The position numbers and the translations under genes were made by a program. DNA of 64,000 bases from an uncultured delta proteobacterium (lineage in GTDB: Bacteria; Desulfobacterota; Binatia; DP-6), in assembly GCA_963815115.1 (NCBI GenBank), contig CAWFFN010000009.1:1152001-1216000 (forward strand). The letters run 5' to 3'. This document shows positions 1 to 64,000 of this stretch, piece by piece (position 1 is the first letter of the stretch; each line of letters opens with the position of its first letter). The notes under the pieces are model-generated. The model worked only from the letters and a program-made list of their open reading frames with translations. It ran no database searches and was not told the origin of the DNA.

Positions 1-235
1 TGTCGACGAAGCAGGTTCCGGTGATGGGAAGCCGGGGACGGAGCCCGGGGCCGAGCTCGAGGCGAGCCGCCGCGCGTTCGGCCAGCCCCGAGAGCAGGGG
101 CCAGGTGTTGAAGCGCTCGGGGGGGACGATCGTCGTCTCGGACCACAGCGCCCCGTAGAATCGCCGGTTGGCGGCGAGGCTGGACGCTTGCGCATTGCGA
201 TGGCCGGCTCGCACGGCCGCGACGCTAGCAGCCAC
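1..235 (-). CDS. class I SAM-dependent methyltransferase, N-terminal part (runs off window start)
   Basis: Manual minus-strand translation gives ...ANRRFYGALWSETTIVPPERFNTWPLLSGLAERAAARLELGPGLRPRLPITGTCFVD; LELGPG resembles SAM-binding motif I. Start codon uncertain. Confidence 0.5.
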   Translation of the reverse strand, partial: MAASVAAVRAGHRNAQASSLAANRRFYGALWSETTIVPPERFNTWPLLSGLAERAAARLELGPGLRPRLPITGTCFVD

Positions 236-317
236 GAGAATACTTACAATCCGCTCTTGCCCATTCGCCCGTCTGCCGACAACATGTCCCGGCAGGCATC
301 TGCCTGGAGCGCTACGG

Positions 318-1133
318 ATGGTGCACGCGATTCCCTGGACGCGGCCGCTTCTGGCGGCGACGAGCTCGGCGCTGGCCGCCGCGTTGCTCGCTCGTACCGA
401 CGGAGAGAACGTGCCGCTGTGGCTGGTGAGCGCACTCGGGCTGGCCACCGTCGCCACGTTCGGCTCGGGCCTCGTCTTCATGCGATCGGGACTGTTCGGG
501 CGTCCGATTCTCGGGGCCGATCCGACCCGCAGCGACGACCGGCTGGCGCTGACGTTCGACGACGGGCCGCACCCGGTGCACACGCGCGCGGTCCTCGACC
601 TGCTCGACGCGCGCGGCCACCGCGCCACCTTCTTCGTCATCGGCACCCGCGCCGCGCGCCACCCGGAGCTGCTCGCCGAGATCGTCCGGCGCGGTCACGC
701 GCTGGGGAACCATACCTACGCGCACTCGTGGGCGACGGCCGCACTCTCCGTTCGCCGGCTGGTCGCCGATCTGCAGCGCGCGCAGGCGACGCTCCGGGCC
801 GCCGGATGCGAGCCGCGCTGGTTCCGCCCGCCGATCGGCATCGTCTCGCCGCGCGTCAACGCGGCGGCGCGGCGCGCGGGCCTTCGCCTCGTCGGCTGGA
901 CGGTGTCGGCGCGCGACGGTGTCGCGACGCGTCCCGCGCGTGCGCTCGGCCGCCTGCTGCGGGGTGCGCGTCCCGGGGCGATCCTCGCCCTGCACGACGC
1001 GGCCGAGCACGGCGATCGCGTGCCTGTGGCCCTGCTGGTCCTGCCGCGGCTGCTCGACGAGCTCGAGGCCCGCAAGCTGCGCTCGGTGACCATCGACGAG
1101 CTGCTCGCGCCGGCCGAGCGACGTCCGGCCTGA
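318..1133 (+). CDS. polysaccharide deacetylase (NodB/CE4 family) with N-terminal membrane anchor
   Basis: Motifs LTFDDGP, ATFFVIG, GNHTYAH, FRPP and LALHD in ORF 168..1133; ATG at 318. Confidence 0.9.
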
Positions 1134-1191
1134 TCCGCGGGCCCGGCGCGATTGTGCCACCCGCGCGGGCCGTGTTAACGCCGTAGTCGGG

Positions 1192-1431
1192 ATGCCCCGC
1201 CAGCCGGCCACCGTCACGATCGACGTCGAGCGCTGCAAGGGCTGCGTGCTCTGCGTCGACGTCTGCCCGCCGCACGTGCTGGTCATGACCGAGCACGAGG
1301 TGAATGGCATGGGCTACCGCTACCCGCTGCTGCTCGACGGCTGCACGGGCTGCGAGCTGTGCTTCCGCATCTGTCCCGACTTCTGCTTCGAGGTCTACCG
1401 CGGAGCGTCGGAGGAGGCCGCCGCGTCATGA
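1192..1431 (+). CDS. 2x[4Fe-4S] ferredoxin, delta subunit of 2-oxoacid:acceptor oxidoreductase
   Basis: [12 protein letters not shown] and [12 protein letters not shown]; stop overlaps the next start. Confidence 0.9.
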
Positions 1432-2515
1432 GCGATCCGGGCGCCGCGAGCGCGCGCCGCGTGCTGATGGAGGGCAGCCACGCCATCGCCGAGGCGGCGA
1501 TCCAGGCGGGGTGCCGCTTCTACGCCGGCTACCCGATCACGCCGTCCACCGAGATCCTCGAGTACATGTCGTTCCGCCAGCCGCAGGTGGGCGGCGTGTG
1601 CGTCAATGCCGAGAGCGAGATCGAGGCCATCAACATGGTCTGGGGCGCCGCCGGCTGCGGCGTCCGCGCCATGATCGCGTCGACCGGACAGGGCATCAGC
1701 CTCATGCAGGAGTCGATGGCGGAGCTCTCGAACGCGCAGATCCCGTGCGTGGTCGTGAACATGATGCGCGGGCAGAGCGACTACTACCAGGCCACGCGGG
1801 GGGGGGACACGGCGACTACCGCCACCTCGTGCTGGCACCGCACACGGTTCAGGAAGCGGTGGATCTGATCGCGCTCGCCTTCCAGCTCGGCGACCGGTGG
1901 CGTACGCCGGTCGACGTCCTGGGCGACTTCGTGCTGGGGCACACGTCGGAGGCCGTGCAGTTCCGGACCATCGACGAGGCCGGCATCCCGCCCAAGGCGT
2001 GGGCCGCGACGGGCGCTCGCGGCCGGCGGGCGCACAACGTGACGCCGCTCGGCTCGCCCGAGAAGCTGCATCTCGAGCACGGTGCCCACTTCGCCGCGAT
2101 GAGCGAGAAATGCGCGCGCATGGCGGTGGAGAAGCGCTGCGAGACCGGCCTCCTCGAGGATGCCGATGTGGCGGTCGTCGCCTTCGGATCGCCGGCCCGG
2201 TTCGTCAAGTACGCCATCCGGCAGTGCCGTGCCCGGGGCCTCAAGGTCGGCTGGATACGGCCGGTGACCCTGTGGCCGTTCCCCGACGAGGTGGTCGCTG
2301 CGGCCGCCGAGCGCGTCCGCGCCGTCGCCGTGTTCGAGCAGAACGCCGGCCAGATGATCGACGACGTGCGCCTGGCGGTGCTGGGCCGCGCGCCCGTGGT
2401 CGCCATCGGCGGCATCAGCCACGACCATTCCGGCTTCGGGGTCGGACCGCTGCTCGAGCCGGCCAGCATCATCCGCCGGATCACCGACGTGTTCGAGGGA
2501 AGGGCCGCGGCATGA
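1428..2515 (+). CDS. 2-oxoacid:ferredoxin oxidoreductase alpha subunit (VorB-like), frameshifted at the G9 run 1798-1806
   Basis: [24 protein letters not shown] in ORF 1359..1868 continues as [13 protein letters not shown]...[12 protein letters not shown] in ORF 1304..2515; the frame changes in the poly-G. Confidence 0.85.
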
Positions 2516-3267
2516 CCACCGTCCCGCCGCTGAAGAAGGTGTCCGCGAAGCCGGACCTGCTGCTGTCGACCGAGCACTCGCTGTGCCCGGGGTGCGGCGA
2601 GCCGCTCGCGATGCGGACGATCCTCGAGCTGGTCGAGGAGCTCGGGCTGCGCGATCGCACGATCTGCGTCTGCGGCATCGGCTGCTACACGGCGTTCCCG
2701 GGCATCATCGACGTGGACGTGCTGCAGGCGTTGCACGGCCGCGCGCCGTCCGTGGCGACGGGTGCCAAGCGCGTCCTGCCCGACCGGTTCGTCTTCACCC
2801 TGCAGGGTGACGGCGACATGGTGAACGAGGGTCTCCAGGAGATCATCCATTGCGCCGCGCGTGGCGAGAAGTTCACGGCGGTGCTGCTCAACAACGGCGT
2901 CTTCGGCGAGACCGGCGGCCACATGACCGCCACCAGCGTCCTCGGCCAGCGCACCAAGACCACCATGGCGACCGGCCGCGTGGCGGAGCTGCACGGCTGG
3001 CCCATCAAGATCGCCGACCTGCTGGCACAGGTCGATGGCACCGCCTACGTGGCGCGCGGGGCGATGCACACGCCCGCGGCGATCAAGTGGACGAAGCAGT
3101 GCCTGCGCGACGCCTTCCGCGCGCAGCTCGACGGCAAGGGATTCTCGCTCGTCGAGATCCTCACCATGTGCCCGACCGACTGGTACGTGGAGCCGACCGA
3201 GACGCCCGAGTGGATCGAGCGCGAGTTCACGCCGACGTACCCGCTGCGCGTGCTCAAGGCGGTCTGA
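2512..3267 (+). CDS. 2-oxoacid:ferredoxin oxidoreductase beta subunit (TPP-binding)
   Basis: CPGCG, GIGC, HGRAP and QGDGD...NN TPP motif; ATGA overlap with the alpha gene. Confidence 0.9.
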   Translation: MTTVPPLKKVSAKPDLLLSTEHSLCPGCGEPLAMRTILELVEELGLRDRTICVCGIGCYTAFPGIIDVDVLQALHGRAPSVATGAKRVLPDRFVFTLQGDGDMVNEGLQEIIHCAARGEKFTAVLLNNGVFGETGGHMTATSVLGQRTKTTMATGRVAELHGWPIKIADLLAQVDGTAYVARGAMHTPAAIKWTKQCLRDAFRAQLDGKGFSLVEILTMCPTDWYVEPTETPEWIEREFTPTYPLRVLKAV

Positions 3268-3313
3268 GCCCGTGGCGAGCCGCGGGCGCGCGCGCGTCCC
3301 GGTGGCGGCCGAT

Positions 3314-3342
3314 TTGACCACCTGAGTGGTCAACGCTACGTT
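3314..3342 (+). promoter_or_regulatory. sigma-70 promoter with overlapping operator palindrome of the TA operon
   Basis: TTGACC(3314)-17 bp-TACGTT(3337); inverted repeat TTGACCAC-ctga-GTGGTCAA (3314-3333). Confidence 0.7.
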
Positions 3343-3348
3343 CGCCGC

Positions 3349-3612
3349 ATGAAGCGGCGGCGTCCGAGGACGGAGTCGAAAGCGATCGAACTCGGCGTGA
3401 GCGAGTTCAAAGCCCGTTGCCTCGCACTGCTCGAACAGGTGAGGAAGCGGGGCGACGAGCTGGTCGTCACGAAGCACGGGCGGCCGATCGCCCGGGTCGT
3501 GCCCGTACGCCAGCCCGGCGGACCGCTGCGGGGGAGCATGCGCGGGCTCATCGAGGTGCGTGGGGACATCGTGCACGTCGACTGGTCCGACGAATGGGAG
3601 GCGGCTCGGTGA
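3349..3612 (+). CDS. Phd/YefM family antitoxin
   Basis: VSEFKARCLALLEQV...VVTKHGRPIARVVP; overlaps the PIN toxin start. Confidence 0.9.
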   Translation: MKRRRPRTESKAIELGVSEFKARCLALLEQVRKRGDELVVTKHGRPIARVVPVRQPGGPLRGSMRGLIEVRGDIVHVDWSDEWEAAR

Positions 3613-4007
3613 GGCTGCTGCTCGACACCCACGTCCTCGTCTGGTGGCTCCTGGGCGAGGGAGCCCTCGCGCCGGAACAGGAGGCGGCGCTGGAATCTGC
3701 GGAGACCGGCGGGGAAGTCCTCGGCCTCGCGGCCGTCAGCCTGTGGGAGATCGCAAAGCTCTGCGAGCGTCAGCGGCTGGTTCTCGCCACGACGCCGGAC
3801 GCATTCCTCGAGCGCATCGAGACCGACGGGCGGATCGCGGTGCTCCCGTTGGACGGCCGCGTAGCGCTCGAGAGCACCAGGCTCGGGTCGCGGTTCCATC
3901 GCGATCCCGCCGATCAGCTCATCGCCGCCACCGCACGGGTGCACGGGCTGCGGCTGGTCACGGCCGACGAGCACATCCGGGCGTCGGGCGCGGTGGCCGT
4001 GCTCTGA
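3609..4007 (+). CDS. vapC: VapC family PIN-domain toxin
   Basis: GTG start; LLLDTHVLVW, SLWEI, HRDPADQLIAATA, LVTAD. Confidence 0.9.
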   Translation: MRLLLDTHVLVWWLLGEGALAPEQEAALESAETGGEVLGLAAVSLWEIAKLCERQRLVLATTPDAFLERIETDGRIAVLPLDGRVALESTRLGSRFHRDPADQLIAATARVHGLRLVTADEHIRASGAVAVL

Positions 4008-4088
4008 CGTCGCTCGTCGCGGTGGCGTCCTTCACGCCGGCCTTCGGGGGCTTGCCAGGGCGCCCCGTCGAGGCGAAGATACGGCGAA

Positions 4089-5132
4089 ATGGAGCCGCCG
4101 CTTCGTCACCGCGGAACCAGCGCCAACCCCGCGAACCGGTTCGAGACCCTGCACCTGGAAGCGGACGAGGCGACCGACGGCAGCGCGCCCACCATCTACT
4201 ACCGTGATGCCAGCCGCAGCGTGCTGGCGGAGAACGACAGCCCCGACGTCGGGTTCCGATTCAGCCTGAACCCGTACCGCGGCTGCGAGCACGGCTGTGC
4301 CTACTGCTACGCGCGCCCCAGCCACGAGTACCTCGGCTTCAGCGCCGGACTCGACTTCGAGCGCCGCATCATGGTCAAGGACGACGCCCCGGCGCTGCTC
4401 CGGCGCGCGCTCTCGTCACCGCGCTGGGAGCCGCAGGTCGTGGCGCTGTCGGGCAACACGGATTGCTACCAGCCGGTGGAGCGCCGCCTCGGCCTCACCC
4501 GTCGCTGCCTCGAGGTCTTCGCCGAGTTTCGCAATCCGGTGGGCGTCGTGACCAAGTCGGCGCTGGTGGCGCGCGACGCCGACCTGCTCGCCGAGCTGTC
4601 GCGCCACGGCGCCGCCCACGTCTGCTGCTCGGTGACCACGCTCGACGCCGACCTGGCGCGGCGCATGGAGCCGCGAGCGGCGCAGCCGGAGAAACGCCTC
4701 GAGGCGATCGCGACGCTGGCTGCCGCCGGCGTGCCGGTGGCGGTGCTGATCGGTCCGGTGATCCCGGGCCTGAACGATGCAGAGATCCCGCGCATCCTCG
4801 CCGCGGCAGCGGGCGCGGGCGCCACCAGCGCCGCCTGGGTTCTCCTGCGCCTGCCGAAGCCGATCGATTCGCTGTTCGTCGGCTGGCTCGACGATCAGTT
4901 TCCCGAGCGCAAGGAGCGCATCCTCCACCGCATCGAGGACACGCGCGGCGGGCGTCGCAGCGACTCCACCTTCGGCCGCCGAAAGCGCGGGCAGGGCGAG
5001 TACGCGGCGCAGATCGCGGCGCTGTTCGACGCCGCCGCGCGCAAGCACGGCCTCCATCGGCCGCTGCCGCCGCTCAGCGCGGCCGCGTTCCGCCGGCCGC
5101 CGGCCGCGGGCGATCAGCTGCGGTTGCTCTAG
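4089..5132 (+). CDS. PA0069/Rv2578c-family radical SAM protein
   Basis: NPYRGCEHGCAYCYAR (CxxxCxxC), TDCYQP.ER, C-terminal QLRLL. Confidence 0.9.
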   Translation: MEPPLRHRGTSANPANRFETLHLEADEATDGSAPTIYYRDASRSVLAENDSPDVGFRFSLNPYRGCEHGCAYCYARPSHEYLGFSAGLDFERRIMVKDDAPALLRRALSSPRWEPQVVALSGNTDCYQPVERRLGLTRRCLEVFAEFRNPVGVVTKSALVARDADLLAELSRHGAAHVCCSVTTLDADLARRMEPRAAQPEKRLEAIATLAAAGVPVAVLIGPVIPGLNDAEIPRILAAAAGAGATSAAWVLLRLPKPIDSLFVGWLDDQFPERKERILHRIEDTRGGRRSDSTFGRRKRGQGEYAAQIAALFDAAARKHGLHRPLPPLSAAAFRRPPAAGDQLRLL

Positions 5133-5180
5133 ACGCGAGCGCGCTTGACAGCGCCGCGCCGGCCCGTGTTGAAGACGCCC

Positions 5181-5609
5181 ATGCGGTTGCTTCGCCCCGT
5201 GCTCCTCGTCCTCCTCGTCCTCGTCGTCGCTGGTGGCTGCGGCATGCGGAAGAAGGAGAAGCACGTCCAGACCGTCGAGAACAATCTCATCGCGGCGGGC
5301 TTCAGGACCGTGCTCGCCGATACGGCCGACAAGCGTACCCAGCTGCGCGGGTTGCCGTCGCGCCGGCTGACCGAGAAGGAGCGCGACGGCAAGCGCTACT
5401 ACTGGTACGCCGACGCCGACGGCTGCGGCTGCGCCTACGTCGGCGGCGAGAAGGCGTATCGCCGCTACGATGCCCTCGCCCAGGAGGGCGACATACGCGC
5501 GAGCGACAAGGCCGACGCGAAGATGCTGCGCAACGTCGAGGCGGTCGAGGACACGCCCGGTGACGCGTGGTTCTGGCAGGACGTGGCTCCCGAATTCTTC
5601 CCGCGATGA
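5181..5609 (+). CDS. hypothetical lipoprotein
   Basis: Hydrophobic signal ending VAGGC; strong GC3 codon bias. Confidence 0.65.
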   Translation: MRLLRPVLLVLLVLVVAGGCGMRKKEKHVQTVENNLIAAGFRTVLADTADKRTQLRGLPSRRLTEKERDGKRYYWYADADGCGCAYVGGEKAYRRYDALAQEGDIRASDKADAKMLRNVEAVEDTPGDAWFWQDVAPEFFPR

Positions 5610-6770
5610 ACCTGTCGTACACCCCCGACGAGGAGCGCTTCCGCGCCGAGCTGCGCGCCTGGCTCGAAGCGAACCCGCCGGGGCCGGAGCCGGAGCGGCT
5701 CGACGAGTGGGTCGCCTACGGCAAGGCCTGGCAGCGGAAGCTCTACGAGGCCGGCTGGTGCGGCATCGCGTGGCCGCGCCGAGTACGGCGGCCGCGGCGC
5801 GTCGCTGATCGAGCAGATCATCTTCCAGGAGGAGATGGCGCGCGCCCAGGCGCCGCTGCTGATCAACCTGGCCGGCCTGACCATGGGCGGACCGGTGCTG
5901 ATCGCGCACGGCACCGAGGAGCAGAAGCGCCGCCACCTCCAGCGCATCCTCGCGGCCGACGAGATCTGGTGCCAGGGCTTCTCCGAGCCCAACGCCGGCT
6001 CCGATCTGGCGGCGCTGCGCACGCGCGCCGTCCTCGACGGCGACCACTTCGTCGTGAACGGCCAGAAGGTGTGGACGAGCTTCGCGCGCTACGCCGACTG
6101 GTGCATGGTGCTGGTGCGCACCGATCCCGACGCGCCGAAGCACAAGGGCATCACCTTCCTCCTGGTCGACATGCACAGCCCCGGGGTCGGCGTGCGCCCG
6201 CTCAGGCAGATCAGCGGCGACGAGGACTTCAACGAGGTGTTCTTCGAGGACGTGCGCGTGCCGCGGGCGAACGTGGTCGGGGAGATCAACGGCGGCTGGG
6301 AGATCGCCATCACGTGTCTCATGCACGAGCGCCAGACGCTCACCTTCAGCCGCCAGCTGCAGTCGGCGTGGCGCTGAACGACATGCTGGCGCTGGCGCGC
6401 GAGACGCGGTACCGTCCGCACGACCCGCTCGCGCGACAGGCGCTCGCAGGCGCCGTCGTCGACTCGCACGCCATGCGCTACACGGCCTACCGCAACCTGA
6501 CCCGCGCGCTGCGCGGCGGGGTGCCCGGGCCGGAGGGCTCGATCGAGAAGCTCTTCTGGAGCGAGATGTACCAGCGCATGCTGGAAGCGGCGATCGGCCT
6601 GCTCGGACCCGTACGGCATCCTGCTGAAAGGCTCCGCCCACGCCGTCGACGAGGGACGCTGGCCACATCTGTTCCTGTACTCGCGCGGTCGGACGATCGC
6701 CGCGGGCACCTCGGAGATGCAGCGCAACATCATCGCCGAGCGCGTCCTGCGGCTCCCCCGCGGAAGCTGA
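5606..6770 (+). CDS. acyl-CoA dehydrogenase with three apparent frameshifts (~5780, ~6365, ~6610)
   Basis: Pieces in successive frames: FRAELRAWL...WP, WCQGFSEPNAGSDLA, NGQKVWTS, FNEVFFEDV, TIAAGTSEMQRNIIAER. Confidence 0.85.
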
Positions 6771-6877
6771 CCCCGGACCCGCCGGCGCAGCGGACGGGTT
6801 GCGCCTGAAGGGGCCGGTGCAGTACGCATGCTGCAGCGGGCGACGGCGGCATGCTGGAGAACCGGCCCGAGAGCGCC

Positions 6878-6893
6878 CGGCACGCGAGTTGCT
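6878..6893 (+). promoter_or_regulatory. sigma-54 (-24/-12) promoter
   Basis: CGGCACGCGAGTTGCT matches YGGCACG-N4-TTGCW, 18 nt upstream of the kinase ATG. Confidence 0.65.
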
Positions 6894-6911
6894 CGTGACG
6901 AGGACAGGCGA

Positions 6912-8171
6912 ATGGCCTTCATCGGATTCGTCATCGCGCTGATGTTCTTCTGGCACTTCAAGAAGCGGCTGGGTTCTTCCCGGCGCGGGAACCTCGACTC
7001 GTGGTCGCGCCACGGCCACGAGCCCCGGCTGCACTGGCACAACGACTGGAAGCAGCAGTGGGCGGAGTGGAACCGGCACTGGGCCGAGCAGGCGCAGTGC
7101 TACGGCGACAAGCACGCCGACTGGCATCGCAAGTGGGCTGCCAAGATGGAACGCCACGCCGAGCGTGATCGCCGGCGCGAGGAGCGCAGGGCGGAGCGCC
7201 GCAACGGCGGTCACGATCCCGAGCAGCCGACGACCGAGGAACACATCCTGGCACGCGCCCGCCGCCAGGCGGCGGCGGAGACCGGCTTCTACGTGCATCT
7301 CACCACCTACACCGGCGTGATCGCGCTGCTCGCCCTGATCAACCTGATGACCACCTGGTATCCCTGGTTCCTGTGGCCGGCGCTCGGGTGGGGCTTCGGG
7401 CTGTTCTCGCACTGGATGGGCGTCTTCGGGTCGCGCGCCCTGAAGGCGCGCTACTTCGATCCCGCGGTGGAGCGCGAGCTGCAGCGCGAGAAGGTCGTCA
7501 TGCAGACCGAGAAGCAGGCGAGCCTGGGAGAGCTGTCGTCGACCATCGCGCACGAGATCCGCAACCCCATCGCCGCAGCCAAGAGCCTGGTCCAGCAGAT
7601 GGGCGAGGACCCGCAGTCGGTGGAGAACGTCGAGTACGCCAAGGTCGCGCTCGACGAGCTCGACCGCGTCGAGCGGCGCATCGCGCACCTCCTCAGGTTC
7701 GCCAAGGAAGAGGACTACGTCCTGGCGCCGGCCAACCTCGCCGCCGTGGTCGACTCGGCGCTCACCCAGATGCGCAGCAAGCTCGACGCCGCGCGGGTGG
7801 CCGCGGTGCGCAACTACATCGCCGGGCCGACGGTCGTGGTCGACGCGGAGAAGCTGAAGCAGGTGTTCGCGAACGTGCTCGACAACGCCATCGATGCCTT
7901 CGACGGCGTCCCGGAGAACCGCCGCATCGAGCTGTTCATCGAGAACGGCGGCAACGACGCCGTGGTCCGCATCCGCGACAACGGCAGCGGCATTCCCGCG
8001 GAGAAGCTCGGACGCATTTTCAACCCCTTCTTCACCACCAAGGAGAAGGGCACGGGGCTGGGCATGGCGATCTCGAAGAAGATCGTCGAGGCCCACGCCG
8101 GCACCATGGACGCGGCCAGCGAGGTGGGTCGGGGGACGGAGTTCGTCGTCAGCCTCCCGCTGCCGAGGTGA
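6912..8171 (+). CDS. sensor histidine kinase with 2TM-type membrane domain
   Basis: H-box IAHEIRNPI, N-box NVLDNA, DNGSGI, FFTTK-GTGLGM; 2TM-like FYVHL..Y..V...L..IN..WFLWPALGWGFGL. Confidence 0.9.
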   Translation: MAFIGFVIALMFFWHFKKRLGSSRRGNLDSWSRHGHEPRLHWHNDWKQQWAEWNRHWAEQAQCYGDKHADWHRKWAAKMERHAERDRRREERRAERRNGGHDPEQPTTEEHILARARRQAAAETGFYVHLTTYTGVIALLALINLMTTWYPWFLWPALGWGFGLFSHWMGVFGSRALKARYFDPAVERELQREKVVMQTEKQASLGELSSTIAHEIRNPIAAAKSLVQQMGEDPQSVENVEYAKVALDELDRVERRIAHLLRFAKEEDYVLAPANLAAVVDSALTQMRSKLDAARVAAVRNYIAGPTVVVDAEKLKQVFANVLDNAIDAFDGVPENRRIELFIENGGNDAVVRIRDNGSGIPAEKLGRIFNPFFTTKEKGTGLGMAISKKIVEAHAGTMDAASEVGRGTEFVVSLPLPR

Positions 8172-8175
8172 CGGC

Positions 8176-9573
8176 ATGATCGGACGCATCCTCATCGTCG
8201 ACGACGAGAAGGCGCTCCTCCTGGCGCTGCGCGGCCTGCTCTCGAGGGAGGGCTACCAGGTCGAGACGGCGACCAGCGGCGAGGAGGCGATCCGCCGCAT
8301 CGAGACCGGCATCTTCCACCTCGTGGTCACCGATCTCAGCATGAACGGGGTCAGCGGGATGGACGTCCTCGAGCGCGCCCGCGCCCTCGATCCCGACCTC
8401 GCCGTGATCATGATCACGGCCCACGGCTCGGAGAAGGCGGCCGTGCAGGCGATGAAGCTGGGCGCATCCGACTACATCCCGAAGCCGTTCGACAACGACG
8501 AGCTGCGGGTCGTCGTGCGCCGGGTGATGGAAGGCGTGCTCCTGCGCCGCGACCATCGCCGGCTCCTCGAGCAGGTGCACGGGACCTACAGCTTCGAGCG
8601 CATCGTCGGCACCAGCCCCTCGATGCACCGGCTCTTCGAGACCATCGACCGCATCGCCGACACCGACGTGACGGTGCTCATCCGGGGCGAGAGCGGGACC
8701 GGGAAGGAGCTGGTGGCCAACGCGCTGCACTACCGCGGCCCGCGCCGCGCGAAGCCGCTGGTGAAGACCAACTGCGCCGCGCTGTCGCGCGAGCTGGTCG
8801 AGAGCGAGCTCTTCGGGCACGAGCGCGGCGCCTTCACGGGCGCGATCGCGCGCCGGGAAGGGAAGTTCGAGGCGGCCGACGGCGGCACGCTGCTGCTCGA
8901 CGAGTGCGGCGACATGCCGCTCGAGACGCAGGCGAAGCTGCTGCGCGCCCTGCAGGAGAAGGAGTTCGAGCGGGTGGGCGGCAATCAGCCCATCCGGGTC
9001 GACGTGCGCGTCCTCGCCGCCACCAACCAGGACCTCGAGGCGGCGGTGCGCGCGGGGCGATTCCGCGAGGACCTCTACTACCGCCTGCGCGTCATCGAGC
9101 TGGTGATCCCGCCCCTGGCGGAGCGGCGCGAGGACATCCCGCTCCTGATCGATCACCTGTTGAAGGACGCGGCCGGGCGCTTCGGGCGCGAGGTGAAGCC
9201 GCTCACCGCGGACGCGCTGCGTGCCTGCGTCGCCCACGAGTGGAAGGGCAACGTGCGTGAGCTCAGATCGGCGGTCGAGCAGGCGCTGCTGCTCGCGCCC
9301 GGCCCGGAGATCACGCCCGCCGACCTCTTCGGCGCCGCCGTTCCCGGCGACGGTGACGGCGCCGAGGCGATGCCGGCGCTCGCGTCGGGGCTGCCGTTCC
9401 GCGAGGCCAAGGAGCGCGTCGTCGAGGCGTTCGAGCGCGATTTCCTCGTCCAGGCGCTCAGGCGTCACGGCGGCAACATCACCAAGGCGGCGGAGGAGGT
9501 CGGCATGTACCGCCAGAACTTCCAGCAGAAAATGCGCGAGCTCGGCATCACGGCCGACGACGCCGCCCGCTAG
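8176..9573 (+). CDS. sigma-54-dependent response regulator (NtrC/AtoC type)
   Basis: Receiver domain (ILIVDDE), GESGTGKE, GAFTGA, FREDLYYRL, Fis-type HTH. Confidence 0.95.
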   Translation: MIGRILIVDDEKALLLALRGLLSREGYQVETATSGEEAIRRIETGIFHLVVTDLSMNGVSGMDVLERARALDPDLAVIMITAHGSEKAAVQAMKLGASDYIPKPFDNDELRVVVRRVMEGVLLRRDHRRLLEQVHGTYSFERIVGTSPSMHRLFETIDRIADTDVTVLIRGESGTGKELVANALHYRGPRRAKPLVKTNCAALSRELVESELFGHERGAFTGAIARREGKFEAADGGTLLLDECGDMPLETQAKLLRALQEKEFERVGGNQPIRVDVRVLAATNQDLEAAVRAGRFREDLYYRLRVIELVIPPLAERREDIPLLIDHLLKDAAGRFGREVKPLTADALRACVAHEWKGNVRELRSAVEQALLLAPGPEITPADLFGAAVPGDGDGAEAMPALASGLPFREAKERVVEAFERDFLVQALRRHGGNITKAAEEVGMYRQNFQQKMRELGITADDAAR

Positions 9574-9873
9574 GAGAGCGACCCGAGACTCCGTCTCGGG
9601 TCGGGATGGAGAGCGAGAATGAGACTTGATGAACAGTGCGGCCGTCGTGCCGCGGCCGGCGAAGCCGGCGCGGCAGACGTTTCGGAGCGCGATGCTGTCG
9701 ATGAGACGGCACGCTTGCAGGCGACGCAGGACGGGCTGGCCCAGAGCTTCGGGCGTGCCACGTTTTGCCGCGCCGGCTTTGCCGGCCGCGGCACGGCCTC
9801 CGCCCGATCCATCGAAGGCCACACCCTCGCCTCCGCTTTCGACCCGAGACGGAGTCTCGGGTCGCGCTCCTAG
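9570..9873. mobile_element. 304-bp MITE/REPIN-like element, copy 1
   Basis: CTAG at both ends; terminal inverted repeats containing hairpin CGACCCGAGAC-NNN-GTCTCGGGTCG; internal inverted pair GTGCCGCGGCCGGC..GCCGGCGCGGCA; homologous to 23777-24080 and 22591-22730. Confidence 0.8.
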
Positions 9874-9896
9874 CCGCCGCGCACAGGAGGGTCACG

Positions 9897-10622
9897 ATGC
9901 AACTCTTCGCTCGACTGTCGAATCTCGTCCGCGGGCTGGCCTCGCGCTGGCTCGGCGTCCGCGAGACGCGCAACCCCGGCGCAGTCTACGAGACCGCCAT
10001 CCGGGAGCGCGTCGTGCAGTATGCGAAGCTGCGCGAGGCGGCGGCAGGCGTCATCTACCTGCGCGGCAAGCTCGAGCGCGAGCTCGCGCAGCGAACCGAC
10101 GAGCTCACCCGGGTGCGCGCGCAGCTCGACCTGGCGGTCGACCGCGACGACGACCCGGCCGCGCTCGCGCTGATCGCGCGCCGGGAAGGGCTCGGGGCCG
10201 ACGTCGAGCGGCTCGGCGCCGACCTCGGCGAGCTCACCGCGGAGGCGGACGCCGCCAAGCGCAACCTGGTGACCTTCCAGGACGAGATCGTGCGCCTGCG
10301 CGAGGAGCGCATCCGCATGCTGGCGCGGCTCGCCAACGCGAAGGCGCGCCTCAAGCTGCACGAGACGCTCTCCGGACTCTCGCCGGAGGCCGACATCCAG
10401 GCGCTGGAGACCGTCCGGGAGCACGTGAACCGGCTCGTCGCCGAGGTCGCGCTGGTTCGCGAGGGGGCAGATCCCGAGCTCGAGCGGCGGCTGGGAAGCA
10501 TCCGCGACGCGGAGGCGGCGGTGGCGGCGCGCGCGCAGCTCGAGGAGCTCAAGCGCACGCGGCGGGCCGCGCTCGTCCCGCTCGCGCCGGCGCCGGTTCC
10601 GCTCGCCGCTCCGGCGCGCTGA
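9897..10622 (+). CDS. pspA: PspA/IM30 family protein
   Basis: LFARLSNLVRG...ETRNP N-terminus followed by a long coiled coil; RBS AGGAGG upstream. Confidence 0.8.
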   Translation: MQLFARLSNLVRGLASRWLGVRETRNPGAVYETAIRERVVQYAKLREAAAGVIYLRGKLERELAQRTDELTRVRAQLDLAVDRDDDPAALALIARREGLGADVERLGADLGELTAEADAAKRNLVTFQDEIVRLREERIRMLARLANAKARLKLHETLSGLSPEADIQALETVREHVNRLVAEVALVREGADPELERRLGSIRDAEAAVAARAQLEELKRTRRAALVPLAPAPVPLAAPAR

Positions 10623-10708
10623 GGGGGGGCCCGCGGGCCGCGTTCGCGCGCGGGTGTTCCGCCAGCAGACGTTGTCGCTCGTGGTCGTCCGCGCTACGGT
10701 TTGCCGCG

Positions 10709-11299
10709 ATGACGCTCGCGGCGCCGCTGACCCGGCTTCCCGCCACGCAGGATGAGTTCGAGATGTGGTGCGCGAACCTCGACGGGTCCGAGATCGGGCG
10801 CTTCGAGTTCCTCTACGGCTGCGTCGTCGCAGAGCCGCCGGCGCACTGGCCGCACGGGAAACTCGACGCAGCGTTCGTGCATCGGCTGGCGTCCCGGGTC
10901 GAGGACCCCGGCCACGGCCTGGTGTTCGGGTCGAGCCAGGGCTTCGCGCTTCCGTCCGGCGACACCGTCGAGCCCGACGTGGCCGTCGTCCTGCGCGAGA
11001 CCTGGGACGCGGCGCCTCCGCCGACGCCCGGTCGCTTTCTCACCGTCGTTCCCGACCTGGTCGTCGAGGTGCTCTGCCCCTCCACCGCCGGGCGCGACCG
11101 GGGCCCGAAGCGTGACATCTACGAGCGGAACGGGGTGCGCGAGTACTGGCTGGTGGATCCCCGCCGGGGTGAGATCACCATCCTCGTCCGGGGCGTCGAT
11201 GGCCGGTTCGGTTCGGAGCACACGGTGGCCGGCGATGAGCCGGCGCGATCCACCCTGCTCGCCGGCTTCAGTGTCTGCCCGTCCGAGATCTTTCCGTAG
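10709..11299 (+). CDS. Uma2 family endonuclease
   Basis: VEPDVAV, PDLVVEVL.PST..RD..K...Y...GVREYWLVDP. Confidence 0.9.
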   Translation: MTLAAPLTRLPATQDEFEMWCANLDGSEIGRFEFLYGCVVAEPPAHWPHGKLDAAFVHRLASRVEDPGHGLVFGSSQGFALPSGDTVEPDVAVVLRETWDAAPPPTPGRFLTVVPDLVVEVLCPSTAGRDRGPKRDIYERNGVREYWLVDPRRGEITILVRGVDGRFGSEHTVAGDEPARSTLLAGFSVCPSEIFP

Positions 11300-11317
11300 C
11301 TGCCCCGACGCAGGCCG

Positions 11318-11965
11318 TCAGAGATTCGTCCGGTAGTCCTCGGCGATCATCTGGTCGATCGCCTGCGCCAGCGGCTCGGTCGCCTCCTTCTCCGGAGCGA
11401 GCTTGGGCGCGAGCATGCGGCCGAACGACACCTGCACCGGCGCCCAGGTCTCCGGCTTCCACAGGCGCGCGCGCAGGAACGCCTTCGCGCAGTGGAAGAA
11501 GGACTCCTCGACCGTGACACGGATCGCGAGCAGCGCAGGCTTGCCGCGTGCCGGGAGGCGCTCGAGGACCGCCGGATCGCGCGTGAGTTCGGCCGTGCCG
11601 TTCACGCGGAGCGTCTCGCCTGTCCCGGGGATCATGAAGAGCACGCCGACGCGCGGGTTGGCGAGGATGTTCTGCAGGCCGAAGACGAGCTTGTTGCCGG
11701 TGCGGTCCGGGATGAGCAGGGTGCGGTCGTCGTCGACAGCCACGAAGCCCGGCTCGTCGCCCTTCGGCGACACGTCCGCGTGGCCCTCGTGATCTGACGT
11801 CGCGAGCACGAGGAAAGGCGACCGGGCGATGAACGCGCGCGCGTGCTCGTCGAGCGCGGTGCCGAGCTTGACCGCGACCGCCGGGCTCGACTCGCCCACG
11901 AGCGCGCGCAACTCCTCGACGGTACCGATGCGATGGGGATCGGGTGACGGCATGGTACCCCTCAT
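11318..11965 (-). CDS. pyridoxamine 5'-phosphate oxidase-like FMN-binding protein (MSMEG_1061 type)
   Basis: DVSPKGD.PGFV, IPDR.GN, ETLRVNG, FFHCAKA..R. Confidence 0.9.
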   Translation of the reverse strand: MRGTMPSPDPHRIGTVEELRALVGESSPAVAVKLGTALDEHARAFIARSPFLVLATSDHEGHADVSPKGDEPGFVAVDDDRTLLIPDRTGNKLVFGLQNILANPRVGVLFMIPGTGETLRVNGTAELTRDPAVLERLPARGKPALLAIRVTVEESFFHCAKAFLRARLWKPETWAPVQVSFGRMLAPKLAPEKEATEPLAQAIDQMIAEDYRTNL

Positions 11966-12028
11966 ACCGCGGCCGGCGGGCGGGGTGAAAGCGCGCCGGC
12001 GACGATGTCGTCCGGGGTGTGCTCGCGG

Positions 12029-13501
12029 CTACCGCCGCGGCGCCGGCGTCGTCTCCGCCTCGAGCGCCACGATGCGCGGCTCGCCGTCGCGCCGGGCGAT
12101 CTGCCACGTCGCCACGCCCTGACGCCGCACCGGCCGCCCGCGCTGGTCGTGGGTGTTCAGCTGGAAGGACACCCGCACCGTCACCCGGTCACCGGCCGGC
12201 TTGGCCTCGACCTCGGGAGCCGGGGTGACCAGCGCGCCGCCGCCCAGCGGATCGACGTTCAGGACATCACCGGTCGGCACCGCCTCGGGCGCGAACAGCG
12301 CTCGGACCCCGTCGCGATCGCGCGCCTCGTAGGCGCGCCAGAAGCGGTCGACGAGCGCGAGCGCCTCGCTCGCCGAGGGCGGGGCCTCCACGGACTTGGC
12401 GCTCAGGGGCGCGGCCTCGGGCCCGGGGATGGCCGGCGGAGGTGACGCGACGGGAGGCGGCGGGGGCACGGTGGGTGCCGTCGTCGGTGGCGCCGGGGGC
12501 ACGGGTGCGGGCGGCGGCGGCGAGCGCCAGGGGCGGATCGCCAGGAGCGCCAGCGCGCTCGCCGCCGCGACGCCGGCCGCGGCGAACGCGATCCGGCGCC
12601 GGCCGGCCGCGACCTGCGGCGCGGCTTCGCCGGCCGGCTCGATCTCGATCGGCTCCGCCGGGGGCCGGGGCATCGGCGTCCCCTCCGGGCGATGGAGCGG
12701 GGCGTAGTCGGCCCACACGGTGTCGATCGTCGACCGGCCGATGGGGCGCTGTCCGTCCGCGAAGGCCGCCACCAGCGCGGCCTCGCAGAGGACGTTGATG
12801 ATCCGCGGGATGCCGCCGCTGAGCGCGGCCACGCGGGCCAGCGCCTCGGGGGTGAACAGGTCCAGGTCCTGCGCCTGTGCGTGCGCCAGCCGCGCGCGCA
12901 CGTAGGACGCGACCTCGTCTGGCGGCAGGGGTCCCAGCCGGGCCGTGACCGCGACCCGGGCGCGGAGCGTCGCGTGCGCGCGGGATGCGAGCCGGGCCTC
13001 CAGCTCGGGCTGACCGGCGAGGACGACCTGCAACGCCGGGCGCCCTTCGGGCCCGGCGAGGTCGAGGAGCGCGGGCACGGCATCGAGGGTCTCGTCCTTC
13101 AGAGCCTGCGCCTCGTCGAAGAAGACGACCGAGTTGCCGCCGGCGTACGTGTGCTCGCGCAGGAACTCCGACAGCCGCTCCAGCAGGGCGTCGCGCCCCC
13201 CGCCCTGGACGGGCACCCCGAACTCGAGGAGCAGGTGGTCCAAGATCTCCTCGAAGCCGACCGTCGGGTGCATGACGAGCACGGAGTGCACCTCGGCGGG
13301 CAGCGAATCGAGGAGCTGGCGGACCAGCGTCGTCTTGCCGGTACCCACCTCGCCGACCAGCACGAGCAGGCCCGCGCGCTCGAGGATGCCGGTGGTGAGC
13401 GCCTGCAGCGCCGCCTCCACCGAGGTGCCGTGGTGGAGGAAGCGCGGATCGGGCGTGATGCGGAAGGGCGCCTCGCCCAGGCCGAAGAACGCCCGGTACA
13501 T
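12029..13501 (-). CDS. ExeA/GspA-type AAA ATPase with TM helix, Pro-rich linker and C-terminal NTF2/SnoaL-like domain
   Basis: MY..FFGL...PF.ITPDPRFL, GEVGTGKT, DEAQ, LAGQPEL, GIPRIIN. Confidence 0.85.
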   Translation of the reverse strand: MYRAFFGLGEAPFRITPDPRFLHHGTSVEAALQALTTGILERAGLLVLVGEVGTGKTTLVRQLLDSLPAEVHSVLVMHPTVGFEEILDHLLLEFGVPVQGGGRDALLERLSEFLREHTYAGGNSVVFFDEAQALKDETLDAVPALLDLAGPEGRPALQVVLAGQPELEARLASRAHATLRARVAVTARLGPLPPDEVASYVRARLAHAQAQDLDLFTPEALARVAALSGGIPRIINVLCEAALVAAFADGQRPIGRSTIDTVWADYAPLHRPEGTPMPRPPAEPIEIEPAGEAAPQVAAGRRRIAFAAAGVAAASALALLAIRPWRSPPPPAPVPPAPPTTAPTVPPPPPVASPPPAIPGPEAAPLSAKSVEAPPSASEALALVDRFWRAYEARDRDGVRALFAPEAVPTGDVLNVDPLGGGALVTPAPEVEAKPAGDRVTVRVSFQLNTHDQRGRPVRRQGVATWQIARRDGEPRIVALEAETTPAPRR

Positions 13502-13511
13502 CCTCGCGCTG

Positions 13512-14729
13512 CTAGAAGGTGCCCTCGAGACCGATCGTCGGGATCACCGTGTTGTTGCGCAGCCCCTCGTCGTTGAGGGCGTAGATGCCGTTCGCGAACA
13601 GCATGAGCCCGCGCCAGACGTTGGCGCGCAGCCCGAAGGAGAAGTCGAAGAAGTCCTTGCGCCCGAGGTCGATGCCGAGCAGCGGCAGCCGCTGGGTTCC
13701 GGTCGGCGTGAGGTAGAGAAAGTTCGTCTCCCCGGCCGGGACCGGCCGGTCGAGCTGGCTGCGTCCCAGGAACGCGAACACGAAGCCGAGACGGGGGATG
13801 ACGTCGACGTCGAAGCCGGCGCCGTAGCGGGCCTGGCTCTCCGTGCTGGACTGGGTGTTGAAGTCCAGTGCCGCGTTGACGAACGGCTCCAGCCGCGACC
13901 AGAGCACCGTCGAGGCGTAGAACGCCGGGGTGATCCAGAAGTCCCCGGTGCCCTGGAAGTCGTCCACGCGTCCGGTGGGGAAGCGGAACTGGAGGCCGAA
14001 CGCCGAGCGGAACCAGTCCCACTGCGGCAGCTCGTACTTGAAGCGCATGAGGAGGTCGCCCGCGCCGAAGGCGTCGCCGCTCGAGCGCCCCGTGACCGGA
14101 GGGCCGGTGTCGGGAGCGAACACCCCGTCGGGACCGGCGGTCTGGACCTGCTGCCGCGTCACGCCGACGTTGAGCGAGGTGGCGATGAGCGGCAGGAGCA
14201 GGTTCACGTCGAGGTTGTCGAGGATGCCGTAGGTGAAGCTGAAGGCGGCGATGTTGCTGTGCAGCCCGAGGCGGTACTGGAGGCGGTCGGCGGTGAAGCC
14301 GACCAGGTTGCCGCTCGAGTCCACCGTGCGCAGCACGATGGGGTTCCGCCCCTGCAGGTTCTGGATGCTCTGGCCGTCGAAGTCGTTGAACTCGACGTAC
14401 TGGTAGCTGACGTTGATGTTGAACTTCCCCTGGCCGAGCGTGTCGGGCCGCTCGAGGAAGATCGGGCCCAGCGTGTCCGAGCTGCGCTCGAACACCTCGA
14501 GGGTGGGATTGTACCGGTAGGTGAAGCCGGCCGAGGCGGAGATGACCGGGAGGTTGTTGGCCACGGAGCTCGCGATCGAGTCCGCGAGCGCGTTGAAGGC
14601 CGAGCCGGGGTTGATGCCGACGGACTGGGACGCCTGCGCGAGGTCGTCGCGCAGCGAGCGCGCTTCTGCCGCCCGCGCGACGGCGAGAGCGAGGACGATG
14701 GTGAGAAAGGCACGCAGCAGATGGCTCAC
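13512..14729 (-). CDS. outer-membrane beta-barrel protein (MetA-pathway/transporter-like)
   Basis: Signal peptide, GAGDLLMRFKY, FPTG...FQGTG, amphipathic strands, C-terminal Phe. Confidence 0.7.
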   Translation of the reverse strand: MSHLLRAFLTIVLALAVARAAEARSLRDDLAQASQSVGINPGSAFNALADSIASSVANNLPVISASAGFTYRYNPTLEVFERSSDTLGPIFLERPDTLGQGKFNINVSYQYVEFNDFDGQSIQNLQGRNPIVLRTVDSSGNLVGFTADRLQYRLGLHSNIAAFSFTYGILDNLDVNLLLPLIATSLNVGVTRQQVQTAGPDGVFAPDTGPPVTGRSSGDAFGAGDLLMRFKYELPQWDWFRSAFGLQFRFPTGRVDDFQGTGDFWITPAFYASTVLWSRLEPFVNAALDFNTQSSTESQARYGAGFDVDVIPRLGFVFAFLGRSQLDRPVPAGETNFLYLTPTGTQRLPLLGIDLGRKDFFDFSFGLRANVWRGLMLFANGIYALNDEGLRNNTVIPTIGLEGTF

Positions 14730-14758
14730 GGAACCCCCCCCTTCGGCGCCCGACGGCG

Positions 14759-15865
14759 CTACCGCTGGAAGACCGAGAAGGTCCTCTGCAGGTTTTTCAC
14801 GTCGCGTTTAAGCGCTTTCGTGCCCGTGAGCAAGATGCGTCCGTTGCGCCGCAGCTCGCGGGCCGCGTCCGGCGTCAGGTCGCCGTGCCGGCGCCCGGCC
14901 GAGAGGCGGCCCAGGAAGTCCAGCACGTGCGCGGGCGCCGCCCGCACGTAGAGGAGCGCGACCCGGCCGCGCTGCTGTGCAATTGTGTCCACCGCGAGCC
15001 GGACGCCGCGGACCGGCCGCACCAGGCCCTGCGGCTGTCCGGCGTCCGGCGTGCGACCGGCCAGGACGCTGGCCGCGCCGTCGAGATCGGCGGCCACCGC
15101 GCCGAGGTCGTCGTCGAGACGGCTGCCGGTATCGCCGCCCACCTGCGCCTCGTCGGCCATGTAGGCGAGAAGGCGATCGACGCCGGCGCGCAGGTCGATC
15201 GCGTGCCGGTACGACGGGACGAGCGGGCTGCAGCCGCTCGGGTCGTCCACGGCGTCATGGGCGCAGGCGCCCGCGCGGCACCGGTCGACGGTGCACGGGT
15301 TCTGATCCTCGCTGCAGGCGGTCAGCTCGAAGGAGGCGGAGTCGCTGACGCAACCCTGTGCATCGGCACCGCGACCCGGCAGGCATTGCGTCTGCACGCA
15401 CTCGTTCGCGGTGGCACAGCGGTCGTCGACCGGGTCGTGGACGCAGGTGCCGCCGTCGCAGAAGTCGTCGGTGCAGGCGGCGCCGTCGTTGCAGTCGAGC
15501 GGGACCCCGGCGCACGTCCCGTCGCTGCAGCGATCGCCGATCGTGCAGGGGTCGTCATCGTCGCACGACTCGCCGCCTTCGTGCTCGCAGACGCCCAGGT
15601 CGCAGGTGTCGTTCGTGCAGGCGTCACCGTCGTCGCACTGGTCATTGTCCTCACAGGGGACGCAGCCGTCGAGTGCCACGTTCGTGCAGAGGCTGGTGCC
15701 CGGGTCACACGCGTCGTCAGTGCACTCGTTGCCGTCATCGCACACGACGAAGGATTCGGGCGAACCGGGCGTGCAGGTTTCCTGTGCCCGTGCCTGCCGG
15801 CCGAGGACGACTGCCGAGATCAGTGCCAAGATCAGCACGGGGAGGACCGTGCACCGCCGGATCAC
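14759..15865 (-). CDS. secreted protein with Cys-rich CDDGNxCTxDxC (Dictyostelium/myxobacterial-type) repeats
   Basis: Signal peptide, then CDDGNECTDDAC, CDDGDACTNDTC, CDDDDPCTIGDRC, CNDGAACTDDFC; start approximate (GTG). Confidence 0.75.
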   Translation of the reverse strand: MIRRCTVLPVLILALISAVVLGRQARAQETCTPGSPESFVVCDDGNECTDDACDPGTSLCTNVALDGCVPCEDNDQCDDGDACTNDTCDLGVCEHEGGESCDDDDPCTIGDRCSDGTCAGVPLDCNDGAACTDDFCDGGTCVHDPVDDRCATANECVQTQCLPGRGADAQGCVSDSASFELTACSEDQNPCTVDRCRAGACAHDAVDDPSGCSPLVPSYRHAIDLRAGVDRLLAYMADEAQVGGDTGSRLDDDLGAVAADLDGAASVLAGRTPDAGQPQGLVRPVRGVRLAVDTIAQQRGRVALLYVRAAPAHVLDFLGRLSAGRRHGDLTPDAARELRRNGRILLTGTKALKRDVKNLQRTFSVFQR

Positions 15866-15996
15866 GCGCGAGACTATACCCAGGCCCGGTCGGGAGGACC
15901 ACGGCTTCCCCGAACCGCGTGGCCTTGGCAGGTGCGCGGGCCGCCGGCGGGGTCGCCGTTGCGGTGCGTGACGGCTTGGGGGAAGCTCGTCGAGGG

Positions 15997-17343
15997 ATGC
16001 CCCCGCTCCGGGCTGTCGCTGCATGCGCCGCGCTCCTCGCGGCGGGAGGGGCGTCGGCGATCGCCGTGCCCGTGCGACTCGCGCAGGTCGCGCCGTCGGA
16101 GGGCCGCGGCGACTCCGGGCTCCGGGCGACGCCCGAGGCGCCGAAGCTGAAGCTTCGGGTCGGCGAGACCCAGACGTTCGCGGTCGGGAGTCCCGCCGCG
16201 GACGCCCGGGTCCGCTGGACGCTCGACGGCCGGACCGCGGCGACCGGCGCCCAGTGGACCTGGGTTCCGGCGGCCCCCGACGTCGGCTCGCACGTCGTGT
16301 CGCTCGACGTCGGAGGCGACTCCGGCGGCGCGACCCGTCGCTGGCTCGTGCGCGTCATCCCTCCGCACCTGCCGCGCGTGGCCGCCGCCATTCCGGCGGC
16401 GGACAGCGTGTCGGTGAGCGTCGACCAGCCGGTGTCGCTGCGCTTCGACGTGCGTCCGAGCGCTCCGGGAGAGACGGTCACCGTCGCGTGGACCGTCGAC
16501 GGCGCGCCGGCGGGGGAGGGTGACACGCTACGCCGGAGCTGGAGCGAGCCGGTGAACGCCCGGGCCCGGGCCATCGCGACGAGCAGCCTCGGCACGGCCG
16601 TGGGGCGCGAGTGGCGCATCATGGTGCGGGCGGTGGTGACGACGACCACCACGACCAGCACCTCGACGTTGCCGGTCGCGCAGACGGCGAAGAACGCGCG
16701 AGAGACGGCGGCCGCGAACACGGAGCCGTCCGGGCGGGCGGGGCGCGAGACGGCCCCGGAGGAGACGGAGCTCGGCGAGTTCGCCCCGCCACCGCGCGCC
16801 GAGACCCCACATCCCGAGGAGGCTCCGTCGCGGCCGCCGCCCACCCTGGAAGCCGCGGCGGCGCCGCCGTCGACGGCCGCACCCCCGCCTCCTCCTCCGC
16901 CGCCACCTCCGCCACCGCCCCCGCCACCTCCGCCACCGACGTTCCCGCCTTCGACGGCGCCTCCGCCACCGCCACCCCCTCCCGCAGCGGCCCCCCGAAC
17001 CCCCGCAGCGCCGGCGTCCGGGGCGGAGGACGAGGTGCGCCGCCTGCTCGATCGCTATGCCGCGGCCTGGCACAACCACGACGTCGGCGAGCTGCGTCGG
17101 ATCGGGCAGGTGACGACCGACGGCCAGGCCGCCGACCTCGAGCGCTACTTCGCCAAGGTGGAGGAGCTCGACGTGGAGGTCCACGTGGTCGACATCCGTC
17201 CCGAAGGCGACGGGGCGACCGTTCGATTCACGCGGCGCGACCGCTTTCGCGATCCGTCGGGGCGCCTCGTGACGCAGGAGTCGCCGACCATAGAGAAGCG
17301 CCTGGTGCGCGGTCCCGACGGGCTCCGGTTCTCGGGGCGCTGA
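15997..17343 (+). CDS. secreted protein: two Ig/PKD-like domains, Thr/Pro-rich linker, C-terminal NTF2-like domain
   Basis: Repeated WTLDG/WTVDG...W.V modules, poly-Thr and poly-Pro tracts, EVRRLLDRYAAAW...D helix. Confidence 0.65.
   Translation: MPPLRAVAACAALLAAGGASAIAVPVRLAQVAPSEGRGDSGLRATPEAPKLKLRVGETQTFAVGSPAADARVRWTLDGRTAATGAQWTWVPAAPDVGSHVVSLDVGGDSGGATRRWLVRVIPPHLPRVAAAIPAADSVSVSVDQPVSLRFDVRPSAPGETVTVAWTVDGAPAGEGDTLRRSWSEPVNARARAIATSSLGTAVGREWRIMVRAVVTTTTTTSTSTLPVAQTAKNARETAAANTEPSGRAGRETAPEETELGEFAPPPRAETPHPEEAPSRPPPTLEAAAAPPSTAAPPPPPPPPPPPPPPPPPPPTFPPSTAPPPPPPPPAAAPRTPAAPASGAEDEVRRLLDRYAAAWHNHDVGELRRIGQVTTDGQAADLERYFAKVEELDVEVHVVDIRPEGDGATVRFTRRDRFRDPSGRLVTQESPTIEKRLVRGPDGLRFSGR
16880..16985 (+). 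repeat. low-complexity CCN repeat encoding a poly-proline linker
   Basis: ccgcctcctcctccgccgccacctccgccacc... in frame with the CDS. Confidence 0.8.
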
Positions 17344-17350
17344 GGACGAC

Positions 17351-19009
17351 TCAAGCCGGCGCGGCGCCGTCGAGCGCCGGACGCGCGCGCTCGATGACGG
17401 CCTCGCAGTCGATCCCCGCCGGCAAGGTCCCGAACGCCAACCCGCGGTCGCCCGCCAGCCGGGACGCGCAGAACGCCTCGGCGACGGGGCCCGGAGCGTG
17501 GCGCAGGAGCAGGGATCCCTGGAGGGCGAGCGCCAGCCGCTCGACCAGCCGCCGCGCCCGGCCCTCGATGGCGCTGAAGTCGTTCAGCTCCCGTCGCAGC
17601 TCGTCGACGAAGGCGTCGAGCCGGGGGTCGGCGCCGCCGGCGAGGCCCACCTCGGCGAAGAAGGCGTCCACCGCTTCCGGGCTCCGGCCCATCGCGCGCA
17701 GCACGTCGAGGCAGATGACGTTGCCCGAGCCCTCCCAGATCGAGTTGAGGGGCGCTTCGCGATAGAGCCGGGGCAGCATCGACTCCTCGACGTAGCCGTT
17801 GCCGCCGAGGCACTCGAGGGCCTCGGCCACGAGAGGCGGCTGGCGCTTGCAGACCCAGTACTTGACGACCGCGGTGGCGAGCCGCGCGAACCGCTTCGCG
17901 TGCTCGTCGCGCGTACCGTCGTCGTAGGCGCGCGCGAGGCGCATCATGGTCGTCGTGGCGGCTTCCGACTCGATGCAGAGGTCGGCGAGCACGTTCTGCA
18001 TCAGAGGGTGCTCGACGAGCCGCTTGCCGAAGGCACGGCGGTGGGCGGCGTGGTGCGTCGCCTGGGCGACTGCCTGTCGCATCCCCGACGCGGAGCCGAT
18101 GACGCAGTCGAGCCGGGTATGGGTCACCATCTCGATGATGGTGGGCACGCCGCGTCCGTCCTCGCCGACCATGCGGGCCCAGGCGCCCTCGAACTCGACC
18201 TCGCTGGACGCGTTCGAGCGGTTGCCGAGCTTGTCCTTGAGACGCTGGATGCGGAAGCGGTTGCGCGTGCCGTCGGGCCGCCAGCGCGGCAGGAGGAAGC
18301 AGGACACGCCGCGCTCGGTCTGCGCCAGGACGAGGAAGGCGTCGCACATCGGTGCCGAGCAGAACCACTTGTGTCCGGTCACCTCGTACTCGGCGCCAGG
18401 CCCGCCCCGGGCGAGCGGCCGCGCCCGGGTGGTGTTGGCGCGCACGTCGGAGCCGCCCTGCTTCTCGGTCATCGCCATGCCGAGGAGCGCGCCGGTCTTC
18501 TCCGCCGCGGGCCGCACCCGCGCGTCGTAGCGATTCGACACGATGCGCGGCTCCCACTCCGCCGCCAGCTCCGGCTGGACGCGCAGCGCGGGCACGGCCG
18601 AGTAGGTCATCGAGATCGGACAGCCGTGACCCGCCTCGGCCTGGGAGAGGACGAAGAAGAGCGCCGCGCGGGCGGCGTGCGCGCCGGGGCGCGGATCACG
18701 CCACGGCAACGCGTGCAGCTCGTGGTGGATGGAGAGGCGCAGCAGCTCGTGCCACGCGGGGTGGAACTCGACCTCGTCGATCCGGTTCCCGAACCGGTCG
18801 TGGGTCCGGAGGATCGGGGGATTGACGTTCGCGAGCCGCCCCCAGGCGAGGGCGTCGCTGCCCGCCTCGACGCCGAGTCGCTGCGCCCGCTCCCGGGCCC
18901 ATCCGGCGCCCTCGCGCTCGAGTGCTTCACCGAGGCAGCGATCGGTCGAGAACAGGTCGTAGCCCTCGAGCGGCGGCGGCTGGTTCAGCACCTCGTGCGT
19001 CGGCGGCAT
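17351..19009 (-). CDS. aidB: AidB-type acyl-CoA dehydrogenase
   Basis: THEVLNQPPPL, CPISMT, GMAMTEKQGGSDV, GHKWFCSAPMCD, LYREAPLNSIWEGSGNV. Confidence 0.9.
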   Translation of the reverse strand: MPPTHEVLNQPPPLEGYDLFSTDRCLGEALEREGAGWARERAQRLGVEAGSDALAWGRLANVNPPILRTHDRFGNRIDEVEFHPAWHELLRLSIHHELHALPWRDPRPGAHAARAALFFVLSQAEAGHGCPISMTYSAVPALRVQPELAAEWEPRIVSNRYDARVRPAAEKTGALLGMAMTEKQGGSDVRANTTRARPLARGGPGAEYEVTGHKWFCSAPMCDAFLVLAQTERGVSCFLLPRWRPDGTRNRFRIQRLKDKLGNRSNASSEVEFEGAWARMVGEDGRGVPTIIEMVTHTRLDCVIGSASGMRQAVAQATHHAAHRRAFGKRLVEHPLMQNVLADLCIESEAATTTMMRLARAYDDGTRDEHAKRFARLATAVVKYWVCKRQPPLVAEALECLGGNGYVEESMLPRLYREAPLNSIWEGSGNVICLDVLRAMGRSPEAVDAFFAEVGLAGGADPRLDAFVDELRRELNDFSAIEGRARRLVERLALALQGSLLLRHAPGPVAEAFCASRLAGDRGLAFGTLPAGIDCEAVIERARPALDGAAPA

Positions 19010-19062
19010 TGGCGGAGAGTAGCAAGACGCCGCCGGGGCCGGAAATCGGGGCCCGAAAACAC

Positions 19063-19094
19063 GGCGGGCTCCCGGACGTGTCCGGGAGCCCGCC
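19063..19094 (-). terminator. strong hairpin, probable terminator of the Cys-rich gene
   Basis: GGCGGGCTCCCGGAC-gt-GTCCGGGAGCCCGCC perfect 15-bp arms, followed by GTGTTTT on the minus strand. Confidence 0.55.
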
Positions 19095-19123
19095 TCGATC
19101 ATGTCGATCCGAGCGTCGCCGCC

Positions 19124-19990
19124 TCAGGGAGCGGCCGGGGGACACGCCGTGGCGCAGTCCCTGAAGCCTTGCCGGCAGGCGGTGAGACCGGGCTTGGCGG
19201 CCTCGCGGGCGCTGTCGCGGCACTGGAAGGCCACGTCGAGCGCCTGCATGATGCAGGTCGGATCACCGTTGCAGAGCGCGACGGCGGCCTGCTTGTCGGC
19301 CCGGCACTGCGCCACCGCCTGATCGAGCGCGTCCTCGATGGGCTGCCGGCAGTCCTCGCGATCGGCGCGGCAGGCCTCGACGCAGTCGTGATCCTTGTTG
19401 CGGCAGCTGTCCTTGGCGAACTGGTAGTCCTCGCGGCACGTCGCGCCGCACGCGTGGTTGTCCTGGGCGGCGTCATGCCGGCACTGCTTCGTGTCGTCCA
19501 CCGGACCGGCGCCCTCGGGGCAGGCCTGCACGCACGGCCGGAAGCCCTGGACGCCCGAGTCCTCGTCGCCCTTGCGGCAGGCGTCGAGGGCGTCCTTGGT
19601 GCTCTTGCGCACCCCCACCCGGCAGTTGAATCCGTCGAGCTGGGCGTTGTCGATGCAGGTGTCCCGGGCGTCGGGATCGTCCGGGTAGATGGTCTTGCAG
19701 TTGCCGATCGCCGTACTCATGGTGGCGTTGCACGCCTTGATGGCGTCCGCGAAGCCGGTGGCGTCGACGCACTCCGCACGCAGCTCGCGGCAGGCCTCGA
19801 CGCAGCCGTGGTCCTTGTCGATGCAGGCGTCCTTCGCGACCTGGAAATCTTCTTTACAGTCGGCCTTGCACTCCTTGTAATTCCCCGCGGCTGCCCTGAT
19901 GCACTGGCCAACCTGGCCGGCCAGTGCGTTGGCGGCCAGCCCGGCGACGAGCGTCGCGCTCAGCGCCAGGCGAAGCAGTGTACGGCTCAT
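19124..19990 (-). CDS. secreted Cys-rich helical protein (28 Cys, two internal repeats)
   Basis: Signal peptide (ANALA), RBS GGAGG; repeat core C..KDH.CVEACR; paralog of 28803..29690. Confidence 0.8.
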   Translation of the reverse strand: MSRTLLRLALSATLVAGLAANALAGQVGQCIRAAAGNYKECKADCKEDFQVAKDACIDKDHGCVEACRELRAECVDATGFADAIKACNATMSTAIGNCKTIYPDDPDARDTCIDNAQLDGFNCRVGVRKSTKDALDACRKGDEDSGVQGFRPCVQACPEGAGPVDDTKQCRHDAAQDNHACGATCREDYQFAKDSCRNKDHDCVEACRADREDCRQPIEDALDQAVAQCRADKQAAVALCNGDPTCIMQALDVAFQCRDSAREAAKPGLTACRQGFRDCATACPPAAP

Positions 19991-20136
19991 GACGACCTCC
20001 CCCTTGTCTGATGATCCGTTGGTGGACGTTCACCGCATACCGTGACCCCCGCAGGCTGACAAGTGAAAATCACCGCCGCGCGGTGTCGTCGTGCACACCT
20101 TGCCGGCGGCCATGGCGGAAGCGTAGAACGCCGCGC

Positions 20137-21288
20137 ATGCGCCTCGAGCCGTTCCGTATCGCCGTGCCCGATGCCGTGCTCCGGGATCTCGGGGAGCGGC
20201 TGGCGCGCACGCGATTTCCCGACGAGATCGCGGATTCCGGCTGGACCTACGGGACGGATCTCGCATTCCTGCGCGACCTCGTGGCCCATTGGTACGAGCG
20301 CTACGACTGGCGCGCGGCCGAGGCTGCGCTGAACCGCTTCCCGCAGTTCCGCGCCGAGGTCGGCGGACTCGGCATCCACTTCATCCACGCGCGCGGCGCC
20401 GGTCCCCGGCCGTTCCCGCTCGTGATCACGCACGGCTGGCCGGGCTCGGTCGCCGAGTTCAGCAAGATCATCGGACCGCTCAGCGATCCGGCACGTCACG
20501 GCGGCGACCCGGCCGACGCCTTCGACGTGATCGCGCCGTCGATGCCGGGCTACGGCTTCTCCGATCACGCCCGCACCCCCGGCATGGACGCCGAGCGCAT
20601 CGCCGCGCTGTGGGCGGAGCTGATGCGCGGTCTGGGCTACGCGCGCTTCGGCGCCCAGGGCGGCGACTGGGGTGCGATGGTGAGCACGTACCTCGGTGCG
20701 AACCACGGAGACGCCGTCGCGGGAATCCACCTGAACATGGTGGTGGCGTTCCCGCCCGACCCGGCGAACCCGCTCGACGGCCTGAACCAGGACGAGGTCG
20801 TCGACATGATCCCGATGCAGGACTGGCTGCGCGAGGAGACCGGCTACCAGCGCATCCAGGGCACCAAGCCGCAGACGCTGGGCTACGCGCTGAACGACTC
20901 CCCCGCCGGGCTGTGCGCCTGGATCGTCGAGAAGTTCCGCACCTGGAGCGACTGCGACGGCGACGTCGAGCGGCGTTTCACGAAGGACGAGCTGCTCACC
21001 AACGTGATGCTCTACTGGGTCACGCAGACGGCGACGTCCTCGGCGCGCCTGTACTACGAGATGATGCACGCTGGGAAGTTCCCGCCGCAGTCCTTCCGGG
21101 TGAACGTTCCGACCGGGTGCGCGATCTTCCCGAAGGAGATCCTGAAGCCGCCTCGGGCGTGGGTCGAGCGCCTCTACAACGTGACGCGCTGGACGCGCTT
21201 CGAGCGCGGCGGGCACTTCGCCGCCATGGAGGAGCCGGCGGCGCTGGTCGACGACATCCGCGCCTTCTTCCGGCCGCTGCGCGGCTGA
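20137..21288 (+). CDS. epoxide hydrolase (microsomal type)
   Basis: HGWPGS, QGGDWG, LNDSPAGL, GGHFAAME. Confidence 0.95.
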   Translation: MRLEPFRIAVPDAVLRDLGERLARTRFPDEIADSGWTYGTDLAFLRDLVAHWYERYDWRAAEAALNRFPQFRAEVGGLGIHFIHARGAGPRPFPLVITHGWPGSVAEFSKIIGPLSDPARHGGDPADAFDVIAPSMPGYGFSDHARTPGMDAERIAALWAELMRGLGYARFGAQGGDWGAMVSTYLGANHGDAVAGIHLNMVVAFPPDPANPLDGLNQDEVVDMIPMQDWLREETGYQRIQGTKPQTLGYALNDSPAGLCAWIVEKFRTWSDCDGDVERRFTKDELLTNVMLYWVTQTATSSARLYYEMMHAGKFPPQSFRVNVPTGCAIFPKEILKPPRAWVERLYNVTRWTRFERGGHFAAMEEPAALVDDIRAFFRPLRG

Positions 21289-21295
21289 GTCGTCC

Positions 21296-22594
21296 GTGCC
21301 GCGCTTCGCCCGCCACGCGGTCTGCTCGCCGCTCACCCTGGCGTCGGAGATCGGGCTCGAGGTCCTGCGCGACGGCGGGAACGCCGCCGATTCGGCGATC
21401 GCCACCAACCTCGCGCTCGCGGTCGCCTATCCGCACATGTGCGGCGTGGGCGGCGATCTGCTCGCCATGGTCTGGGTCGACGGCGAGCTCGCCGGCCTCA
21501 ACTCGAGCGGGCGCCTGCCGGCCGCGACGCCGCCGCTCGCGGGCGACGTTCCACTCCGCGGGGTGGGCTCGGCGACGGTCCCCGGCGCGCCGGCCGGCTG
21601 GACCGCGCTCGCGCAGCGCTTCGCGACGCGCTCGCTGAACGACCTGGCGCAGCCGGCGATCCGGCTGGCACGCGACGGGGTCGCGCGCTCTCCCGGGCTG
21701 ACGCGGCTGACGGCGTGGTCCTCCGCCCTGCTCCGCAACGACCCGGAGGCGAGCCGCATCTTCCTGGCCGACGGGGTGCTCCGGCAGCCCGAGCTGGCGA
21801 AAACGCTCGCGGCGCTCGACGACTTCTACCAGGGTCCCGTGGCGCGCGCCGCCCCGGCGCCGTTCTCGGCGGCGGACTTCGCGTCGCACCAGGCCGAGTG
21901 GGTGGCCCCCCTGCGCGCGCCCTTCGCCGGCACCGAGGTGTGCGAGATGCCGCCCAACAGCCGCGGTCACCTGGTGCTGGACGCCATCCGACGCCTGGAG
22001 CCGCTCGACGGCCTCGGCGCCGACGATCCCGAGCTGCACGCCCGCCTCGTCCGCGCGCTGTGCGCGGCCGTGTTCGGCGGCGACACCATCTACCTCTGCG
22101 TCGTCGACGGGGACGGCATGGCCGTGAGCCTGAACCAGAGCCTGTTCATGGCGTTCGGCAGCGGGGTGGTCGTCCCCGGCACCGGCGTCCTGCTCCACAA
22201 CCGCGGCGCGTATCACACGGCCGCGACCTACCGCCCGGGCGCGCGCCCGATTCACACGCTGTCTCCGGCGATGGCGCTGGCGGAGGGGCGGCCGCGGCTC
22301 GTGTTCGGGACCATGGGCGGCGACGCGCAGGTGCAGATCCACCTGCAGCTCCTGGCGCGCATCCTCGTCGCCGGCCAGCCGGTGGACGACGCCCTCGCCG
22401 CGCCGCGCTGGACGTTCGACCGGACGACGCTGCTGGTCGAGGACGGCCTCGTCCTCGATCCGCCGCCCGGCATGACCGCGGATCGCCTCGCGGTGCCGGA
22501 GCTCGCCGGGCACGCCCACGCGATCCGCGTGCTCCCCGGCGGCCTCGAAGCGGGGTGCGACCCGCGCTCCGACGGCGTGGCCGTCGGTGACTAG
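21296..22594 (+). CDS. gamma-glutamyltransferase family protein
   Basis: GGNAAD, PHMCGVGGD, GDTIYLCVVD (autocatalytic Thr), HTLSP, GTMGG. Confidence 0.9.
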   Translation: MPRFARHAVCSPLTLASEIGLEVLRDGGNAADSAIATNLALAVAYPHMCGVGGDLLAMVWVDGELAGLNSSGRLPAATPPLAGDVPLRGVGSATVPGAPAGWTALAQRFATRSLNDLAQPAIRLARDGVARSPGLTRLTAWSSALLRNDPEASRIFLADGVLRQPELAKTLAALDDFYQGPVARAAPAPFSAADFASHQAEWVAPLRAPFAGTEVCEMPPNSRGHLVLDAIRRLEPLDGLGADDPELHARLVRALCAAVFGGDTIYLCVVDGDGMAVSLNQSLFMAFGSGVVVPGTGVLLHNRGAYHTAATYRPGARPIHTLSPAMALAEGRPRLVFGTMGGDAQVQIHLQLLARILVAGQPVDDALAAPRWTFDRTTLLVEDGLVLDPPPGMTADRLAVPELAGHAHAIRVLPGGLEAGCDPRSDGVAVGD

Positions 22595-22730
22595 GCGAGC
22601 GACCCGAGACTTCGTCTCGGGCCGGGACGGAGGGCGAGAATGAGACTTCATGAACGGTGCGGACGTCGTGCCGCGGCCGGCGTAGCCGGCGCGGCAAACG
22701 TTCCGAAGTGCGCTGGAGCTGAGAACCGCC
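22591..22730. repeat. left-half copy of the 304-bp element
   Basis: CTAGGCGAGCGACCCGAGACTTCGTCTCGGG...GTGCCGCGGCCGGCGTAGCCGGCGCGGCAAACGTTCCG; similarity ends near GAGCTGAGAAC. Confidence 0.75.
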
Positions 22731-22787
22731 GCGGCTTCGCGCTTCGCAGGTTGACTCGACTCCCGGGGCCGCGGAAGCTCGCCCGCC

Positions 22788-23735
22788 ATGGCGACGCATC
22801 CGATCCGATTCGGCATCCAGACCGGACAGCAGACCGTGGAGTGGCCCCAGATGCTCGACCTGTGGCGCAAGGCCGACGCCTGGGGATTCGACTCGCTCTG
22901 GAACTTCGATCACTTCTACGCCATCTTCGTGCCGCCGGAGCAGCCCTGTCTCGAGGGCTGGACGACGCTCGCCGCGCTGGCGCAGGCGACGACCCGCGCG
23001 CGGGTGGGGACGCTGGTCAGCGGCAACACCTACCGCCATCCGTGCGTGACGGCGAAGATGGCGGCCACGGTCGACCACATCAGCGGCGGTCGCCTGAACC
23101 TCGGCATCGGCGCGGGCTGGTTCGAGCTCGAGCACCGGAGCTTCGGTATCGACTTCAAGACCGTGCCCGCGCGCCTGGCGGCGCTCGACGAGGCATGCCG
23201 GATCATCCGCGGGATGCTCACCGACGAGCGCACGACGGTCGAGGGGAAGCACTACACCGTGCGCGAGGCGATGGGGAATCCCAAGCCGCTCCAGCGGCCC
23301 CACCCGCCGATCCTCATCGGCGGCACGGGCGAGCGCGTGCTGCTCAAGCTGGTCGCCCGGCATGCCGACATGTGGAACGCCAGCGCGAGCGCCCCGCGCA
23401 TGCGCGAGCTCATCGACCTCATCCAGCGGCACGGCGACACGGTCGGCCGCGACGCCGATCGGATCGAGAAGACGGTGATGATGCCGCTCTGCTATCGTGC
23501 CCCCGCGGAGCGGCAGCAGTTCATGTGCCAGCTGATCGGCTCGATGCGGCAGACGACGCCGGAGGAAGCGCGCGGACAGATCATGATCGGCGACAAGCAG
23601 GAGTGCCTCGATTGCGTCGAGCGCTACGTCTCGGCGGGCGTGACCCACTTCATCTTCATGATCTTCGCACCCTACATGCTGGACGAGATCCAGGCCTTCG
23701 CCGAGGAGGTCATCCCCGCGGTGCGGGCGGCCTGA
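22788..23735 (+). CDS. LLM class (probably F420-dependent) oxidoreductase
   Basis: DSLWNFDHF, EGWTTLAALA, AKMAATVDHISGGR, PKPLQRPHPPILIGG.GE. Confidence 0.9.
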   Translation: MATHPIRFGIQTGQQTVEWPQMLDLWRKADAWGFDSLWNFDHFYAIFVPPEQPCLEGWTTLAALAQATTRARVGTLVSGNTYRHPCVTAKMAATVDHISGGRLNLGIGAGWFELEHRSFGIDFKTVPARLAALDEACRIIRGMLTDERTTVEGKHYTVREAMGNPKPLQRPHPPILIGGTGERVLLKLVARHADMWNASASAPRMRELIDLIQRHGDTVGRDADRIEKTVMMPLCYRAPAERQQFMCQLIGSMRQTTPEEARGQIMIGDKQECLDCVERYVSAGVTHFIFMIFAPYMLDEIQAFAEEVIPAVRAA

Positions 23736-23776
23736 CCGGCCGACGCGGCGCGCGTTGCCCGGGCGAGCCACCTCGG

Positions 23777-24080
23777 CTAGGAAAGCGACCCGAGACTCCG
23801 TCTCGGGTCGAGACGGAGGGCGAGGATGGACTGCATGAACAATGCGAACGTCGTGCCGCGGCCGGCGTAGCCGGCGCGGCAAAGGTTCCGGAGTGCGACT
23901 CTGGAGCTGAGAACGGCATGCGTGTGGGCCGGCCAGCACGGATTGGGACGGAGCCTTGGGCATGCCACGGTTTGCCGCGCCGGCTTTGCCGGCCGCGGCA
24001 CGGCGTCCGCTCGATTCGCCGAACGCCACACGCTCGCCTCCGCTTTCGACCCGAGACGAAGTCTCGGGTCGACCTCCTAG
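23777..24080. mobile_element. 304-bp MITE/REPIN-like element, second full copy
   Basis: Same length, CTAG ends and four hairpins as 9570-9873; spacer sequences diverged. Confidence 0.8.
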
Positions 24081-24089
24081 GCGGGGTCC

Positions 24090-25323
24090 GTGCGAATCCG
24101 CCCGTGGCTCTCCCGTGCCGCCCTGGCGTGCGTCTGGCTCGGCGTTCCGCTGCTGGCGATCGAGCTCTTCGCCCCGCGGGTCGTCCAGCGGAGCGACTGC
24201 GGCCCGGAGCAGGCCCCGCTCTGGCGACCCGACGCGACCGTCGGCTGGGCCCTCATACCCAACGCCGAGCGCGACGCCGCGGTCTGCGACGGCAGCCGTC
24301 AGATCGCCCGACACCGGGTACTGATCAACGCCGCGGGATATCGCGACCGCGATCGCACCTACGTGCCGGACGGGCGCGCGCCGCGCGTCGTCGTCCTGGG
24401 AGACTCGTTCACCGAGGCGCTCCAGGTCGCGCTCCCCGAGACGTTCACGCAACGCCTGGAGGCGACGCTCGGCGTCGACGTCATGAACCTCGGCGTCTCC
24501 GGCTACTCGACCGACAACGAGCTGCGGCTCTTTCGCGCCAGGGCGGCGGGCTACCAGCCGGACGTCGTGCTGCTCCTCTTCTTCGTCGGCAACGACGTGC
24601 TGGAGAATGGCGCCATGCTCTACCTGAAAAACCCGCACGGCCTGCCACCGAAACCCTGGCTCGACACTTCCGGTGCCTCGCCGGACCTGGCACGGTGCCT
24701 GGCCGTCGACCGGGCAGCGGCCAACGTCGCCGATCGGACCCCCACGGCGCTGTGGGAGTCTTCGCGCGTCGTGCGTTTCGGGCTCGCGACGGGGGTCGAT
24801 TGGGCGCTCGGCCGCCTGTGCGAGACGGCGACCGGCCCGTCGCTCGACCCCGGCGTGCCCGAGCTGCTCGGCGTCTACGGGCCGCCCGCCACGCCAGCCT
24901 GGGAGGAGGGGTGGACGAACACCGAGGCGTTGCTGCTCGAGCTGCGGGACGCAGTGCATGGCGCGGGCGCCACGCTCGCCGTCGCGCTGGCGCCGGCGGG
25001 GTACGAGTATGCGCCGGAGATGCGCCGACTCGAAGGGCTCCTGTCCCCGTCTCGCAGGGGTGCCCTCGACTACGCGTATCCGTACAAGCGGCTGGGCGCG
25101 CTCCTCGATGCGGCCCAGGTGCCATGGCTCTCGCTGGAGCCGGTGCTGCGTGCGCACTACGCCACGACGGGGCGCTCCGGGTGCTACGCGTGGGACGGGC
25201 ACTGGAATCCGGAGGGGCACGCGATCGTGGCGGCCGCGCTGGAGCCGTTCCTCCGATCGCTCATGCGCACGCCCGCCACCGGCGACGAGCGCGGCCGCGG
25301 GTTGACAGCTCGCCGCTACCTGA
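24090..25323 (+). CDS. SGNH/GDSL hydrolase (AlgX/AlgJ-like); true stop uncertain
   Basis: VLGDSFTE, NLGVSGY, GND, DGHWN; the ORF track reads through into the SxtJ-like gene, probably an artefact. Confidence 0.8.
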
Positions 25324-25338
25324 GGAGATCCTCTCGGC

Positions 25339-25506
25339 GTGCCACGTCCTCCTCAGCCGTCGATCGTCCGGGAGCTCTGGGACTTCTTGCGGGTGCGCAA
25401 GAAGTGGTGGCTCGGACCCATCGTGCTCGTCCTGGTGCTGTTCGGTGCGCTCGTCGTGCTCACCCAGGGCTCCGCGGTCGCGCCGTTCATCTACACGATC
25501 TTCTGA
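25339..25506 (+). CDS. DUF5989 (SxtK-like) small membrane protein
   Basis: Not in ORF track: VPRPPQPSIVRELWDFLRVRKKWWLGPIVLVLVLFGALVVLTQGSAVAPFIYTIF; RBS GAGGAG at 25322. Confidence 0.85.
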   Translation: MPRPPQPSIVRELWDFLRVRKKWWLGPIVLVLVLFGALVVLTQGSAVAPFIYTIF

Positions 25507-25919
25507 TGACCCCGTCGCCGGCATCGCCCGCGCGCGACGCGCGCGAGCTGCGTCGGTTCGGCCTCACGGTCGGGGGAATGTTCCTGCTCCTCGGGCTGGT
25601 GAGCCGCTGGCGCGGACATACCGTGCCCCCCCTCGTCCTCGGGGCGGCGGGAGTCCTGCTGGTGGTGCCGGGCTTGCTGACCCCTCGGCTCCTCGCGCCC
25701 GTCGAACGCGGCTGGATGCGTTTCGCCGCGGTGATGGGACACGTGAACACGCGGATCATCCTGACCGTGCTCTACTACCTCGTGATCACTCCCGTCGGGT
25801 TCGTCCGCCGGTGGATGGGAGACCCGCTCGACCGCGCCATGCGCGACGGACGGCCTTCGGTGTGGGTACGGCGGCCTCCGGGAGCCACCGATCCGGCCCG
25901 ATACCGGCAGCAGTTCTGA
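25506..25919 (+). CDS. SxtJ family membrane protein
   Basis: ELRRFGL, WM.FA...G.VNTRIILTVLYYLVITP.G, C-terminal YRQQF. Confidence 0.85.
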   Translation: MTPSPASPARDARELRRFGLTVGGMFLLLGLVSRWRGHTVPPLVLGAAGVLLVVPGLLTPRLLAPVERGWMRFAAVMGHVNTRIILTVLYYLVITPVGFVRRWMGDPLDRAMRDGRPSVWVRRPPGATDPARYRQQF

Positions 25920-27745
25920 TGGCCCGCATCCTGGGCGTCTCCGCCTTCTACCACGACTCGGCGGCCTGCCTCGTGCGCGACGGCGAGATCGTCGCCGCGG
26001 CGCAGGAGGAGCGCTTCACCCGCAAGAAGCACGACGCCGGATTCCCGCGCCACGCCGTCGCGTACTGCCTCGAGGCGGCCGGACTCACGCGTCGCCGATC
26101 TCGACTACGTCGGCTTCTACGACAAGCCCCTGCTCAAGTTCGAGCGCCTGCTCGAGCAGTATCTCGGCGTGGCGCCTCGCGGGCTGGCGCAGTTCATCAC
26201 GGCGATGCCGGTGTGGCTGCGCGACAAGCTCTTCACCCGGCGGCTGATCCTGAGCGAGCTGGAGGGATTCGAAGGCGAGGTCCTCTTCACGCGAGCACCA
26301 CGAGTCGCACGCCGCGAGCGCGTTCTTCCCGTCTCCGTTCGAGGAGGCGGCCGTGCTCACGATGGACGGGGTCGGCGAGTGGGCGACCTCCTCGTACGGC
26401 GTCGGGAGCGGCAAGGACCTGCGCCTGCTCGCCGAGCTGCACTACCCGCACTCGCTCGGCCTGCTCTACTCGGCGTTCACCTACTACACCGGCTTCAAGG
26501 TCAACTCCGGCGAGTACAAGGTGATGGGCCTCGCGCCCTACGGAGAGCCGCGCTACGCCGAGCGCATCCTCGATCGCCTGGTCGAGCTGCGCGACGACGG
26601 GTCGTTCAAGCTCGACATGCGCTACTTCGACTACCTGCGCGGGCTCACCATGACCAACGGCGCCTTCGACGAGCTGTTCGGCGGGCCGCCGCGGCGGCCC
26701 GAGTCGCCACTCACCCAGCGCGAGATGGACCTCGCCGCCTCGGTGCAGCAGGTGACCGAGGAGATCATGCTGCGGATGGCGCGCCACGTGCACCGCGAGA
26801 CCGGCATGAAGAACCTCTGCCTCGCCGGCGGCGTCGCGCTCAACTGCGTCGGCAACGGGCGCCTGCTGCGCGAAGGGCCCTTCGAGCGCCTGTGGATCCA
26901 GCCCGCCGCCGGCGACGCCGGCGGCGCCGTCGGCGTCGCGCTCGCCGTTCACCACATCGTGCTGGGCGGTGACCGTCGCGTGCCGTCCGAGGGTGACGCG
27001 ATGCACGGCTCGTACCTGGGTCCCGCCTTCACCGACGATGCCATCGAAGACGTGCTGCGCTCCGTCGGCGCGGTCTACGAGCGCCTGCCCGAGCCCGCGC
27101 TCCTCGACCGCACGGCCGCTCTGCTGGCGGACGAGCGGGTCGTCGGCTGGTTCCAGGGTCGGATGGAGTTCGGCCCGCGGGCGCTCGGCGCGCGCAGCAT
27201 CCTGGGCGATCCGCGCTCGCCCCGCATGCAGTCGGTGATGAACCTGAAGATCAAGTTCCGCGAGAGCTTCCGGCCCTTCGCCCCGAGCATCCTGCGCGAG
27301 CACGTGGCGCAGTGGTTCGACCTCGACGTCGACTCTCCCTACATGCTCCTGGTCGCCCCGGTGCGAGAGGACGCACCGCATCCCGATGACTGCCGAGCAG
27401 GAGCGGCTCTTCGGCATCGAGAAGCTGAACGTGCCGCGCTCGACGATCCCCGCCGTCACGCACGTCGACTACTCGGCGCGCATCCAGACGGTGCACCGCG
27501 AGACCAATCCGCTCTACCACGCGCTGCTCGAGCGCTTTCACGCGCTCACCGGCTGCCCGCTCCTGGTCAACACCAGCTTCAACGTGCGCGGCGAGCCCAT
27601 CGTGTGCGCGCCCGAGGACGCGTGGCGCTGCTTCATGCGGACCGAGATGGATCATCTGGTGATGGGATCGTACGTCCTCGACAAGGCGAAGCAGGCGCCG
27701 CTCGCCGACGACGGCTCGTGGCGGCGGCAGTACGATCTCGACTGA
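25919..27745 (+). CDS. carbamoyltransferase (NodU/CmcH/SxtI-like) with three apparent frameshifts (~26090, ~26290, ~27375)
   Basis: ILGVSAFYHDSAACL, QEERFTRKKHD, EHHESHAAS, EYKVMGLAPYG, EFGPRALG.RS, FRESFRPFAP, NTSFNVRGEPIV across frames. Confidence 0.9.
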
Positions 27746-27763
27746 GACGGCGCGAGCGGATCG

Positions 27764-28165
27764 TCACCGTCCCGGCGCCTGTCGTCTTCGCCGACGCTCG
27801 GAGACGCGGATCCGGCCGCCGCGGCGGAAGGCGCTGGGCGTAAGGCCCGTCCAGCGCTGGAAGGCGCGCGTGAAATGCGCGGCGTCGGAGTAGCCGAGCA
27901 GGAGCGCGACGTCGCGGATCTTCCGATCCGGGTCGCTCAGCATCTTCCGGGCCGCTTCGAAGCGCATCTGCTGGACGACACGCGCGTAGGTCAGGCCGGC
28001 TCGATGCAGTCGGCGCTGGAGCGTGCGGGCGCTCGTCCGAACCGAGTCGGCGACGCGGTGAACGTCGAGAGGACCGCTCGTGAGCAGCCCGCCGACGACC
28101 TGCCGCACGCGACGATGGAAGTCGCCGGCGGCGGCGTCACCCGGTGGTGGATCTGCACGTCCCAT
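27764..28165 (-). CDS. short (HTH-only) AraC family transcriptional regulator
   Basis: SARTLQRRL...G.TY, DVALLLGYSDAAHFTRAFQRWTGLTPSAFR; no recognisable N-terminal ligand domain. Confidence 0.8.
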   Translation of the reverse strand: MGRADPPPGDAAAGDFHRRVRQVVGGLLTSGPLDVHRVADSVRTSARTLQRRLHRAGLTYARVVQQMRFEAARKMLSDPDRKIRDVALLLGYSDAAHFTRAFQRWTGLTPSAFRRGGRIRVSERRRRRQAPGR

Positions 28166-28225
28166 CTGGCTACGCTGCGGGGGCCCCCCTGGCCCCGAGT
28201 GGATCGTGCACCTCTCCGGCGTCGC

Positions 28226-28245
28226 TGTCTTGCCATTCCGTGCCG
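28226..28245 (-). promoter_or_regulatory. 20-bp motif site 1 (CGGCA-CGGA-ATGGCAAGACA), pointing at the AraC gene
   Basis: Reverse complement of tgtcttgccattccgtgccg; matches four other intergenic sites. Confidence 0.65.
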
Positions 28246-28293
28246 CGCCCAACGCCTGGCGCGGGTCGCGGGCCCTGACGCCGTTGCCGTCAT

Positions 28294-28313
28294 TGGCGGA
28301 AAATGGCAAGACG
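28294..28313 (+). promoter_or_regulatory. 20-bp motif site 2 (TGGCG-GAAA-ATGGCAAGACG)
   Basis: Exact 11-mer core shared with 41092, 53225 and 62851; GCTAT 15 nt downstream. Confidence 0.7.
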
Positions 28314-28408
28314 TCTCGCCTTGCGGCGGCTATGGGTGCGGGGCGCATGACGCGCTGCCACCGGACCGCCAGGAGCACCACGCTGGACGTCCGGGCAGGA
28401 GGCGAGAG

Positions 28409-28774
28409 ATGACGAAGGCGAGGACGTTCCTTGCGCTCTGCACCGCAGCGGGAATCGCGACGGCGTGCGCGACCCAGAAGCAGGTCCTCGACACCAGACA
28501 GGACGGCGCCGTCCAGACGGCTCTCCAGCGCGGCCGGTTCGATCTGAACTGTCCGGCAGCCACCGCCACCGTGCTGTCGCGGGACTACATCCAGCCCGCC
28601 ATCCAGGGTCCGTGGGTGAGCGGCCTGCAGCGGGTCGAGTACACGGTCGGCGTCGCCGGCTGCAACCAGCGCACGACGTACGTCGTCATGTGCCAGGTCG
28701 GCACCCAGACCTGCTTTGCAGCGAATCCCGAGGGTCGCTTCCAATCCAATTCAGAGGGTCGCTTCCAGCGATAG
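28409..28774 (+). CDS. hypothetical lipoprotein
   Basis: RBS AGGAGG; lipobox-like ATAC; RGRFDLNCP...GVAGCNQR..Y.V.C. Confidence 0.75.
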   Translation: MTKARTFLALCTAAGIATACATQKQVLDTRQDGAVQTALQRGRFDLNCPAATATVLSRDYIQPAIQGPWVSGLQRVEYTVGVAGCNQRTTYVVMCQVGTQTCFAANPEGRFQSNSEGRFQR

Positions 28775-28802
28775 CGGGCGGCGATCGGGCCGGGGAACCG
28801 CC

Positions 28803-29690
28803 GTGAGCGATCGTCTGCCGGGGTCGTTGCTCCTCCTCGTCTTCGCGCTTCTCCTCCTTCCCGCGGTCGTAGCCGCGGCGACCTTGATGCTCGCGTGCAA
28901 CGATCCCTGTCTGGCGGCCGCACGGGGCACGCATCGGCAGTGCGTCTCGAGCGCGACCGGAGCGTTCCAGGACGCCGTCGACGGCTGTCTCGAACGCGAC
29001 CACGAGTGCGTCGACGCGTGCCGCTCCCAGCGCCAGGACTGCCGCGACGGCACGGGAAGCGGCGCCGCGCTCGCCGCCTGCGATGAGGCGCTCGAGACCG
29101 CCACGCAGGGGTGCCGGGACCGCTTCCCGCTCACGCCGAAGGAGTCGAGGCACCGGCGGGCAAAGTGCATCGACAAGGCCCAGATCGCCAACTTCCGCTG
29201 CAGCAACGAGGTCCATCGGCGCTTCCGGCAGGCGCTGCGGGCCTGCCGGCAGGGGTTCAGGCAGTGCACCGACGCGTGCGGCCCGGGCGGCCCGCCGGGC
29301 GGCACGGCGGCCTGTAGGGATCAGGGCAAGGCGGCGCGCGGCTCGGTGCTCGCCGACTGCAAGCTGACCTTCCAGGTGACCTCGAGCGGATGCATCAACA
29401 AGGACGTCACGTGCGTCCAGGACTGCGGGGACGCCCGCGTCACCTGCGAGGCCCCGACGCGGTCCATTCTCGGGGCGGCGCTCACTGCCTGTACCGCGGA
29501 CGAGGGCGTCGCGGTGGCCGCGTGTCGCGTCGCGAATTCCGCGGGCAGCGCGGCGCTGGACTCGTGCATCACCGCCGCCCAGGCGAATGCGGCCGTCTGT
29601 CGCGATGCCGCCGCCGACGCCGCCGCGCCGGGGCTCGCTGCCTGCGTCCAGCCCTACGTCGCCTGCGTCAGGGCGTGCCCGCCATCGTAG
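28803..29690 (+). CDS. secreted Cys-rich two-repeat protein (27 Cys), possibly a lipoprotein; paralog of 19124..19990
   Basis: GTG start, hydrophobic signal ending MLAC, CLERDHECVDACR, ACRQGFRQCTDAC. Confidence 0.75.
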   Translation: MSDRLPGSLLLLVFALLLLPAVVAAATLMLACNDPCLAAARGTHRQCVSSATGAFQDAVDGCLERDHECVDACRSQRQDCRDGTGSGAALAACDEALETATQGCRDRFPLTPKESRHRRAKCIDKAQIANFRCSNEVHRRFRQALRACRQGFRQCTDACGPGGPPGGTAACRDQGKAARGSVLADCKLTFQVTSSGCINKDVTCVQDCGDARVTCEAPTRSILGAALTACTADEGVAVAACRVANSAGSAALDSCITAAQANAAVCRDAAADAAAPGLAACVQPYVACVRACPPS

Positions 29691-29714
29691 CCGGCAAAAG
29701 GCATGGCAACTTCA

Positions 29715-29819
29715 ATGCCCGTGAACGTGTCGCTCCAGGCCTACGCGAACGCCGTGAAGCCCGACTTCGCCTGCGACTGGCTGCTGCGCTTCCAGATCCA
29801 GTTCCTCTTCCCCAAGTAG
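29715..29819 (+). pseudogene. C-terminal remnant of an outer-membrane beta-barrel gene
   Basis: MPVNVSLQAYANAVKPDFACDWLLRFQIQFLFPK*: last two amphipathic strands only. Confidence 0.5.
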
Positions 29820-29823
29820 AACG

Positions 29824-30660
29824 ATGATGCGCTCGAGCTACACGATGGTAGTCGCGGGTCTGGCGCTCCTCGTCGCCGCGTCGACGGGCTTCGCCGCCGA
29901 GGACGAGCCCGCACCGGGATGGCAGTTCGAGGTCATGCCGTACGCCTGGATTCCGGGAACCTTCGGCACGGTCCAGGTGAAGGGGCGCACCGCCCACGTG
30001 GACAGCACGCTCGGCGACGTCTTGACCCTGCTGTGGCACGGCGATGCGTTCACGGTTGGCGGCTACTTCGGCGCGCGCTACGATCGCTGGAGCTTCTTCA
30101 CGGACGCCTACGGCGGCTTCCTGAACGAGAGCGTGAGCGAGACCATCCCGACCAGGTTCTGCACCCTGCGTGCCGGCGCGACGCTGAAGCTGAGGCCCGC
30201 GATCGTCGACTTCGCCTTCGGCTACGAGCTCGGGCGGTGGTCGATGTCGGAGCGGCAGCGGCCGATCTCGCTCGGCGTCTACCTGGGGACGCGCTACCTC
30301 CACGTCGGCCAGGAGCTCGATACCTCGGTGGCGGTGGTGAACGGCCGGAGCCGCGCCGCCAGCGTCTCCGACGTCGTCAACTCGGCGGACCCCATCATCG
30401 GGGTGCGCTGGGAGGTCCCGGTGCTGGACAGCCTGTCGCTCGACTTCCGCGGCGACATCGGCGGCCTCCCGGCCGACTCGAAGCTCACCTGGGGGATCGT
30501 CGGCGACGTGCGCTACTGGCTCGGCTGGCAGCCGTTCGGCGCCCGGACCTGGCTCGAGGCCGGCTACCGCGTCGTCGCATACCAGCGCGACTTCGGCGGT
30601 GGCAACGACCTCAACCTCCAGCTCCGGGGCCCGCTCCTGGCGATGGGCTTCGGGTTCTGA
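29824..30660 (+). CDS. outer-membrane beta-barrel protein, hypothetical
   Basis: Signal peptide, WQF.V.PYAW, DPIIGVR, RGDIGG, AGYR, C-terminal GFGF. Confidence 0.75.
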   Translation: MMRSSYTMVVAGLALLVAASTGFAAEDEPAPGWQFEVMPYAWIPGTFGTVQVKGRTAHVDSTLGDVLTLLWHGDAFTVGGYFGARYDRWSFFTDAYGGFLNESVSETIPTRFCTLRAGATLKLRPAIVDFAFGYELGRWSMSERQRPISLGVYLGTRYLHVGQELDTSVAVVNGRSRAASVSDVVNSADPIIGVRWEVPVLDSLSLDFRGDIGGLPADSKLTWGIVGDVRYWLGWQPFGARTWLEAGYRVVAYQRDFGGGNDLNLQLRGPLLAMGFGF

Positions 30661-30667
30661 TCCGCCG

Positions 30668-32212
30668 TCACTCCGGCGCGCCGACGCGGGTCTCGTCGAC
30701 GAAGCGCTCGGTGGCGGAGTCGATCTCGCGGCCGCGCCGTCCTGCCGCCTGGTGCACGTAGAGCGCGCCGCGCTCGACGCGCTCGCGCGGCGCCGGCGGC
30801 ATGGAGATCTCGTACTCGACGGGCAGCGCATGATCGGCGATCTGGAGCTTCGGATCGTAGACGCTGCCGAACTTGAACAGCATCTTCACGAAGTTCGTCT
30901 GTCCCTTCGCGAGCAGCTTGGCGACCTTCTTGGTGGCGCCCCAGACCTGCCCCATCCCGAGGTGCTTGCGGTTCAGCACCGCCTGGGTCGCGACCAGCTC
31001 CTGATAGAACTCCGCCAGCGGCAGGGTCGTCGGCAGGACGGCATGCTGGATGTCGAAGAGGCGATAGTCACGGGAGGTGAGCCGGCGCGACTCGGTGAGC
31101 CACGTCTCGGTCCCCGGATAGGGCGTGTTCACGGAGATGTTCACCACCTCGGGGATCTCGCTGCACCAGTCGCGGACGACGCGGAAGCGCTCGCGGTCCC
31201 AGCTCGGGTCGGCGATGATGTTGATGGCGACGTTGACCCCGATCGTCCGTGCGAACTCGAGCGCCTCGAAGTTCTTGGAGAAGCTCACCCGCTTGCGGAA
31301 CTTGCGCAGCCCTTCCTCGTCGATCGCCTCGATGCCGAGGAACATGATCTTGAGGCCGAGCCCGGCCCAGAACTTGAAGACCTCCTTGTTGCGCAGCAGG
31401 ACGTCGCCGCGCGTCTCCACGTAGTAGCGCTTCTTGATGCCCCGGCGCGCGATCGCCTCGCCGATCGCCATGCTGTGCTCGGCCTGGATGAACGCGACAT
31501 CGTCCAGGATGAACAGGCCTGGCTCGCGGATGGCGGCGACCTCCTCGACGGCTCGCTCGGGCGTCTTCACGCGATAGCTGCGACCGTAGAAGGTCCACGC
31601 GCTGCAGAACGTGCAATCCCACGGACAGCCGCGGCTGAACTCGATGGAGGCGCACGGGTCGAGCTGCCCGATGAAGTACTTGCGGCGATGGCGCACGAGG
31701 TCGCGCGCCGGCAGCACGTCGTCGAGATGTCCGACGAAGGTCGGCGCGGGCCCCTGCGCGTCGAGCGTGACCGCGCCGGGCACGCGTCCGACCGCGGCCC
31801 GGTCGTGCGCGACGGCATCGAGCAGCGCAGCGATCGGCGGCTCGCCCTCGCCGCGCAGGCAGCAGTCGATCGCGCCGCCGGCGTGCTGCAGGACCTCCTG
31901 GGCGGTGAACGAGACGCTGTGGCCGCCCACGAACACGAACGCACGCGGCAGCCGGGATCGCGTCTCCCTCGCGAGATCGATGATCTCCGGCACGTTGGCG
32001 AGGTAGTTGCCGGAGAACGCGATCACGTCCGGCGCCCATTCGTGGAGCACCCGGAAGTAGTCGGCATGCGATTCGACCTGGAGGTCGATCAGGCGGACGG
32101 AATGCCCGGCGTCGCGTGCGGCGGCCGCCACGAGCTCGAGACCCACCGGCTCCAGGCGCAGGAAGATCTTCGAGTACATGAGACAGCTCGGATGAACCGC
32201 GAGGAACCGCAT
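30668..32212 (-). CDS. hpnR: hopanoid C-3 methylase (B12-dependent radical SAM)
   Basis: LAVHPS.LMYSKIFLRLEP.GLE, YLANVPE, SRGCPWDCTFCSAW, RDYRLFDIQHAVLPT, GQTNFVK. Confidence 0.85.
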   Translation of the reverse strand: MRFLAVHPSCLMYSKIFLRLEPVGLELVAAAARDAGHSVRLIDLQVESHADYFRVLHEWAPDVIAFSGNYLANVPEIIDLARETRSRLPRAFVFVGGHSVSFTAQEVLQHAGGAIDCCLRGEGEPPIAALLDAVAHDRAAVGRVPGAVTLDAQGPAPTFVGHLDDVLPARDLVRHRRKYFIGQLDPCASIEFSRGCPWDCTFCSAWTFYGRSYRVKTPERAVEEVAAIREPGLFILDDVAFIQAEHSMAIGEAIARRGIKKRYYVETRGDVLLRNKEVFKFWAGLGLKIMFLGIEAIDEEGLRKFRKRVSFSKNFEALEFARTIGVNVAINIIADPSWDRERFRVVRDWCSEIPEVVNISVNTPYPGTETWLTESRRLTSRDYRLFDIQHAVLPTTLPLAEFYQELVATQAVLNRKHLGMGQVWGATKKVAKLLAKGQTNFVKMLFKFGSVYDPKLQIADHALPVEYEISMPPAPRERVERGALYVHQAAGRRGREIDSATERFVDETRVGAPE

Positions 32213-32313
32213 TGCTTCCCCCCCTGCGCCCGTCGTGAGTGGCGTCCGCTCTTACGTCAGCCGACCACCCATTGCCATCGCGGGTCGGGGAACGGGGGGC
32301 GGCCGCCCGCGCC

Positions 32314-32628
32314 TCAGTCACACCAGACTGACGCCTGGCCGTAGCAGCGATTCATCATGTTGCCGTAGCCGTCCTGCATCCATTGCCAGCTGCAGGAGCC
32401 TCGCTGGGCGCCGGCACCGACGAACGGGCTCGGCACGCCGCCCGAATTTGCGCACGCCTGCTCGCTCCAGTACGACGCGATCGCGATGGCGGAATTGCAG
32501 CAATCCCGCTTGCTGGCGTACACCCAGCCGGTGTCGCCCCAACCCGGGTACTCGGTCGCTCCGGCATGGCAGGCGAGGGCGAGCAGGAGGACGATGGCGA
32601 GGGTCGTCGCGTGCCGGGCGCGCTGCAT
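32314..32628 (-). CDS. small secreted Cys/Trp-rich hypothetical protein
   Basis: Signal peptide; six Cys in the mature part. Confidence 0.6.
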   Translation of the reverse strand: MQRARHATTLAIVLLLALACHAGATEYPGWGDTGWVYASKRDCCNSAIAIASYWSEQACANSGGVPSPFVGAGAQRGSCSWQWMQDGYGNMMNRCYGQASVWCD

Positions 32629-32708
32629 GCGTGGGGCCGGAGCGTAGCAGAATGATGGCGACCGTGGCCATGATGGCGCATGCCCGCCGAAGTGGGGGAG
32701 GTCGGGAG

Positions 32709-33368
32709 GTGAGGAGGTGGGCGGCCGCGCTGCTGGTCCTCCTCGCCGCGGGCTGTGCGCACCGCCGTCCCGCGCCGCCGGCGGAGATGTCGGGGTTTCT
32801 GGACGACTACAGCCTCCTGCGCGAAGGCGGCACGAACGAGCTGGGGCTCGTGTATCGCAACCCCAAGGCCGACTGGCATGCGTACAACAGCGTGCTGCTC
32901 GAGCCGGTGACGCTCTGGCGCAGCGGCCGCAAGTCGCTCGAGCCGGTGCCCCAGGAGGATCTCCTCCGCCTCGTCACCGACTTCCAGAGCGCGGTGCGGA
33001 CGCGGCTGGGCGAGGACTTCCGGTTCGTCGACCAGCCAGGGCCAGGGGTGATGCGGATGCGCCTGGCGATCACCGCCGCGCGGGCCGCCGACCCGGTGCT
33101 GGACGTGCTCACGGCGTCGCGCGGCACGGGTCGTCCCCACCCGGCGGGCAGCGGCGCCCTCGACCCCGAGACGCGGCGGTTCCTCGAATCGGCCGCCATC
33201 GAGGGAGAGATCCGCGACGCCCAGACGAACGTCCTGCTGGCCGAGGGCGTCCACCGCCGCCGCCCCGACGCGCCGGCGTTCGAGACCTGGGCGGACGTCG
33301 ACCGCGCGTTCGCTTTCTGGGCCGACCGGGTCTCCGCGCGGCTCGAGAAGCGCACCGGCGCGCGTTGA
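32709..33368 (+). CDS. DUF3313 family lipoprotein
   Basis: LAAGC lipobox, SGFLDDYSLL, LLEPV, MRLAIT, EGEIRDAQT. Confidence 0.8.
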   Translation: MRRWAAALLVLLAAGCAHRRPAPPAEMSGFLDDYSLLREGGTNELGLVYRNPKADWHAYNSVLLEPVTLWRSGRKSLEPVPQEDLLRLVTDFQSAVRTRLGEDFRFVDQPGPGVMRMRLAITAARAADPVLDVLTASRGTGRPHPAGSGALDPETRRFLESAAIEGEIRDAQTNVLLAEGVHRRRPDAPAFETWADVDRAFAFWADRVSARLEKRTGAR

Positions 33369-33467
33369 GCGGGCGCGATCGCGCTCGTCGACAGACGGAG
33401 GGGAGTTTGACTATAAGGCGCCCTCGAGGGCGACTGCGGCTCCCAGCCGCGGCGAAGGAGGGAAGGC

Positions 33468-33764
33468 ATGCGACGGTCGACGCTGTGGGCATTGGGGGTG
33501 CTTCTCGTCGGGCTGATTGCGATCGGTGCGGTGCCGCACGGCGCGCTGGCCGCCGAGCCGGGCCTGAACCGGATCACCCAGGTCCAGCCCGGGATGACGA
33601 TGCTTCAGGTGCTGCAGACCCTCGGACCGCCGAGCGACATCGTCGGGCACACCTTCTACTACAAGGATCTCGGGAAGGTGATCTTCGCCTCCAAGGCCAG
33701 CCCCCTCGACAGCACCAAGGTCGAGAAGATCGAGCCGAGCCTCATCCAGAATCCGGTGCCCTGA
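33468..33764 (+). CDS. small secreted protein (SmpA/BamE-like segment)
   Basis: Signal peptide; VQPGMT..QV...LGPP. Confidence 0.55.
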   Translation: MRRSTLWALGVLLVGLIAIGAVPHGALAAEPGLNRITQVQPGMTMLQVLQTLGPPSDIVGHTFYYKDLGKVIFASKASPLDSTKVEKIEPSLIQNPVP

Positions 33765-33989
33765 GCGAGCGGCCGGGAGGCGAGCCGGGGCGTCGGTGCG
33801 GGGGCGTAAGGGTCGCCGTCTCCGCTCAGGGTCCTCGCCCCATGCGCGCCAACGAGTTCGGCGCGCCGCATCGGGGAGTCGCGGGCGCGCGCAAGAGGCT
33901 GCGGATTCGCTCTGACGACGACCCCACGCCCATTGTGCCATCGGGGGCGGCTGCGACTACGCTGGCGCGCAGCCAGCTACATCTCGTAC

Positions 33990-34217
33990 GCCTCGCGGAT
34001 CTCCCTCATCCAGGGCGAGACGCGACCCGGGAAGGCGACCGTGACCCTCGAGCGCGGTGGAGCCACCGTCGTAATCCGGGGAGTGCCCGCGCGGGTCTGC
34101 GACAACTGCGGCGAGGAGTATCTCGACGAGACGACGACGGCGGAACTGCTCAAGACCGCCGACGCCGCGGCGCAGGCTGGCGTGCAGGTGGATGTGCGCG
34201 ACTACGTCGCGGCGTAG
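33990..34217 (+). pseudogene. 5'-truncated MqsA/YgiT-type zinc-finger antitoxin
   Basis: QGETRPGKATVTLERGGATVVIRGVPARVCDNCGEEYLD; the first CxxC and start are missing, and no toxin gene upstream. Confidence 0.7.
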
Positions 34218-34266
34218 GCGGCTGCTGATTCCGATGAAGCTGAGGGTTCAATCCGAAGTAAGTCAA

Positions 34267-34910
34267 TCACCCGACGCTCCGCGTGCGGTGGCCTGAGACG
34301 GCCATGGCCTCGTGGGCTGGCGTCCCGGCGTTCACGAGGTTCGTCACCGCGGAGTGCCGGGTGTTGTGGAACACATAGCCGCCTGCTTGCGGCCGATGGG
34401 AAACCCGGCCTTCTCGCACGCGGTCTCCCACGCGCGCTTGAAGTCGCCGAGGCAGCCGTACTCCTTCGACGGCTTGGCACGGGCCCGCACCGCGGTCCGT
34501 GGAAGACGTGCGGGCAGTGCGGACGGCGCCCGTGCTCGAAGCGGTCTGGATGATGTCGAGGGGACGTCCCGCGAGCGGCAGGACATGCGGCTCGTTCTGC
34601 TTGGTGTCGGTGGCCTGCCAGGTGAGCACCCAGCCCTCGGCGTCCAGGTGCGTCCAGGTGGTGCGGGCAAGCTGCTGCTTCCGGGTGCCGAAGAGGTAGG
34701 CGAACTCGAAGAACTCGCGCAGCTCGGTGGTCGGGAGGTGCCTGTGGATCGCTTCGAAGACGTCGCCCGTGAGGTAGCGGGCGCAGGGACTCGCCTCCCG
34801 CAGGAAGAGGTCGGTGAAGTCGAGGCGGGCGGGATCGAGTCGCAGCTTGCCGAGCCGATAGCCCCTGCGAAGGATTGCCAGACGACGGTTGACGGTGGCC
34901 GGGCTGGTGC
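34267..34910 (-). pseudogene. tyrosine recombinase/integrase remnant
   Basis: PATVNRRLAILRR, AYLFGTRK..L, TKQ.EPH.LPL, FHNTRHSAVTNL..AG, SGHRTRSV then a stop before the catalytic Tyr; N-terminus lost. Confidence 0.8.
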
Positions 34911-35212
34911 CTCCGTGCTGCCCGCCCTGCGTGAGGGCAGATAGGCGCGATGAAGTGCCGATGAAGGGCCTTTTTCCGCGAAGGCTTACCGAACACCCCA
35001 ACTCGGACGTTGACACCGCGCCGAGCCTACTGCCTTGTCTCGACGGACGCCTTGCTCCGACTGAGCTGAACGCTACCCGCAGGGCCGGCAGTCGGGCAAT
35101 TGCCGGACTTGTACAATCCGGGATGGGGAGCACCCTCCCGCGCATCTTGCTGCTTTCTATGACGTTGCGCTATGAACCCCGACTCAGTCACGTCCCGTGA
35201 TGCACGGGAGCG

Positions 35213-35641
35213 ATGCAGAGGAGGAAGACCATGAACAAGGCCGAGCGCTCGACAATGTATTGCGAATACCTCAAGCGGGAAGGATACCGCCCGATCGTTG
35301 ATGAGGAGGGCGATGTCATGTTCAAGCACGAAGGGCGCACATTCTTTCTTCTTATCGACAATGAGGATGACATCTACTTCCGCCTGGTGCTTCCAGGGAT
35401 CTTCTCGTGTGACAAAGAGGAAGATCGCCCCGGAGTCGAGCACGCCTGCATGATGGCGACGGCCAAGACCAAAGTCGCCGCAGCGTACCTGCAGGACACT
35501 CAGGTGTGGGTGTCTGCCGAACTGTTGATTTCCCCGCCCACGGCGTTCGAGAATGTCTTCCAGCGTTCCCTGGGCATCGTTGACGCCGGGGCAAGAAACT
35601 TTGCTGACGCGTTCCGGGAGTGGCTGGCTAACCACGTGTAG
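35213..35641 (+). CDS. YbjN/T3SS-chaperone-like domain protein
   Basis: YLKREGYRPIVDEEGDVMFKHEGRTF; start may be 35231 (RBS GAGGA). Confidence 0.6.
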   Translation: MQRRKTMNKAERSTMYCEYLKREGYRPIVDEEGDVMFKHEGRTFFLLIDNEDDIYFRLVLPGIFSCDKEEDRPGVEHACMMATAKTKVAAAYLQDTQVWVSAELLISPPTAFENVFQRSLGIVDAGARNFADAFREWLANHV

Positions 35642-35673
35642 CTTGCGCGTACGTACCACCACAGCCCGTTCTG

Positions 35674-38600
35674 ATGAAAGAGATACCGAGCAGTGGTGAT
35701 GTCTTCATCAGCTATTCCAGCGCCAACCAGGCGCAGGTGGATCAGATCACTGCCGCCCTGCGTAGCGAAGGATTGACGTACTGGCTAGCGCCGGAGAGCA
35801 TCGCGGCCGGTGACATATGGCCACAAGAGATCGTCGCGGGCATCCGAGGTTCACGCCTTGCGCTTCTCGTTGTGTCCGACGAGTTCTGCGCTTCCCGCCA
35901 TACGCCACGGGAGGTCACCCTTGCTGACAACTACCAGCTTCCACTGCTTCCGATTCGCCTGTCTAGTACCAATCTGCCGCAATGGCTCCAGTACTACCTG
36001 TGTAACTGCCACTGGGTCGACGCTTCAGGGTGCGATCTCCAGCAATGTCTGCCAGCCCTCGCCAACGCCGCACGCAGCTATGTGCGAACGCTCCGCGCGA
36101 CGCGTCGAACGACGCCTCCGATCCCGGACGGCTGCGTGTCTGCAGAGAGCCTCGGTGTTCGGCCACGTGGCCCGCTGCTACGGCTTGTGACGGGGGACCT
36201 TCCAGCTGCCTTGGTTTCCTCGGATAGTCCGAGTGTCCTCTTGATGCCCCACAACGAGTTCATCCCGCTCCTGGGTAGGGAGACGGAGGTGCACGACTTC
36301 ACGGTTCGCTTGAAGGACGCCGGGAGTTTCCGCTGGTGGGCGCTTCTCGGGGAAGCGGGAATGGGGAAGACGCGGTTGGCCCGCGAGTTCATTGGACACG
36401 CCATCAAGATGCACTGGCACGCGGGGTTCCTGGGGATCGAAGACCTTCACAGCTTCGTATCGCATCCGGAATTCCAAGCCTGGCGGCCTTACGTGCCAAC
36501 CCTGATCGTCGTCGACTATGCCGCGGGACATGCACTCAATCTCAAGCGTCTCACATCACACCTGACCGCTCTCGAATCGGAGCACATCGATGGAGTTGAC
36601 GCGAAGGTTCGGCTTCTCCTGATCGAGCGCCACGGAAGCACCGAAGCTGGTTGGCTGCGAGATCTCCTGCAGAGCCCACAAGGCGTCGAACGAGAGCTAT
36701 TCTCTCGCACCTGCCATCTCGATGACCTGGAGCTCCGCCCCCCCTCGCTGGATGGACGGAGCGTAGCGGATGCTCCTGAGACGAGCAGGGAAATCATCCT
36801 GGCAACCTTCAAGTCATGGGCCCGGAGATACGGGCGCCCCGCACCGGACCTCCCAGACCTAAGTAGCCGCGACTGGCTGATGATTCAGTCAAATACGTTG
36901 AACCGACCCCTCTATCTGCAGATGGCCGCGATCAGTGCCTGCGAGGCGATGTCTGCCGAAGATCTTCCCACCTGGGGAAGGGGAAAATGTCTTAGGGATG
37001 CCATCAACCGTGAGCGAACATACATCGGCCAAGCTTGCCGAAACGCCGAGGAACGCGATGCGATCGAACGAATCGCTGGCATCTTGTGCGTAACGGGGAT
37101 GGGGGCGTCGGGGCGTGCGGATTGGATGCGGGAGGTGGCGGACGAGCTAGCAGCGTTGGGCGTAGGGGTAACCGCGTATAGCGAAGAGACGCGACGAAGA
37201 ACGATCTTTCGGAAGCCGGAAGCGACGTCCGAGGAGGCCACTAGTCTCATCCAGCCGGACATTCTGGGCGAAGGCTTCGCAGCAACCGTCCTACCGACCG
37301 AATCGGACAACCCTCCGGTCGGTGCTCTACGGCGGGCGGTCGCGATCGGCGGTCTTTCTGCCTGGGGCAATCTCATCCGTATGGTACAGGACCTCCACGG
37401 CATCGAAGTCAGCGACGAGTCCGGGAGCCGCCGACTCTTATTCAAGGGAATTGAAGACTGGCTACTCCCCTTGCTGGAGTATGCCCCCCCAGAACATCTG
37501 CGCCGTATCCTGGCCCTCTTGCCAGAGCGTTCCGCGTCGCTCAACCCCGTGGGAATCCGCGCAGCGGAACTTCTACTGGGCAACATCGACAGCGACTCCC
37601 GATGGGAACGCGCTGAGTGTCTGCTCGCCCTTGGAATGCACCGCGTTTGGGGGGGGAAGGGCAACGCGCGATCCACGAAGGCCGCGGAAGGCGAGCTTCG
37701 CGAGGCAACTACATTGCTCGCCAGTGCGCAGGTCTCCGGCGAAACGGCCGAGTCCCACCTCCAAGGGGCACGCGCTCACCGGCTTCTTGGGATGGTGCTC
37801 TCGGATCAGAATGACACCACCGGTGCAATTCGCGAATCCACCTTGGCTGGCTTCCGCGCCCTCGGCGAGATCGTAGAGCCTGCACGCATGGAAGCTGATG
37901 TCCGAAGGCTGCTCGACGCTCAGCCACCGGACCTACCGGCCCTCGCGGTAGAGTTTGCCAACGCCCTCAACAATCTTTCGATCGACCTCCGCTTCAGCGG
38001 CCGATATGGTTTGGCGATTCGCTGCGCTCGCGCCGCAGTGTCGACTGGCGAGATCCTGGTTGCCGCTGGGCACCGGGGCTATCTCCCATACCTCGGTAGA
38101 TACGCAAACAACCTCGCGATCGCCCACGAGCTTCGGAGAGAGCCAACCGATGCGCTGGAGGCTGCCCGGCAAGCGGTTCAGCTTGCGCTGAACGAGACCC
38201 GCCCGGATCAATTCAGGTCCCTTGGGCTCTGCCTGGATCATCTCTTTACATTGGAAAAGGCAGAGCGCACTTGGTCAGCCGCTCATCTAACCGCCTCGCG
38301 CGCCGTCCGTGTGTACAAGGAACTGTTCCAGCGAGCCCCAGAGCAGTACAGCGCTTCTTTGATCCGCGCACAACGAAGACTTGCACAAGCGCAACGCAAC
38401 GCGAGCGTTGATGGTCTCGGTCAAGACTTGGATGCGGAGACCGATGCCCTTCTAGAAGCGGAACTCCACTCGGGTCGCATCTCTGTTGCGGAGGCCGCCG
38501 CTTCGTGGAGACAACCCGCGTTTCCCCGCGAGGTATCCGATCCCCACGCATTGGGTGTAATAGAGCATGGGAAGGCAATGGAGTTCGGCGATGCGGGGGA

Positions 38601-39042
38601 ACGGGAGCACGCCGCAGAAGCTGCACGGCTTGCCGTCCTTCATTTCAGAGAAGCCGCGGCGCCGACGGCTCTTTCACGGGATCCCTACCGATGGGCCTGC
38701 AGGCACTGCGACCTCGCTAGCGCACTGGTACTGATGGGCGACTTTGGGCGAGATCAGGCGGCCTTGCACCAGGCCATCCAGCTCGCGGACCACCTCCTTT
38801 CCCAATTCAACCGACAACAGGAAAACGTGGCGTTTGTCGTAGGAGCCACCCTGGACAACCTCGGCCACGCACAGTTCCGACTCGGGACCATGACCGGAGA
38901 TGCCGCGCTTGTCCGCAAAGGCGTTGCCACTCTTCGCGAAGGCGTCGCACATCTCCGAGCGCACGGCTTCGAGAGCGCAGCCGATTCGACAAACAGGCTC
39001 GTGCGATCCGCCGAGACTGCATTGGATGAAATGGAAGCATAG
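35674..39042 (+). CDS. TIR domain + STAND-type P-loop NTPase + TPR-like repeats
   Basis: TIR DVFISYS...SRHTPREV; Walker A GEAGMGKT; Walker B LIVVDYA; RLLLIER; RPLYL; ALNNL/ANNL/LDNL helical repeats. Confidence 0.8.
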   Translation: MKEIPSSGDVFISYSSANQAQVDQITAALRSEGLTYWLAPESIAAGDIWPQEIVAGIRGSRLALLVVSDEFCASRHTPREVTLADNYQLPLLPIRLSSTNLPQWLQYYLCNCHWVDASGCDLQQCLPALANAARSYVRTLRATRRTTPPIPDGCVSAESLGVRPRGPLLRLVTGDLPAALVSSDSPSVLLMPHNEFIPLLGRETEVHDFTVRLKDAGSFRWWALLGEAGMGKTRLAREFIGHAIKMHWHAGFLGIEDLHSFVSHPEFQAWRPYVPTLIVVDYAAGHALNLKRLTSHLTALESEHIDGVDAKVRLLLIERHGSTEAGWLRDLLQSPQGVERELFSRTCHLDDLELRPPSLDGRSVADAPETSREIILATFKSWARRYGRPAPDLPDLSSRDWLMIQSNTLNRPLYLQMAAISACEAMSAEDLPTWGRGKCLRDAINRERTYIGQACRNAEERDAIERIAGILCVTGMGASGRADWMREVADELAALGVGVTAYSEETRRRTIFRKPEATSEEATSLIQPDILGEGFAATVLPTESDNPPVGALRRAVAIGGLSAWGNLIRMVQDLHGIEVSDESGSRRLLFKGIEDWLLPLLEYAPPEHLRRILALLPERSASLNPVGIRAAELLLGNIDSDSRWERAECLLALGMHRVWGGKGNARSTKAAEGELREATTLLASAQVSGETAESHLQGARAHRLLGMVLSDQNDTTGAIRESTLAGFRALGEIVEPARMEADVRRLLDAQPPDLPALAVEFANALNNLSIDLRFSGRYGLAIRCARAAVSTGEILVAAGHRGYLPYLGRYANNLAIAHELRREPTDALEAARQAVQLALNETRPDQFRSLGLCLDHLFTLEKAERTWSAAHLTASRAVRVYKELFQRAPEQYSASLIRAQRRLAQAQRNASVDGLGQDLDAETDALLEAELHSGRISVAEAAASWRQPAFPREVSDPHALGVIEHGKAMEFGDAGEREHAAEAARLAVLHFREAAAPTALSRDPYRWACRHCDLASALVLMGDFGRDQAALHQAIQLADHLLSQFNRQQENVAFVVGATLDNLGHAQFRLGTMTGDAALVRKGVATLREGVAHLRAHGFESAADSTNRLVRSAETALDEMEA

Positions 39043-39140
39043 GCATTTCGCCGCTGTCGCGACCTGGACTCGCGCTCTCTGGGCTGTCATCCTCGGGCGG
39101 CGCTGGACAACGACGGCGAAACGTCGCAGCGTGTCGTCCG

Positions 39141-39752
39141 ATGCGAGCGGCGTTGCCGGGTCTCGTGGTGGTCGTGTGCGTGCTCGGAGCGACGGCGTGC
39201 GGGCTCATGGGCGGCACGTCGACGTGCCCCGGGCCGCGGCAGTTCTACCTCACCAAGTCGCCGGTCCAGGGCAATCAGGTGCTCACCTCCTGCGCCGCCG
39301 GGTTCCACATGGCATCGCGCTTCGAGATCGCGAACCTCTCCGGCGTCGTCTACGACTCGAAGCGCGGCGCCAGCAGCGCCGACTCGGGATCCGGACCGCC
39401 GAGCGCGGCGGCAACCTACTCGTCGTCCGGGCCCTCGGGGTGGATCCGCACCGGGGGCGATGCCCGCTACACCCGGCCCGCGGACGCGGCCGGGTCGGGA
39501 TCGGCCAACTGCGCGGTGTGGACGAGCAGCAGCCACGACGCCTACGGAACGGTGGCGACCCTGAAGGACCGGTTCGCGACCGACGCCGGCGCGCCCGCCC
39601 TGTGGGACGGCCGCGACGAGCCCTGCGACGTACCGCATCCGGTGTGGTGCGTCGGCGACTTCCCCGCCACCGCAAGCGAGCCGGAGCGGCGTCAGGGATG
39701 GGGTCACCGCCGCCACGGAGAAAGTGCCGGGCTCGTGCCCGGCGGCGGGTGA
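39141..39752 (+). CDS. Cys-containing lipoprotein, possibly C-type-lectin-like fold
   Basis: ATAC lipobox; CAAGFHMAS..EI, GWIRTG, NC.VWTS, CD....VWCV. Confidence 0.55.
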   Translation: MRAALPGLVVVVCVLGATACGLMGGTSTCPGPRQFYLTKSPVQGNQVLTSCAAGFHMASRFEIANLSGVVYDSKRGASSADSGSGPPSAAATYSSSGPSGWIRTGGDARYTRPADAAGSGSANCAVWTSSSHDAYGTVATLKDRFATDAGAPALWDGRDEPCDVPHPVWCVGDFPATASEPERRQGWGHRRHGESAGLVPGGG

Positions 39753-39811
39753 GCCGTGGCCCCCCGGCGCCAGAATTCCCGCCGCCCGTCGTGCGTCTAA
39801 CCGTGAACCCG

Positions 39812-41029
39812 ATGCTCGACGACGCCTCCCGCTCCCTCCTGCTGTGCGCGCTGCTCGCGATGGTCGGACCGCCCCCCGCCACCGCGGCCGATCCGGCCGC
39901 CGCGGTGGCGAGCGACGGGAACGCCTTCGCATTCGATCTCTACGCCCGGCTCCGCTCCGCGCAGCCCGGCAACCTCTTCTTCTCGCCGCAGAGCATCTCG
40001 ACCGCGCTTGCCATGACGTACGACGGGGCACGCGGCGACACGGCCACCGAGATGGCGCGCACGCTGCACTTCTCCCTGCCCCAGGACCAGCTTCCGGCGG
40101 CGTACGCGGCGCTCCTTGCCAAGCTGCAGGGGCCCGGCGGCGAACGCCCCTACCGCCTGTCCGTGGCCAACCGGCTCTGGGGACAGCGCGGGACCACGTT
40201 CCTGGAGCCCTTCCTGACGACGACCCGGAAGTACTACGGCGCCGAGCTCGGCCTGGTCGACTTCATGAAGGACGCGGAGTCGGCGCGCGCCGAGATCAAC
40301 GGCTGGGTGCGCAAGCAGACCGCCGACAAGATCGGCGACCTGATCCCGCCCGGTGTGCTGGGTCCCGCCACGCGCCTGGTCCTCGCGAACGCGATCTACT
40401 TCCAGGGCACCTGGGCGCGGCAGTTCGCCAAGAGCGCCACGCACGACCAGCCGTTCCACGCCGCCGCCGACCGGACGGTGACCGTGCCGCTGATGTTCGG
40501 GAAGGTCCGGGCGGGCTACGCCGCCCACGCCGACGCCGGGCTGAAGGTGCTCGAGCTGCCCTACCGGGGCGACGACCTGACGATGCTGATCCTCCTGCCC
40601 GATGCGCCCGACGGGCTGCCGGCGCTCGAGGGCCGGCTCACGGCCGAGGCCGTCGGCGGATGGACCGGCGGCCTCGCCCGGAAGGACGTCCTGGTCTATC
40701 TGCCGCGCTTCTCCGTCGAATCGCGCTTCGCGCTCGCGCCGACCCTCGGCGCCATGGGCATGCCGCTCGCGTTCTCCGACACCGCGGATTTCTCGGGGAT
40801 GAACGGCCAGCGCGACCTGTCCGTCTCGGCGGTGGTGCACAAGGCCCGGGTCGACGTCGACGAGGAGGGCACCGTGGCGGCCGCCGCCACCGGCACGGTC
40901 ATGGCGCTGACCGCGGCTCGCGAGGAGCCACCGGTGTTTCGCGCCGACCACCCCTTCGTCTTCCTCATCCGGCACAACCCGACCGGCGCGATCCTCTTCC
41001 TCGGTCGCGTGGTCGATCCGAAGAGCTGA
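39812..41029 (+). CDS. secreted serpin
   Basis: NLFFSPQSI, LVLANAIYFQG.W, hinge EEGTVAAAAT, FRADHPF.FLI, ILFLGRV.DP. Confidence 0.95.
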   Translation: MLDDASRSLLLCALLAMVGPPPATAADPAAAVASDGNAFAFDLYARLRSAQPGNLFFSPQSISTALAMTYDGARGDTATEMARTLHFSLPQDQLPAAYAALLAKLQGPGGERPYRLSVANRLWGQRGTTFLEPFLTTTRKYYGAELGLVDFMKDAESARAEINGWVRKQTADKIGDLIPPGVLGPATRLVLANAIYFQGTWARQFAKSATHDQPFHAAADRTVTVPLMFGKVRAGYAAHADAGLKVLELPYRGDDLTMLILLPDAPDGLPALEGRLTAEAVGGWTGGLARKDVLVYLPRFSVESRFALAPTLGAMGMPLAFSDTADFSGMNGQRDLSVSAVVHKARVDVDEEGTVAAAATGTVMALTAAREEPPVFRADHPFVFLIRHNPTGAILFLGRVVDPKS

Positions 41030-41091
41030 CCGCCACCGGAGATCCACCCGAGCTCGAGAAGGAGCCCGGGCCGATCCGCGCATGGGAGCAG

Positions 41092-41111
41092 TGGCGCGGA
41101 ATGGCAAGACG
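41092..41111 (+). promoter_or_regulatory. 20-bp motif site 3 (TGGCG-CGGA-ATGGCAAGACG)
   Basis: Intergenic, heads the co-directional run 41159-53223; TGCAAT 15 nt downstream. Confidence 0.7.
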
Positions 41112-41158
41112 AGCCGGCGCTTGAGATGCAATACCGAGGCAGCGTAGAGGGAGCGACC

Positions 41159-41602
41159 ATGCACTCCGGCACGCGTGCACTCATCCTGTTGGCCATCCTC
41201 GGGCTGCCGATTGCGCTTCGGGCGCAGACCTTCACGGGCGGCACCAAGCCCTATGTTCTCCAGGGTAAGCTCGCGAAGGATCAGAGCGCAGCCCAGCAAT
41301 CTGGTTGGTTCCCGGTCTCGATCGGCATCGCGGACCATCCCGACACGCCGGTGCGATGGGTTGGCCTCTCGTCGTTCATGCCGTGGGACGACGACCCCTT
41401 CGAGGGTCGCGAGGTGATGCGCAGGCTGCTGCCCGACCAGCCGACGCTGCTGGTGAGCGGGCCGCCGGGGCTCCTGTCGCAGCTCAAGAACGCTCCCGTC
41501 GGCAACAAGGTGGTCCTGCGGGGCATGCTCGTCCCCGAGTCGCGAAACTTCATGCTCTCCGGCGTGCAGGTCATGCCGGCGGGCACGAAGATGCCGAAGT
41601 GA
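41159..41602 (+). CDS. secreted hypothetical protein (tandem paralog 1)
   Basis: Signal peptide; GW..VS.G, VRW.G, PT.LV.GPP, G...P.SRN shared with the next gene. Confidence 0.7.
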   Translation: MHSGTRALILLAILGLPIALRAQTFTGGTKPYVLQGKLAKDQSAAQQSGWFPVSIGIADHPDTPVRWVGLSSFMPWDDDPFEGREVMRRLLPDQPTLLVSGPPGLLSQLKNAPVGNKVVLRGMLVPESRNFMLSGVQVMPAGTKMPK

Positions 41603-41613
41603 GAGGCGGGATC

Positions 41614-42069
41614 ATGCGCACACCCATCCACGTTGCCCGCCTCGCGTTCCTCGCCTTCCTCCTCCTGCTCCCGCTCACGCCCCGCGCCCAGGAGGTCCTC
41701 GACCAGGGCTCGCTGGTCTGGGGCATGAAGGGCACGCTCGTCGCGAACAAGCAGGCGGCGAACGACACCGGCTGGACGGGCGTCTCGCTCGGCTTCACGG
41801 GCCAGAACGACAACAAGGTTCGCTGGATGGGCGCCGTGCACGCGAGCATCTTCGGCGGCGACACCTTCGACGCCTGGTCGTACGTCAACAAGGTGTCGCA
41901 CTACGAACCCACCTTCCTGGTGGTCGGGCCTCCCGATCTCGCCAAGAAGCTGATGGCGCTACCGGATGGCAGCCGCGTCGCCCTGGAAGGCGTGCTCGAC
42001 CCCCGCTCTCGCAACCTCCTGCTCGATGCCGTCAAGCCGCTGCCGGCGCCGGCCGCCGCTGGCGGCTAG
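41614..42069 (+). CDS. secreted hypothetical protein (tandem paralog 2)
   Basis: Signal peptide; same motifs as the preceding gene. Confidence 0.7.
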   Translation: MRTPIHVARLAFLAFLLLLPLTPRAQEVLDQGSLVWGMKGTLVANKQAANDTGWTGVSLGFTGQNDNKVRWMGAVHASIFGGDTFDAWSYVNKVSHYEPTFLVVGPPDLAKKLMALPDGSRVALEGVLDPRSRNLLLDAVKPLPAPAAAGG

Positions 42070-42120
42070 AGACACCGGCGAGGCCTGGCTGCGGCCGGTC
42101 CTCGCGTCGTCGGGCGTCTG

Positions 42121-42849
42121 ATGGGGAGCGAGCCCGGCATGCCGGCAGAGGCGAATCCGAACGAGACCCTCACCGGCGGGGCAAGTCCAGCCCGCCCGGG
42201 CACCACGGAACCGCGGTCGCCCCGCTTCGGTGTCCTCCTGGTCGCGATGCTGGCGGAGCTGACGGTCGGACCGTTCATCATCATGGCCACCGGCACGCTG
42301 CTGATCGCCAGGCTCCTCGGGATGATCGTCCTGGTGGCGGCATTGTTGGTCGTCGGAGCGCATGGCACGGCCGTCTTCCTGTTCGTCGGCGCCCTGATCT
42401 TCCATCTCGCCTCGATGGCGTCCGACGCATCCGTCGTCGCCGCCCTTGCGGAGGCGTTCCGGTTCGTGTTCCTCACCTACGTCCTGGCGCTGATCCTGAG
42501 GCGCGTGCTGCGCGACCGGAGGGTCACGCTGGACACGGTGGCGGGCGCGGCGTGCGCGTATTTTCTTCTCGGCGTGATCTGGGGGGAACTCTTCCTGCTG
42601 GTCGAGCGCTGGCGCCCCGGCTCCTTCGCGGTCCCGAGCACGTGGATGGTCGGCAGCGCGCGCGACCTGCGCTCGTCGCTCACCTACTTCAGCTTCGCCA
42701 CCCTCACCACGGTCGGCTACGGCGACATCCATCCCACCGACCCGGCGGCGGGAAGCCTGTGCACCGCCGAGGCGCTGATCGGCCAGCTCTACCTGGCGAT
42801 CATGATCGCGCGCATGGTCGGCCTGCACACCTCGCAGCGCAGCGGCTGA
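42121..42849 (+). CDS. potassium channel family protein (Ion_trans_2)
   Basis: YFSFATLTTVGYGDI selectivity filter; GQLYLA. Confidence 0.9.
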   Translation: MGSEPGMPAEANPNETLTGGASPARPGTTEPRSPRFGVLLVAMLAELTVGPFIIMATGTLLIARLLGMIVLVAALLVVGAHGTAVFLFVGALIFHLASMASDASVVAALAEAFRFVFLTYVLALILRRVLRDRRVTLDTVAGAACAYFLLGVIWGELFLLVERWRPGSFAVPSTWMVGSARDLRSSLTYFSFATLTTVGYGDIHPTDPAAGSLCTAEALIGQLYLAIMIARMVGLHTSQRSG

Positions 42850-42860
42850 CGAGCTGTACC

Positions 42861-43514
42861 GTGCATAACCGGCCACTACGCGACCCGTCGCTCATCGCGT
42901 GCCCCGATTGCGACCTCCTGCAGCGCCTCCCCGAGCTCGCGCCGGGGGCATCCGCCCGCTGCCCCCGGTGTGACCGGGAGCTGTGGCGCCGGCGCGAGGA
43001 CTCCCTCGACCGGACGCTCGCGCTGACGCTCGCGGCTGCCGTGCTCTACGTCATGGCGAACGCCGTTCCGATGCTCGGGCTCTCGGCCGTGGGGCGCCAG
43101 GCCTCCACCACGGTGCTTGGCGGCGTCCAGCAGCTCTGGACCGACGGGCAGCAGGTCGTCGCCGTGCTCGTGCTGTTCGCGGCCGTCGTTGCGCCGGCGC
43201 TCCAGATCGGATTCCTGCTCATGATCGTGCTCGGGGTGCAGCGTGTCCACCCGCCGAGATGGGTCGGGACACTGCTGCGTCACCATCCGACCACGCGCAT
43301 CTGGAGCATGATCGAGGTCATGCTGCTCGGCGTTCTCGTCGCGCTGATCAAGATCGCGGACTACGCGACGGTGGTCCCGGGCGTCGCGCTCTTCGCGCTC
43401 GGGGGGCTCGTCTTCCTCCTGGCCGCGATGCAGGCGAGCTTCGATCCGCGTGAGGTGTGGAACCGGGTCGAGTGGGCAGCGGGCGGGGACCGGAAAGCCG
43501 AGGTGACGCCATGA
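42861..43514 (+). CDS. pqiA: paraquat-inducible protein A, first half-size subunit
   Basis: CPDCD, CPRC, WSMIEV.LLG. Confidence 0.9.
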   Translation: MHNRPLRDPSLIACPDCDLLQRLPELAPGASARCPRCDRELWRRREDSLDRTLALTLAAAVLYVMANAVPMLGLSAVGRQASTTVLGGVQQLWTDGQQVVAVLVLFAAVVAPALQIGFLLMIVLGVQRVHPPRWVGTLLRHHPTTRIWSMIEVMLLGVLVALIKIADYATVVPGVALFALGGLVFLLAAMQASFDPREVWNRVEWAAGGDRKAEVTP

Positions 43515-44152
43515 GCACGAGCGCGCTCACCGCGATGCAGCAGGGCCTGCAGAGCTGCGAGACCTGTCGTCTGGTCTCGCGTCCTGCACCCGGTGAGGAC
43601 GAAGGGCGCTGCCCGCGCTGCGACGAGGCGCTCGACTTTCGCAAGCCGGGCAGCCTCCAGCGGACGACGGCCTACGTGCTGGCCGCGGCGATCTGCTACA
43701 TCCCGGCCAATCTCCTCCCGGTGCTCACGACCACCACGGCGGCAGGGGCCGAGTCCGACACCATCCTGCAGGGCGTCGTGCTCCTCTGGTCGCCGACCGG
43801 CTGGCCACTCTCGCTCATCGTGCTCGTCGCCAGCATCATGATCCCGGTCGGGAAGATCGTCGCGCTCGCCTACCTGCTGCTCACCGTCAGGCGGGGCTCG
43901 ATCGAGAGCAACGAGCAGCGTATCCGGCTTTTCCGGATGGTGCGGTTCATCGGGCGCTGGTCGATGGTCGACGTGTTCGTCGACACCTTCACCGCCGCCC
44001 TCGTCCAGCTCCAGCCGCTCATGTCGGTGGAACCGGCTCCCGGCCTGTTCTTCTTCGCGGCCGTGGTGGTCTTGACGATGCTCGCCGTCGAGTCCTTCGA
44101 CCCGCGTCTGATCTGGGACGTGGCAAGCGCGAGAGAGGTTCAACATGCCTGA
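43511..44152 (+). CDS. pqiA: paraquat-inducible protein A, second half-size subunit
   Basis: CETC, CPRC, YIPANLLPV, GRWSMVDVFV, FDPRLIWD. Confidence 0.9.
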   Translation: MSTSALTAMQQGLQSCETCRLVSRPAPGEDEGRCPRCDEALDFRKPGSLQRTTAYVLAAAICYIPANLLPVLTTTTAAGAESDTILQGVVLLWSPTGWPLSLIVLVASIMIPVGKIVALAYLLLTVRRGSIESNEQRIRLFRMVRFIGRWSMVDVFVDTFTAALVQLQPLMSVEPAPGLFFFAAVVVLTMLAVESFDPRLIWDVASAREVQHA

Positions 44153-45722
44153 GGGCAACATGGTTCCCGAATCGAGGGCCGTCAGCCGGAAGAAGACGCG
44201 GCTCTCCCTCGTCTGGGTCATCCCCATCGTGGCCGCCATCGCGGGCGCCTGGGTCGCCGTGACGAGAATCCTCGGTGAGGGCCCGAAGATCACCATCGTC
44301 TTCAAGTCGGCGGAGGGACTCGAGGCCGGCAAGACCCAGATCCACTACAACGGGGTCACCGTCGGCACCATCTCGGCCATCCGGCTGTCGGACGATCATC
44401 GGACCGTGATCGCCGCCGCGCAGATGGCGCCCAAGACGGAGGATTTCCTCGTCGACGACACGCAGTTCTGGGTCGTGCGCCCGCGCATCACGGGCGCCAC
44501 CGTGTCGGGGCTCGGGACGCTCATCTCCGGGGCGTACGTCGGCATGGAGATCGGCGCGTCGAAGCGGGGGAAGCGCGAGTTCGTGGCGCTCGCCACGCCG
44601 CCGGTGGTGACGGGCGACGTCCCCGGCCGGTTCTTCGTGCTCAAGACCCCCGACCTGGGATCGCTCGACGTCGGGACGCCGCTCTACTTCCGGCACCTCG
44701 AGGTCGGCCAGCTCGCGGCCTATGCGCTCGCCGACGACGGCAAGTCCCTGAACGTCCGCGTCTTCGTGCGTGCGCCCTACGACCAGTACGTCACGCCGGA
44801 GACCCGTTTCTGGCAGGCGAGCGGCATCGACATGTCGCTGTCCGCCAGCGGCCTCACCGTTCAGACGCAATCGCTGCTCTCCATCCTCGTCGGCGGCATC
44901 GCCTTCGAGACGCCCGCCACCGGCATCGTCGTCGCGGCGGCCGAGCCCGAGACCGAGTTCCGCTTGTTCCGGGATCGCGAGGAGGCGTTCAAGCTGCCTG
45001 CCCGCAACCCGCAGAGCTACCTGCTGGTCTTCAACGAGTCGGTGCGCGGGCTCGAGCCCGGCGCTCCCGTGGAGTTCAAGGGGATACGGATCGGGGAGGT
45101 CACCGAGATGCACGCACAGTTCGACGCCAGCACGTACCAGTTCTCCGTGCCGGTGATCGTCCGGGTGGATCCTACGGCCCTCGGCGTCAAGTTCGTCGGC
45201 GAGAATCCCGAAGCGAATACCGGCGCCATCCACCGACGCATCATCGACGCCCTGGTGGCGCGAGGGGCGCGCGCCCAGCTCCGCTCGGGCAGCCTGCTGA
45301 CCGGAGCGCTGTTCGTGGCGATCGACGTCTTCCCCGATACGCCCCGCGCGTCGGTGGACTGGTCCCAGGATCCGGCGCAGTTCCCCACCGTTCCCGGCGA
45401 GGTCGCGGCGATCGAGGCGAACGTCGTCAGCATCATCAAGAAGATCGATCAGATGCCGATCAAGGGGATCGGCGACGATCTCCGGAAGGCGCTCGCCGGG
45501 GTCGATCAGACGATGGTCAGCGCCCGCGGCACGCTGGGCAATGCCGACCGGACACTCGACACGGCTGACAAGCTCATCGAGCCCAACTCGCTGCTGGGTG
45601 CGGCGCTGGGCGACACCCTCCAGGAGGTGAACCGCGCGGCCCGGAGCCTGCGCGTGCTCGCCGACTATCTCGAGCGCCATCCTGAAGCGCTCCTGCGCGG
45701 CAAGCCCGGGGAGGCGAAGTGA
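44145..45722 (+). CDS. pqiB: PqiB (multi-MCE/MlaD domain protein)
   Basis: AEGLEAGKT, FWVVRPR, SVRGL.PGAPVEF.G, GSLLTG.LFV, LERHPEALLRGK. Confidence 0.9.
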   Translation: MPEGNMVPESRAVSRKKTRLSLVWVIPIVAAIAGAWVAVTRILGEGPKITIVFKSAEGLEAGKTQIHYNGVTVGTISAIRLSDDHRTVIAAAQMAPKTEDFLVDDTQFWVVRPRITGATVSGLGTLISGAYVGMEIGASKRGKREFVALATPPVVTGDVPGRFFVLKTPDLGSLDVGTPLYFRHLEVGQLAAYALADDGKSLNVRVFVRAPYDQYVTPETRFWQASGIDMSLSASGLTVQTQSLLSILVGGIAFETPATGIVVAAAEPETEFRLFRDREEAFKLPARNPQSYLLVFNESVRGLEPGAPVEFKGIRIGEVTEMHAQFDASTYQFSVPVIVRVDPTALGVKFVGENPEANTGAIHRRIIDALVARGARAQLRSGSLLTGALFVAIDVFPDTPRASVDWSQDPAQFPTVPGEVAAIEANVVSIIKKIDQMPIKGIGDDLRKALAGVDQTMVSARGTLGNADRTLDTADKLIEPNSLLGAALGDTLQEVNRAARSLRVLADYLERHPEALLRGKPGEAK

Positions 45723-46318
45723 TGAAGGGCCCCATCGGCGGACACGTGGTCGTGCTCGCGCTCGTCGCGCTGGCCGCGACGGGCTGCGGACGGACGGCGA
45801 TCTCGCGCTTCTACACCCTGGACCCCGTGGCGACGCCCGATGCCGGCCCGCTGGCGAGCTACGCCATCGTCGTGGGGCCGGTGTCCGTCCCCGCGGCCGT
45901 CGACCGGCCGGAGTTCGTGGTCCAGGTGGCGCCGAACCGGGTCGCGCTCGACGAGTTCAACCGCTGGGCCGGCCCGCTGGACGAGAGCATCGCACGCGCC
46001 GTCGCCGGCAACCTCGCGGCGCTGCTCGGGACACCGCGGGTGGCCACGGCCCCGCTGGCGAACTTCGATCCCGCCTTTCGAGTGACGATCGACGTCCAGC
46101 GCTTCGACTCGATCCCCGGGCATGAGGTGCTGGTCGATGCGGTGTGGGTCGTGCGCAAGGCGAAGGGCGGGGACACGCGCTCGGGCCGGACGGTCGCGCG
46201 GGAGGCGGTGGCGGACCAGAGCTTCGACGCGCTCGCCGCCGCGCACAGCCGCGCGCTCGCGACCATGAGCGGCGACATCGCCACGGCGATCCGGGCGGAA
46301 GCGGCCGGGGGGTCGTAG
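45719..46318 (+). CDS. pqiC: PqiC lipoprotein
   Basis: Lipobox ATGC, FYTL, VDRPEFV, RWAGPL, DVQRFD. Confidence 0.85.
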   Translation: MMKGPIGGHVVVLALVALAATGCGRTAISRFYTLDPVATPDAGPLASYAIVVGPVSVPAAVDRPEFVVQVAPNRVALDEFNRWAGPLDESIARAVAGNLAALLGTPRVATAPLANFDPAFRVTIDVQRFDSIPGHEVLVDAVWVVRKAKGGDTRSGRTVAREAVADQSFDALAAAHSRALATMSGDIATAIRAEAAGGS

Positions 46319-46385
46319 CCCCTGTCGGCGGTGCGGAGTGCGAGCGCAGCAGGAGAGTGGACCTGCCTTCAAAGGAGCACAGCGC

Positions 46386-48899
46386 ATGAAACAGGACCCG
46401 AGAGAGATCGGCGTCGTCGCGGCAGTCGCGGCATTTCTACTCGTTACGATGCTGGCCACTGCGCCGGTCGCGGCGCAGCAGGTCACGGGCGAGTTGGGTT
46501 CGCCCAGCGCCACCACCACCATCAGCGGCGAACAACTTCCGCCGCCCGATCCGACATTCGGCGGGGTGATCGCGGAGAAGGCCTCGGAGTCGAAAGCGTG
46601 GTGGCCGCCACGCGTCGTGCCGCCCAAGAGCGCGCCCAACATCCTGCTCATCATGACCGACGACGAAGGGTTCGGCGCGCCGAGCACGTTCGGCGGTGTC
46701 ATCGAGACGCCGGCGCTGGATCGCCTCGCCAAGAACGGGCTGCGGTACACGCAGTTTCATTCCACGTCGCTGTGCTCGCCGACGCGCGCCGCGCTGATCA
46801 CGGGACGCAACCATCACGTCGAGGGCTTCGGGGTCGTGGGCGAAGCCGCAACGGGGTTCCCGGGGTACGATTCGGTCATCAGGAAGGACGCCGGCACGAT
46901 CGGCACGATCCTGAAGGAGAACGGGTACGCGACCGCGTGGTTCGGCAAGGACCACAACACGCCCTTCTACCAGTCGAGTCAGGCCGGGCCGTTCGATCAA
47001 TGGCCCATCGGGATGGGCTTCGACTATTTCTACGGGTTCGTCGGCGGCGACACCAGCCAGTGGCAACCGAACCTGTTCCGCAACACGACGGCCATCTATC
47101 CCTTTCAGGGGAATCCCGGCTGGAATCTGACCACGGCCATGGCCGACGACGCGATCCAGTACATGAAGCAGCTCAAGGAGATCGCGCCCGACAAACCGTT
47201 CTTCGTCTACTACGTACCGGGCGGCACACACGCGCCGCATCATCCGACGCCGGAGTGGATCAAGAAGATCGGTGACCAGCACCTGTTCGACGGCGGCTGG
47301 AACAAGCTGCGCGAGACCATCTTCGCAAACCAGCAACGGCTCGGCGTCATCCCCGCCGACGCGAAGCTGACCCCGTGGCCGAAGGACTTGCCGGAGTGGG
47401 ATTCGCTCAGCTGGGATGAGAAGAAGCTCTTCATCAGGCAGGCAGACGTCTACGGAGCGTATCTCGCGTACACCGACCACGAGATCGGCCGGGTCATTCA
47501 GGCCGTCGAAGACCTGGGCGAGCTCGACAACACGTTGATCATCTACATCAGCGGCGACAACGGCTCGAGCGCCGAGGGCATGCTCAACGGGACACCGAAC
47601 GAGTTCACCACCTTCAACGGGGTTGCCGTGCCGGTGAAGGACCAGTTCCTCTGGTACGAGTTCTGGGGATCGGAGCGGACCTATCCGCACTTCGCGGCCG
47701 GCTGGGCGTGGGCGATGGACACGCCGTTCAAATGGGTGAAGCAGGTCGCATCGCATTTCGGCGGGACGGCGCAGGGCGTCTGCATGTCCTGGCCCGGTCA
47801 CATCACGGATATCGGCGGCATCCGCAATCAGTTTCACCACATCATCGACATCGTGCCGACGATTCTCGAGGCGACCGGTATCTCCGCGCCCGATACGATC
47901 AATGGCATCAAACAGCGCGCCATCGACGGCGTGAGCATGGTGTACACGTGGGACAAGGCGAACGCCGACGCGCCCACCAAGCACACCACCCAATACTTCG
48001 AGATGCTCGGCAATCGCGCAATCTATCACGACGGGTGGGTGGCCGCGACGACTCCGGTGAACCTCCCGTGGGAACTGAGCACCGCCCAGCCTCCGGACGT
48101 GATCACCGGGTACAAGTGGGAGCTCTACAACATCAACGAGGACGCTACTCAGGCCAACGACCTCGCCGTCAAGATGCCGGACAAGCTCAAGGAGATGCAG
48201 GACGTCTTCTACGCCGAGGCGAAGAAGTACGACGTGTTGCCGCTCGACAACTCGACGCTCGCACGCTTCCTCACGCAGCGCCCGAGCCTCACGGCGGGAC
48301 GAACGGTCTTCACGTATTCGGGCGAGCTCACCGGCGTGCCGGCCAGCACCGCCCCGAACATCCTGGAGAGGTCCTACACCATCACCGCCGAGGTCGAGAT
48401 TCCCGAGGGCGGCGCGGAAGGCATGATCGTCACCGAAGGCGGCCGCTTCGGCGGCTACGGCTTGTTCCTGAGTAAAGGCGAGCTGGGAATCGGCCGGGGC
48501 AAGGTGGTGTTCCTCTACAACCTGCTCGATCTCAAACGAACGGCCTGGGAAGGGCCGGAGCTGAGCCCCGGCAAGCACACCCTCGTGTTCGACTTCAAGA
48601 TCGACGGCGCCGGTTTCGGCAAGGGCGGCACGGGCGTATTGTCCGTGGACGGCAAGGAAGTGGCCAAGAACTCTCTGGAACACAGCACCCCCATCATGTT
48701 CCCCGAAGACGAGGACTTCGACGTCGGGCAAGACACGCGCACCCCGGTGGCGCTCCTCGAGTATCGCTACGATGTTCCGTTCAAGTTCACGGGCACGATC
48801 GACAAGCTGACCTTCGACCTCGGCCCGGCGCAGTACACGGAAGCGGAGCGCCAGCAGTTTCCGGCCATTGCCGACCGGGTTGCCCGCGCGAAGGACTGA
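46386..48899 (+). CDS. arylsulfatase (Cys-type)
   Basis: PNILLIMTDD, LCSPTRAALITGR, FGKDH, ISGDNG. Confidence 0.9.
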   Translation: MKQDPREIGVVAAVAAFLLVTMLATAPVAAQQVTGELGSPSATTTISGEQLPPPDPTFGGVIAEKASESKAWWPPRVVPPKSAPNILLIMTDDEGFGAPSTFGGVIETPALDRLAKNGLRYTQFHSTSLCSPTRAALITGRNHHVEGFGVVGEAATGFPGYDSVIRKDAGTIGTILKENGYATAWFGKDHNTPFYQSSQAGPFDQWPIGMGFDYFYGFVGGDTSQWQPNLFRNTTAIYPFQGNPGWNLTTAMADDAIQYMKQLKEIAPDKPFFVYYVPGGTHAPHHPTPEWIKKIGDQHLFDGGWNKLRETIFANQQRLGVIPADAKLTPWPKDLPEWDSLSWDEKKLFIRQADVYGAYLAYTDHEIGRVIQAVEDLGELDNTLIIYISGDNGSSAEGMLNGTPNEFTTFNGVAVPVKDQFLWYEFWGSERTYPHFAAGWAWAMDTPFKWVKQVASHFGGTAQGVCMSWPGHITDIGGIRNQFHHIIDIVPTILEATGISAPDTINGIKQRAIDGVSMVYTWDKANADAPTKHTTQYFEMLGNRAIYHDGWVAATTPVNLPWELSTAQPPDVITGYKWELYNINEDATQANDLAVKMPDKLKEMQDVFYAEAKKYDVLPLDNSTLARFLTQRPSLTAGRTVFTYSGELTGVPASTAPNILERSYTITAEVEIPEGGAEGMIVTEGGRFGGYGLFLSKGELGIGRGKVVFLYNLLDLKRTAWEGPELSPGKHTLVFDFKIDGAGFGKGGTGVLSVDGKEVAKNSLEHSTPIMFPEDEDFDVGQDTRTPVALLEYRYDVPFKFTGTIDKLTFDLGPAQYTEAERQQFPAIADRVARAKD

Positions 48900-48913
48900 A
48901 CGTTCCCGGCGCG

Positions 48914-49651
48914 ATGAAGAAGGTGATGCCGAACCAGCACGGTCCCGCGGACCACGAGCCGGGCCGATCGCAACGGGCGCTATCGGCTGTGCGCTCGCAT
49001 GTGCAGCCGGGCTCGTTCCCGTTGCTGCTCATCGCAACGCTGCTCCTCTACGTGCTGAACGGGTTGGCGGTCGACTCCAGGGCAGGCAGGATCCTCGTGC
49101 AGGGCGCGCGCGTGGGGGTTGCTGGCGCGGGTATCTACGTGCTGAGCGCGAACCGCGTCACGCTGTGGCTCGGGGTTCTCGTCGTGGGACTCCAGCTCAC
49201 GTTCGTAGCTCGGTTGTGGCCTCTCGATCCGGGGGCCAATCGGGTGTTGCAGGATGCGATCTCGACCGCCTTCCTCTTGTGGGTCGTCGTCGTCCTGCTG
49301 CGGGAGGTGTTCCGCTCCAGCACGACGGAGCTGGATGCCGTCATCGGAGCGCTGTGCGGCTTCGTGCTCGTCCTCGAGGCCTTCATGAATCTGCACGGCC
49401 TGCTCGAGGCGCTGGAGCCGGGCTCGTACCAGGCAAACGGTCCGCCGCTGTCCTCGCGCTCGGACGCGATGCTGGTCGCCGTCTTCCAGTACTTCAGCAC
49501 CGTCACGCTGACCACGGTCGGGTTCGGCGACATCGTCCCCATCACGCCAGCCGCGCGGCTCGCGACCGGGCTGGAGGCGATCGTGGGTCAGCTCTACCTC
49601 GCGGTCGTGATCGCGACCCTCGTCGGGCGGGTCGCTGCGCGCCGAGGCTGA
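48914..49651 (+). CDS. potassium channel family protein (Ion_trans_2)
   Basis: YFSTVTLTTVGFGDI; GQLYLA. Confidence 0.85.
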   Translation: MKKVMPNQHGPADHEPGRSQRALSAVRSHVQPGSFPLLLIATLLLYVLNGLAVDSRAGRILVQGARVGVAGAGIYVLSANRVTLWLGVLVVGLQLTFVARLWPLDPGANRVLQDAISTAFLLWVVVVLLREVFRSSTTELDAVIGALCGFVLVLEAFMNLHGLLEALEPGSYQANGPPLSSRSDAMLVAVFQYFSTVTLTTVGFGDIVPITPAARLATGLEAIVGQLYLAVVIATLVGRVAARRG

Positions 49652-49833
49652 CGGGACGCCCCGGCGGTGCCCGGTACGAGACGGCGAGGCGTCGTGCCGC
49701 CGGCACGGGTCCCGAGCCCCACGTGCCGATCGGCAGCGTCAGGAGGATGCCTGCCCTGGCACGTATCGGCTCGGGGCGCTATGTGCACAGCCAAGTGACA
49801 GACCAGCAGGCGGTGAAGAGGAGCCGAGGGGCG

Positions 49834-50718
49834 ATGACGAAATCCCGGAAGGCCGCGAGCGCTCCGGTCTCCAACGGACATCCGTCGGACTGCGTCCACT
49901 ACCGCGAGTACAAGCTGATCCTGCGCCCGGATCGCTTCACGTCGCCCCAGGCACTGCACGAATTCGGCAAGCTCGTGCGCTCGGAAGCGAAGCAGGAAGG
50001 GGTCGGGGTCGCGCGCCCGCAGGCAGCAGGCGAGAATCTGCTGCGCGAGATCGTCTTCTACGACACGCCGGCCTTCGACCTCTACGAGCAGGCCTTCATC
50101 CTTCGCCAGCGCGCCCAGCACCGGGACGGATGGCCCGTCGGCGACTCGGAGCTGACGCTCAAGTTCCGGCATCCCGAGCTCGATGCGGCGGCGAAGATCG
50201 ACGTCCGGCCCGCCACGGAGCATACCTTTCGCATCAAGTTCAAGGAGGAAGTGCTGCCGCCGACGGGACGCGCCGCAGGGATGCGGAGCCTCTACTCCCA
50301 CAACGTCGTGCTCACGCTGCCACCGGAGCACCTCCAGAACGACGTGGAGCGGGCGGCGCGCGTCTTCCCGACGCTGCGTGCCGTCCTCGCCCGCGCCAAG
50401 CCGCTCGAGGTGGTCCAGCGCGCGCGCATCACCGAGGTCCTCGACGAGGTGGGCGTTCTCGACTTCGGTCACGGGCTCACGGCCAAGGCCACGGTGGCGC
50501 TCTGGCGGACGGGCGTCGTCGGTCCGTCGCTGGTGGGCGAGCTCGCCTACCAGTGTAAATTCGCGCGCGACGAGGACGTGAACGCGAAGGCGCGCAAGCG
50601 GGCGGATGCGCTCTACGCGCGGCTGCAGGGGGCGGCGCGCGACTGGCTCGCGCTCGGTGTGACCAAGACCAGCGTGGTGTACGGCCTGGGCAAGACGGCT
50701 CCCCGCCACCATGAGTGA
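49834..50718 (+). CDS. CYTH/triphosphate-tunnel-like hypothetical protein
   Basis: REYKL (ExK), FYDT..FDLY, ILRQR, LTLKFR, KFKEE, terminal TKT. Confidence 0.55.
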   Translation: MTKSRKAASAPVSNGHPSDCVHYREYKLILRPDRFTSPQALHEFGKLVRSEAKQEGVGVARPQAAGENLLREIVFYDTPAFDLYEQAFILRQRAQHRDGWPVGDSELTLKFRHPELDAAAKIDVRPATEHTFRIKFKEEVLPPTGRAAGMRSLYSHNVVLTLPPEHLQNDVERAARVFPTLRAVLARAKPLEVVQRARITEVLDEVGVLDFGHGLTAKATVALWRTGVVGPSLVGELAYQCKFARDEDVNAKARKRADALYARLQGAARDWLALGVTKTSVVYGLGKTAPRHHE

Positions 50719-51268
50719 GTCGCCGGGCGCGCAGCGCGTCTCACTCGGCTCGATCTTCTGGACCTTCCTCGTCATCGGCGCGACGAGCTTCGGGGGCGGC
50801 ATGGTCGCCTACCTGCGCGAGATGCTGGTTTCACGGCGTCGCTGGCTGGACGACGACGCGTTCATCACCGCGCTCGAGATCGGCCAGACGCTGCCGGGCC
50901 TCAACTCGACGAACATCAGCATCATCGTCGGCGACTCCCTGCGCGGCGTGCCCGGCGCCGTGGCGGCCTTCCTCGGCATCATGCTGCCCGGCACCGTGGT
51001 CCTGCTCACGGTCGGCATCCTCTACGGCCTGCAATCGAAGAGCCCGGCGTTCGTCGCCGTGCTCGACGGCGCGGGGGCGGCGGCGGTGGGGCTGCTGGTC
51101 GCCGTCACGATCCAGATCGCGCGCAAGGAAGTCGCCGGCGTCGTCGACGTCCTGCTCGTCCTGGTGACGGTGGTCGCCGTCAGCGTGCTGCACGTGGCGC
51201 TGCCCATCGTGCTCGCCATCGTCGGGGCGGCTGCGGTGTGGGTGTACCGGCCGGGAGCGCGGGCGTGA
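50711..51268 (+). CDS. short-chain chromate transporter (CHR), subunit 1
   Basis: FL.IGATSFGGG, GQTLPG.NS. Confidence 0.9.
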   Translation: MSESPGAQRVSLGSIFWTFLVIGATSFGGGMVAYLREMLVSRRRWLDDDAFITALEIGQTLPGLNSTNISIIVGDSLRGVPGAVAAFLGIMLPGTVVLLTVGILYGLQSKSPAFVAVLDGAGAAAVGLLVAVTIQIARKEVAGVVDVLLVLVTVVAVSVLHVALPIVLAIVGAAAVWVYRPGARA

Positions 51269-51786
51269 CCACCCTGCTCCGGCTGCTCGGCGTGTTCGGC
51301 CTCCTGTCGGTGCTGGCCGTCGGCGGGGGGCTCGCGGTGCTGCCGGAGATGAAGAAGCTCACCGTCGAGCAGTATCACTGGGTGACCGCCGATCAGTTCG
51401 TCGACTTCTACAGTCTCGGGCAGATGGCGCCGGGCCCGAACATGGTCATGGTGGCGCTCATCGGCTACAAGGTGGCCGGTCTCGCGGGGGCGCTCGCCGT
51501 CCTGGTCGCGTTCTTCCTGCCGGCCAGCCTCCTGACGTTCGGCGCCAACCGCCTGTGGCATCGGTTCTCCGCGTGGCCCTGGCGCGAGTCGATCCGGCGC
51601 GGCCTCGCGCCCGTGACGGTCGGCCTGATGACCGCGGGAGTGATCAGCATCGGCAAGGTGGCGATCGACGCCGTCGGTACGTGCGTCCTCGCGCTCGTCG
51701 TCACGGTGATCCTGCTCACCACGCGGGTGAACCCGGCGCTGCTCATCCTGGGGAGCGCCATCGCGGGCTGGGCGCTTCTGCGCTGA
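51265..51786 (+). CDS. short-chain chromate transporter (CHR), subunit 2
   Basis: LSVLAVGGG, GQMAPGPN, GLAPVTVGL. Confidence 0.9.
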   Translation: MTTLLRLLGVFGLLSVLAVGGGLAVLPEMKKLTVEQYHWVTADQFVDFYSLGQMAPGPNMVMVALIGYKVAGLAGALAVLVAFFLPASLLTFGANRLWHRFSAWPWRESIRRGLAPVTVGLMTAGVISIGKVAIDAVGTCVLALVVTVILLTTRVNPALLILGSAIAGWALLR

Positions 51787-51792
51787 ACGACG

Positions 51793-53223
51793 ATGCCCTC
51801 GCGGGGTCTCGCAGCCTGGCTGCTCGTCGGCGTGGTGCTCGGGCCGACGTTGCGCGCCCGCGCGGAGATCGATCCCGCCTCGGTGCCGATCGATCACCTG
51901 CTCGTCGTCTACCTGGAGAATCACACCTTCGACAACCTCTTCGGCCTGTTCCCGGGCGCGAACGGCATCGCGGCGCGCGATGCCGCCGTGCCGCAGGTCG
52001 ACCGGGACGGGACGCCTTACCCGTGGCTGCCCCGGACGATGATCGCATACCCGTATCCGCCGAAGCTGGATGGGCGCTTCCCGAAGCAGCTCCCGAACCG
52101 GCCCTTTCCGATCAACCGCTACATCCCGCTCGATCGGATCGTCGAGATGCCGGTGCACGAGTTCTATCCCAACATCCTCCAGGTCGACGGCGGCAAGAAC
52201 GACAAGTTCGTCTCGTGGGGCGACAGCGGGGCGCTGCCGATGGGCTACTTCGACACCACGAAGCTGCCGCTCTACCCCTACGCGCGGGAGTTCGTGCTCG
52301 CCGACAACTGGTTCACCTCCGCCATGGGGGGCTCGTGGCTGAACCACATGTGGCTCGTGTGCGCTTGCACGCCGGTGTTTCCGAACGCGCCGCGGAAGCT
52401 CGTGGCGGAGCCCGTGATGGACGCGTCGGGCCGCATCGTCGGTCTCGAGAAGGGCGGCTCCGTGAGCCCCGACGGCTACGCGGTCGACCATCTCGAGCCG
52501 TTCAACCCTCCGTACTCCGCGGGCACGCCGGACGACGAGCGCCTGCCGCCGCAGACGCTGCCCACGATCGGCGACCGCCTGAGCGCGGCCGGCGTCTCCT
52601 GGGCCTGGTACTCCCAGGGCTGGGACGACGCGGGCGCCGGGCACCCGGCGCCCTCGTTCACCTTCCACCACCAGGCCTTCGTCTACTTCGCGAACTACGC
52701 GCCGGGCACCGAAGCGCGGGCCGCGCATCTGAAGGACGAGAAGGACCTGTGGCGGGCGCTGCGCGACGGCACCCTGCCGTCGGTGGCGTGGTTCAAGCCG
52801 CTCGACGTCTACACCGACAACGCCGGCGAGGGCAGCATGCTGGTCGCCGAGAAGCGCATCGTCGAGCTGATCGAGGCGGTGAAGGCGTCGAAGGCGTGGC
52901 CTCGGACCGCGATCGTGATCTCGTGGGACGACTACGGCGGCTTCTTCGACCATGTGGCCCCGCCGGTGATCGATCGCTGGGGGCCGTCCAACCGCGTGCC
53001 GACGATCATCATCTCGCCGTGGGCGAAGCGCGCCCACGTCGACTCGACCGGCTACGAGACCGTATCGATCCTCAGGTTCATCGAGTGGCGCTGGGGGCTG
53101 GCACCCCTGGCGTCGCGCGACGCGAATGCGGCAAATCTCCTCGCCGCCTTCGATTTCGCGCCGCCTCCGGCTCGTGGCGGCACCACCTCACGAGGCAAGC
53201 TCGGAGAGCGCTCGAAGCGGTGA
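51793..53223 (+). CDS. acid phosphatase / phosphoesterase (AcpA/PLC family)
   Basis: ENHTFDNLFG, GGSWLNH, HHQ.F.YF, D.YGGFFDHV.PP, RVP.IIISP. Confidence 0.9.
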   Translation: MPSRGLAAWLLVGVVLGPTLRARAEIDPASVPIDHLLVVYLENHTFDNLFGLFPGANGIAARDAAVPQVDRDGTPYPWLPRTMIAYPYPPKLDGRFPKQLPNRPFPINRYIPLDRIVEMPVHEFYPNILQVDGGKNDKFVSWGDSGALPMGYFDTTKLPLYPYAREFVLADNWFTSAMGGSWLNHMWLVCACTPVFPNAPRKLVAEPVMDASGRIVGLEKGGSVSPDGYAVDHLEPFNPPYSAGTPDDERLPPQTLPTIGDRLSAAGVSWAWYSQGWDDAGAGHPAPSFTFHHQAFVYFANYAPGTEARAAHLKDEKDLWRALRDGTLPSVAWFKPLDVYTDNAGEGSMLVAEKRIVELIEAVKASKAWPRTAIVISWDDYGGFFDHVAPPVIDRWGPSNRVPTIIISPWAKRAHVDSTGYETVSILRFIEWRWGLAPLASRDANAANLLAAFDFAPPPARGGTTSRGKLGERSKR

Positions 53224-53224
53224 A

Positions 53225-53244
53225 TGGCGTGAGATGGCAAGACG
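53225..53244 (+). promoter_or_regulatory. 20-bp motif site 4 (TGGCG-TGAG-ATGGCAAGACG)
   Basis: Intergenic, upstream of 53353; GCTAT 15 nt downstream. Confidence 0.7.
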
Positions 53245-53352
53245 CCCTGCCGGTCCCGGGCTATCCCGCCGTGAGAAGGTGGCGACACACAGCGTAAGCG
53301 ACTAGACTCCGGGGACGATCCGGGGTGCTCGAGCCCGGCAAGGGTCAGGAGG

Positions 53353-54783
53353 ATGAAGATGCATCTCAGGTGCTCCACATCGCGTGCGATCGGCCTGTCC
53401 GTGTTCGCCCTCCTGGCGTTTGCCTCGCTGGCGAGCGCCTTGCCGGTCGAGCTCAAGGATCAGAACGGCACCCGGTATTCGATCAACACCCAGGTCGATC
53501 CCCTGCTGCGGGATTCGAACGCCTCGGGAGCGATCACCGACGCGACCTACAACAAGGCCGTCACGGTGACCAGCTACTTCGTCGGCTTCACGCCGTTCGG
53601 CTTCTTCCTCACCACCTACACGGTTCAGCGACAGATCAACGTCCCCCTGACGAACGCCTTCGCGGGCTTCAACGGGCTCCTCATCACCGGCGCCAACGGT
53701 GTCGCGCTGCCCGCGCCCATCGTCTTCAATCCCGGGCAGCCGGCCGCCTCGGACACCGGTTGCATGCAGAATGGCCAGAGCCGGCAGCTCATCTTCGCGA
53801 CCCAGGGCAGCCCGGCGTTGAACGCCGCCAACCTCTCCGTGACGCGCAAGGTGTTCGTGCCGAACAACTCCGACTTCGTCCGCTGGCTCAACATCGTGAC
53901 CAACACGGGCTCCACGCCGCAGCAGGTCGGCATCACCCTGGACGGCCTGCTCGGCGCCGGGTCGAACGTCAAGATCGGCACCACCTCGAGCGGCGACACC
54001 ACCGTCACGGCCGGCGACACCTGGTTCACCAGCGGGCAGAAGGTGCCCCAGGGCACGCACTCCACCCAGCCGACGGTCGGCTTCGTCATCCAGGGCGACG
54101 GTGCGACGACGCCGGCCCGCTCGGCCAGCGTCAACAGCGTCGGGCAGGCGATCGTCACCTACACGCCGACGATCCCGGCGGGTGGCACGGTGATCATCAT
54201 GACGCTCACCACCGTGCAGGGCAACTTCAAGATGGCGAAGAACGAGACCTCGAATCTCGCCGCCCTGCCCTCGGACACCATCAAGTGCATGAGCGAGCTC
54301 GAGCTCTCGCAGGTAGTCAACTTCGCGCCCATCACGCCGCCGGTGACCAAGAACGCGACCATCACGCTGAAGTTCAACAAGACGGGACAGGACACGGTCC
54401 AGTGGAAGGGCAAGATCACGATCGCCGCCGGCATCAACCTCCAGGGCATCCCCCTCACGGTCGACGTGGGCGGCGCCCGGCAGAGCTTCACGCTCAACAA
54501 GAGCGGCAAGGCGAACAACGGCGGCGGCAACAAGTTCGCCTTGAACGCCAACTTGAAGAACGGCGTGACCAAGGCGGGCACGATCAACTTCTCGTTCAAC
54601 CTGAAGGGGGACTTCCAGAGCCTGTTCGCTCCGTTCGGTCTGACGAATGTGACCCAGAAGAACGTGCCGGTCACGGTGCCGCTGAGCTTCACCGTCGGGA
54701 CGGCGCAGCACTTCTACGCCACCGATCAGCCGTTCAACTACAAGGCGACCGAGGGGAAGACCGGAACGGCGAAGAGCTCCTGA
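53353..54783 (+). CDS. secreted beta-rich hypothetical protein
   Basis: RBS AGGAGG, signal peptide (ASA-L), Thr/Asn/Gly-rich, strong codon bias. Confidence 0.8.
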   Translation: MKMHLRCSTSRAIGLSVFALLAFASLASALPVELKDQNGTRYSINTQVDPLLRDSNASGAITDATYNKAVTVTSYFVGFTPFGFFLTTYTVQRQINVPLTNAFAGFNGLLITGANGVALPAPIVFNPGQPAASDTGCMQNGQSRQLIFATQGSPALNAANLSVTRKVFVPNNSDFVRWLNIVTNTGSTPQQVGITLDGLLGAGSNVKIGTTSSGDTTVTAGDTWFTSGQKVPQGTHSTQPTVGFVIQGDGATTPARSASVNSVGQAIVTYTPTIPAGGTVIIMTLTTVQGNFKMAKNETSNLAALPSDTIKCMSELELSQVVNFAPITPPVTKNATITLKFNKTGQDTVQWKGKITIAAGINLQGIPLTVDVGGARQSFTLNKSGKANNGGGNKFALNANLKNGVTKAGTINFSFNLKGDFQSLFAPFGLTNVTQKNVPVTVPLSFTVGTAQHFYATDQPFNYKATEGKTGTAKSS

Positions 54784-56954
54784 GCACGCGACGGCCGACG
54801 AGGCGCCGGGCTGCACGGATCGTCGCGCTCGGCGCGCTGCTTGCGCTGGCGATCGTCCCGGGGTGCCGCCGCCACGATCGCCCGAACGTCCTCCTCGTCA
54901 CGATCGACACGCTGCGCGCGGATCGGCTGGGGTGCTACGGCTTCGGCCTGGCGCACACCCCCGCGGTGGACGGTCTCGCGCGCGACGGCGTGCGCTGCGC
55001 CGACGTTGCGACCTCGGCGCCGATCACGCTGCCGGCGCACAGCTCGATCATGACCGGGCTCTATCCGCCGGCACACGGCGTCCGCGACAACGGCAACTAC
55101 GCCCTCGGGCCCGAGGCGGTGACGCTCGCGGAGCGCTTGCAGGCGGCGGGATACCGCACGGGCGCCTTCGTGTCGGCCGCGGTGCTCGCCCGGCGCTACG
55201 GCCTCGATCAGGGATTCGAGGTCTACGACGACGACTTCTGGTCGGAGGACGAGCCGCAGATGTTCATGATCCGGGAGCGGCCGGCGTCGCGCACCGCGGA
55301 CCGCGCCCTGGCCTGGCTCGACGAGCAGCACGACGACCGGAGGCCGTTCTTCCTGTGGGTGCACTTCTTCGACCCGCACCAGCCCTACAACCTGCGCTCG
55401 ATCGACCTGGCGGCGCTCGCGCCGACGCCGTACGACGCCGAGATCGCCGAGGCCGACCGCGGCGTCGGCCGGTTGCTCGACTGGCTGCGGCAGCACGGCA
55501 AGCTGGACGACACGCTCGTCGTCCTCACCGCCGACCACGGCGAGAGCCTGGGCGAGCACGGCGAGCCGACGCACGGGGTGTTCATCTACGACTCCACCGT
55601 CCGCGTGCCGCTCGTCTGGCGGCTCCCGCGCGTCTTCCCGTCGGGCCGCACCTACGATGGACCCGTGCGCCACATCGACCTGGTGCCGACGATCCTCGGG
55701 ATTCTCGGACTCCCGGGGGGCGAGACGACGCAGGGCGCGAATCTCCTCGCCGCGCTCCAGGGACGCACGCCCCCGCCCGACCTCCCCCAGTACGCGGAGG
55801 CCCATCTCGCCGAGGAGGGTTTCGGGATGGCGCCGCTGTCCGGCGTGCGCCACGATGGGGCCAAGTGGATCGAGGCGCCGCACCCGGAGCTCTACGACCT
55901 GCGCCGCGATCCCGCGGAGCTGCAGAACCTCTATCCCGCGGAGGCGGCGGCCGCGCGCCCGCTCCAGGGTGCGCTCGAAGCCGCCGTGGCCGACAGCAAG
56001 GGGCACGCGCTGAGCGCGCCGACGCGGGAGATCGACCGCGAGACCGAGGACATGCTGCGCGCGCTCGGCTACCTCGCGCCGCCCGAGCAGCGCGCCGAGA
56101 TGGGCGGGATGGACCCGAAGGACGGCATGGCGCTGTACGCGAAGCTGCAGGAGGCTCGCGACCGCGCGCAGCAAGGCGAATGGGACCGTGCCAGGGAGCT
56201 GCTCTCGCAGGTGCTCGACACGGCGCCGGAGAACGTCACCGCGCGCAACCTCCTGGCGCTGGCCGCGGTGCGGCGCGGCGACTACGACGAGGCCGAGCGG
56301 CAGTACCAGGCATCACTGGCGAAGCAGCCGCGCCAGCACCGCGTCTTCGGTGCGCTCGGCGCCCTCGCGCTCCGTCGTGGCGACCTCGACGCGGGCGAGC
56401 GGCGCTTCCACGAGGCCCTCGACCTCGCGCCGAGCTACGTCGAGGCGATGAGCAACCTCGGCTGGGTCGAGGCGGCTCGCGGCAACGAGGCCGGCGCGCA
56501 GGCCTGGTACGAGCGCGCCATCGCCGCCGACCCGACCTACCCGCACGTCTATCGGCGACTGGCCGACCTGTACTACGACCGCAAGGACTGGGCGCACGCG
56601 CTCGAGTACTACCGCCGTGTGCTGACGGCGCTGCCGCGGTTCTTCGAGGTGCTGATCCAGGCCGGCAACAGCGCGCGCTTCCAGGGCGACACCCGGACGG
56701 CGGACGCGTACTACCGCGAGGCCGCCGCCGTGCGCGAGGATTCGTGGATTCCGCCCTACAACCTCGCCTGCCTGCGGGCGCTCACCGGCGATCCGCAGGC
56801 GGCGCTGATCCTGCTCGGTCAGGCGATCGACCTCGGGTTCGGGGGTACGACGCTGCTCGAGACCAACGACGACTTCGACACCGTTCGCCCGCTTCCCGGA
56901 TGGCCCGAGTTGACCGCGAGAGCGAGCCAGGTCGCGCGCGCGAACCGGCGGTGA
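54780..56954 (+). CDS. sulfatase-like (alkaline phosphatase superfamily) lipoprotein with C-terminal TPRs; start codon unclear
   Basis: PNVLLVTIDTLRAD, TLPAHSSIMTG, FDPH.PY, ADHGE, then TPR repeats and YNLAC; 3' part of ORF 53325..56954. Confidence 0.85.
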   Translation: MSTRRPTRRRAARIVALGALLALAIVPGCRRHDRPNVLLVTIDTLRADRLGCYGFGLAHTPAVDGLARDGVRCADVATSAPITLPAHSSIMTGLYPPAHGVRDNGNYALGPEAVTLAERLQAAGYRTGAFVSAAVLARRYGLDQGFEVYDDDFWSEDEPQMFMIRERPASRTADRALAWLDEQHDDRRPFFLWVHFFDPHQPYNLRSIDLAALAPTPYDAEIAEADRGVGRLLDWLRQHGKLDDTLVVLTADHGESLGEHGEPTHGVFIYDSTVRVPLVWRLPRVFPSGRTYDGPVRHIDLVPTILGILGLPGGETTQGANLLAALQGRTPPPDLPQYAEAHLAEEGFGMAPLSGVRHDGAKWIEAPHPELYDLRRDPAELQNLYPAEAAAARPLQGALEAAVADSKGHALSAPTREIDRETEDMLRALGYLAPPEQRAEMGGMDPKDGMALYAKLQEARDRAQQGEWDRARELLSQVLDTAPENVTARNLLALAAVRRGDYDEAERQYQASLAKQPRQHRVFGALGALALRRGDLDAGERRFHEALDLAPSYVEAMSNLGWVEAARGNEAGAQAWYERAIAADPTYPHVYRRLADLYYDRKDWAHALEYYRRVLTALPRFFEVLIQAGNSARFQGDTRTADAYYREAAAVREDSWIPPYNLACLRALTGDPQAALILLGQAIDLGFGGTTLLETNDDFDTVRPLPGWPELTARASQVARANRR

Positions 56955-56996
56955 CGCGGGCTCTGCGGCGCTCTTCGCTCGAGGAACGGGGCACGC

Positions 56997-58022
56997 CTAC
57001 TGATCGAACGCGAAGATGCGCTTCCAGTCGTTCTTCATGCTGATGACGGTCCAGCCCTTCTTCTTCGCTTCGTCGTAGAGCGCCTGCGTGAAGGTGCCGA
57101 CCTTCGTGTCGGGCAGCCCCTGGGCGGGCCCGTAGGCATACTCGCGCTGCCCGTCGTCGTGCAGCACCAGCATCTCGAGCCGCGCGCCGTCGCCGGCGCC
57201 GGTGTACTCCAGCATCTCCCGGTCGCCCGTCGAGTTGCCGAATGCGGCGTGGGGCCGGCGGCCGATCATCAGGTGGATGCCCTCGGGCTTGCCGGCGTTA
57301 TTGTCGTTCAGGAGCAGCCTGGGCTCCTTGGTGAGGAACGGCTTGCCATCCTTGTCGTAGCCGTACTTGGTGCCGCCGGCGGTGCCGACGACCTGCTCGG
57401 GCGGGATGCCGTACACCCGCTCGGCGTACACGCGCACGAAGTCCTGGCCGCCCCCGGTGACGATGTACGTCTTGTAGCCGTTGGCACGCATGTACTTCAG
57501 GACTTCCTGCATCGGCAGGTAGGTGAGCTCGGTGAACGGTCGCTTCCAGCGCGGGTCCCTGGCCGCGTCGAGCCACTTCTTCGCCTCGGCGCGGAACTCC
57601 TCCACCGACATGCCGGTGAGCGTCGCGGCGAGGATCTTCTCGAGATCCTTCATCGTGAACTTCGCCATCGCCTCGCGGTTGCCGGACAGCACGGTCTTGA
57701 ACGGCTCGACCTTCGCGAGCTCCGGCTTCGCCTTGACGACTGCCGGCACCCGCTCCAGGCAGTACACCACCTGCGTGTACATCGGGTGCGACACCCACAG
57801 CGTGCCGTCCTGATCGAAGGTGGCGATGCGCTCCTCCGGCGGTACGAACTTTGGGCTGCCCGGCGCCGTGGTCACCTGCACGAACTCGAGGATCGCCTTC
57901 TTGACCGCGCCGTCGTTCCAGGAAGGCAGGGGATCGGACTGCGCGAAAGCGTGCGGGCTCGCCAGCGAGGCGACGAGTCCCAACACGGTTCCGAATCGGC
58001 GCAGAGTTCCCTCGAGTCCCAT
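56997..58022 (-). CDS. secreted HAD family hydrolase (nonspecific acid phosphatase type)
   Basis: LPSWNDG, ATFDQDGTLW, IVTGGG, GNSTGD, SMKNDW. Confidence 0.9.
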   Translation of the reverse strand: MGLEGTLRRFGTVLGLVASLASPHAFAQSDPLPSWNDGAVKKAILEFVQVTTAPGSPKFVPPEERIATFDQDGTLWVSHPMYTQVVYCLERVPAVVKAKPELAKVEPFKTVLSGNREAMAKFTMKDLEKILAATLTGMSVEEFRAEAKKWLDAARDPRWKRPFTELTYLPMQEVLKYMRANGYKTYIVTGGGQDFVRVYAERVYGIPPEQVVGTAGGTKYGYDKDGKPFLTKEPRLLLNDNNAGKPEGIHLMIGRRPHAAFGNSTGDREMLEYTGAGDGARLEMLVLHDDGQREYAYGPAQGLPDTKVGTFTQALYDEAKKKGWTVISMKNDWKRIFAFDQ

Positions 58023-58052
58023 GTCGAATCCCTCCTTGCTCTCGCCCTCCGA

Positions 58053-59675
58053 TCAGTTTTGCGGCGACGCGAGACTTTCCAGCTCGTGCAGGCGTTTCAT
58101 GGCGTCCATCGCCTTCAGCGAGTCGTAGTTGATGCCCGCGGCGTTCAGGCTGGTGCCCTGCTGGAACGGATACTGCGGCAGGGTCATCAGGAACTCCTTG
58201 AGCTTCTGCTGCACCGGCACGAACAGCCAGATGTTGTCCGCATACCAGCGCAGGTACAGGCCGGACTCGTGCGGCGCCTTCTCGAACGGGTCGGCCCGCA
58301 GGTTGACGATCACGGGCCAGCCGGGCACGTCCCTGACCGCGGTGGCGATGTTCCCGTTGGTCACCGCGAAGTGGACCTTCCAGTCGTTCCAGCGGACGGC
58401 GTTCAGCTCGCCGCCCTGGCCGAAGTAGTAGATCTCCTCCCGCGGACCCTTCGGGGCCTCACCCTTGAAGAACGGCAGGAAGTTGTAGCCATCGGGATGC
58501 ACCTTGAACTTCTTGCCGTTGGCCGCGTACCCCTGCTCCAGCTTCCCGACGATGTCCGGCTCGCCCGCCGCCGCGAGCAACGTCGGCATCCAGTCCTCCT
58601 GCGACATGATGTCGTTGATCAGCGTTCCCGGCTTGATCACCCCCGGCCAGCGCACCAAACAGGGCACGCGGAAGCCGCCCTCCCAGGTGGTGCCCTTCTC
58701 TCCGTGGTACGGCGTCGTGCCACCGTCCGGCCAGGTCCCGGTCTCGGCGCCGTTGTCGGTGCCGTAGATGACGATGGTGTCGCCGGCGATGCCGAGGTCG
58801 TCCAGGTGCTTCAGCATCTCGCCGACCATCTTGTCGTGCTCCACCATGCCGTCGGGGTAGAGACCGATGCCGGTCACGCCCTCCGCCTGTTCGCTCAGGT
58901 GCGTCCACACGTGCATGCGCGTGGTGTTGAACCACACGAAGAACGGCTTGTCCTGCTGGTGCGCAGTGTCGATGAACTTCGTCGCCGCGGAGAAGAACTC
59001 CCGGTCCGCGGTCGGCATCCGCGCCCGGGTCATCGCGCCGGTGTCTTCGATCTTCTGCCCGCCTTTGCCGTCGCTCCAGGTGTGGAGCACGCCGCGCGGA
59101 CCGAACTTCTTCCTGAATTCAGGATCCTTCGGGTAGTAGTAGGTTTCGGGCTCTTCCTCGGCGTTCAGGTGGTAGAGGTTGCCGAGGAACTCGTCGAACC
59201 CGTGCATGGTCGGCAGGTGCTGGTCGCGATCGCCCAGGTGGTTCTTGCCGAACTGGCCGGTCGTGTATCCCTGGGCCTTCAGCAGATCGGCGATCGTCGG
59301 CGACCAGTCGGGGATCCCCTGCGGCGAGCCCGGCATCCCGATGGTCAGCATTCCGGTGCGGAACGGATGCTGGCCGAGAATGAACGCGGCGCGGCCGGCG
59401 GTGCAGCTCTGCTGGCCGTAGAAGTCGGTGAACAGCGCGCCTTCCTTGGCGATGCGATCGATGTTGGGCGTTCGGTAGCCCATGCCCCCGAGGTTGTAGG
59501 CGCTGACGTTGAAGATGCCGATGTCGTCGCCCCAGATGACCAGGATGTTCGGCTTCTTGCCGGCCTGTTGCGCCCGCGCGGGCTCGGCCCGCAGCAGCAT
59601 CCCGACCGCCAGGAGCAAACCCATCGCAACCAATCCGGCCGCGCCTCGGAGTTTCGTTGCTTGCCGTTGTCTCAT
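58053..59675 (-). CDS. arylsulfatase
   Basis: KPNILVIWGDDIG, SCTAGR, GKNHLGD, EGGFRVP. Confidence 0.9.
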   Translation of the reverse strand: MRQRQATKLRGAAGLVAMGLLLAVGMLLRAEPARAQQAGKKPNILVIWGDDIGIFNVSAYNLGGMGYRTPNIDRIAKEGALFTDFYGQQSCTAGRAAFILGQHPFRTGMLTIGMPGSPQGIPDWSPTIADLLKAQGYTTGQFGKNHLGDRDQHLPTMHGFDEFLGNLYHLNAEEEPETYYYPKDPEFRKKFGPRGVLHTWSDGKGGQKIEDTGAMTRARMPTADREFFSAATKFIDTAHQQDKPFFVWFNTTRMHVWTHLSEQAEGVTGIGLYPDGMVEHDKMVGEMLKHLDDLGIAGDTIVIYGTDNGAETGTWPDGGTTPYHGEKGTTWEGGFRVPCLVRWPGVIKPGTLINDIMSQEDWMPTLLAAAGEPDIVGKLEQGYAANGKKFKVHPDGYNFLPFFKGEAPKGPREEIYYFGQGGELNAVRWNDWKVHFAVTNGNIATAVRDVPGWPVIVNLRADPFEKAPHESGLYLRWYADNIWLFVPVQQKLKEFLMTLPQYPFQQGTSLNAAGINYDSLKAMDAMKRLHELESLASPQN

Positions 59676-59791
59676 CTTCCGTTCCTCGTTCGCGGCATGA
59701 GCCTCACGGTGCTTCGCCCGACTCCGACTTCGGGAAGAGGAGGTGCCTCCACGTCCCGCGGTCCCGTGACCATGACGCTCGCCTCGCGCCA

Positions 59792-61489
59792 CTAGTCGCT
59801 CGCGTGACTCGCGTTGGCCTTCTTGACCTGCTCCAGGATCTGACTGAGGTTGTACGACTCGGGCGCCTGGAGCGGGGGGAACTTCTCGTACGACGACAGC
59901 TCCTCCATCCACAGCTGCTGCCCGATGGGCAGCATGTTCCAGTCGTACTGGAACGCGGTCATCGGAGCGCCGAGCGCACCCCCCAGGCTCATGGCCGACT
60001 TCTGATCGATGCCGACCGACTGCTCGAAAGGATCGCGCTTGACGTTCTGGACCAGCGTGAAGTGGAACGGGACGAGCGGCATGATCCAGCCGGCCGGCCC
60101 GGGCTGCGACATGTTGTAGTACATCTTCCAGTTCTTGTAGCGGACCGCGGACGGCGTGGCCCCGGAGAAGTAGAAGAAGTAGTCGCGCGCCGACTGGTCG
60201 TTCTTGCCCTCCAGGTAGTCGCGCTGATCGACCCCGTCGAGCGTCGTCTTGACGATTCCAGAGTACTTCCCCGCCTCGATCTGCTGCTTCAGCCCGTCGC
60301 CCCTGGGGCCGCCGGCGATGTCGACCAACGTGGGGAGCCAATCGAGGGCGGCAAACAGCTGGTTCTTCACCGTGCCCGGCTTGATGTGGCCCGGCCAGCG
60401 GACGACACACGGGGCGCGGTAGCCGCCCTCCCACGCCTCGCCCTTCTGGCCCTTGAAGGGCGTGACCCCGCCGTCGGGGAAGGAGATCGCCTCGGCGCCG
60501 TTGTCGGTGGTGAACACCACGATGGTGTTGTCGAGCTGGCCCATGTCCTCCAGCTTCTTCAAGACGACGCCGATGTTGTCGTCCATCTGCTTCATGCCGG
60601 CTTCGTTGACGCCCCAGTCCTTGCCGCCCTGCACGCCCAGCATGGCCTCGTACTTCGGCGACAGCACGGTCACGACGTGCATGCGCGCCGGGTTGTACCA
60701 GACGAAGAAGGGCTTGTTGGTCTTCTTCGGGTCGTTGCGGTCGAGGAAGTCGACGACCTTCGCCGAGATCTCCTCGTCCACCGTCTTCGACCGCTCGAGC
60801 GTCAACGGGCCTTCGTCCTTGCACGTCTGGTTCTTCTCGGTGCCGTCGGAGGAGTTGCACCAGATGACCGGGCGCGGGGGCATCAGGCAGAGCGTCGTCT
60901 TCTGGTCCACGGCACCCGGCACCTCGGGCAGCCCGGGGACCGGCGTGTTCTTGCACGGTGGCGCGACGCCTTGCTCGGTCGGGCTCTTGTTGATGTCGGG
61001 GAAGCTCACCTGCTGCATGGCGTCCAGGTGGTACAGGTAGCCCCAGTACTCCTGGAAGCCGTGCGCCGTCGGCAGGGACGCGGTGTGGTCGCCCAGGTGG
61101 TTCTTGCCGAACTCGCCGGTGTTGTAGCCGAGATCGAGCAGGAACTTGGCGACCGCCGGAGTGCCGGGGCGCAGGTAGGACGGGCTTCCCGGCAGCTGCG
61201 GCGGGATCATGCCCGTGCGCAGCGGATACATCCCCGTGAAGAAGGCATTGCGCCCGGAGGTGCAGCTCTGCATGGCGACGTAGTCCATGAAGATCGCGCC
61301 CTCGTTCCCGATGCGGTCGATGTTGGGGGTTTCCCCGACCATCAGGCCGCGGTGGTAGATGCTCGGCTGCATCCAGCCGATGTCGTCGCCCATGATGAAG
61401 AGGATGTTGGGCTTGTCGTCGGCGGCCGCGGCGCGGGTCAGGCTGCACACCCCGGCGGCGAGTACCAGGAATGCAAGCAACGTTCTCAT
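59792..61489 (-). CDS. arylsulfatase
   Basis: KPNILFIMGDDIG, SCTSGR, GKNHLGD, EGGYR.P. Confidence 0.9.
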   Translation of the reverse strand: MRTLLAFLVLAAGVCSLTRAAAADDKPNILFIMGDDIGWMQPSIYHRGLMVGETPNIDRIGNEGAIFMDYVAMQSCTSGRNAFFTGMYPLRTGMIPPQLPGSPSYLRPGTPAVAKFLLDLGYNTGEFGKNHLGDHTASLPTAHGFQEYWGYLYHLDAMQQVSFPDINKSPTEQGVAPPCKNTPVPGLPEVPGAVDQKTTLCLMPPRPVIWCNSSDGTEKNQTCKDEGPLTLERSKTVDEEISAKVVDFLDRNDPKKTNKPFFVWYNPARMHVVTVLSPKYEAMLGVQGGKDWGVNEAGMKQMDDNIGVVLKKLEDMGQLDNTIVVFTTDNGAEAISFPDGGVTPFKGQKGEAWEGGYRAPCVVRWPGHIKPGTVKNQLFAALDWLPTLVDIAGGPRGDGLKQQIEAGKYSGIVKTTLDGVDQRDYLEGKNDQSARDYFFYFSGATPSAVRYKNWKMYYNMSQPGPAGWIMPLVPFHFTLVQNVKRDPFEQSVGIDQKSAMSLGGALGAPMTAFQYDWNMLPIGQQLWMEELSSYEKFPPLQAPESYNLSQILEQVKKANASHASD

Positions 61490-61521
61490 CGGAGTCTCCC
61501 TCCTGCGCTCCTCGCAGCGCC

Positions 61522-61953
61522 TCATGGCTTGATCTTCATGTTCACGCCGTTGGCGCCCAGGGTGAACTTCAGGCCCTGCGTGGTGGTCACGAGCTCCACC
61601 CGGACGCCGTTCTGGTTCTGCATCGCACTCACGCCGCCGCCGCCTGCGACCGTCGCTCCGGCGGCAACGCCGGTGTAGTTGCCGTTGAAGTCCTCGAGCT
61701 TCTTCAAGCCGTAGACTTTGCCGGACGCGCTGATCTTGCTGATGCCGGCGTCACCGACCGAGAGTCCGTCGACGGAGATGGGATAGGTCTTGCCCTTGTA
61801 GCTGAGCGTGCCGCTGCCCCAGCTGATCCCGATGCCGGCCGCCACCGAATCGGCATGCAAGCTGATCGTTGCATCCGGCGTCGATGCGGCCCGGGCCAGA
61901 TCGAGCGTCAGGGCCAGCAGGCCGACCATCATCAGTGTCACGAGACGTTTCAT
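61522..61953 (-). CDS. DUF1134/EipA-like secreted protein
   Basis: Signal peptide; GIGISWGSGTL.YKG, GLSVG, VY.LK.LEDF.GNY, MQNQNGV. Confidence 0.7.
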   Translation of the reverse strand: MKRLVTLMMVGLLALTLDLARAASTPDATISLHADSVAAGIGISWGSGTLSYKGKTYPISVDGLSVGDAGISKISASGKVYGLKKLEDFNGNYTGVAAGATVAGGGGVSAMQNQNGVRVELVTTTQGLKFTLGANGVNMKIKP

Positions 61954-62081
61954 GCCAATCCTCATTTGTTTTCCGAGGCCCATCATGTTGCAGCGAGATC
62001 CGACCGGCCGCAGCCGTATCGGAACGATGACCAGGTTGTTCTCGGAATGGCGGCGCGCGGCCCCCGGCACCGAGGGGGTTC

Positions 62082-62512
62082 TCATGCGGGAATGCGCCGC
62101 CCCGGCCCCCGGTCGCGCGAAGCCGCCGGAACTCGCGCGGCGCGAGGCCCGTCCAGCGTGCGAAGGCGCGCGCGAAATGGGCCGGATCGGAATACCCGAG
62201 GTCGAACGCGACCTCGATGACCTTGCAGGCTGGCTTCTCGAGCATCCGCTGCGCAACCTCGAAGCGGGCCCGCGCGACGACGCGCGCGTAGGTCACGCCC
62301 TCGTCGGACAGCCGACGCTGGAGCGTCCGGGCACTGAGCCGCATCATCTTGGCGACGGAACGGACGTCCGGGTAGCCGCCCGGGAGCAATCTGGTGACGA
62401 GCTGCTGCACGACGCCGCCGAGCCCGGGTGTTTCGCCCGCTCCCCCCGCCCGCGGTGACCGCCGGGCCTGCGGCAGCAGGTGACCGGGCATCGCTTCCGG
62501 ATCGCAGCCCAT
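62082..62512 (-). CDS. short (HTH-only) AraC family regulator, paralog of 27764..28165; stop uncertain
   Basis: SARTLQRRL..EG.TY, EVAFDLGYSDPAHFARAFARWTGLAPREFR; ORF runs on to 61751, overlapping the next gene, possibly from an indel. Confidence 0.75.
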
Positions 62513-62518
62513 CGCCCG

Positions 62519-62785
62519 CTACTCGCTCTTGCCCGTGACGCCTTTGCCGCCCGGCCGCAGCTGCTCGACCCACGCGAGCCCGCGTGTTTCGGCGACGAGG
62601 TTGAACCGCAGCTCCGGGGGTGCCGCCAGGTCGATGACCAGCGACTCCAAGCGCAAGTTCACCTCGTCTCGAGGGCCCCCGCCCGCAGTGTCCGACGAAT
62701 CCGTCATCTCGGGCCAGGACCCCCCTGCGCCGCCCACCAGCTCGACGCCGAAGGAGTCCTTGGCCCATCGTACGATCTTAAGCAA
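62519..62785 (-). CDS. small hypothetical protein
   Basis: 88-aa ORF directly upstream of and co-directional with the AraC gene; no recognised motif. Confidence 0.35.
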   Translation of the reverse strand: MLKIVRWAKDSFGVELVGGAGGSWPEMTDSSDTAGGGPRDEVNLRLESLVIDLAAPPELRFNLVAETRGLAWVEQLRPGGKGVTGKSE

Positions 62786-62850
62786 GCACCTTCGCCGCTA
62801 CGGACGCGACGGCTCGGCGTGTTTGCGAGATCGACGCGGGCGGGCACGCG

Positions 62851-62870
62851 TGTCGCGACATGGCAAGACG
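62851..62870 (+). promoter_or_regulatory. 20-bp motif site 5 (TGTCG-CGAC-ATGGCAAGACG)
   Basis: Intergenic, upstream of the DUF3300 gene and divergent from the second AraC locus; TGCTAT 10 nt downstream. Confidence 0.7.
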
Positions 62871-62900
62871 CGCGGAAAGCTGCTATCGGGAGCGCGGGTG

Positions 62901-64000
62901 GTGAGTCGGCCCCGACACGCGCTCTCGCTAGGCCTCATCGTACTGATGACGTGCGGACGCGCGCCGTCGCAGGCCTATTCGCAGCAGTCGTCCGCGCCTC
63001 CGCCCTCGGCGCAGCTCGACAAGCTGGTGGCGCCGATCGCCCTCTACCCCGATCCGCTCGTCGCCCAGATCCTGCCGGCGTCGACCTATCCGGTACAGGT
63101 GATCGAGGCCGACCGCGCCCTGGCGAGCGGCCAGCGGCCCGACAAAGCCACGGCCGCGCAGTGGGATCCGAGCATCCAGGCGCTCCTGTCGTACCCGACC
63201 GTGCTCAAGATGATGAACGACAAGATCAGCTGGACGACCCAGCTCGGCCAGGCCGTGGCCGCGAACCAGGGCGAGGTGATGGCCGCGATCCAGCACGTGC
63301 GCCGCGAGGCGCAGGCGGCCGGCAACCTGGCGTCGAACGACAAGCAGGTGGTGAACGTCCAGGGTAGCGGCGACGCGAGCACGATCGTCATCGAGCCCGC
63401 CAACCCCCAGGTGATCTACGTGCCCCAGTACAATCCGGTGGCGATCCTCGCCCCGCCGCCGCCGTACTACTACGGCGCGCCGGCATACGGGCTCCTGACC
63501 TTCGGCGCCGGCTTCGCCGCCGGGGCCGCGACCGCATACGCGTGCAACTGGGGATACTACGGCGGCTACGGCTCGGTCTCGGTCAACAACTACTACCACT
63601 ACAACCAGAACAACGTGTACCACTACAACTCCTCGACGGGCGCGCACGGCGTGTACAATTCCGCGACCGGCAACTCCGCCAGGTACGATCCGAAGACGGG
63701 GACCTACAGCGGCTACGATGCCAAGACCGGGACGTACGGCGCGTACAACCCGGCGACCGGGAAGTACGGCACGTACGACCCGTCGACCGGCAAGTACGAC
63801 AAGAACGGGACAACGGGCACGTACAAGGCCGGCTCGAACTACTCGACGTGGCATCCGCCCGCTTCATCGGAGGTCGGCCGTTCGGCCGACGACTACCGCG
63901 CGGGTCAGTACGGTGCGGGCGGCAGTCGTTACTCCGGTGGCGACCCCGCGAGCGGGAATCAGTTCGGCAGCGCCTCCGCCGGTGGCTCCCAGTACCGCGG
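62901..64000 (+). CDS. DUF3300 domain protein (runs off window end)
   Basis: Not in ORF track: QLDKLVAPIALYPDPLVAQILPASTYP, WDPSIQAL, WT.QLGQA, IEPANPQVIYVPQYNP. Confidence 0.9.
   Translation, partial: MSRPRHALSLGLIVLMTCGRAPSQAYSQQSSAPPPSAQLDKLVAPIALYPDPLVAQILPASTYPVQVIEADRALASGQRPDKATAAQWDPSIQALLSYPTVLKMMNDKISWTTQLGQAVAANQGEVMAAIQHVRREAQAAGNLASNDKQVVNVQGSGDASTIVIEPANPQVIYVPQYNPVAILAPPPPYYYGAPAYGLLTFGAGFAAGAATAYACNWGYYGGYGSVSVNNYYHYNQNNVYHYNSSTGAHGVYNSATGNSARYDPKTGTYSGYDAKTGTYGAYNPATGKYGTYDPSTGKYDKNGTTGTYKAGSNYSTWHPPASSEVGRSADDYRAGQYGAGGSRYSGGDPASGNQFGSASAGGSQYR
63624..63803 (+). repeat. six in-frame 30-nt repeats encoding Y[ND]xxTGxxxx
   Basis: YNSSTGAHGV/YNSATGNSAR/YDPKTGTYSG/YDAKTGTYGA/YNPATGKYGT/YDPSTGKYDK. 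Confidence 0.8.

Follow-up and report, generated by a model that had tools for sequence, protein, structure and literature searches.

In enterobacteria, MarA, SoxS and RamA are reduced to the helix-turn-helix (HTH) part and work beside a sensor-bearing relative, Rob, on one shared asymmetric site of about 20 bp, which in the marbox/soxbox regulon lies against the -35 element of class II promoters. The acidic residues D75 and D79 of SoxS are found in the first helix of its second HTH (HTH2) (PMC9638938). Another branch of AraC proteins joins an N-terminal PF12625 domain to HTH_18; it includes QhpR (NF049968), which regulates the qhp operon for amine dehydrogenase, and CdpR (PA2588, PDB 5CHH) and VirS (Rv3082c, PDB 8RCX), the nearest solved structures, which belong to the same two-domain family. 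Few operators have been described for this PF12625 branch in the literature consulted; the footprinted site of CdpR is CTGCGCCTGGATGAT (PMC4847859). Elsewhere in the AraC family, AdpA of Streptomyces recognizes TGGCSNGWWY, with the first HTH (HTH1) on TGGCS (PMC3372375), and ArgR of Pseudomonas recognizes TGTCGC-N6-GNAA (PMC10963909).

The 64-kb window studied here, that is, the whole stretch of DNA analysed, carries a 20-bp site that we consider very probably to be the operator of one PF12625-type AraC clade joined to a crippled -35 element, used for class II activation of an exported-protein regulon. The core of the first-pass annotation, an asymmetric AraC-family site overlapping the -35 element of such a regulon, is supported by promoter geometry, by conservation at homologs and by the repeated occurrence of the site next to a single AraC clade in different phyla. 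Its comparison with MarA and SoxS needs correction: both AraC proteins of the window are HTH-only but belong to the PF12625 (QhpR/CdpR/VirS-like) branch. Models of SoxS and RamA score 19-33 bits, versus 103-178 for QhpR, and AraC1 stays at 30-33 bits where the NCBIfam cut-offs for SoxS and RamA are 174-180. The site sequence, the cargo and the hosts are also different, the sensor domain is here an N-terminal PF12625, and the comparison with pqiA of E. coli, which SoxS induces, is to be read as an analogy. QhpR is the best NCBIfam match (178 bits for full-length proteins, 103-108 for HTH-only ones) and shares the PF12625 and HTH_18 layout of the full-length relatives. Nevertheless, 178 bits is below the equivalog cut-off of 250, the recognition helices differ (SE[TVL]SAFSRAF versus SD[PH]AHFTRAF), no qhp genes occur among the annotated neighbours, and true QhpR loci have the core at 11.5 bits or more in only 1 of 10 cases. 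CdpR differs by its site and its HTH2 helix, and the accessible parts of the sources report no HTH-only partner for CdpR or VirS.

All five 20-mers of the first-pass annotation are present at their places and on their strands; all lie between genes and face the next one, as had been proposed, with the called start 48-115 nt further on. The site at 28294..28313 (+, 29.6 bits) precedes a putative lipoprotein operon, with its last six bases in the -35 slot and a -10 TATGGG at 28331-28336. The site at 28226..28245 (-, 26.5 bits), with C at position 1, lies 60 nt ahead of the AraC1 ATG at 28165 and is followed by a -10 CACGAT at 28208-28203. Before the channel-pqi-sulfatase run, the site at 41092..41111 (+, 32.4 bits) has a weak -10 CAATAC at 41129-41134, and before a gene for a 474-aa secreted protein the site at 53225..53244 (+, 31.4 bits) has a -10 TATCCC at 53262-53267. 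In these four cases the -10 hexamer starts 17 nt past the 20-mer. The fifth site, 62851..62870 (+, 24.9 bits), is a TGTCG variant before DUF3300, where TA comes only 13 nt downstream, 4 short of 17, and its promoter is possibly weakened by this short spacing. The 62851 site, which had been noted as lying near the second AraC locus, points away from AraC2, and its -10 is mis-spaced.

Seventy-two sites from 13 relatives give the consensus TGGCG-CgRA-ATGGCAAGAC-G, in which positions 1-6 and 9-19 are conserved and TGGC recurs at 10 bp, with no palindrome. The supposedly free 4-nt spacer is not free, since its first position is C in 54/72 of these sites and its last position is A in 54/72. The next gene is on the same strand for 64/72, and TA is found 17 or 18 nt past the site in 42/72, versus 0.9% per position elsewhere. 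Among 657 intergenic TTGACN of this genome, TA occurs at 17 in 103 and at 18 in 164, with 5-22 at other offsets. The spacing is thus that of the genome's own TTGACN promoters, so AAGACR would take the place of the -35 in a class II promoter that depends on an activator, and the absence of any match at the motif in a consensus sigma70 scan of 40500-57500 is expected for a weak -35. As in AraC/XylS class II sites, the motif is asymmetric, covers about 15-20 bp, has two sub-sites one helical turn apart and is linked to a cognate AraC gene; overlap with a non-optimal -35, orientation and fixed -10 spacing fit 4/5 window sites, 62851 being the exception. Resemblance to the AdpA site lies at the 5' end (TGGCS begins 47/72 sites, the whole TGGCSNGWW only 16/72), and that to the ArgR site at the 5' end (TGTCGC) and in G-N-AA, present at positions 13-16 in 71/72 sites, the full ARG box being found in 1/72. 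AdpA and ArgR, whose N-terminal domain is different from that of PF12625-type proteins, act as dimers on paired sites, whereas the sites here are single, strict and tied to the -35.

From this geometry we infer binding and activation as follows. The first 15-16 bases (TGGCG-CgRA-ATGGCA[A]) would be the operator, contacted by a monomer whose HTH1 lies on TGGCG and whose HTH2 follows at a distance of one helical turn, and the last six, AAGACR, a crippled -35 (TTGACA with TT replaced). Since the operator is directly followed by this element, the bound protein should sit against sigma70 region 4 and support class II activation, with the -10 at 17-18 nt downstream. Position at -35 and fixed spacing to the -10 might also suggest a -35 region for an alternative sigma factor (ECF or sigma54) that needs no activator, and TGGCA does resemble the sigma54 -24 element. 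We regard this as very improbable: the -10 is merely TA, as in the TTGACN promoters of this genome, conservation extends 14 bp upstream of the hexamer, the GG-N10-GC spacing of sigma54 is seen in 0/5 window sites and 1/72 relatives' sites, and the association with AraC genes would be left unexplained.

The clustering of the motif exceeds chance. Exact ATGGCAAGACR occurs 9 times in the 6.89-Mb genome and 5 of these copies are inside the window (P about 8e-9 in a post hoc binomial test that treats the window as fixed); a one-mismatch search of the window, a weaker test, gives 6 matches, a number reached in 1/100 shuffles, the sixth (57339) falling within a HAD gene. When the genome was scanned with the relatives' matrix, which was seeded with the window pattern and whose core columns are in this respect ascertained, the five window sites were all in the top six, the remaining one being ahead of a third AraC paralog. 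The true matrix gave 13 matches of at least 15 bits and the reversed matrix none. A motif equally frequent in coding DNA or part of a larger repeat would look different, as the matches of at least 22 bits are intergenic in 6/6 cases, the flanking columns are at about 0 bits, and the sites are absent from the 20 direct and 25 inverted repeat families listed. Likewise, a dispersed repeat or mobile-element end was not recognized, with no similarity beyond the core and no inverted ends or hairpin. A weak site at 19010 (14.6 bits), directed into a Cys-rich paralog at its 3' end, was left out of the count.

When homologs were picked by protein alone, a site was present within 400 nt at 11/24 loci of the secreted protein, 11/30 of DUF3300 and 4/10 of the lipoprotein, with 0 in each reversed control. 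The expected conservation upstream of orthologs is hence seen for a share of the target homologs and is absent from over half. At least two strict sites occurred in 11/14 relatives having the AraC versus 2/10 without it, and for five genomes in which no clade member turned up, the site was at 1/10 such target loci. There are exceptions: in G018 and G181 clade AraC genes occur with only variants and 0 strict sites, and G015 and G016, both fragmented assemblies, have sites yet no clade AraC was found. Outside Binatia, the site adjoins clade AraC genes in Rhizobium, Agrobacterium, Bradyrhizobium and two cyanobacteria. For each of the best 4 of 50 plasmid homologs, it is 10-200 nt from the AraC gene and is followed by TA at 17, and the same holds for Bradyrhizobium. 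Where the cargo is different (CoA-transferase, aconitase X), the core is still beside the AraC gene, suggesting that the site tracks one clade of PF12625-type AraC proteins and not the cargo. Outside the Binatia genomes, the core reached 11.5 bits or more at 16/22 close and 13/58 distant AraC genes (controls 0 and 6), with a split at 83 bits that was set after the data were seen and with kin that are not independent; the site score drops with distance from the clade HTH (Spearman 0.36). The clade does not have the site to itself, as judged from the similar site at the 13/58 distant PF12625 proteins. Scanning of genome contigs with the strict pattern returned at least 120 stretches, mostly chance matches; among 120 of them, an AraC-like match was in the flanks of 3 and a clade member only in Bradyrhizobium (L145). 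Exact 11-mers seen in G020, G029 and G030, which belong to other families of Binatia, are mostly within called genes.

These data also bear on the possibility that another regulator, for example of the OmpR/PhoB type, reads a 10-bp direct repeat (TGGCG...TGGCA) and that the AraC genes are passengers or targets. The 10-bp period of the TGGC repeat would suit it, as would overlap with the -35, typical of OmpR/PhoB-type response regulators. Candidate regulators do exist, namely a LuxR-type HTH, an NtrC-like pair and a GAF-AAA enhancer in one cluster (G075) and Crp/Fnr in that of Agrobacterium. However, no such regulator is common to the loci examined, the site adjoins the AraC gene in three phyla, also with unrelated cargo, and its score declines with HTH distance; we find this reading highly improbable.

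AraC1 (27764..28165, -) encodes a 133-aa type A protein, within the size of about 100-135 aa of HTH-only members, and its best homologs are mostly 131-141 aa with the same N-terminus; it has a site upstream. AraC2 (61751..62512, -), of type B, has no site upstream, and its 253-aa frame includes a 120-aa read-through tail overlapping the EipA gene by about 200 nt. As in SoxS, the acids of the first helix of HTH2 are present in AraC2 (D75 and D79 align with E26 and D30 of the query), at both sigma-contact positions, whereas type A lacks the D79 equivalent. The third paralog is like AraC1, with a site upstream and without the SoxS-D79-like contact. In the tree, AraC2 nests with full-length proteins of G002 and G003 (98/89), and AraC1 is at the base of this same group (84/91). 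PF12625 is present at the N-terminus of full-length relatives in G002, G003 and G010, is absent from the window proteins and has 0 matches in the whole genome (G000), whose three clade members are all HTH-only. For type A genes, pN of 0.16-0.36 and pS of 0.41-0.56, uncorrected and near saturation, lend weak support to selection. In relatives, the AraC2-type gene is behind a sigma54 enhancer cassette, which is deleted here. Indeed, a 62-aa chimeric ORF (62519..62707, -) joins in frame the start of the GAF-AAA sigma54 enhancer gene to the end of an ABM-like gene, and we interpret it as the scar of the deletion that removed the enhancer and sigma54 promoter.

In most relatives, the full-length, sensor-bearing member is likely the master of the regulon. 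Since such a member is missing here, the activator must be HTH-only, or else the regulon is decaying. Within our preferred reading, the activator would most likely be AraC2, whose expression would now depend on the promoter that once served the deleted enhancer gene. Alternatively, the sites might be AraC operators that are relics in this genome, the sensor-bearing member and the sigma54 input being lost and the regulon silent or decaying. The missing PF12625, the in-frame deletion ahead of AraC2 and its tail, a truncated fourth HTH on C8, the mis-spaced -10 of 62851 and the count of 6 strong sites versus up to 12 in relatives would fit this; given the mis-spaced promoter and the odd tail, the circuit may be non-functional here. 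We nevertheless consider decay unlikely, though with an appreciable chance of being right, as the five sites score 25-32 bits, equal to those of relatives, three HTH domains are intact, and G001 keeps its sites with HTH-only clade members alone. The one sequencing run examined for transcripts is probably of DNA and contains only scattered relatives.

The genes behind the sites would form a mobile set for exported proteins, with lipoproteins, PqiABC, sulfatase-fold enzymes, DUF3300/DUF2950/DUF1254 and channels, plus a small HTH-only AraC gene. In the window, the first run (28409..30660, +) encodes a 121-aa lipoprotein-like (28409-28774), a 295-aa Cys-rich (28803-29690) and a 278-aa protein (29824-30660), none of which matched Pfam or NCBIfam. 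The second (41159..48899, +) comprises two small proteins of unassigned family, an Ion_trans_2 channel (42139), two PqiA (42861, 43511), a PqiB with three MlaD domains (44145), a PqiC-like ABC_trans_aux protein (45722) and a sulfatase (46386), presumably co-transcribed given gaps of at most 69 nt. The third (53359..56954, +) encodes the 474-aa secreted protein, from a Binatota cluster without Pfam family, and a sulfatase-TPR protein; the ESM Atlas indicated no function for either the secreted protein or the Cys-rich one. The fourth starts with DUF3300 (62946..64000, +, extending to 64325); DUF2950 and DUF1254/DUF1214 genes come next, outside the window. Two other sets of genes lack it. The genes for EipA (DUF1134), two sulfatases and a HAD hydrolase (56997..61953, -), downstream of AraC2, have no site here in the matrix scan, and DUF3313 has none within 350 nt, either in the window or in 5/5 homologs at the loci examined. 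In G018 and G181, the same sulfatase genes follow the type-B AraC in the sigma54 cassette. In line with the first-pass annotation, no description of this regulon was found in the literature, in searches that did not include the motif string itself. The one paper found on DUF3300/DUF2950 reports that they have no characterised member (PMC4653623). The cassette of uncharacterised exported proteins, which also includes DUF2092 and DUF3604, spans Binatia to rhizobia and cyanobacteria, and our work provides it with a testable operator and promoter layout; as cultured hosts share the site and the regulator, one reporter could reveal both the inducing signal and the job of the cassette.

The first-pass annotation had both AraC proteins driving one programme. 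One AraC-clade site very probably defines an exported-protein regulon, but AraC1 and AraC2 probably play different parts. We tentatively envisage a three-tier circuit on one operator, a joint claim that we hold as possible but doubtful. The full-length PF12625 sensor would activate. The type-B copy, behind the GAF-AAA enhancer and sigma54 promoter and without its own ligand, would relay a further input, carrying it over from sigma54 to sigma70 promoters. The type-A copy would itself belong to the targets, its site and -10 being weaker; both its recognition helices are kept while the second sigma70-contact acid is replaced by a neighbouring Arg, so that it might compete for the operator and damp the response. 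A similar pair of full-length and site-driven HTH-only proteins seems to have evolved independently in Alphaproteobacteria (L309-L311). A split of HTH-only copies into relay and damper would be a new wiring of AraC proteins and, if true, would place sensor-less members in negative feedback over a widespread cassette of uncharacterised exported proteins, unlike the activating MarA and SoxS. Further sites of the genome, C12:595431 (21.7 bits) and C7:883597 (20.9 bits), are candidates only; for the latter, the orthologous gene in the relative G001 also has a site.

The five 20-mers that the first-pass annotation had placed in the window (28294, 41092, 53225 and 62851 on the plus strand, 28226 on the minus strand) were all found there when the window sequence was checked, and all are intergenic, each facing the next gene as claimed; its concern that they might be part of a larger repeat was not borne out, as the site lies within no longer repeat. 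The genome (6.89 Mb, 12 contigs, about 70% GC) holds nine exact copies of ATGGCAAGACR, five of them inside the window. With genes called by our own hexamer model (85% coding) and the window annotated with Pfam, a matrix of the five sites gave eight genome-wide matches of at least 20 bits, seven of them intergenic and two new. The better new match (C8:79242, contig C8) lies 80 nt upstream of a third HTH-only AraC gene, whose product shares 59-63% identity with the window pair, AraC1 (27764..28165, minus) and AraC2 (61751..62512, minus). On the opposite strand, directly upstream of this site and the intact paralog, a truncated AraC HTH2 fragment (G000:C8:79030-79176, locus L437) is probably what remains of a divergent partner. 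A weak site at 19010 (+), of 14.6 bits, points into the 3' end of gene 19124-19990 (-), which encodes a 288-aa protein with 35-38% identity to relatives' Cys-rich targets and has no upstream site. Window gene 49834-50718 (+) shows 43% identity to a site-bearing gene of another genome, G001; a closer homolog of the latter, on contig C7 of this genome (G000:C7:883707-884648), carries a site of 20.9 bits, and a FUSC-like gene comes next.

We collected 72 non-redundant intergenic sites in 13 genomes from regions fetched around pattern matches in relatives, seven more matches being set aside as inside called genes. Their consensus is TGGCG-CgRA-ATGGCAAGAC-G, the core columns of which are ascertained by the search pattern. 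The flanks are not conserved save for a TA 17 or 18 nt downstream, which is independent of that pattern and present at 42/72 sites (55/72 with CAnnnT allowed), compared with 0.9% per position elsewhere. Among 657 intergenic TTGACN sequences of this genome, TA stands at 17 nt in 103 and at 18 nt in 164, other offsets giving 5-22. Since site and TTGACN share this spacing, the last six bases, AAGACR, occupy the exact place of the -35 element, with GAC retained and TT substituted. Judged from sequence, the layout is that of a class II activator-dependent promoter. The accessible text on SoxS describes the same layout with a non-optimal -35 (PMC9638938), and that on RhaS the same layout with a 4-bp overlap with -35 (PMC9429829). 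The predicted mode of working is similar to that of MarA/SoxS/Rob, but the clade studied here is no member of that group. A sigma54 promoter was rejected, its spacing being present in none of the five window sites and in 1/72 of the relatives' sites. Seven of the 72 sites point away from the next gene (e.g. L077:12248, L072:5825, L084:5176), and in some cases an AraC or sulfatase gene lies ahead with its 3' end towards the site; by analogy with the marbox, for which backward class I sites are known, they may act as such for the gene that lies behind them. At two alphaproteobacterial loci (L145:2501-2550 and L310), a second TGGCGCGAAATG lies 12 nt past the site and covers the expected -10 position.

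Concerning the reader of the site, family relatives among 301 sampled genomes of the class had at least two strict sites in 11/14 cases with a close AraC versus 2/10 without. G018 and G181 have the AraC and variant sites only, one each about 2.6 kb from an AraC gene; in five AraC-negative genomes a relaxed scan gave two matches versus three in the control. Evidence from outside Binatia is stronger than this co-occurrence. In each of the best 4 of 50 plasmid homologs of a full-length relative (Rhizobium, Leptolyngbya, Synechocystis, Agrobacterium), 10-200 nt separate the AraC gene from a site, TA stands at 17 nt, and the neighbours are DUF1254, DUF2092 or sulfatase genes. A Bradyrhizobium locus (L145) carries an exact copy. 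Metagenome loci L236-L241, which carry a CoA-transferase and aconitase X as cargo, retain TGGCG-CGAA-ATGGC beside tandem AraC genes; the bases past GGC vary, consistent with a tail that is the -35, separate from the operator. Of 88 AraC rows outside our Binatia set (metagenome rows carry no taxon), eight were dropped for short flanks; among the 80 used, a core of at least 11.5 bits lay within 400 nt of 16/22 close versus 13/58 distant proteins (controls 0 and 6), a trend given without P value, as the rows share ancestry and the split was set post hoc. Judging by the 13 distant cases, related sites may be read throughout PF12625 at large. The AdpA site TGGCSNGWWY, where HTH1 is the proposed reader of TGGCS (PMC3372375), and the ArgR site TGTCGC-N6-GNAA (PMC10963909), as given in the available parts of these papers, start at the 5' end like the operator predicted here. 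Most probably, the site is the class II operator of this AraC clade. In G003 the AraC cluster occurs in three near-identical copies on contigs C15, C16 and C17 (L007, L008, L009), either strain variants or a repeated island.

To keep the motif out of the choice of loci, target homologs were taken by protein search in 25 genomes of the family, own genome included, and scored for a site of at least 15 bits within 400 nt. Sites were found at 11/24 loci of the 474-aa secreted protein (one further locus short of flank; several are within-genome duplicates), at 11/30 DUF3300 loci (30 of 44 matches recovered as loci) and at 4/10 lipoprotein loci; the reversed-matrix control gave 0. The proposed conservation upstream of orthologs stands above control for these three targets; more than half of the homologs carry none themselves. 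Five genomes without detected AraC clade had a site at 1/10 target loci. Genes directly behind relatives' sites include BON, HdeA-like, PPK2, DUF3604, DUF2092, AI-2E, outer-membrane efflux, bestrophin-like, EipA, PqiA, sulfatase and ATP synthase a-chain genes, and the cargo is reshuffled between genomes. The a-chain gene, 90 nt behind its site (L101:944, G170), may belong to an accessory ATPase operon. One target falls in an atlas cluster found most often in Binatota.

Relatives encode 339-354-aa proteins with PF12625 and HTH_18; in this genome (completeness 100%) neither PF12625 nor four N-terminal domains used as queries gave a match. AraC1 (133 aa, ATG at 28165) has 137 homologs within the 73-233 aa searched, the closest mostly 131-141 aa with a shared N-terminus, and is therefore genuinely a short gene. 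In a tree of 42 HTH domains, the HTH-only proteins fell into two kinds. Type A comprises AraC1, the C8 paralog and copies in G001, G002, G003, G008, G010 and G075, with an upstream site in 8/9 rows and a degenerate one in the ninth. AraC2 clusters with copies of G001, G018 and G181 inside the full-length proteins; this second kind, type B, has a site in 0/6. In G001 the clade members are HTH-only, its single PF12625 protein being a distant one.

The two kinds also differ at the predicted sigma contact. AraC2 query residues 17-56 align to SoxS 66-105, placing E and D on SoxS D75 and D79, which touch sigma70 region 4; at class II promoters the D79A mutant is one of the most defective (PMC9638938). 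D at the second position occurs in 21/21 parsed full-length and type-B rows (three unparsed) versus 0/9 type-A rows, 8/9 of which have Arg directly ahead of it; of 119 parsed short homologs (at least two mis-parsed), the acid is absent from 115, and 97 carry Arg. Type-A sites mostly begin with C or G, not T, and have a CAnGAT-like -10. This suggests that type A may be a late, weak or competing paralog. Against it, the first acid is retained, type A is a single lineage, and the second acid is missing from full-length proteins of Agrobacterium and Bradyrhizobium as well. At three alphaproteobacterial loci, the full-length gene and a strong site are accompanied by an HTH-only gene of another kind, whose recognition helices differ.

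In G001 and G018, type B is preceded by a GAF-AAA sigma54 enhancer gene, a GG-N10-GC promoter (identified by eye) and an ABM-like gene. Here, a 62-aa ORF (62519-62707) fuses the enhancer start (32 nt, 84-88% identity) to the ABM gene end (71 nt, 79%), and in the rest of the genome neither the ABM gene nor the N-terminal part of this enhancer turned up. This argues for a deletion that took out the sigma54 input, so that the enhancer's own promoter now stands ahead of AraC2 and the EipA-sulfatase-HAD run. That the circuit in this genome is a relic seems to us unlikely.

From the cargo (HdeA-like periplasmic chaperone-like proteins, channels, PqiABC, lipoproteins, PPK2), the signal would be envelope or acid stress, a reading we hold about as probable as induction by sulfate esters or another substrate. 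The structure nearest to the clade is that of VirS, which is acid-responsive. QhpR is the nearest named family; the clade proteins fall under its cut-off, their helices differ, and 1/10 true QhpR loci have the core. The available text of the qhp accounts (PMC5023235, PMC7876137) gives no binding site, and the CdpR site, in the part of PMC4847859 available, is a 15-mer different from our 20-mer. The first-pass annotation knew of no description of such a regulon; likewise, our gene-set and family searches of the literature (most subscription journals, RegPrecise and the motif string outside scope) found none of the gene set with AraC or of Binatia with AraC. One paper calls DUF3300/DUF2950 uncharacterised; PMC3346939, from the part available, was rejected as a match, being an unrelated alkyl-sulfate operon. 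We conclude that a real AraC operator and regulon, apparently undescribed, are present, with an unusual set of sensor-less paralogs.

Elsewhere in the window, a lower-GC stretch (34267-39042, 62-64% GC) between the DUF3313/BamE-like genes and a serpin gene holds Pfam-annotated phage-integrase-family (34267-35145, minus) and TIR-AAA-TPR (35674-39042, plus, 1122 aa) frames, and looks like a small defence island. The full-length serpin gene (39803-41029, plus) lies directly ahead of the site at 41092. SGNH/SxtJ-like and carbamoyltransferase frames occupy 24090-27843, the carbamoyltransferase C-terminal domain being divided over two frames at about 27390.
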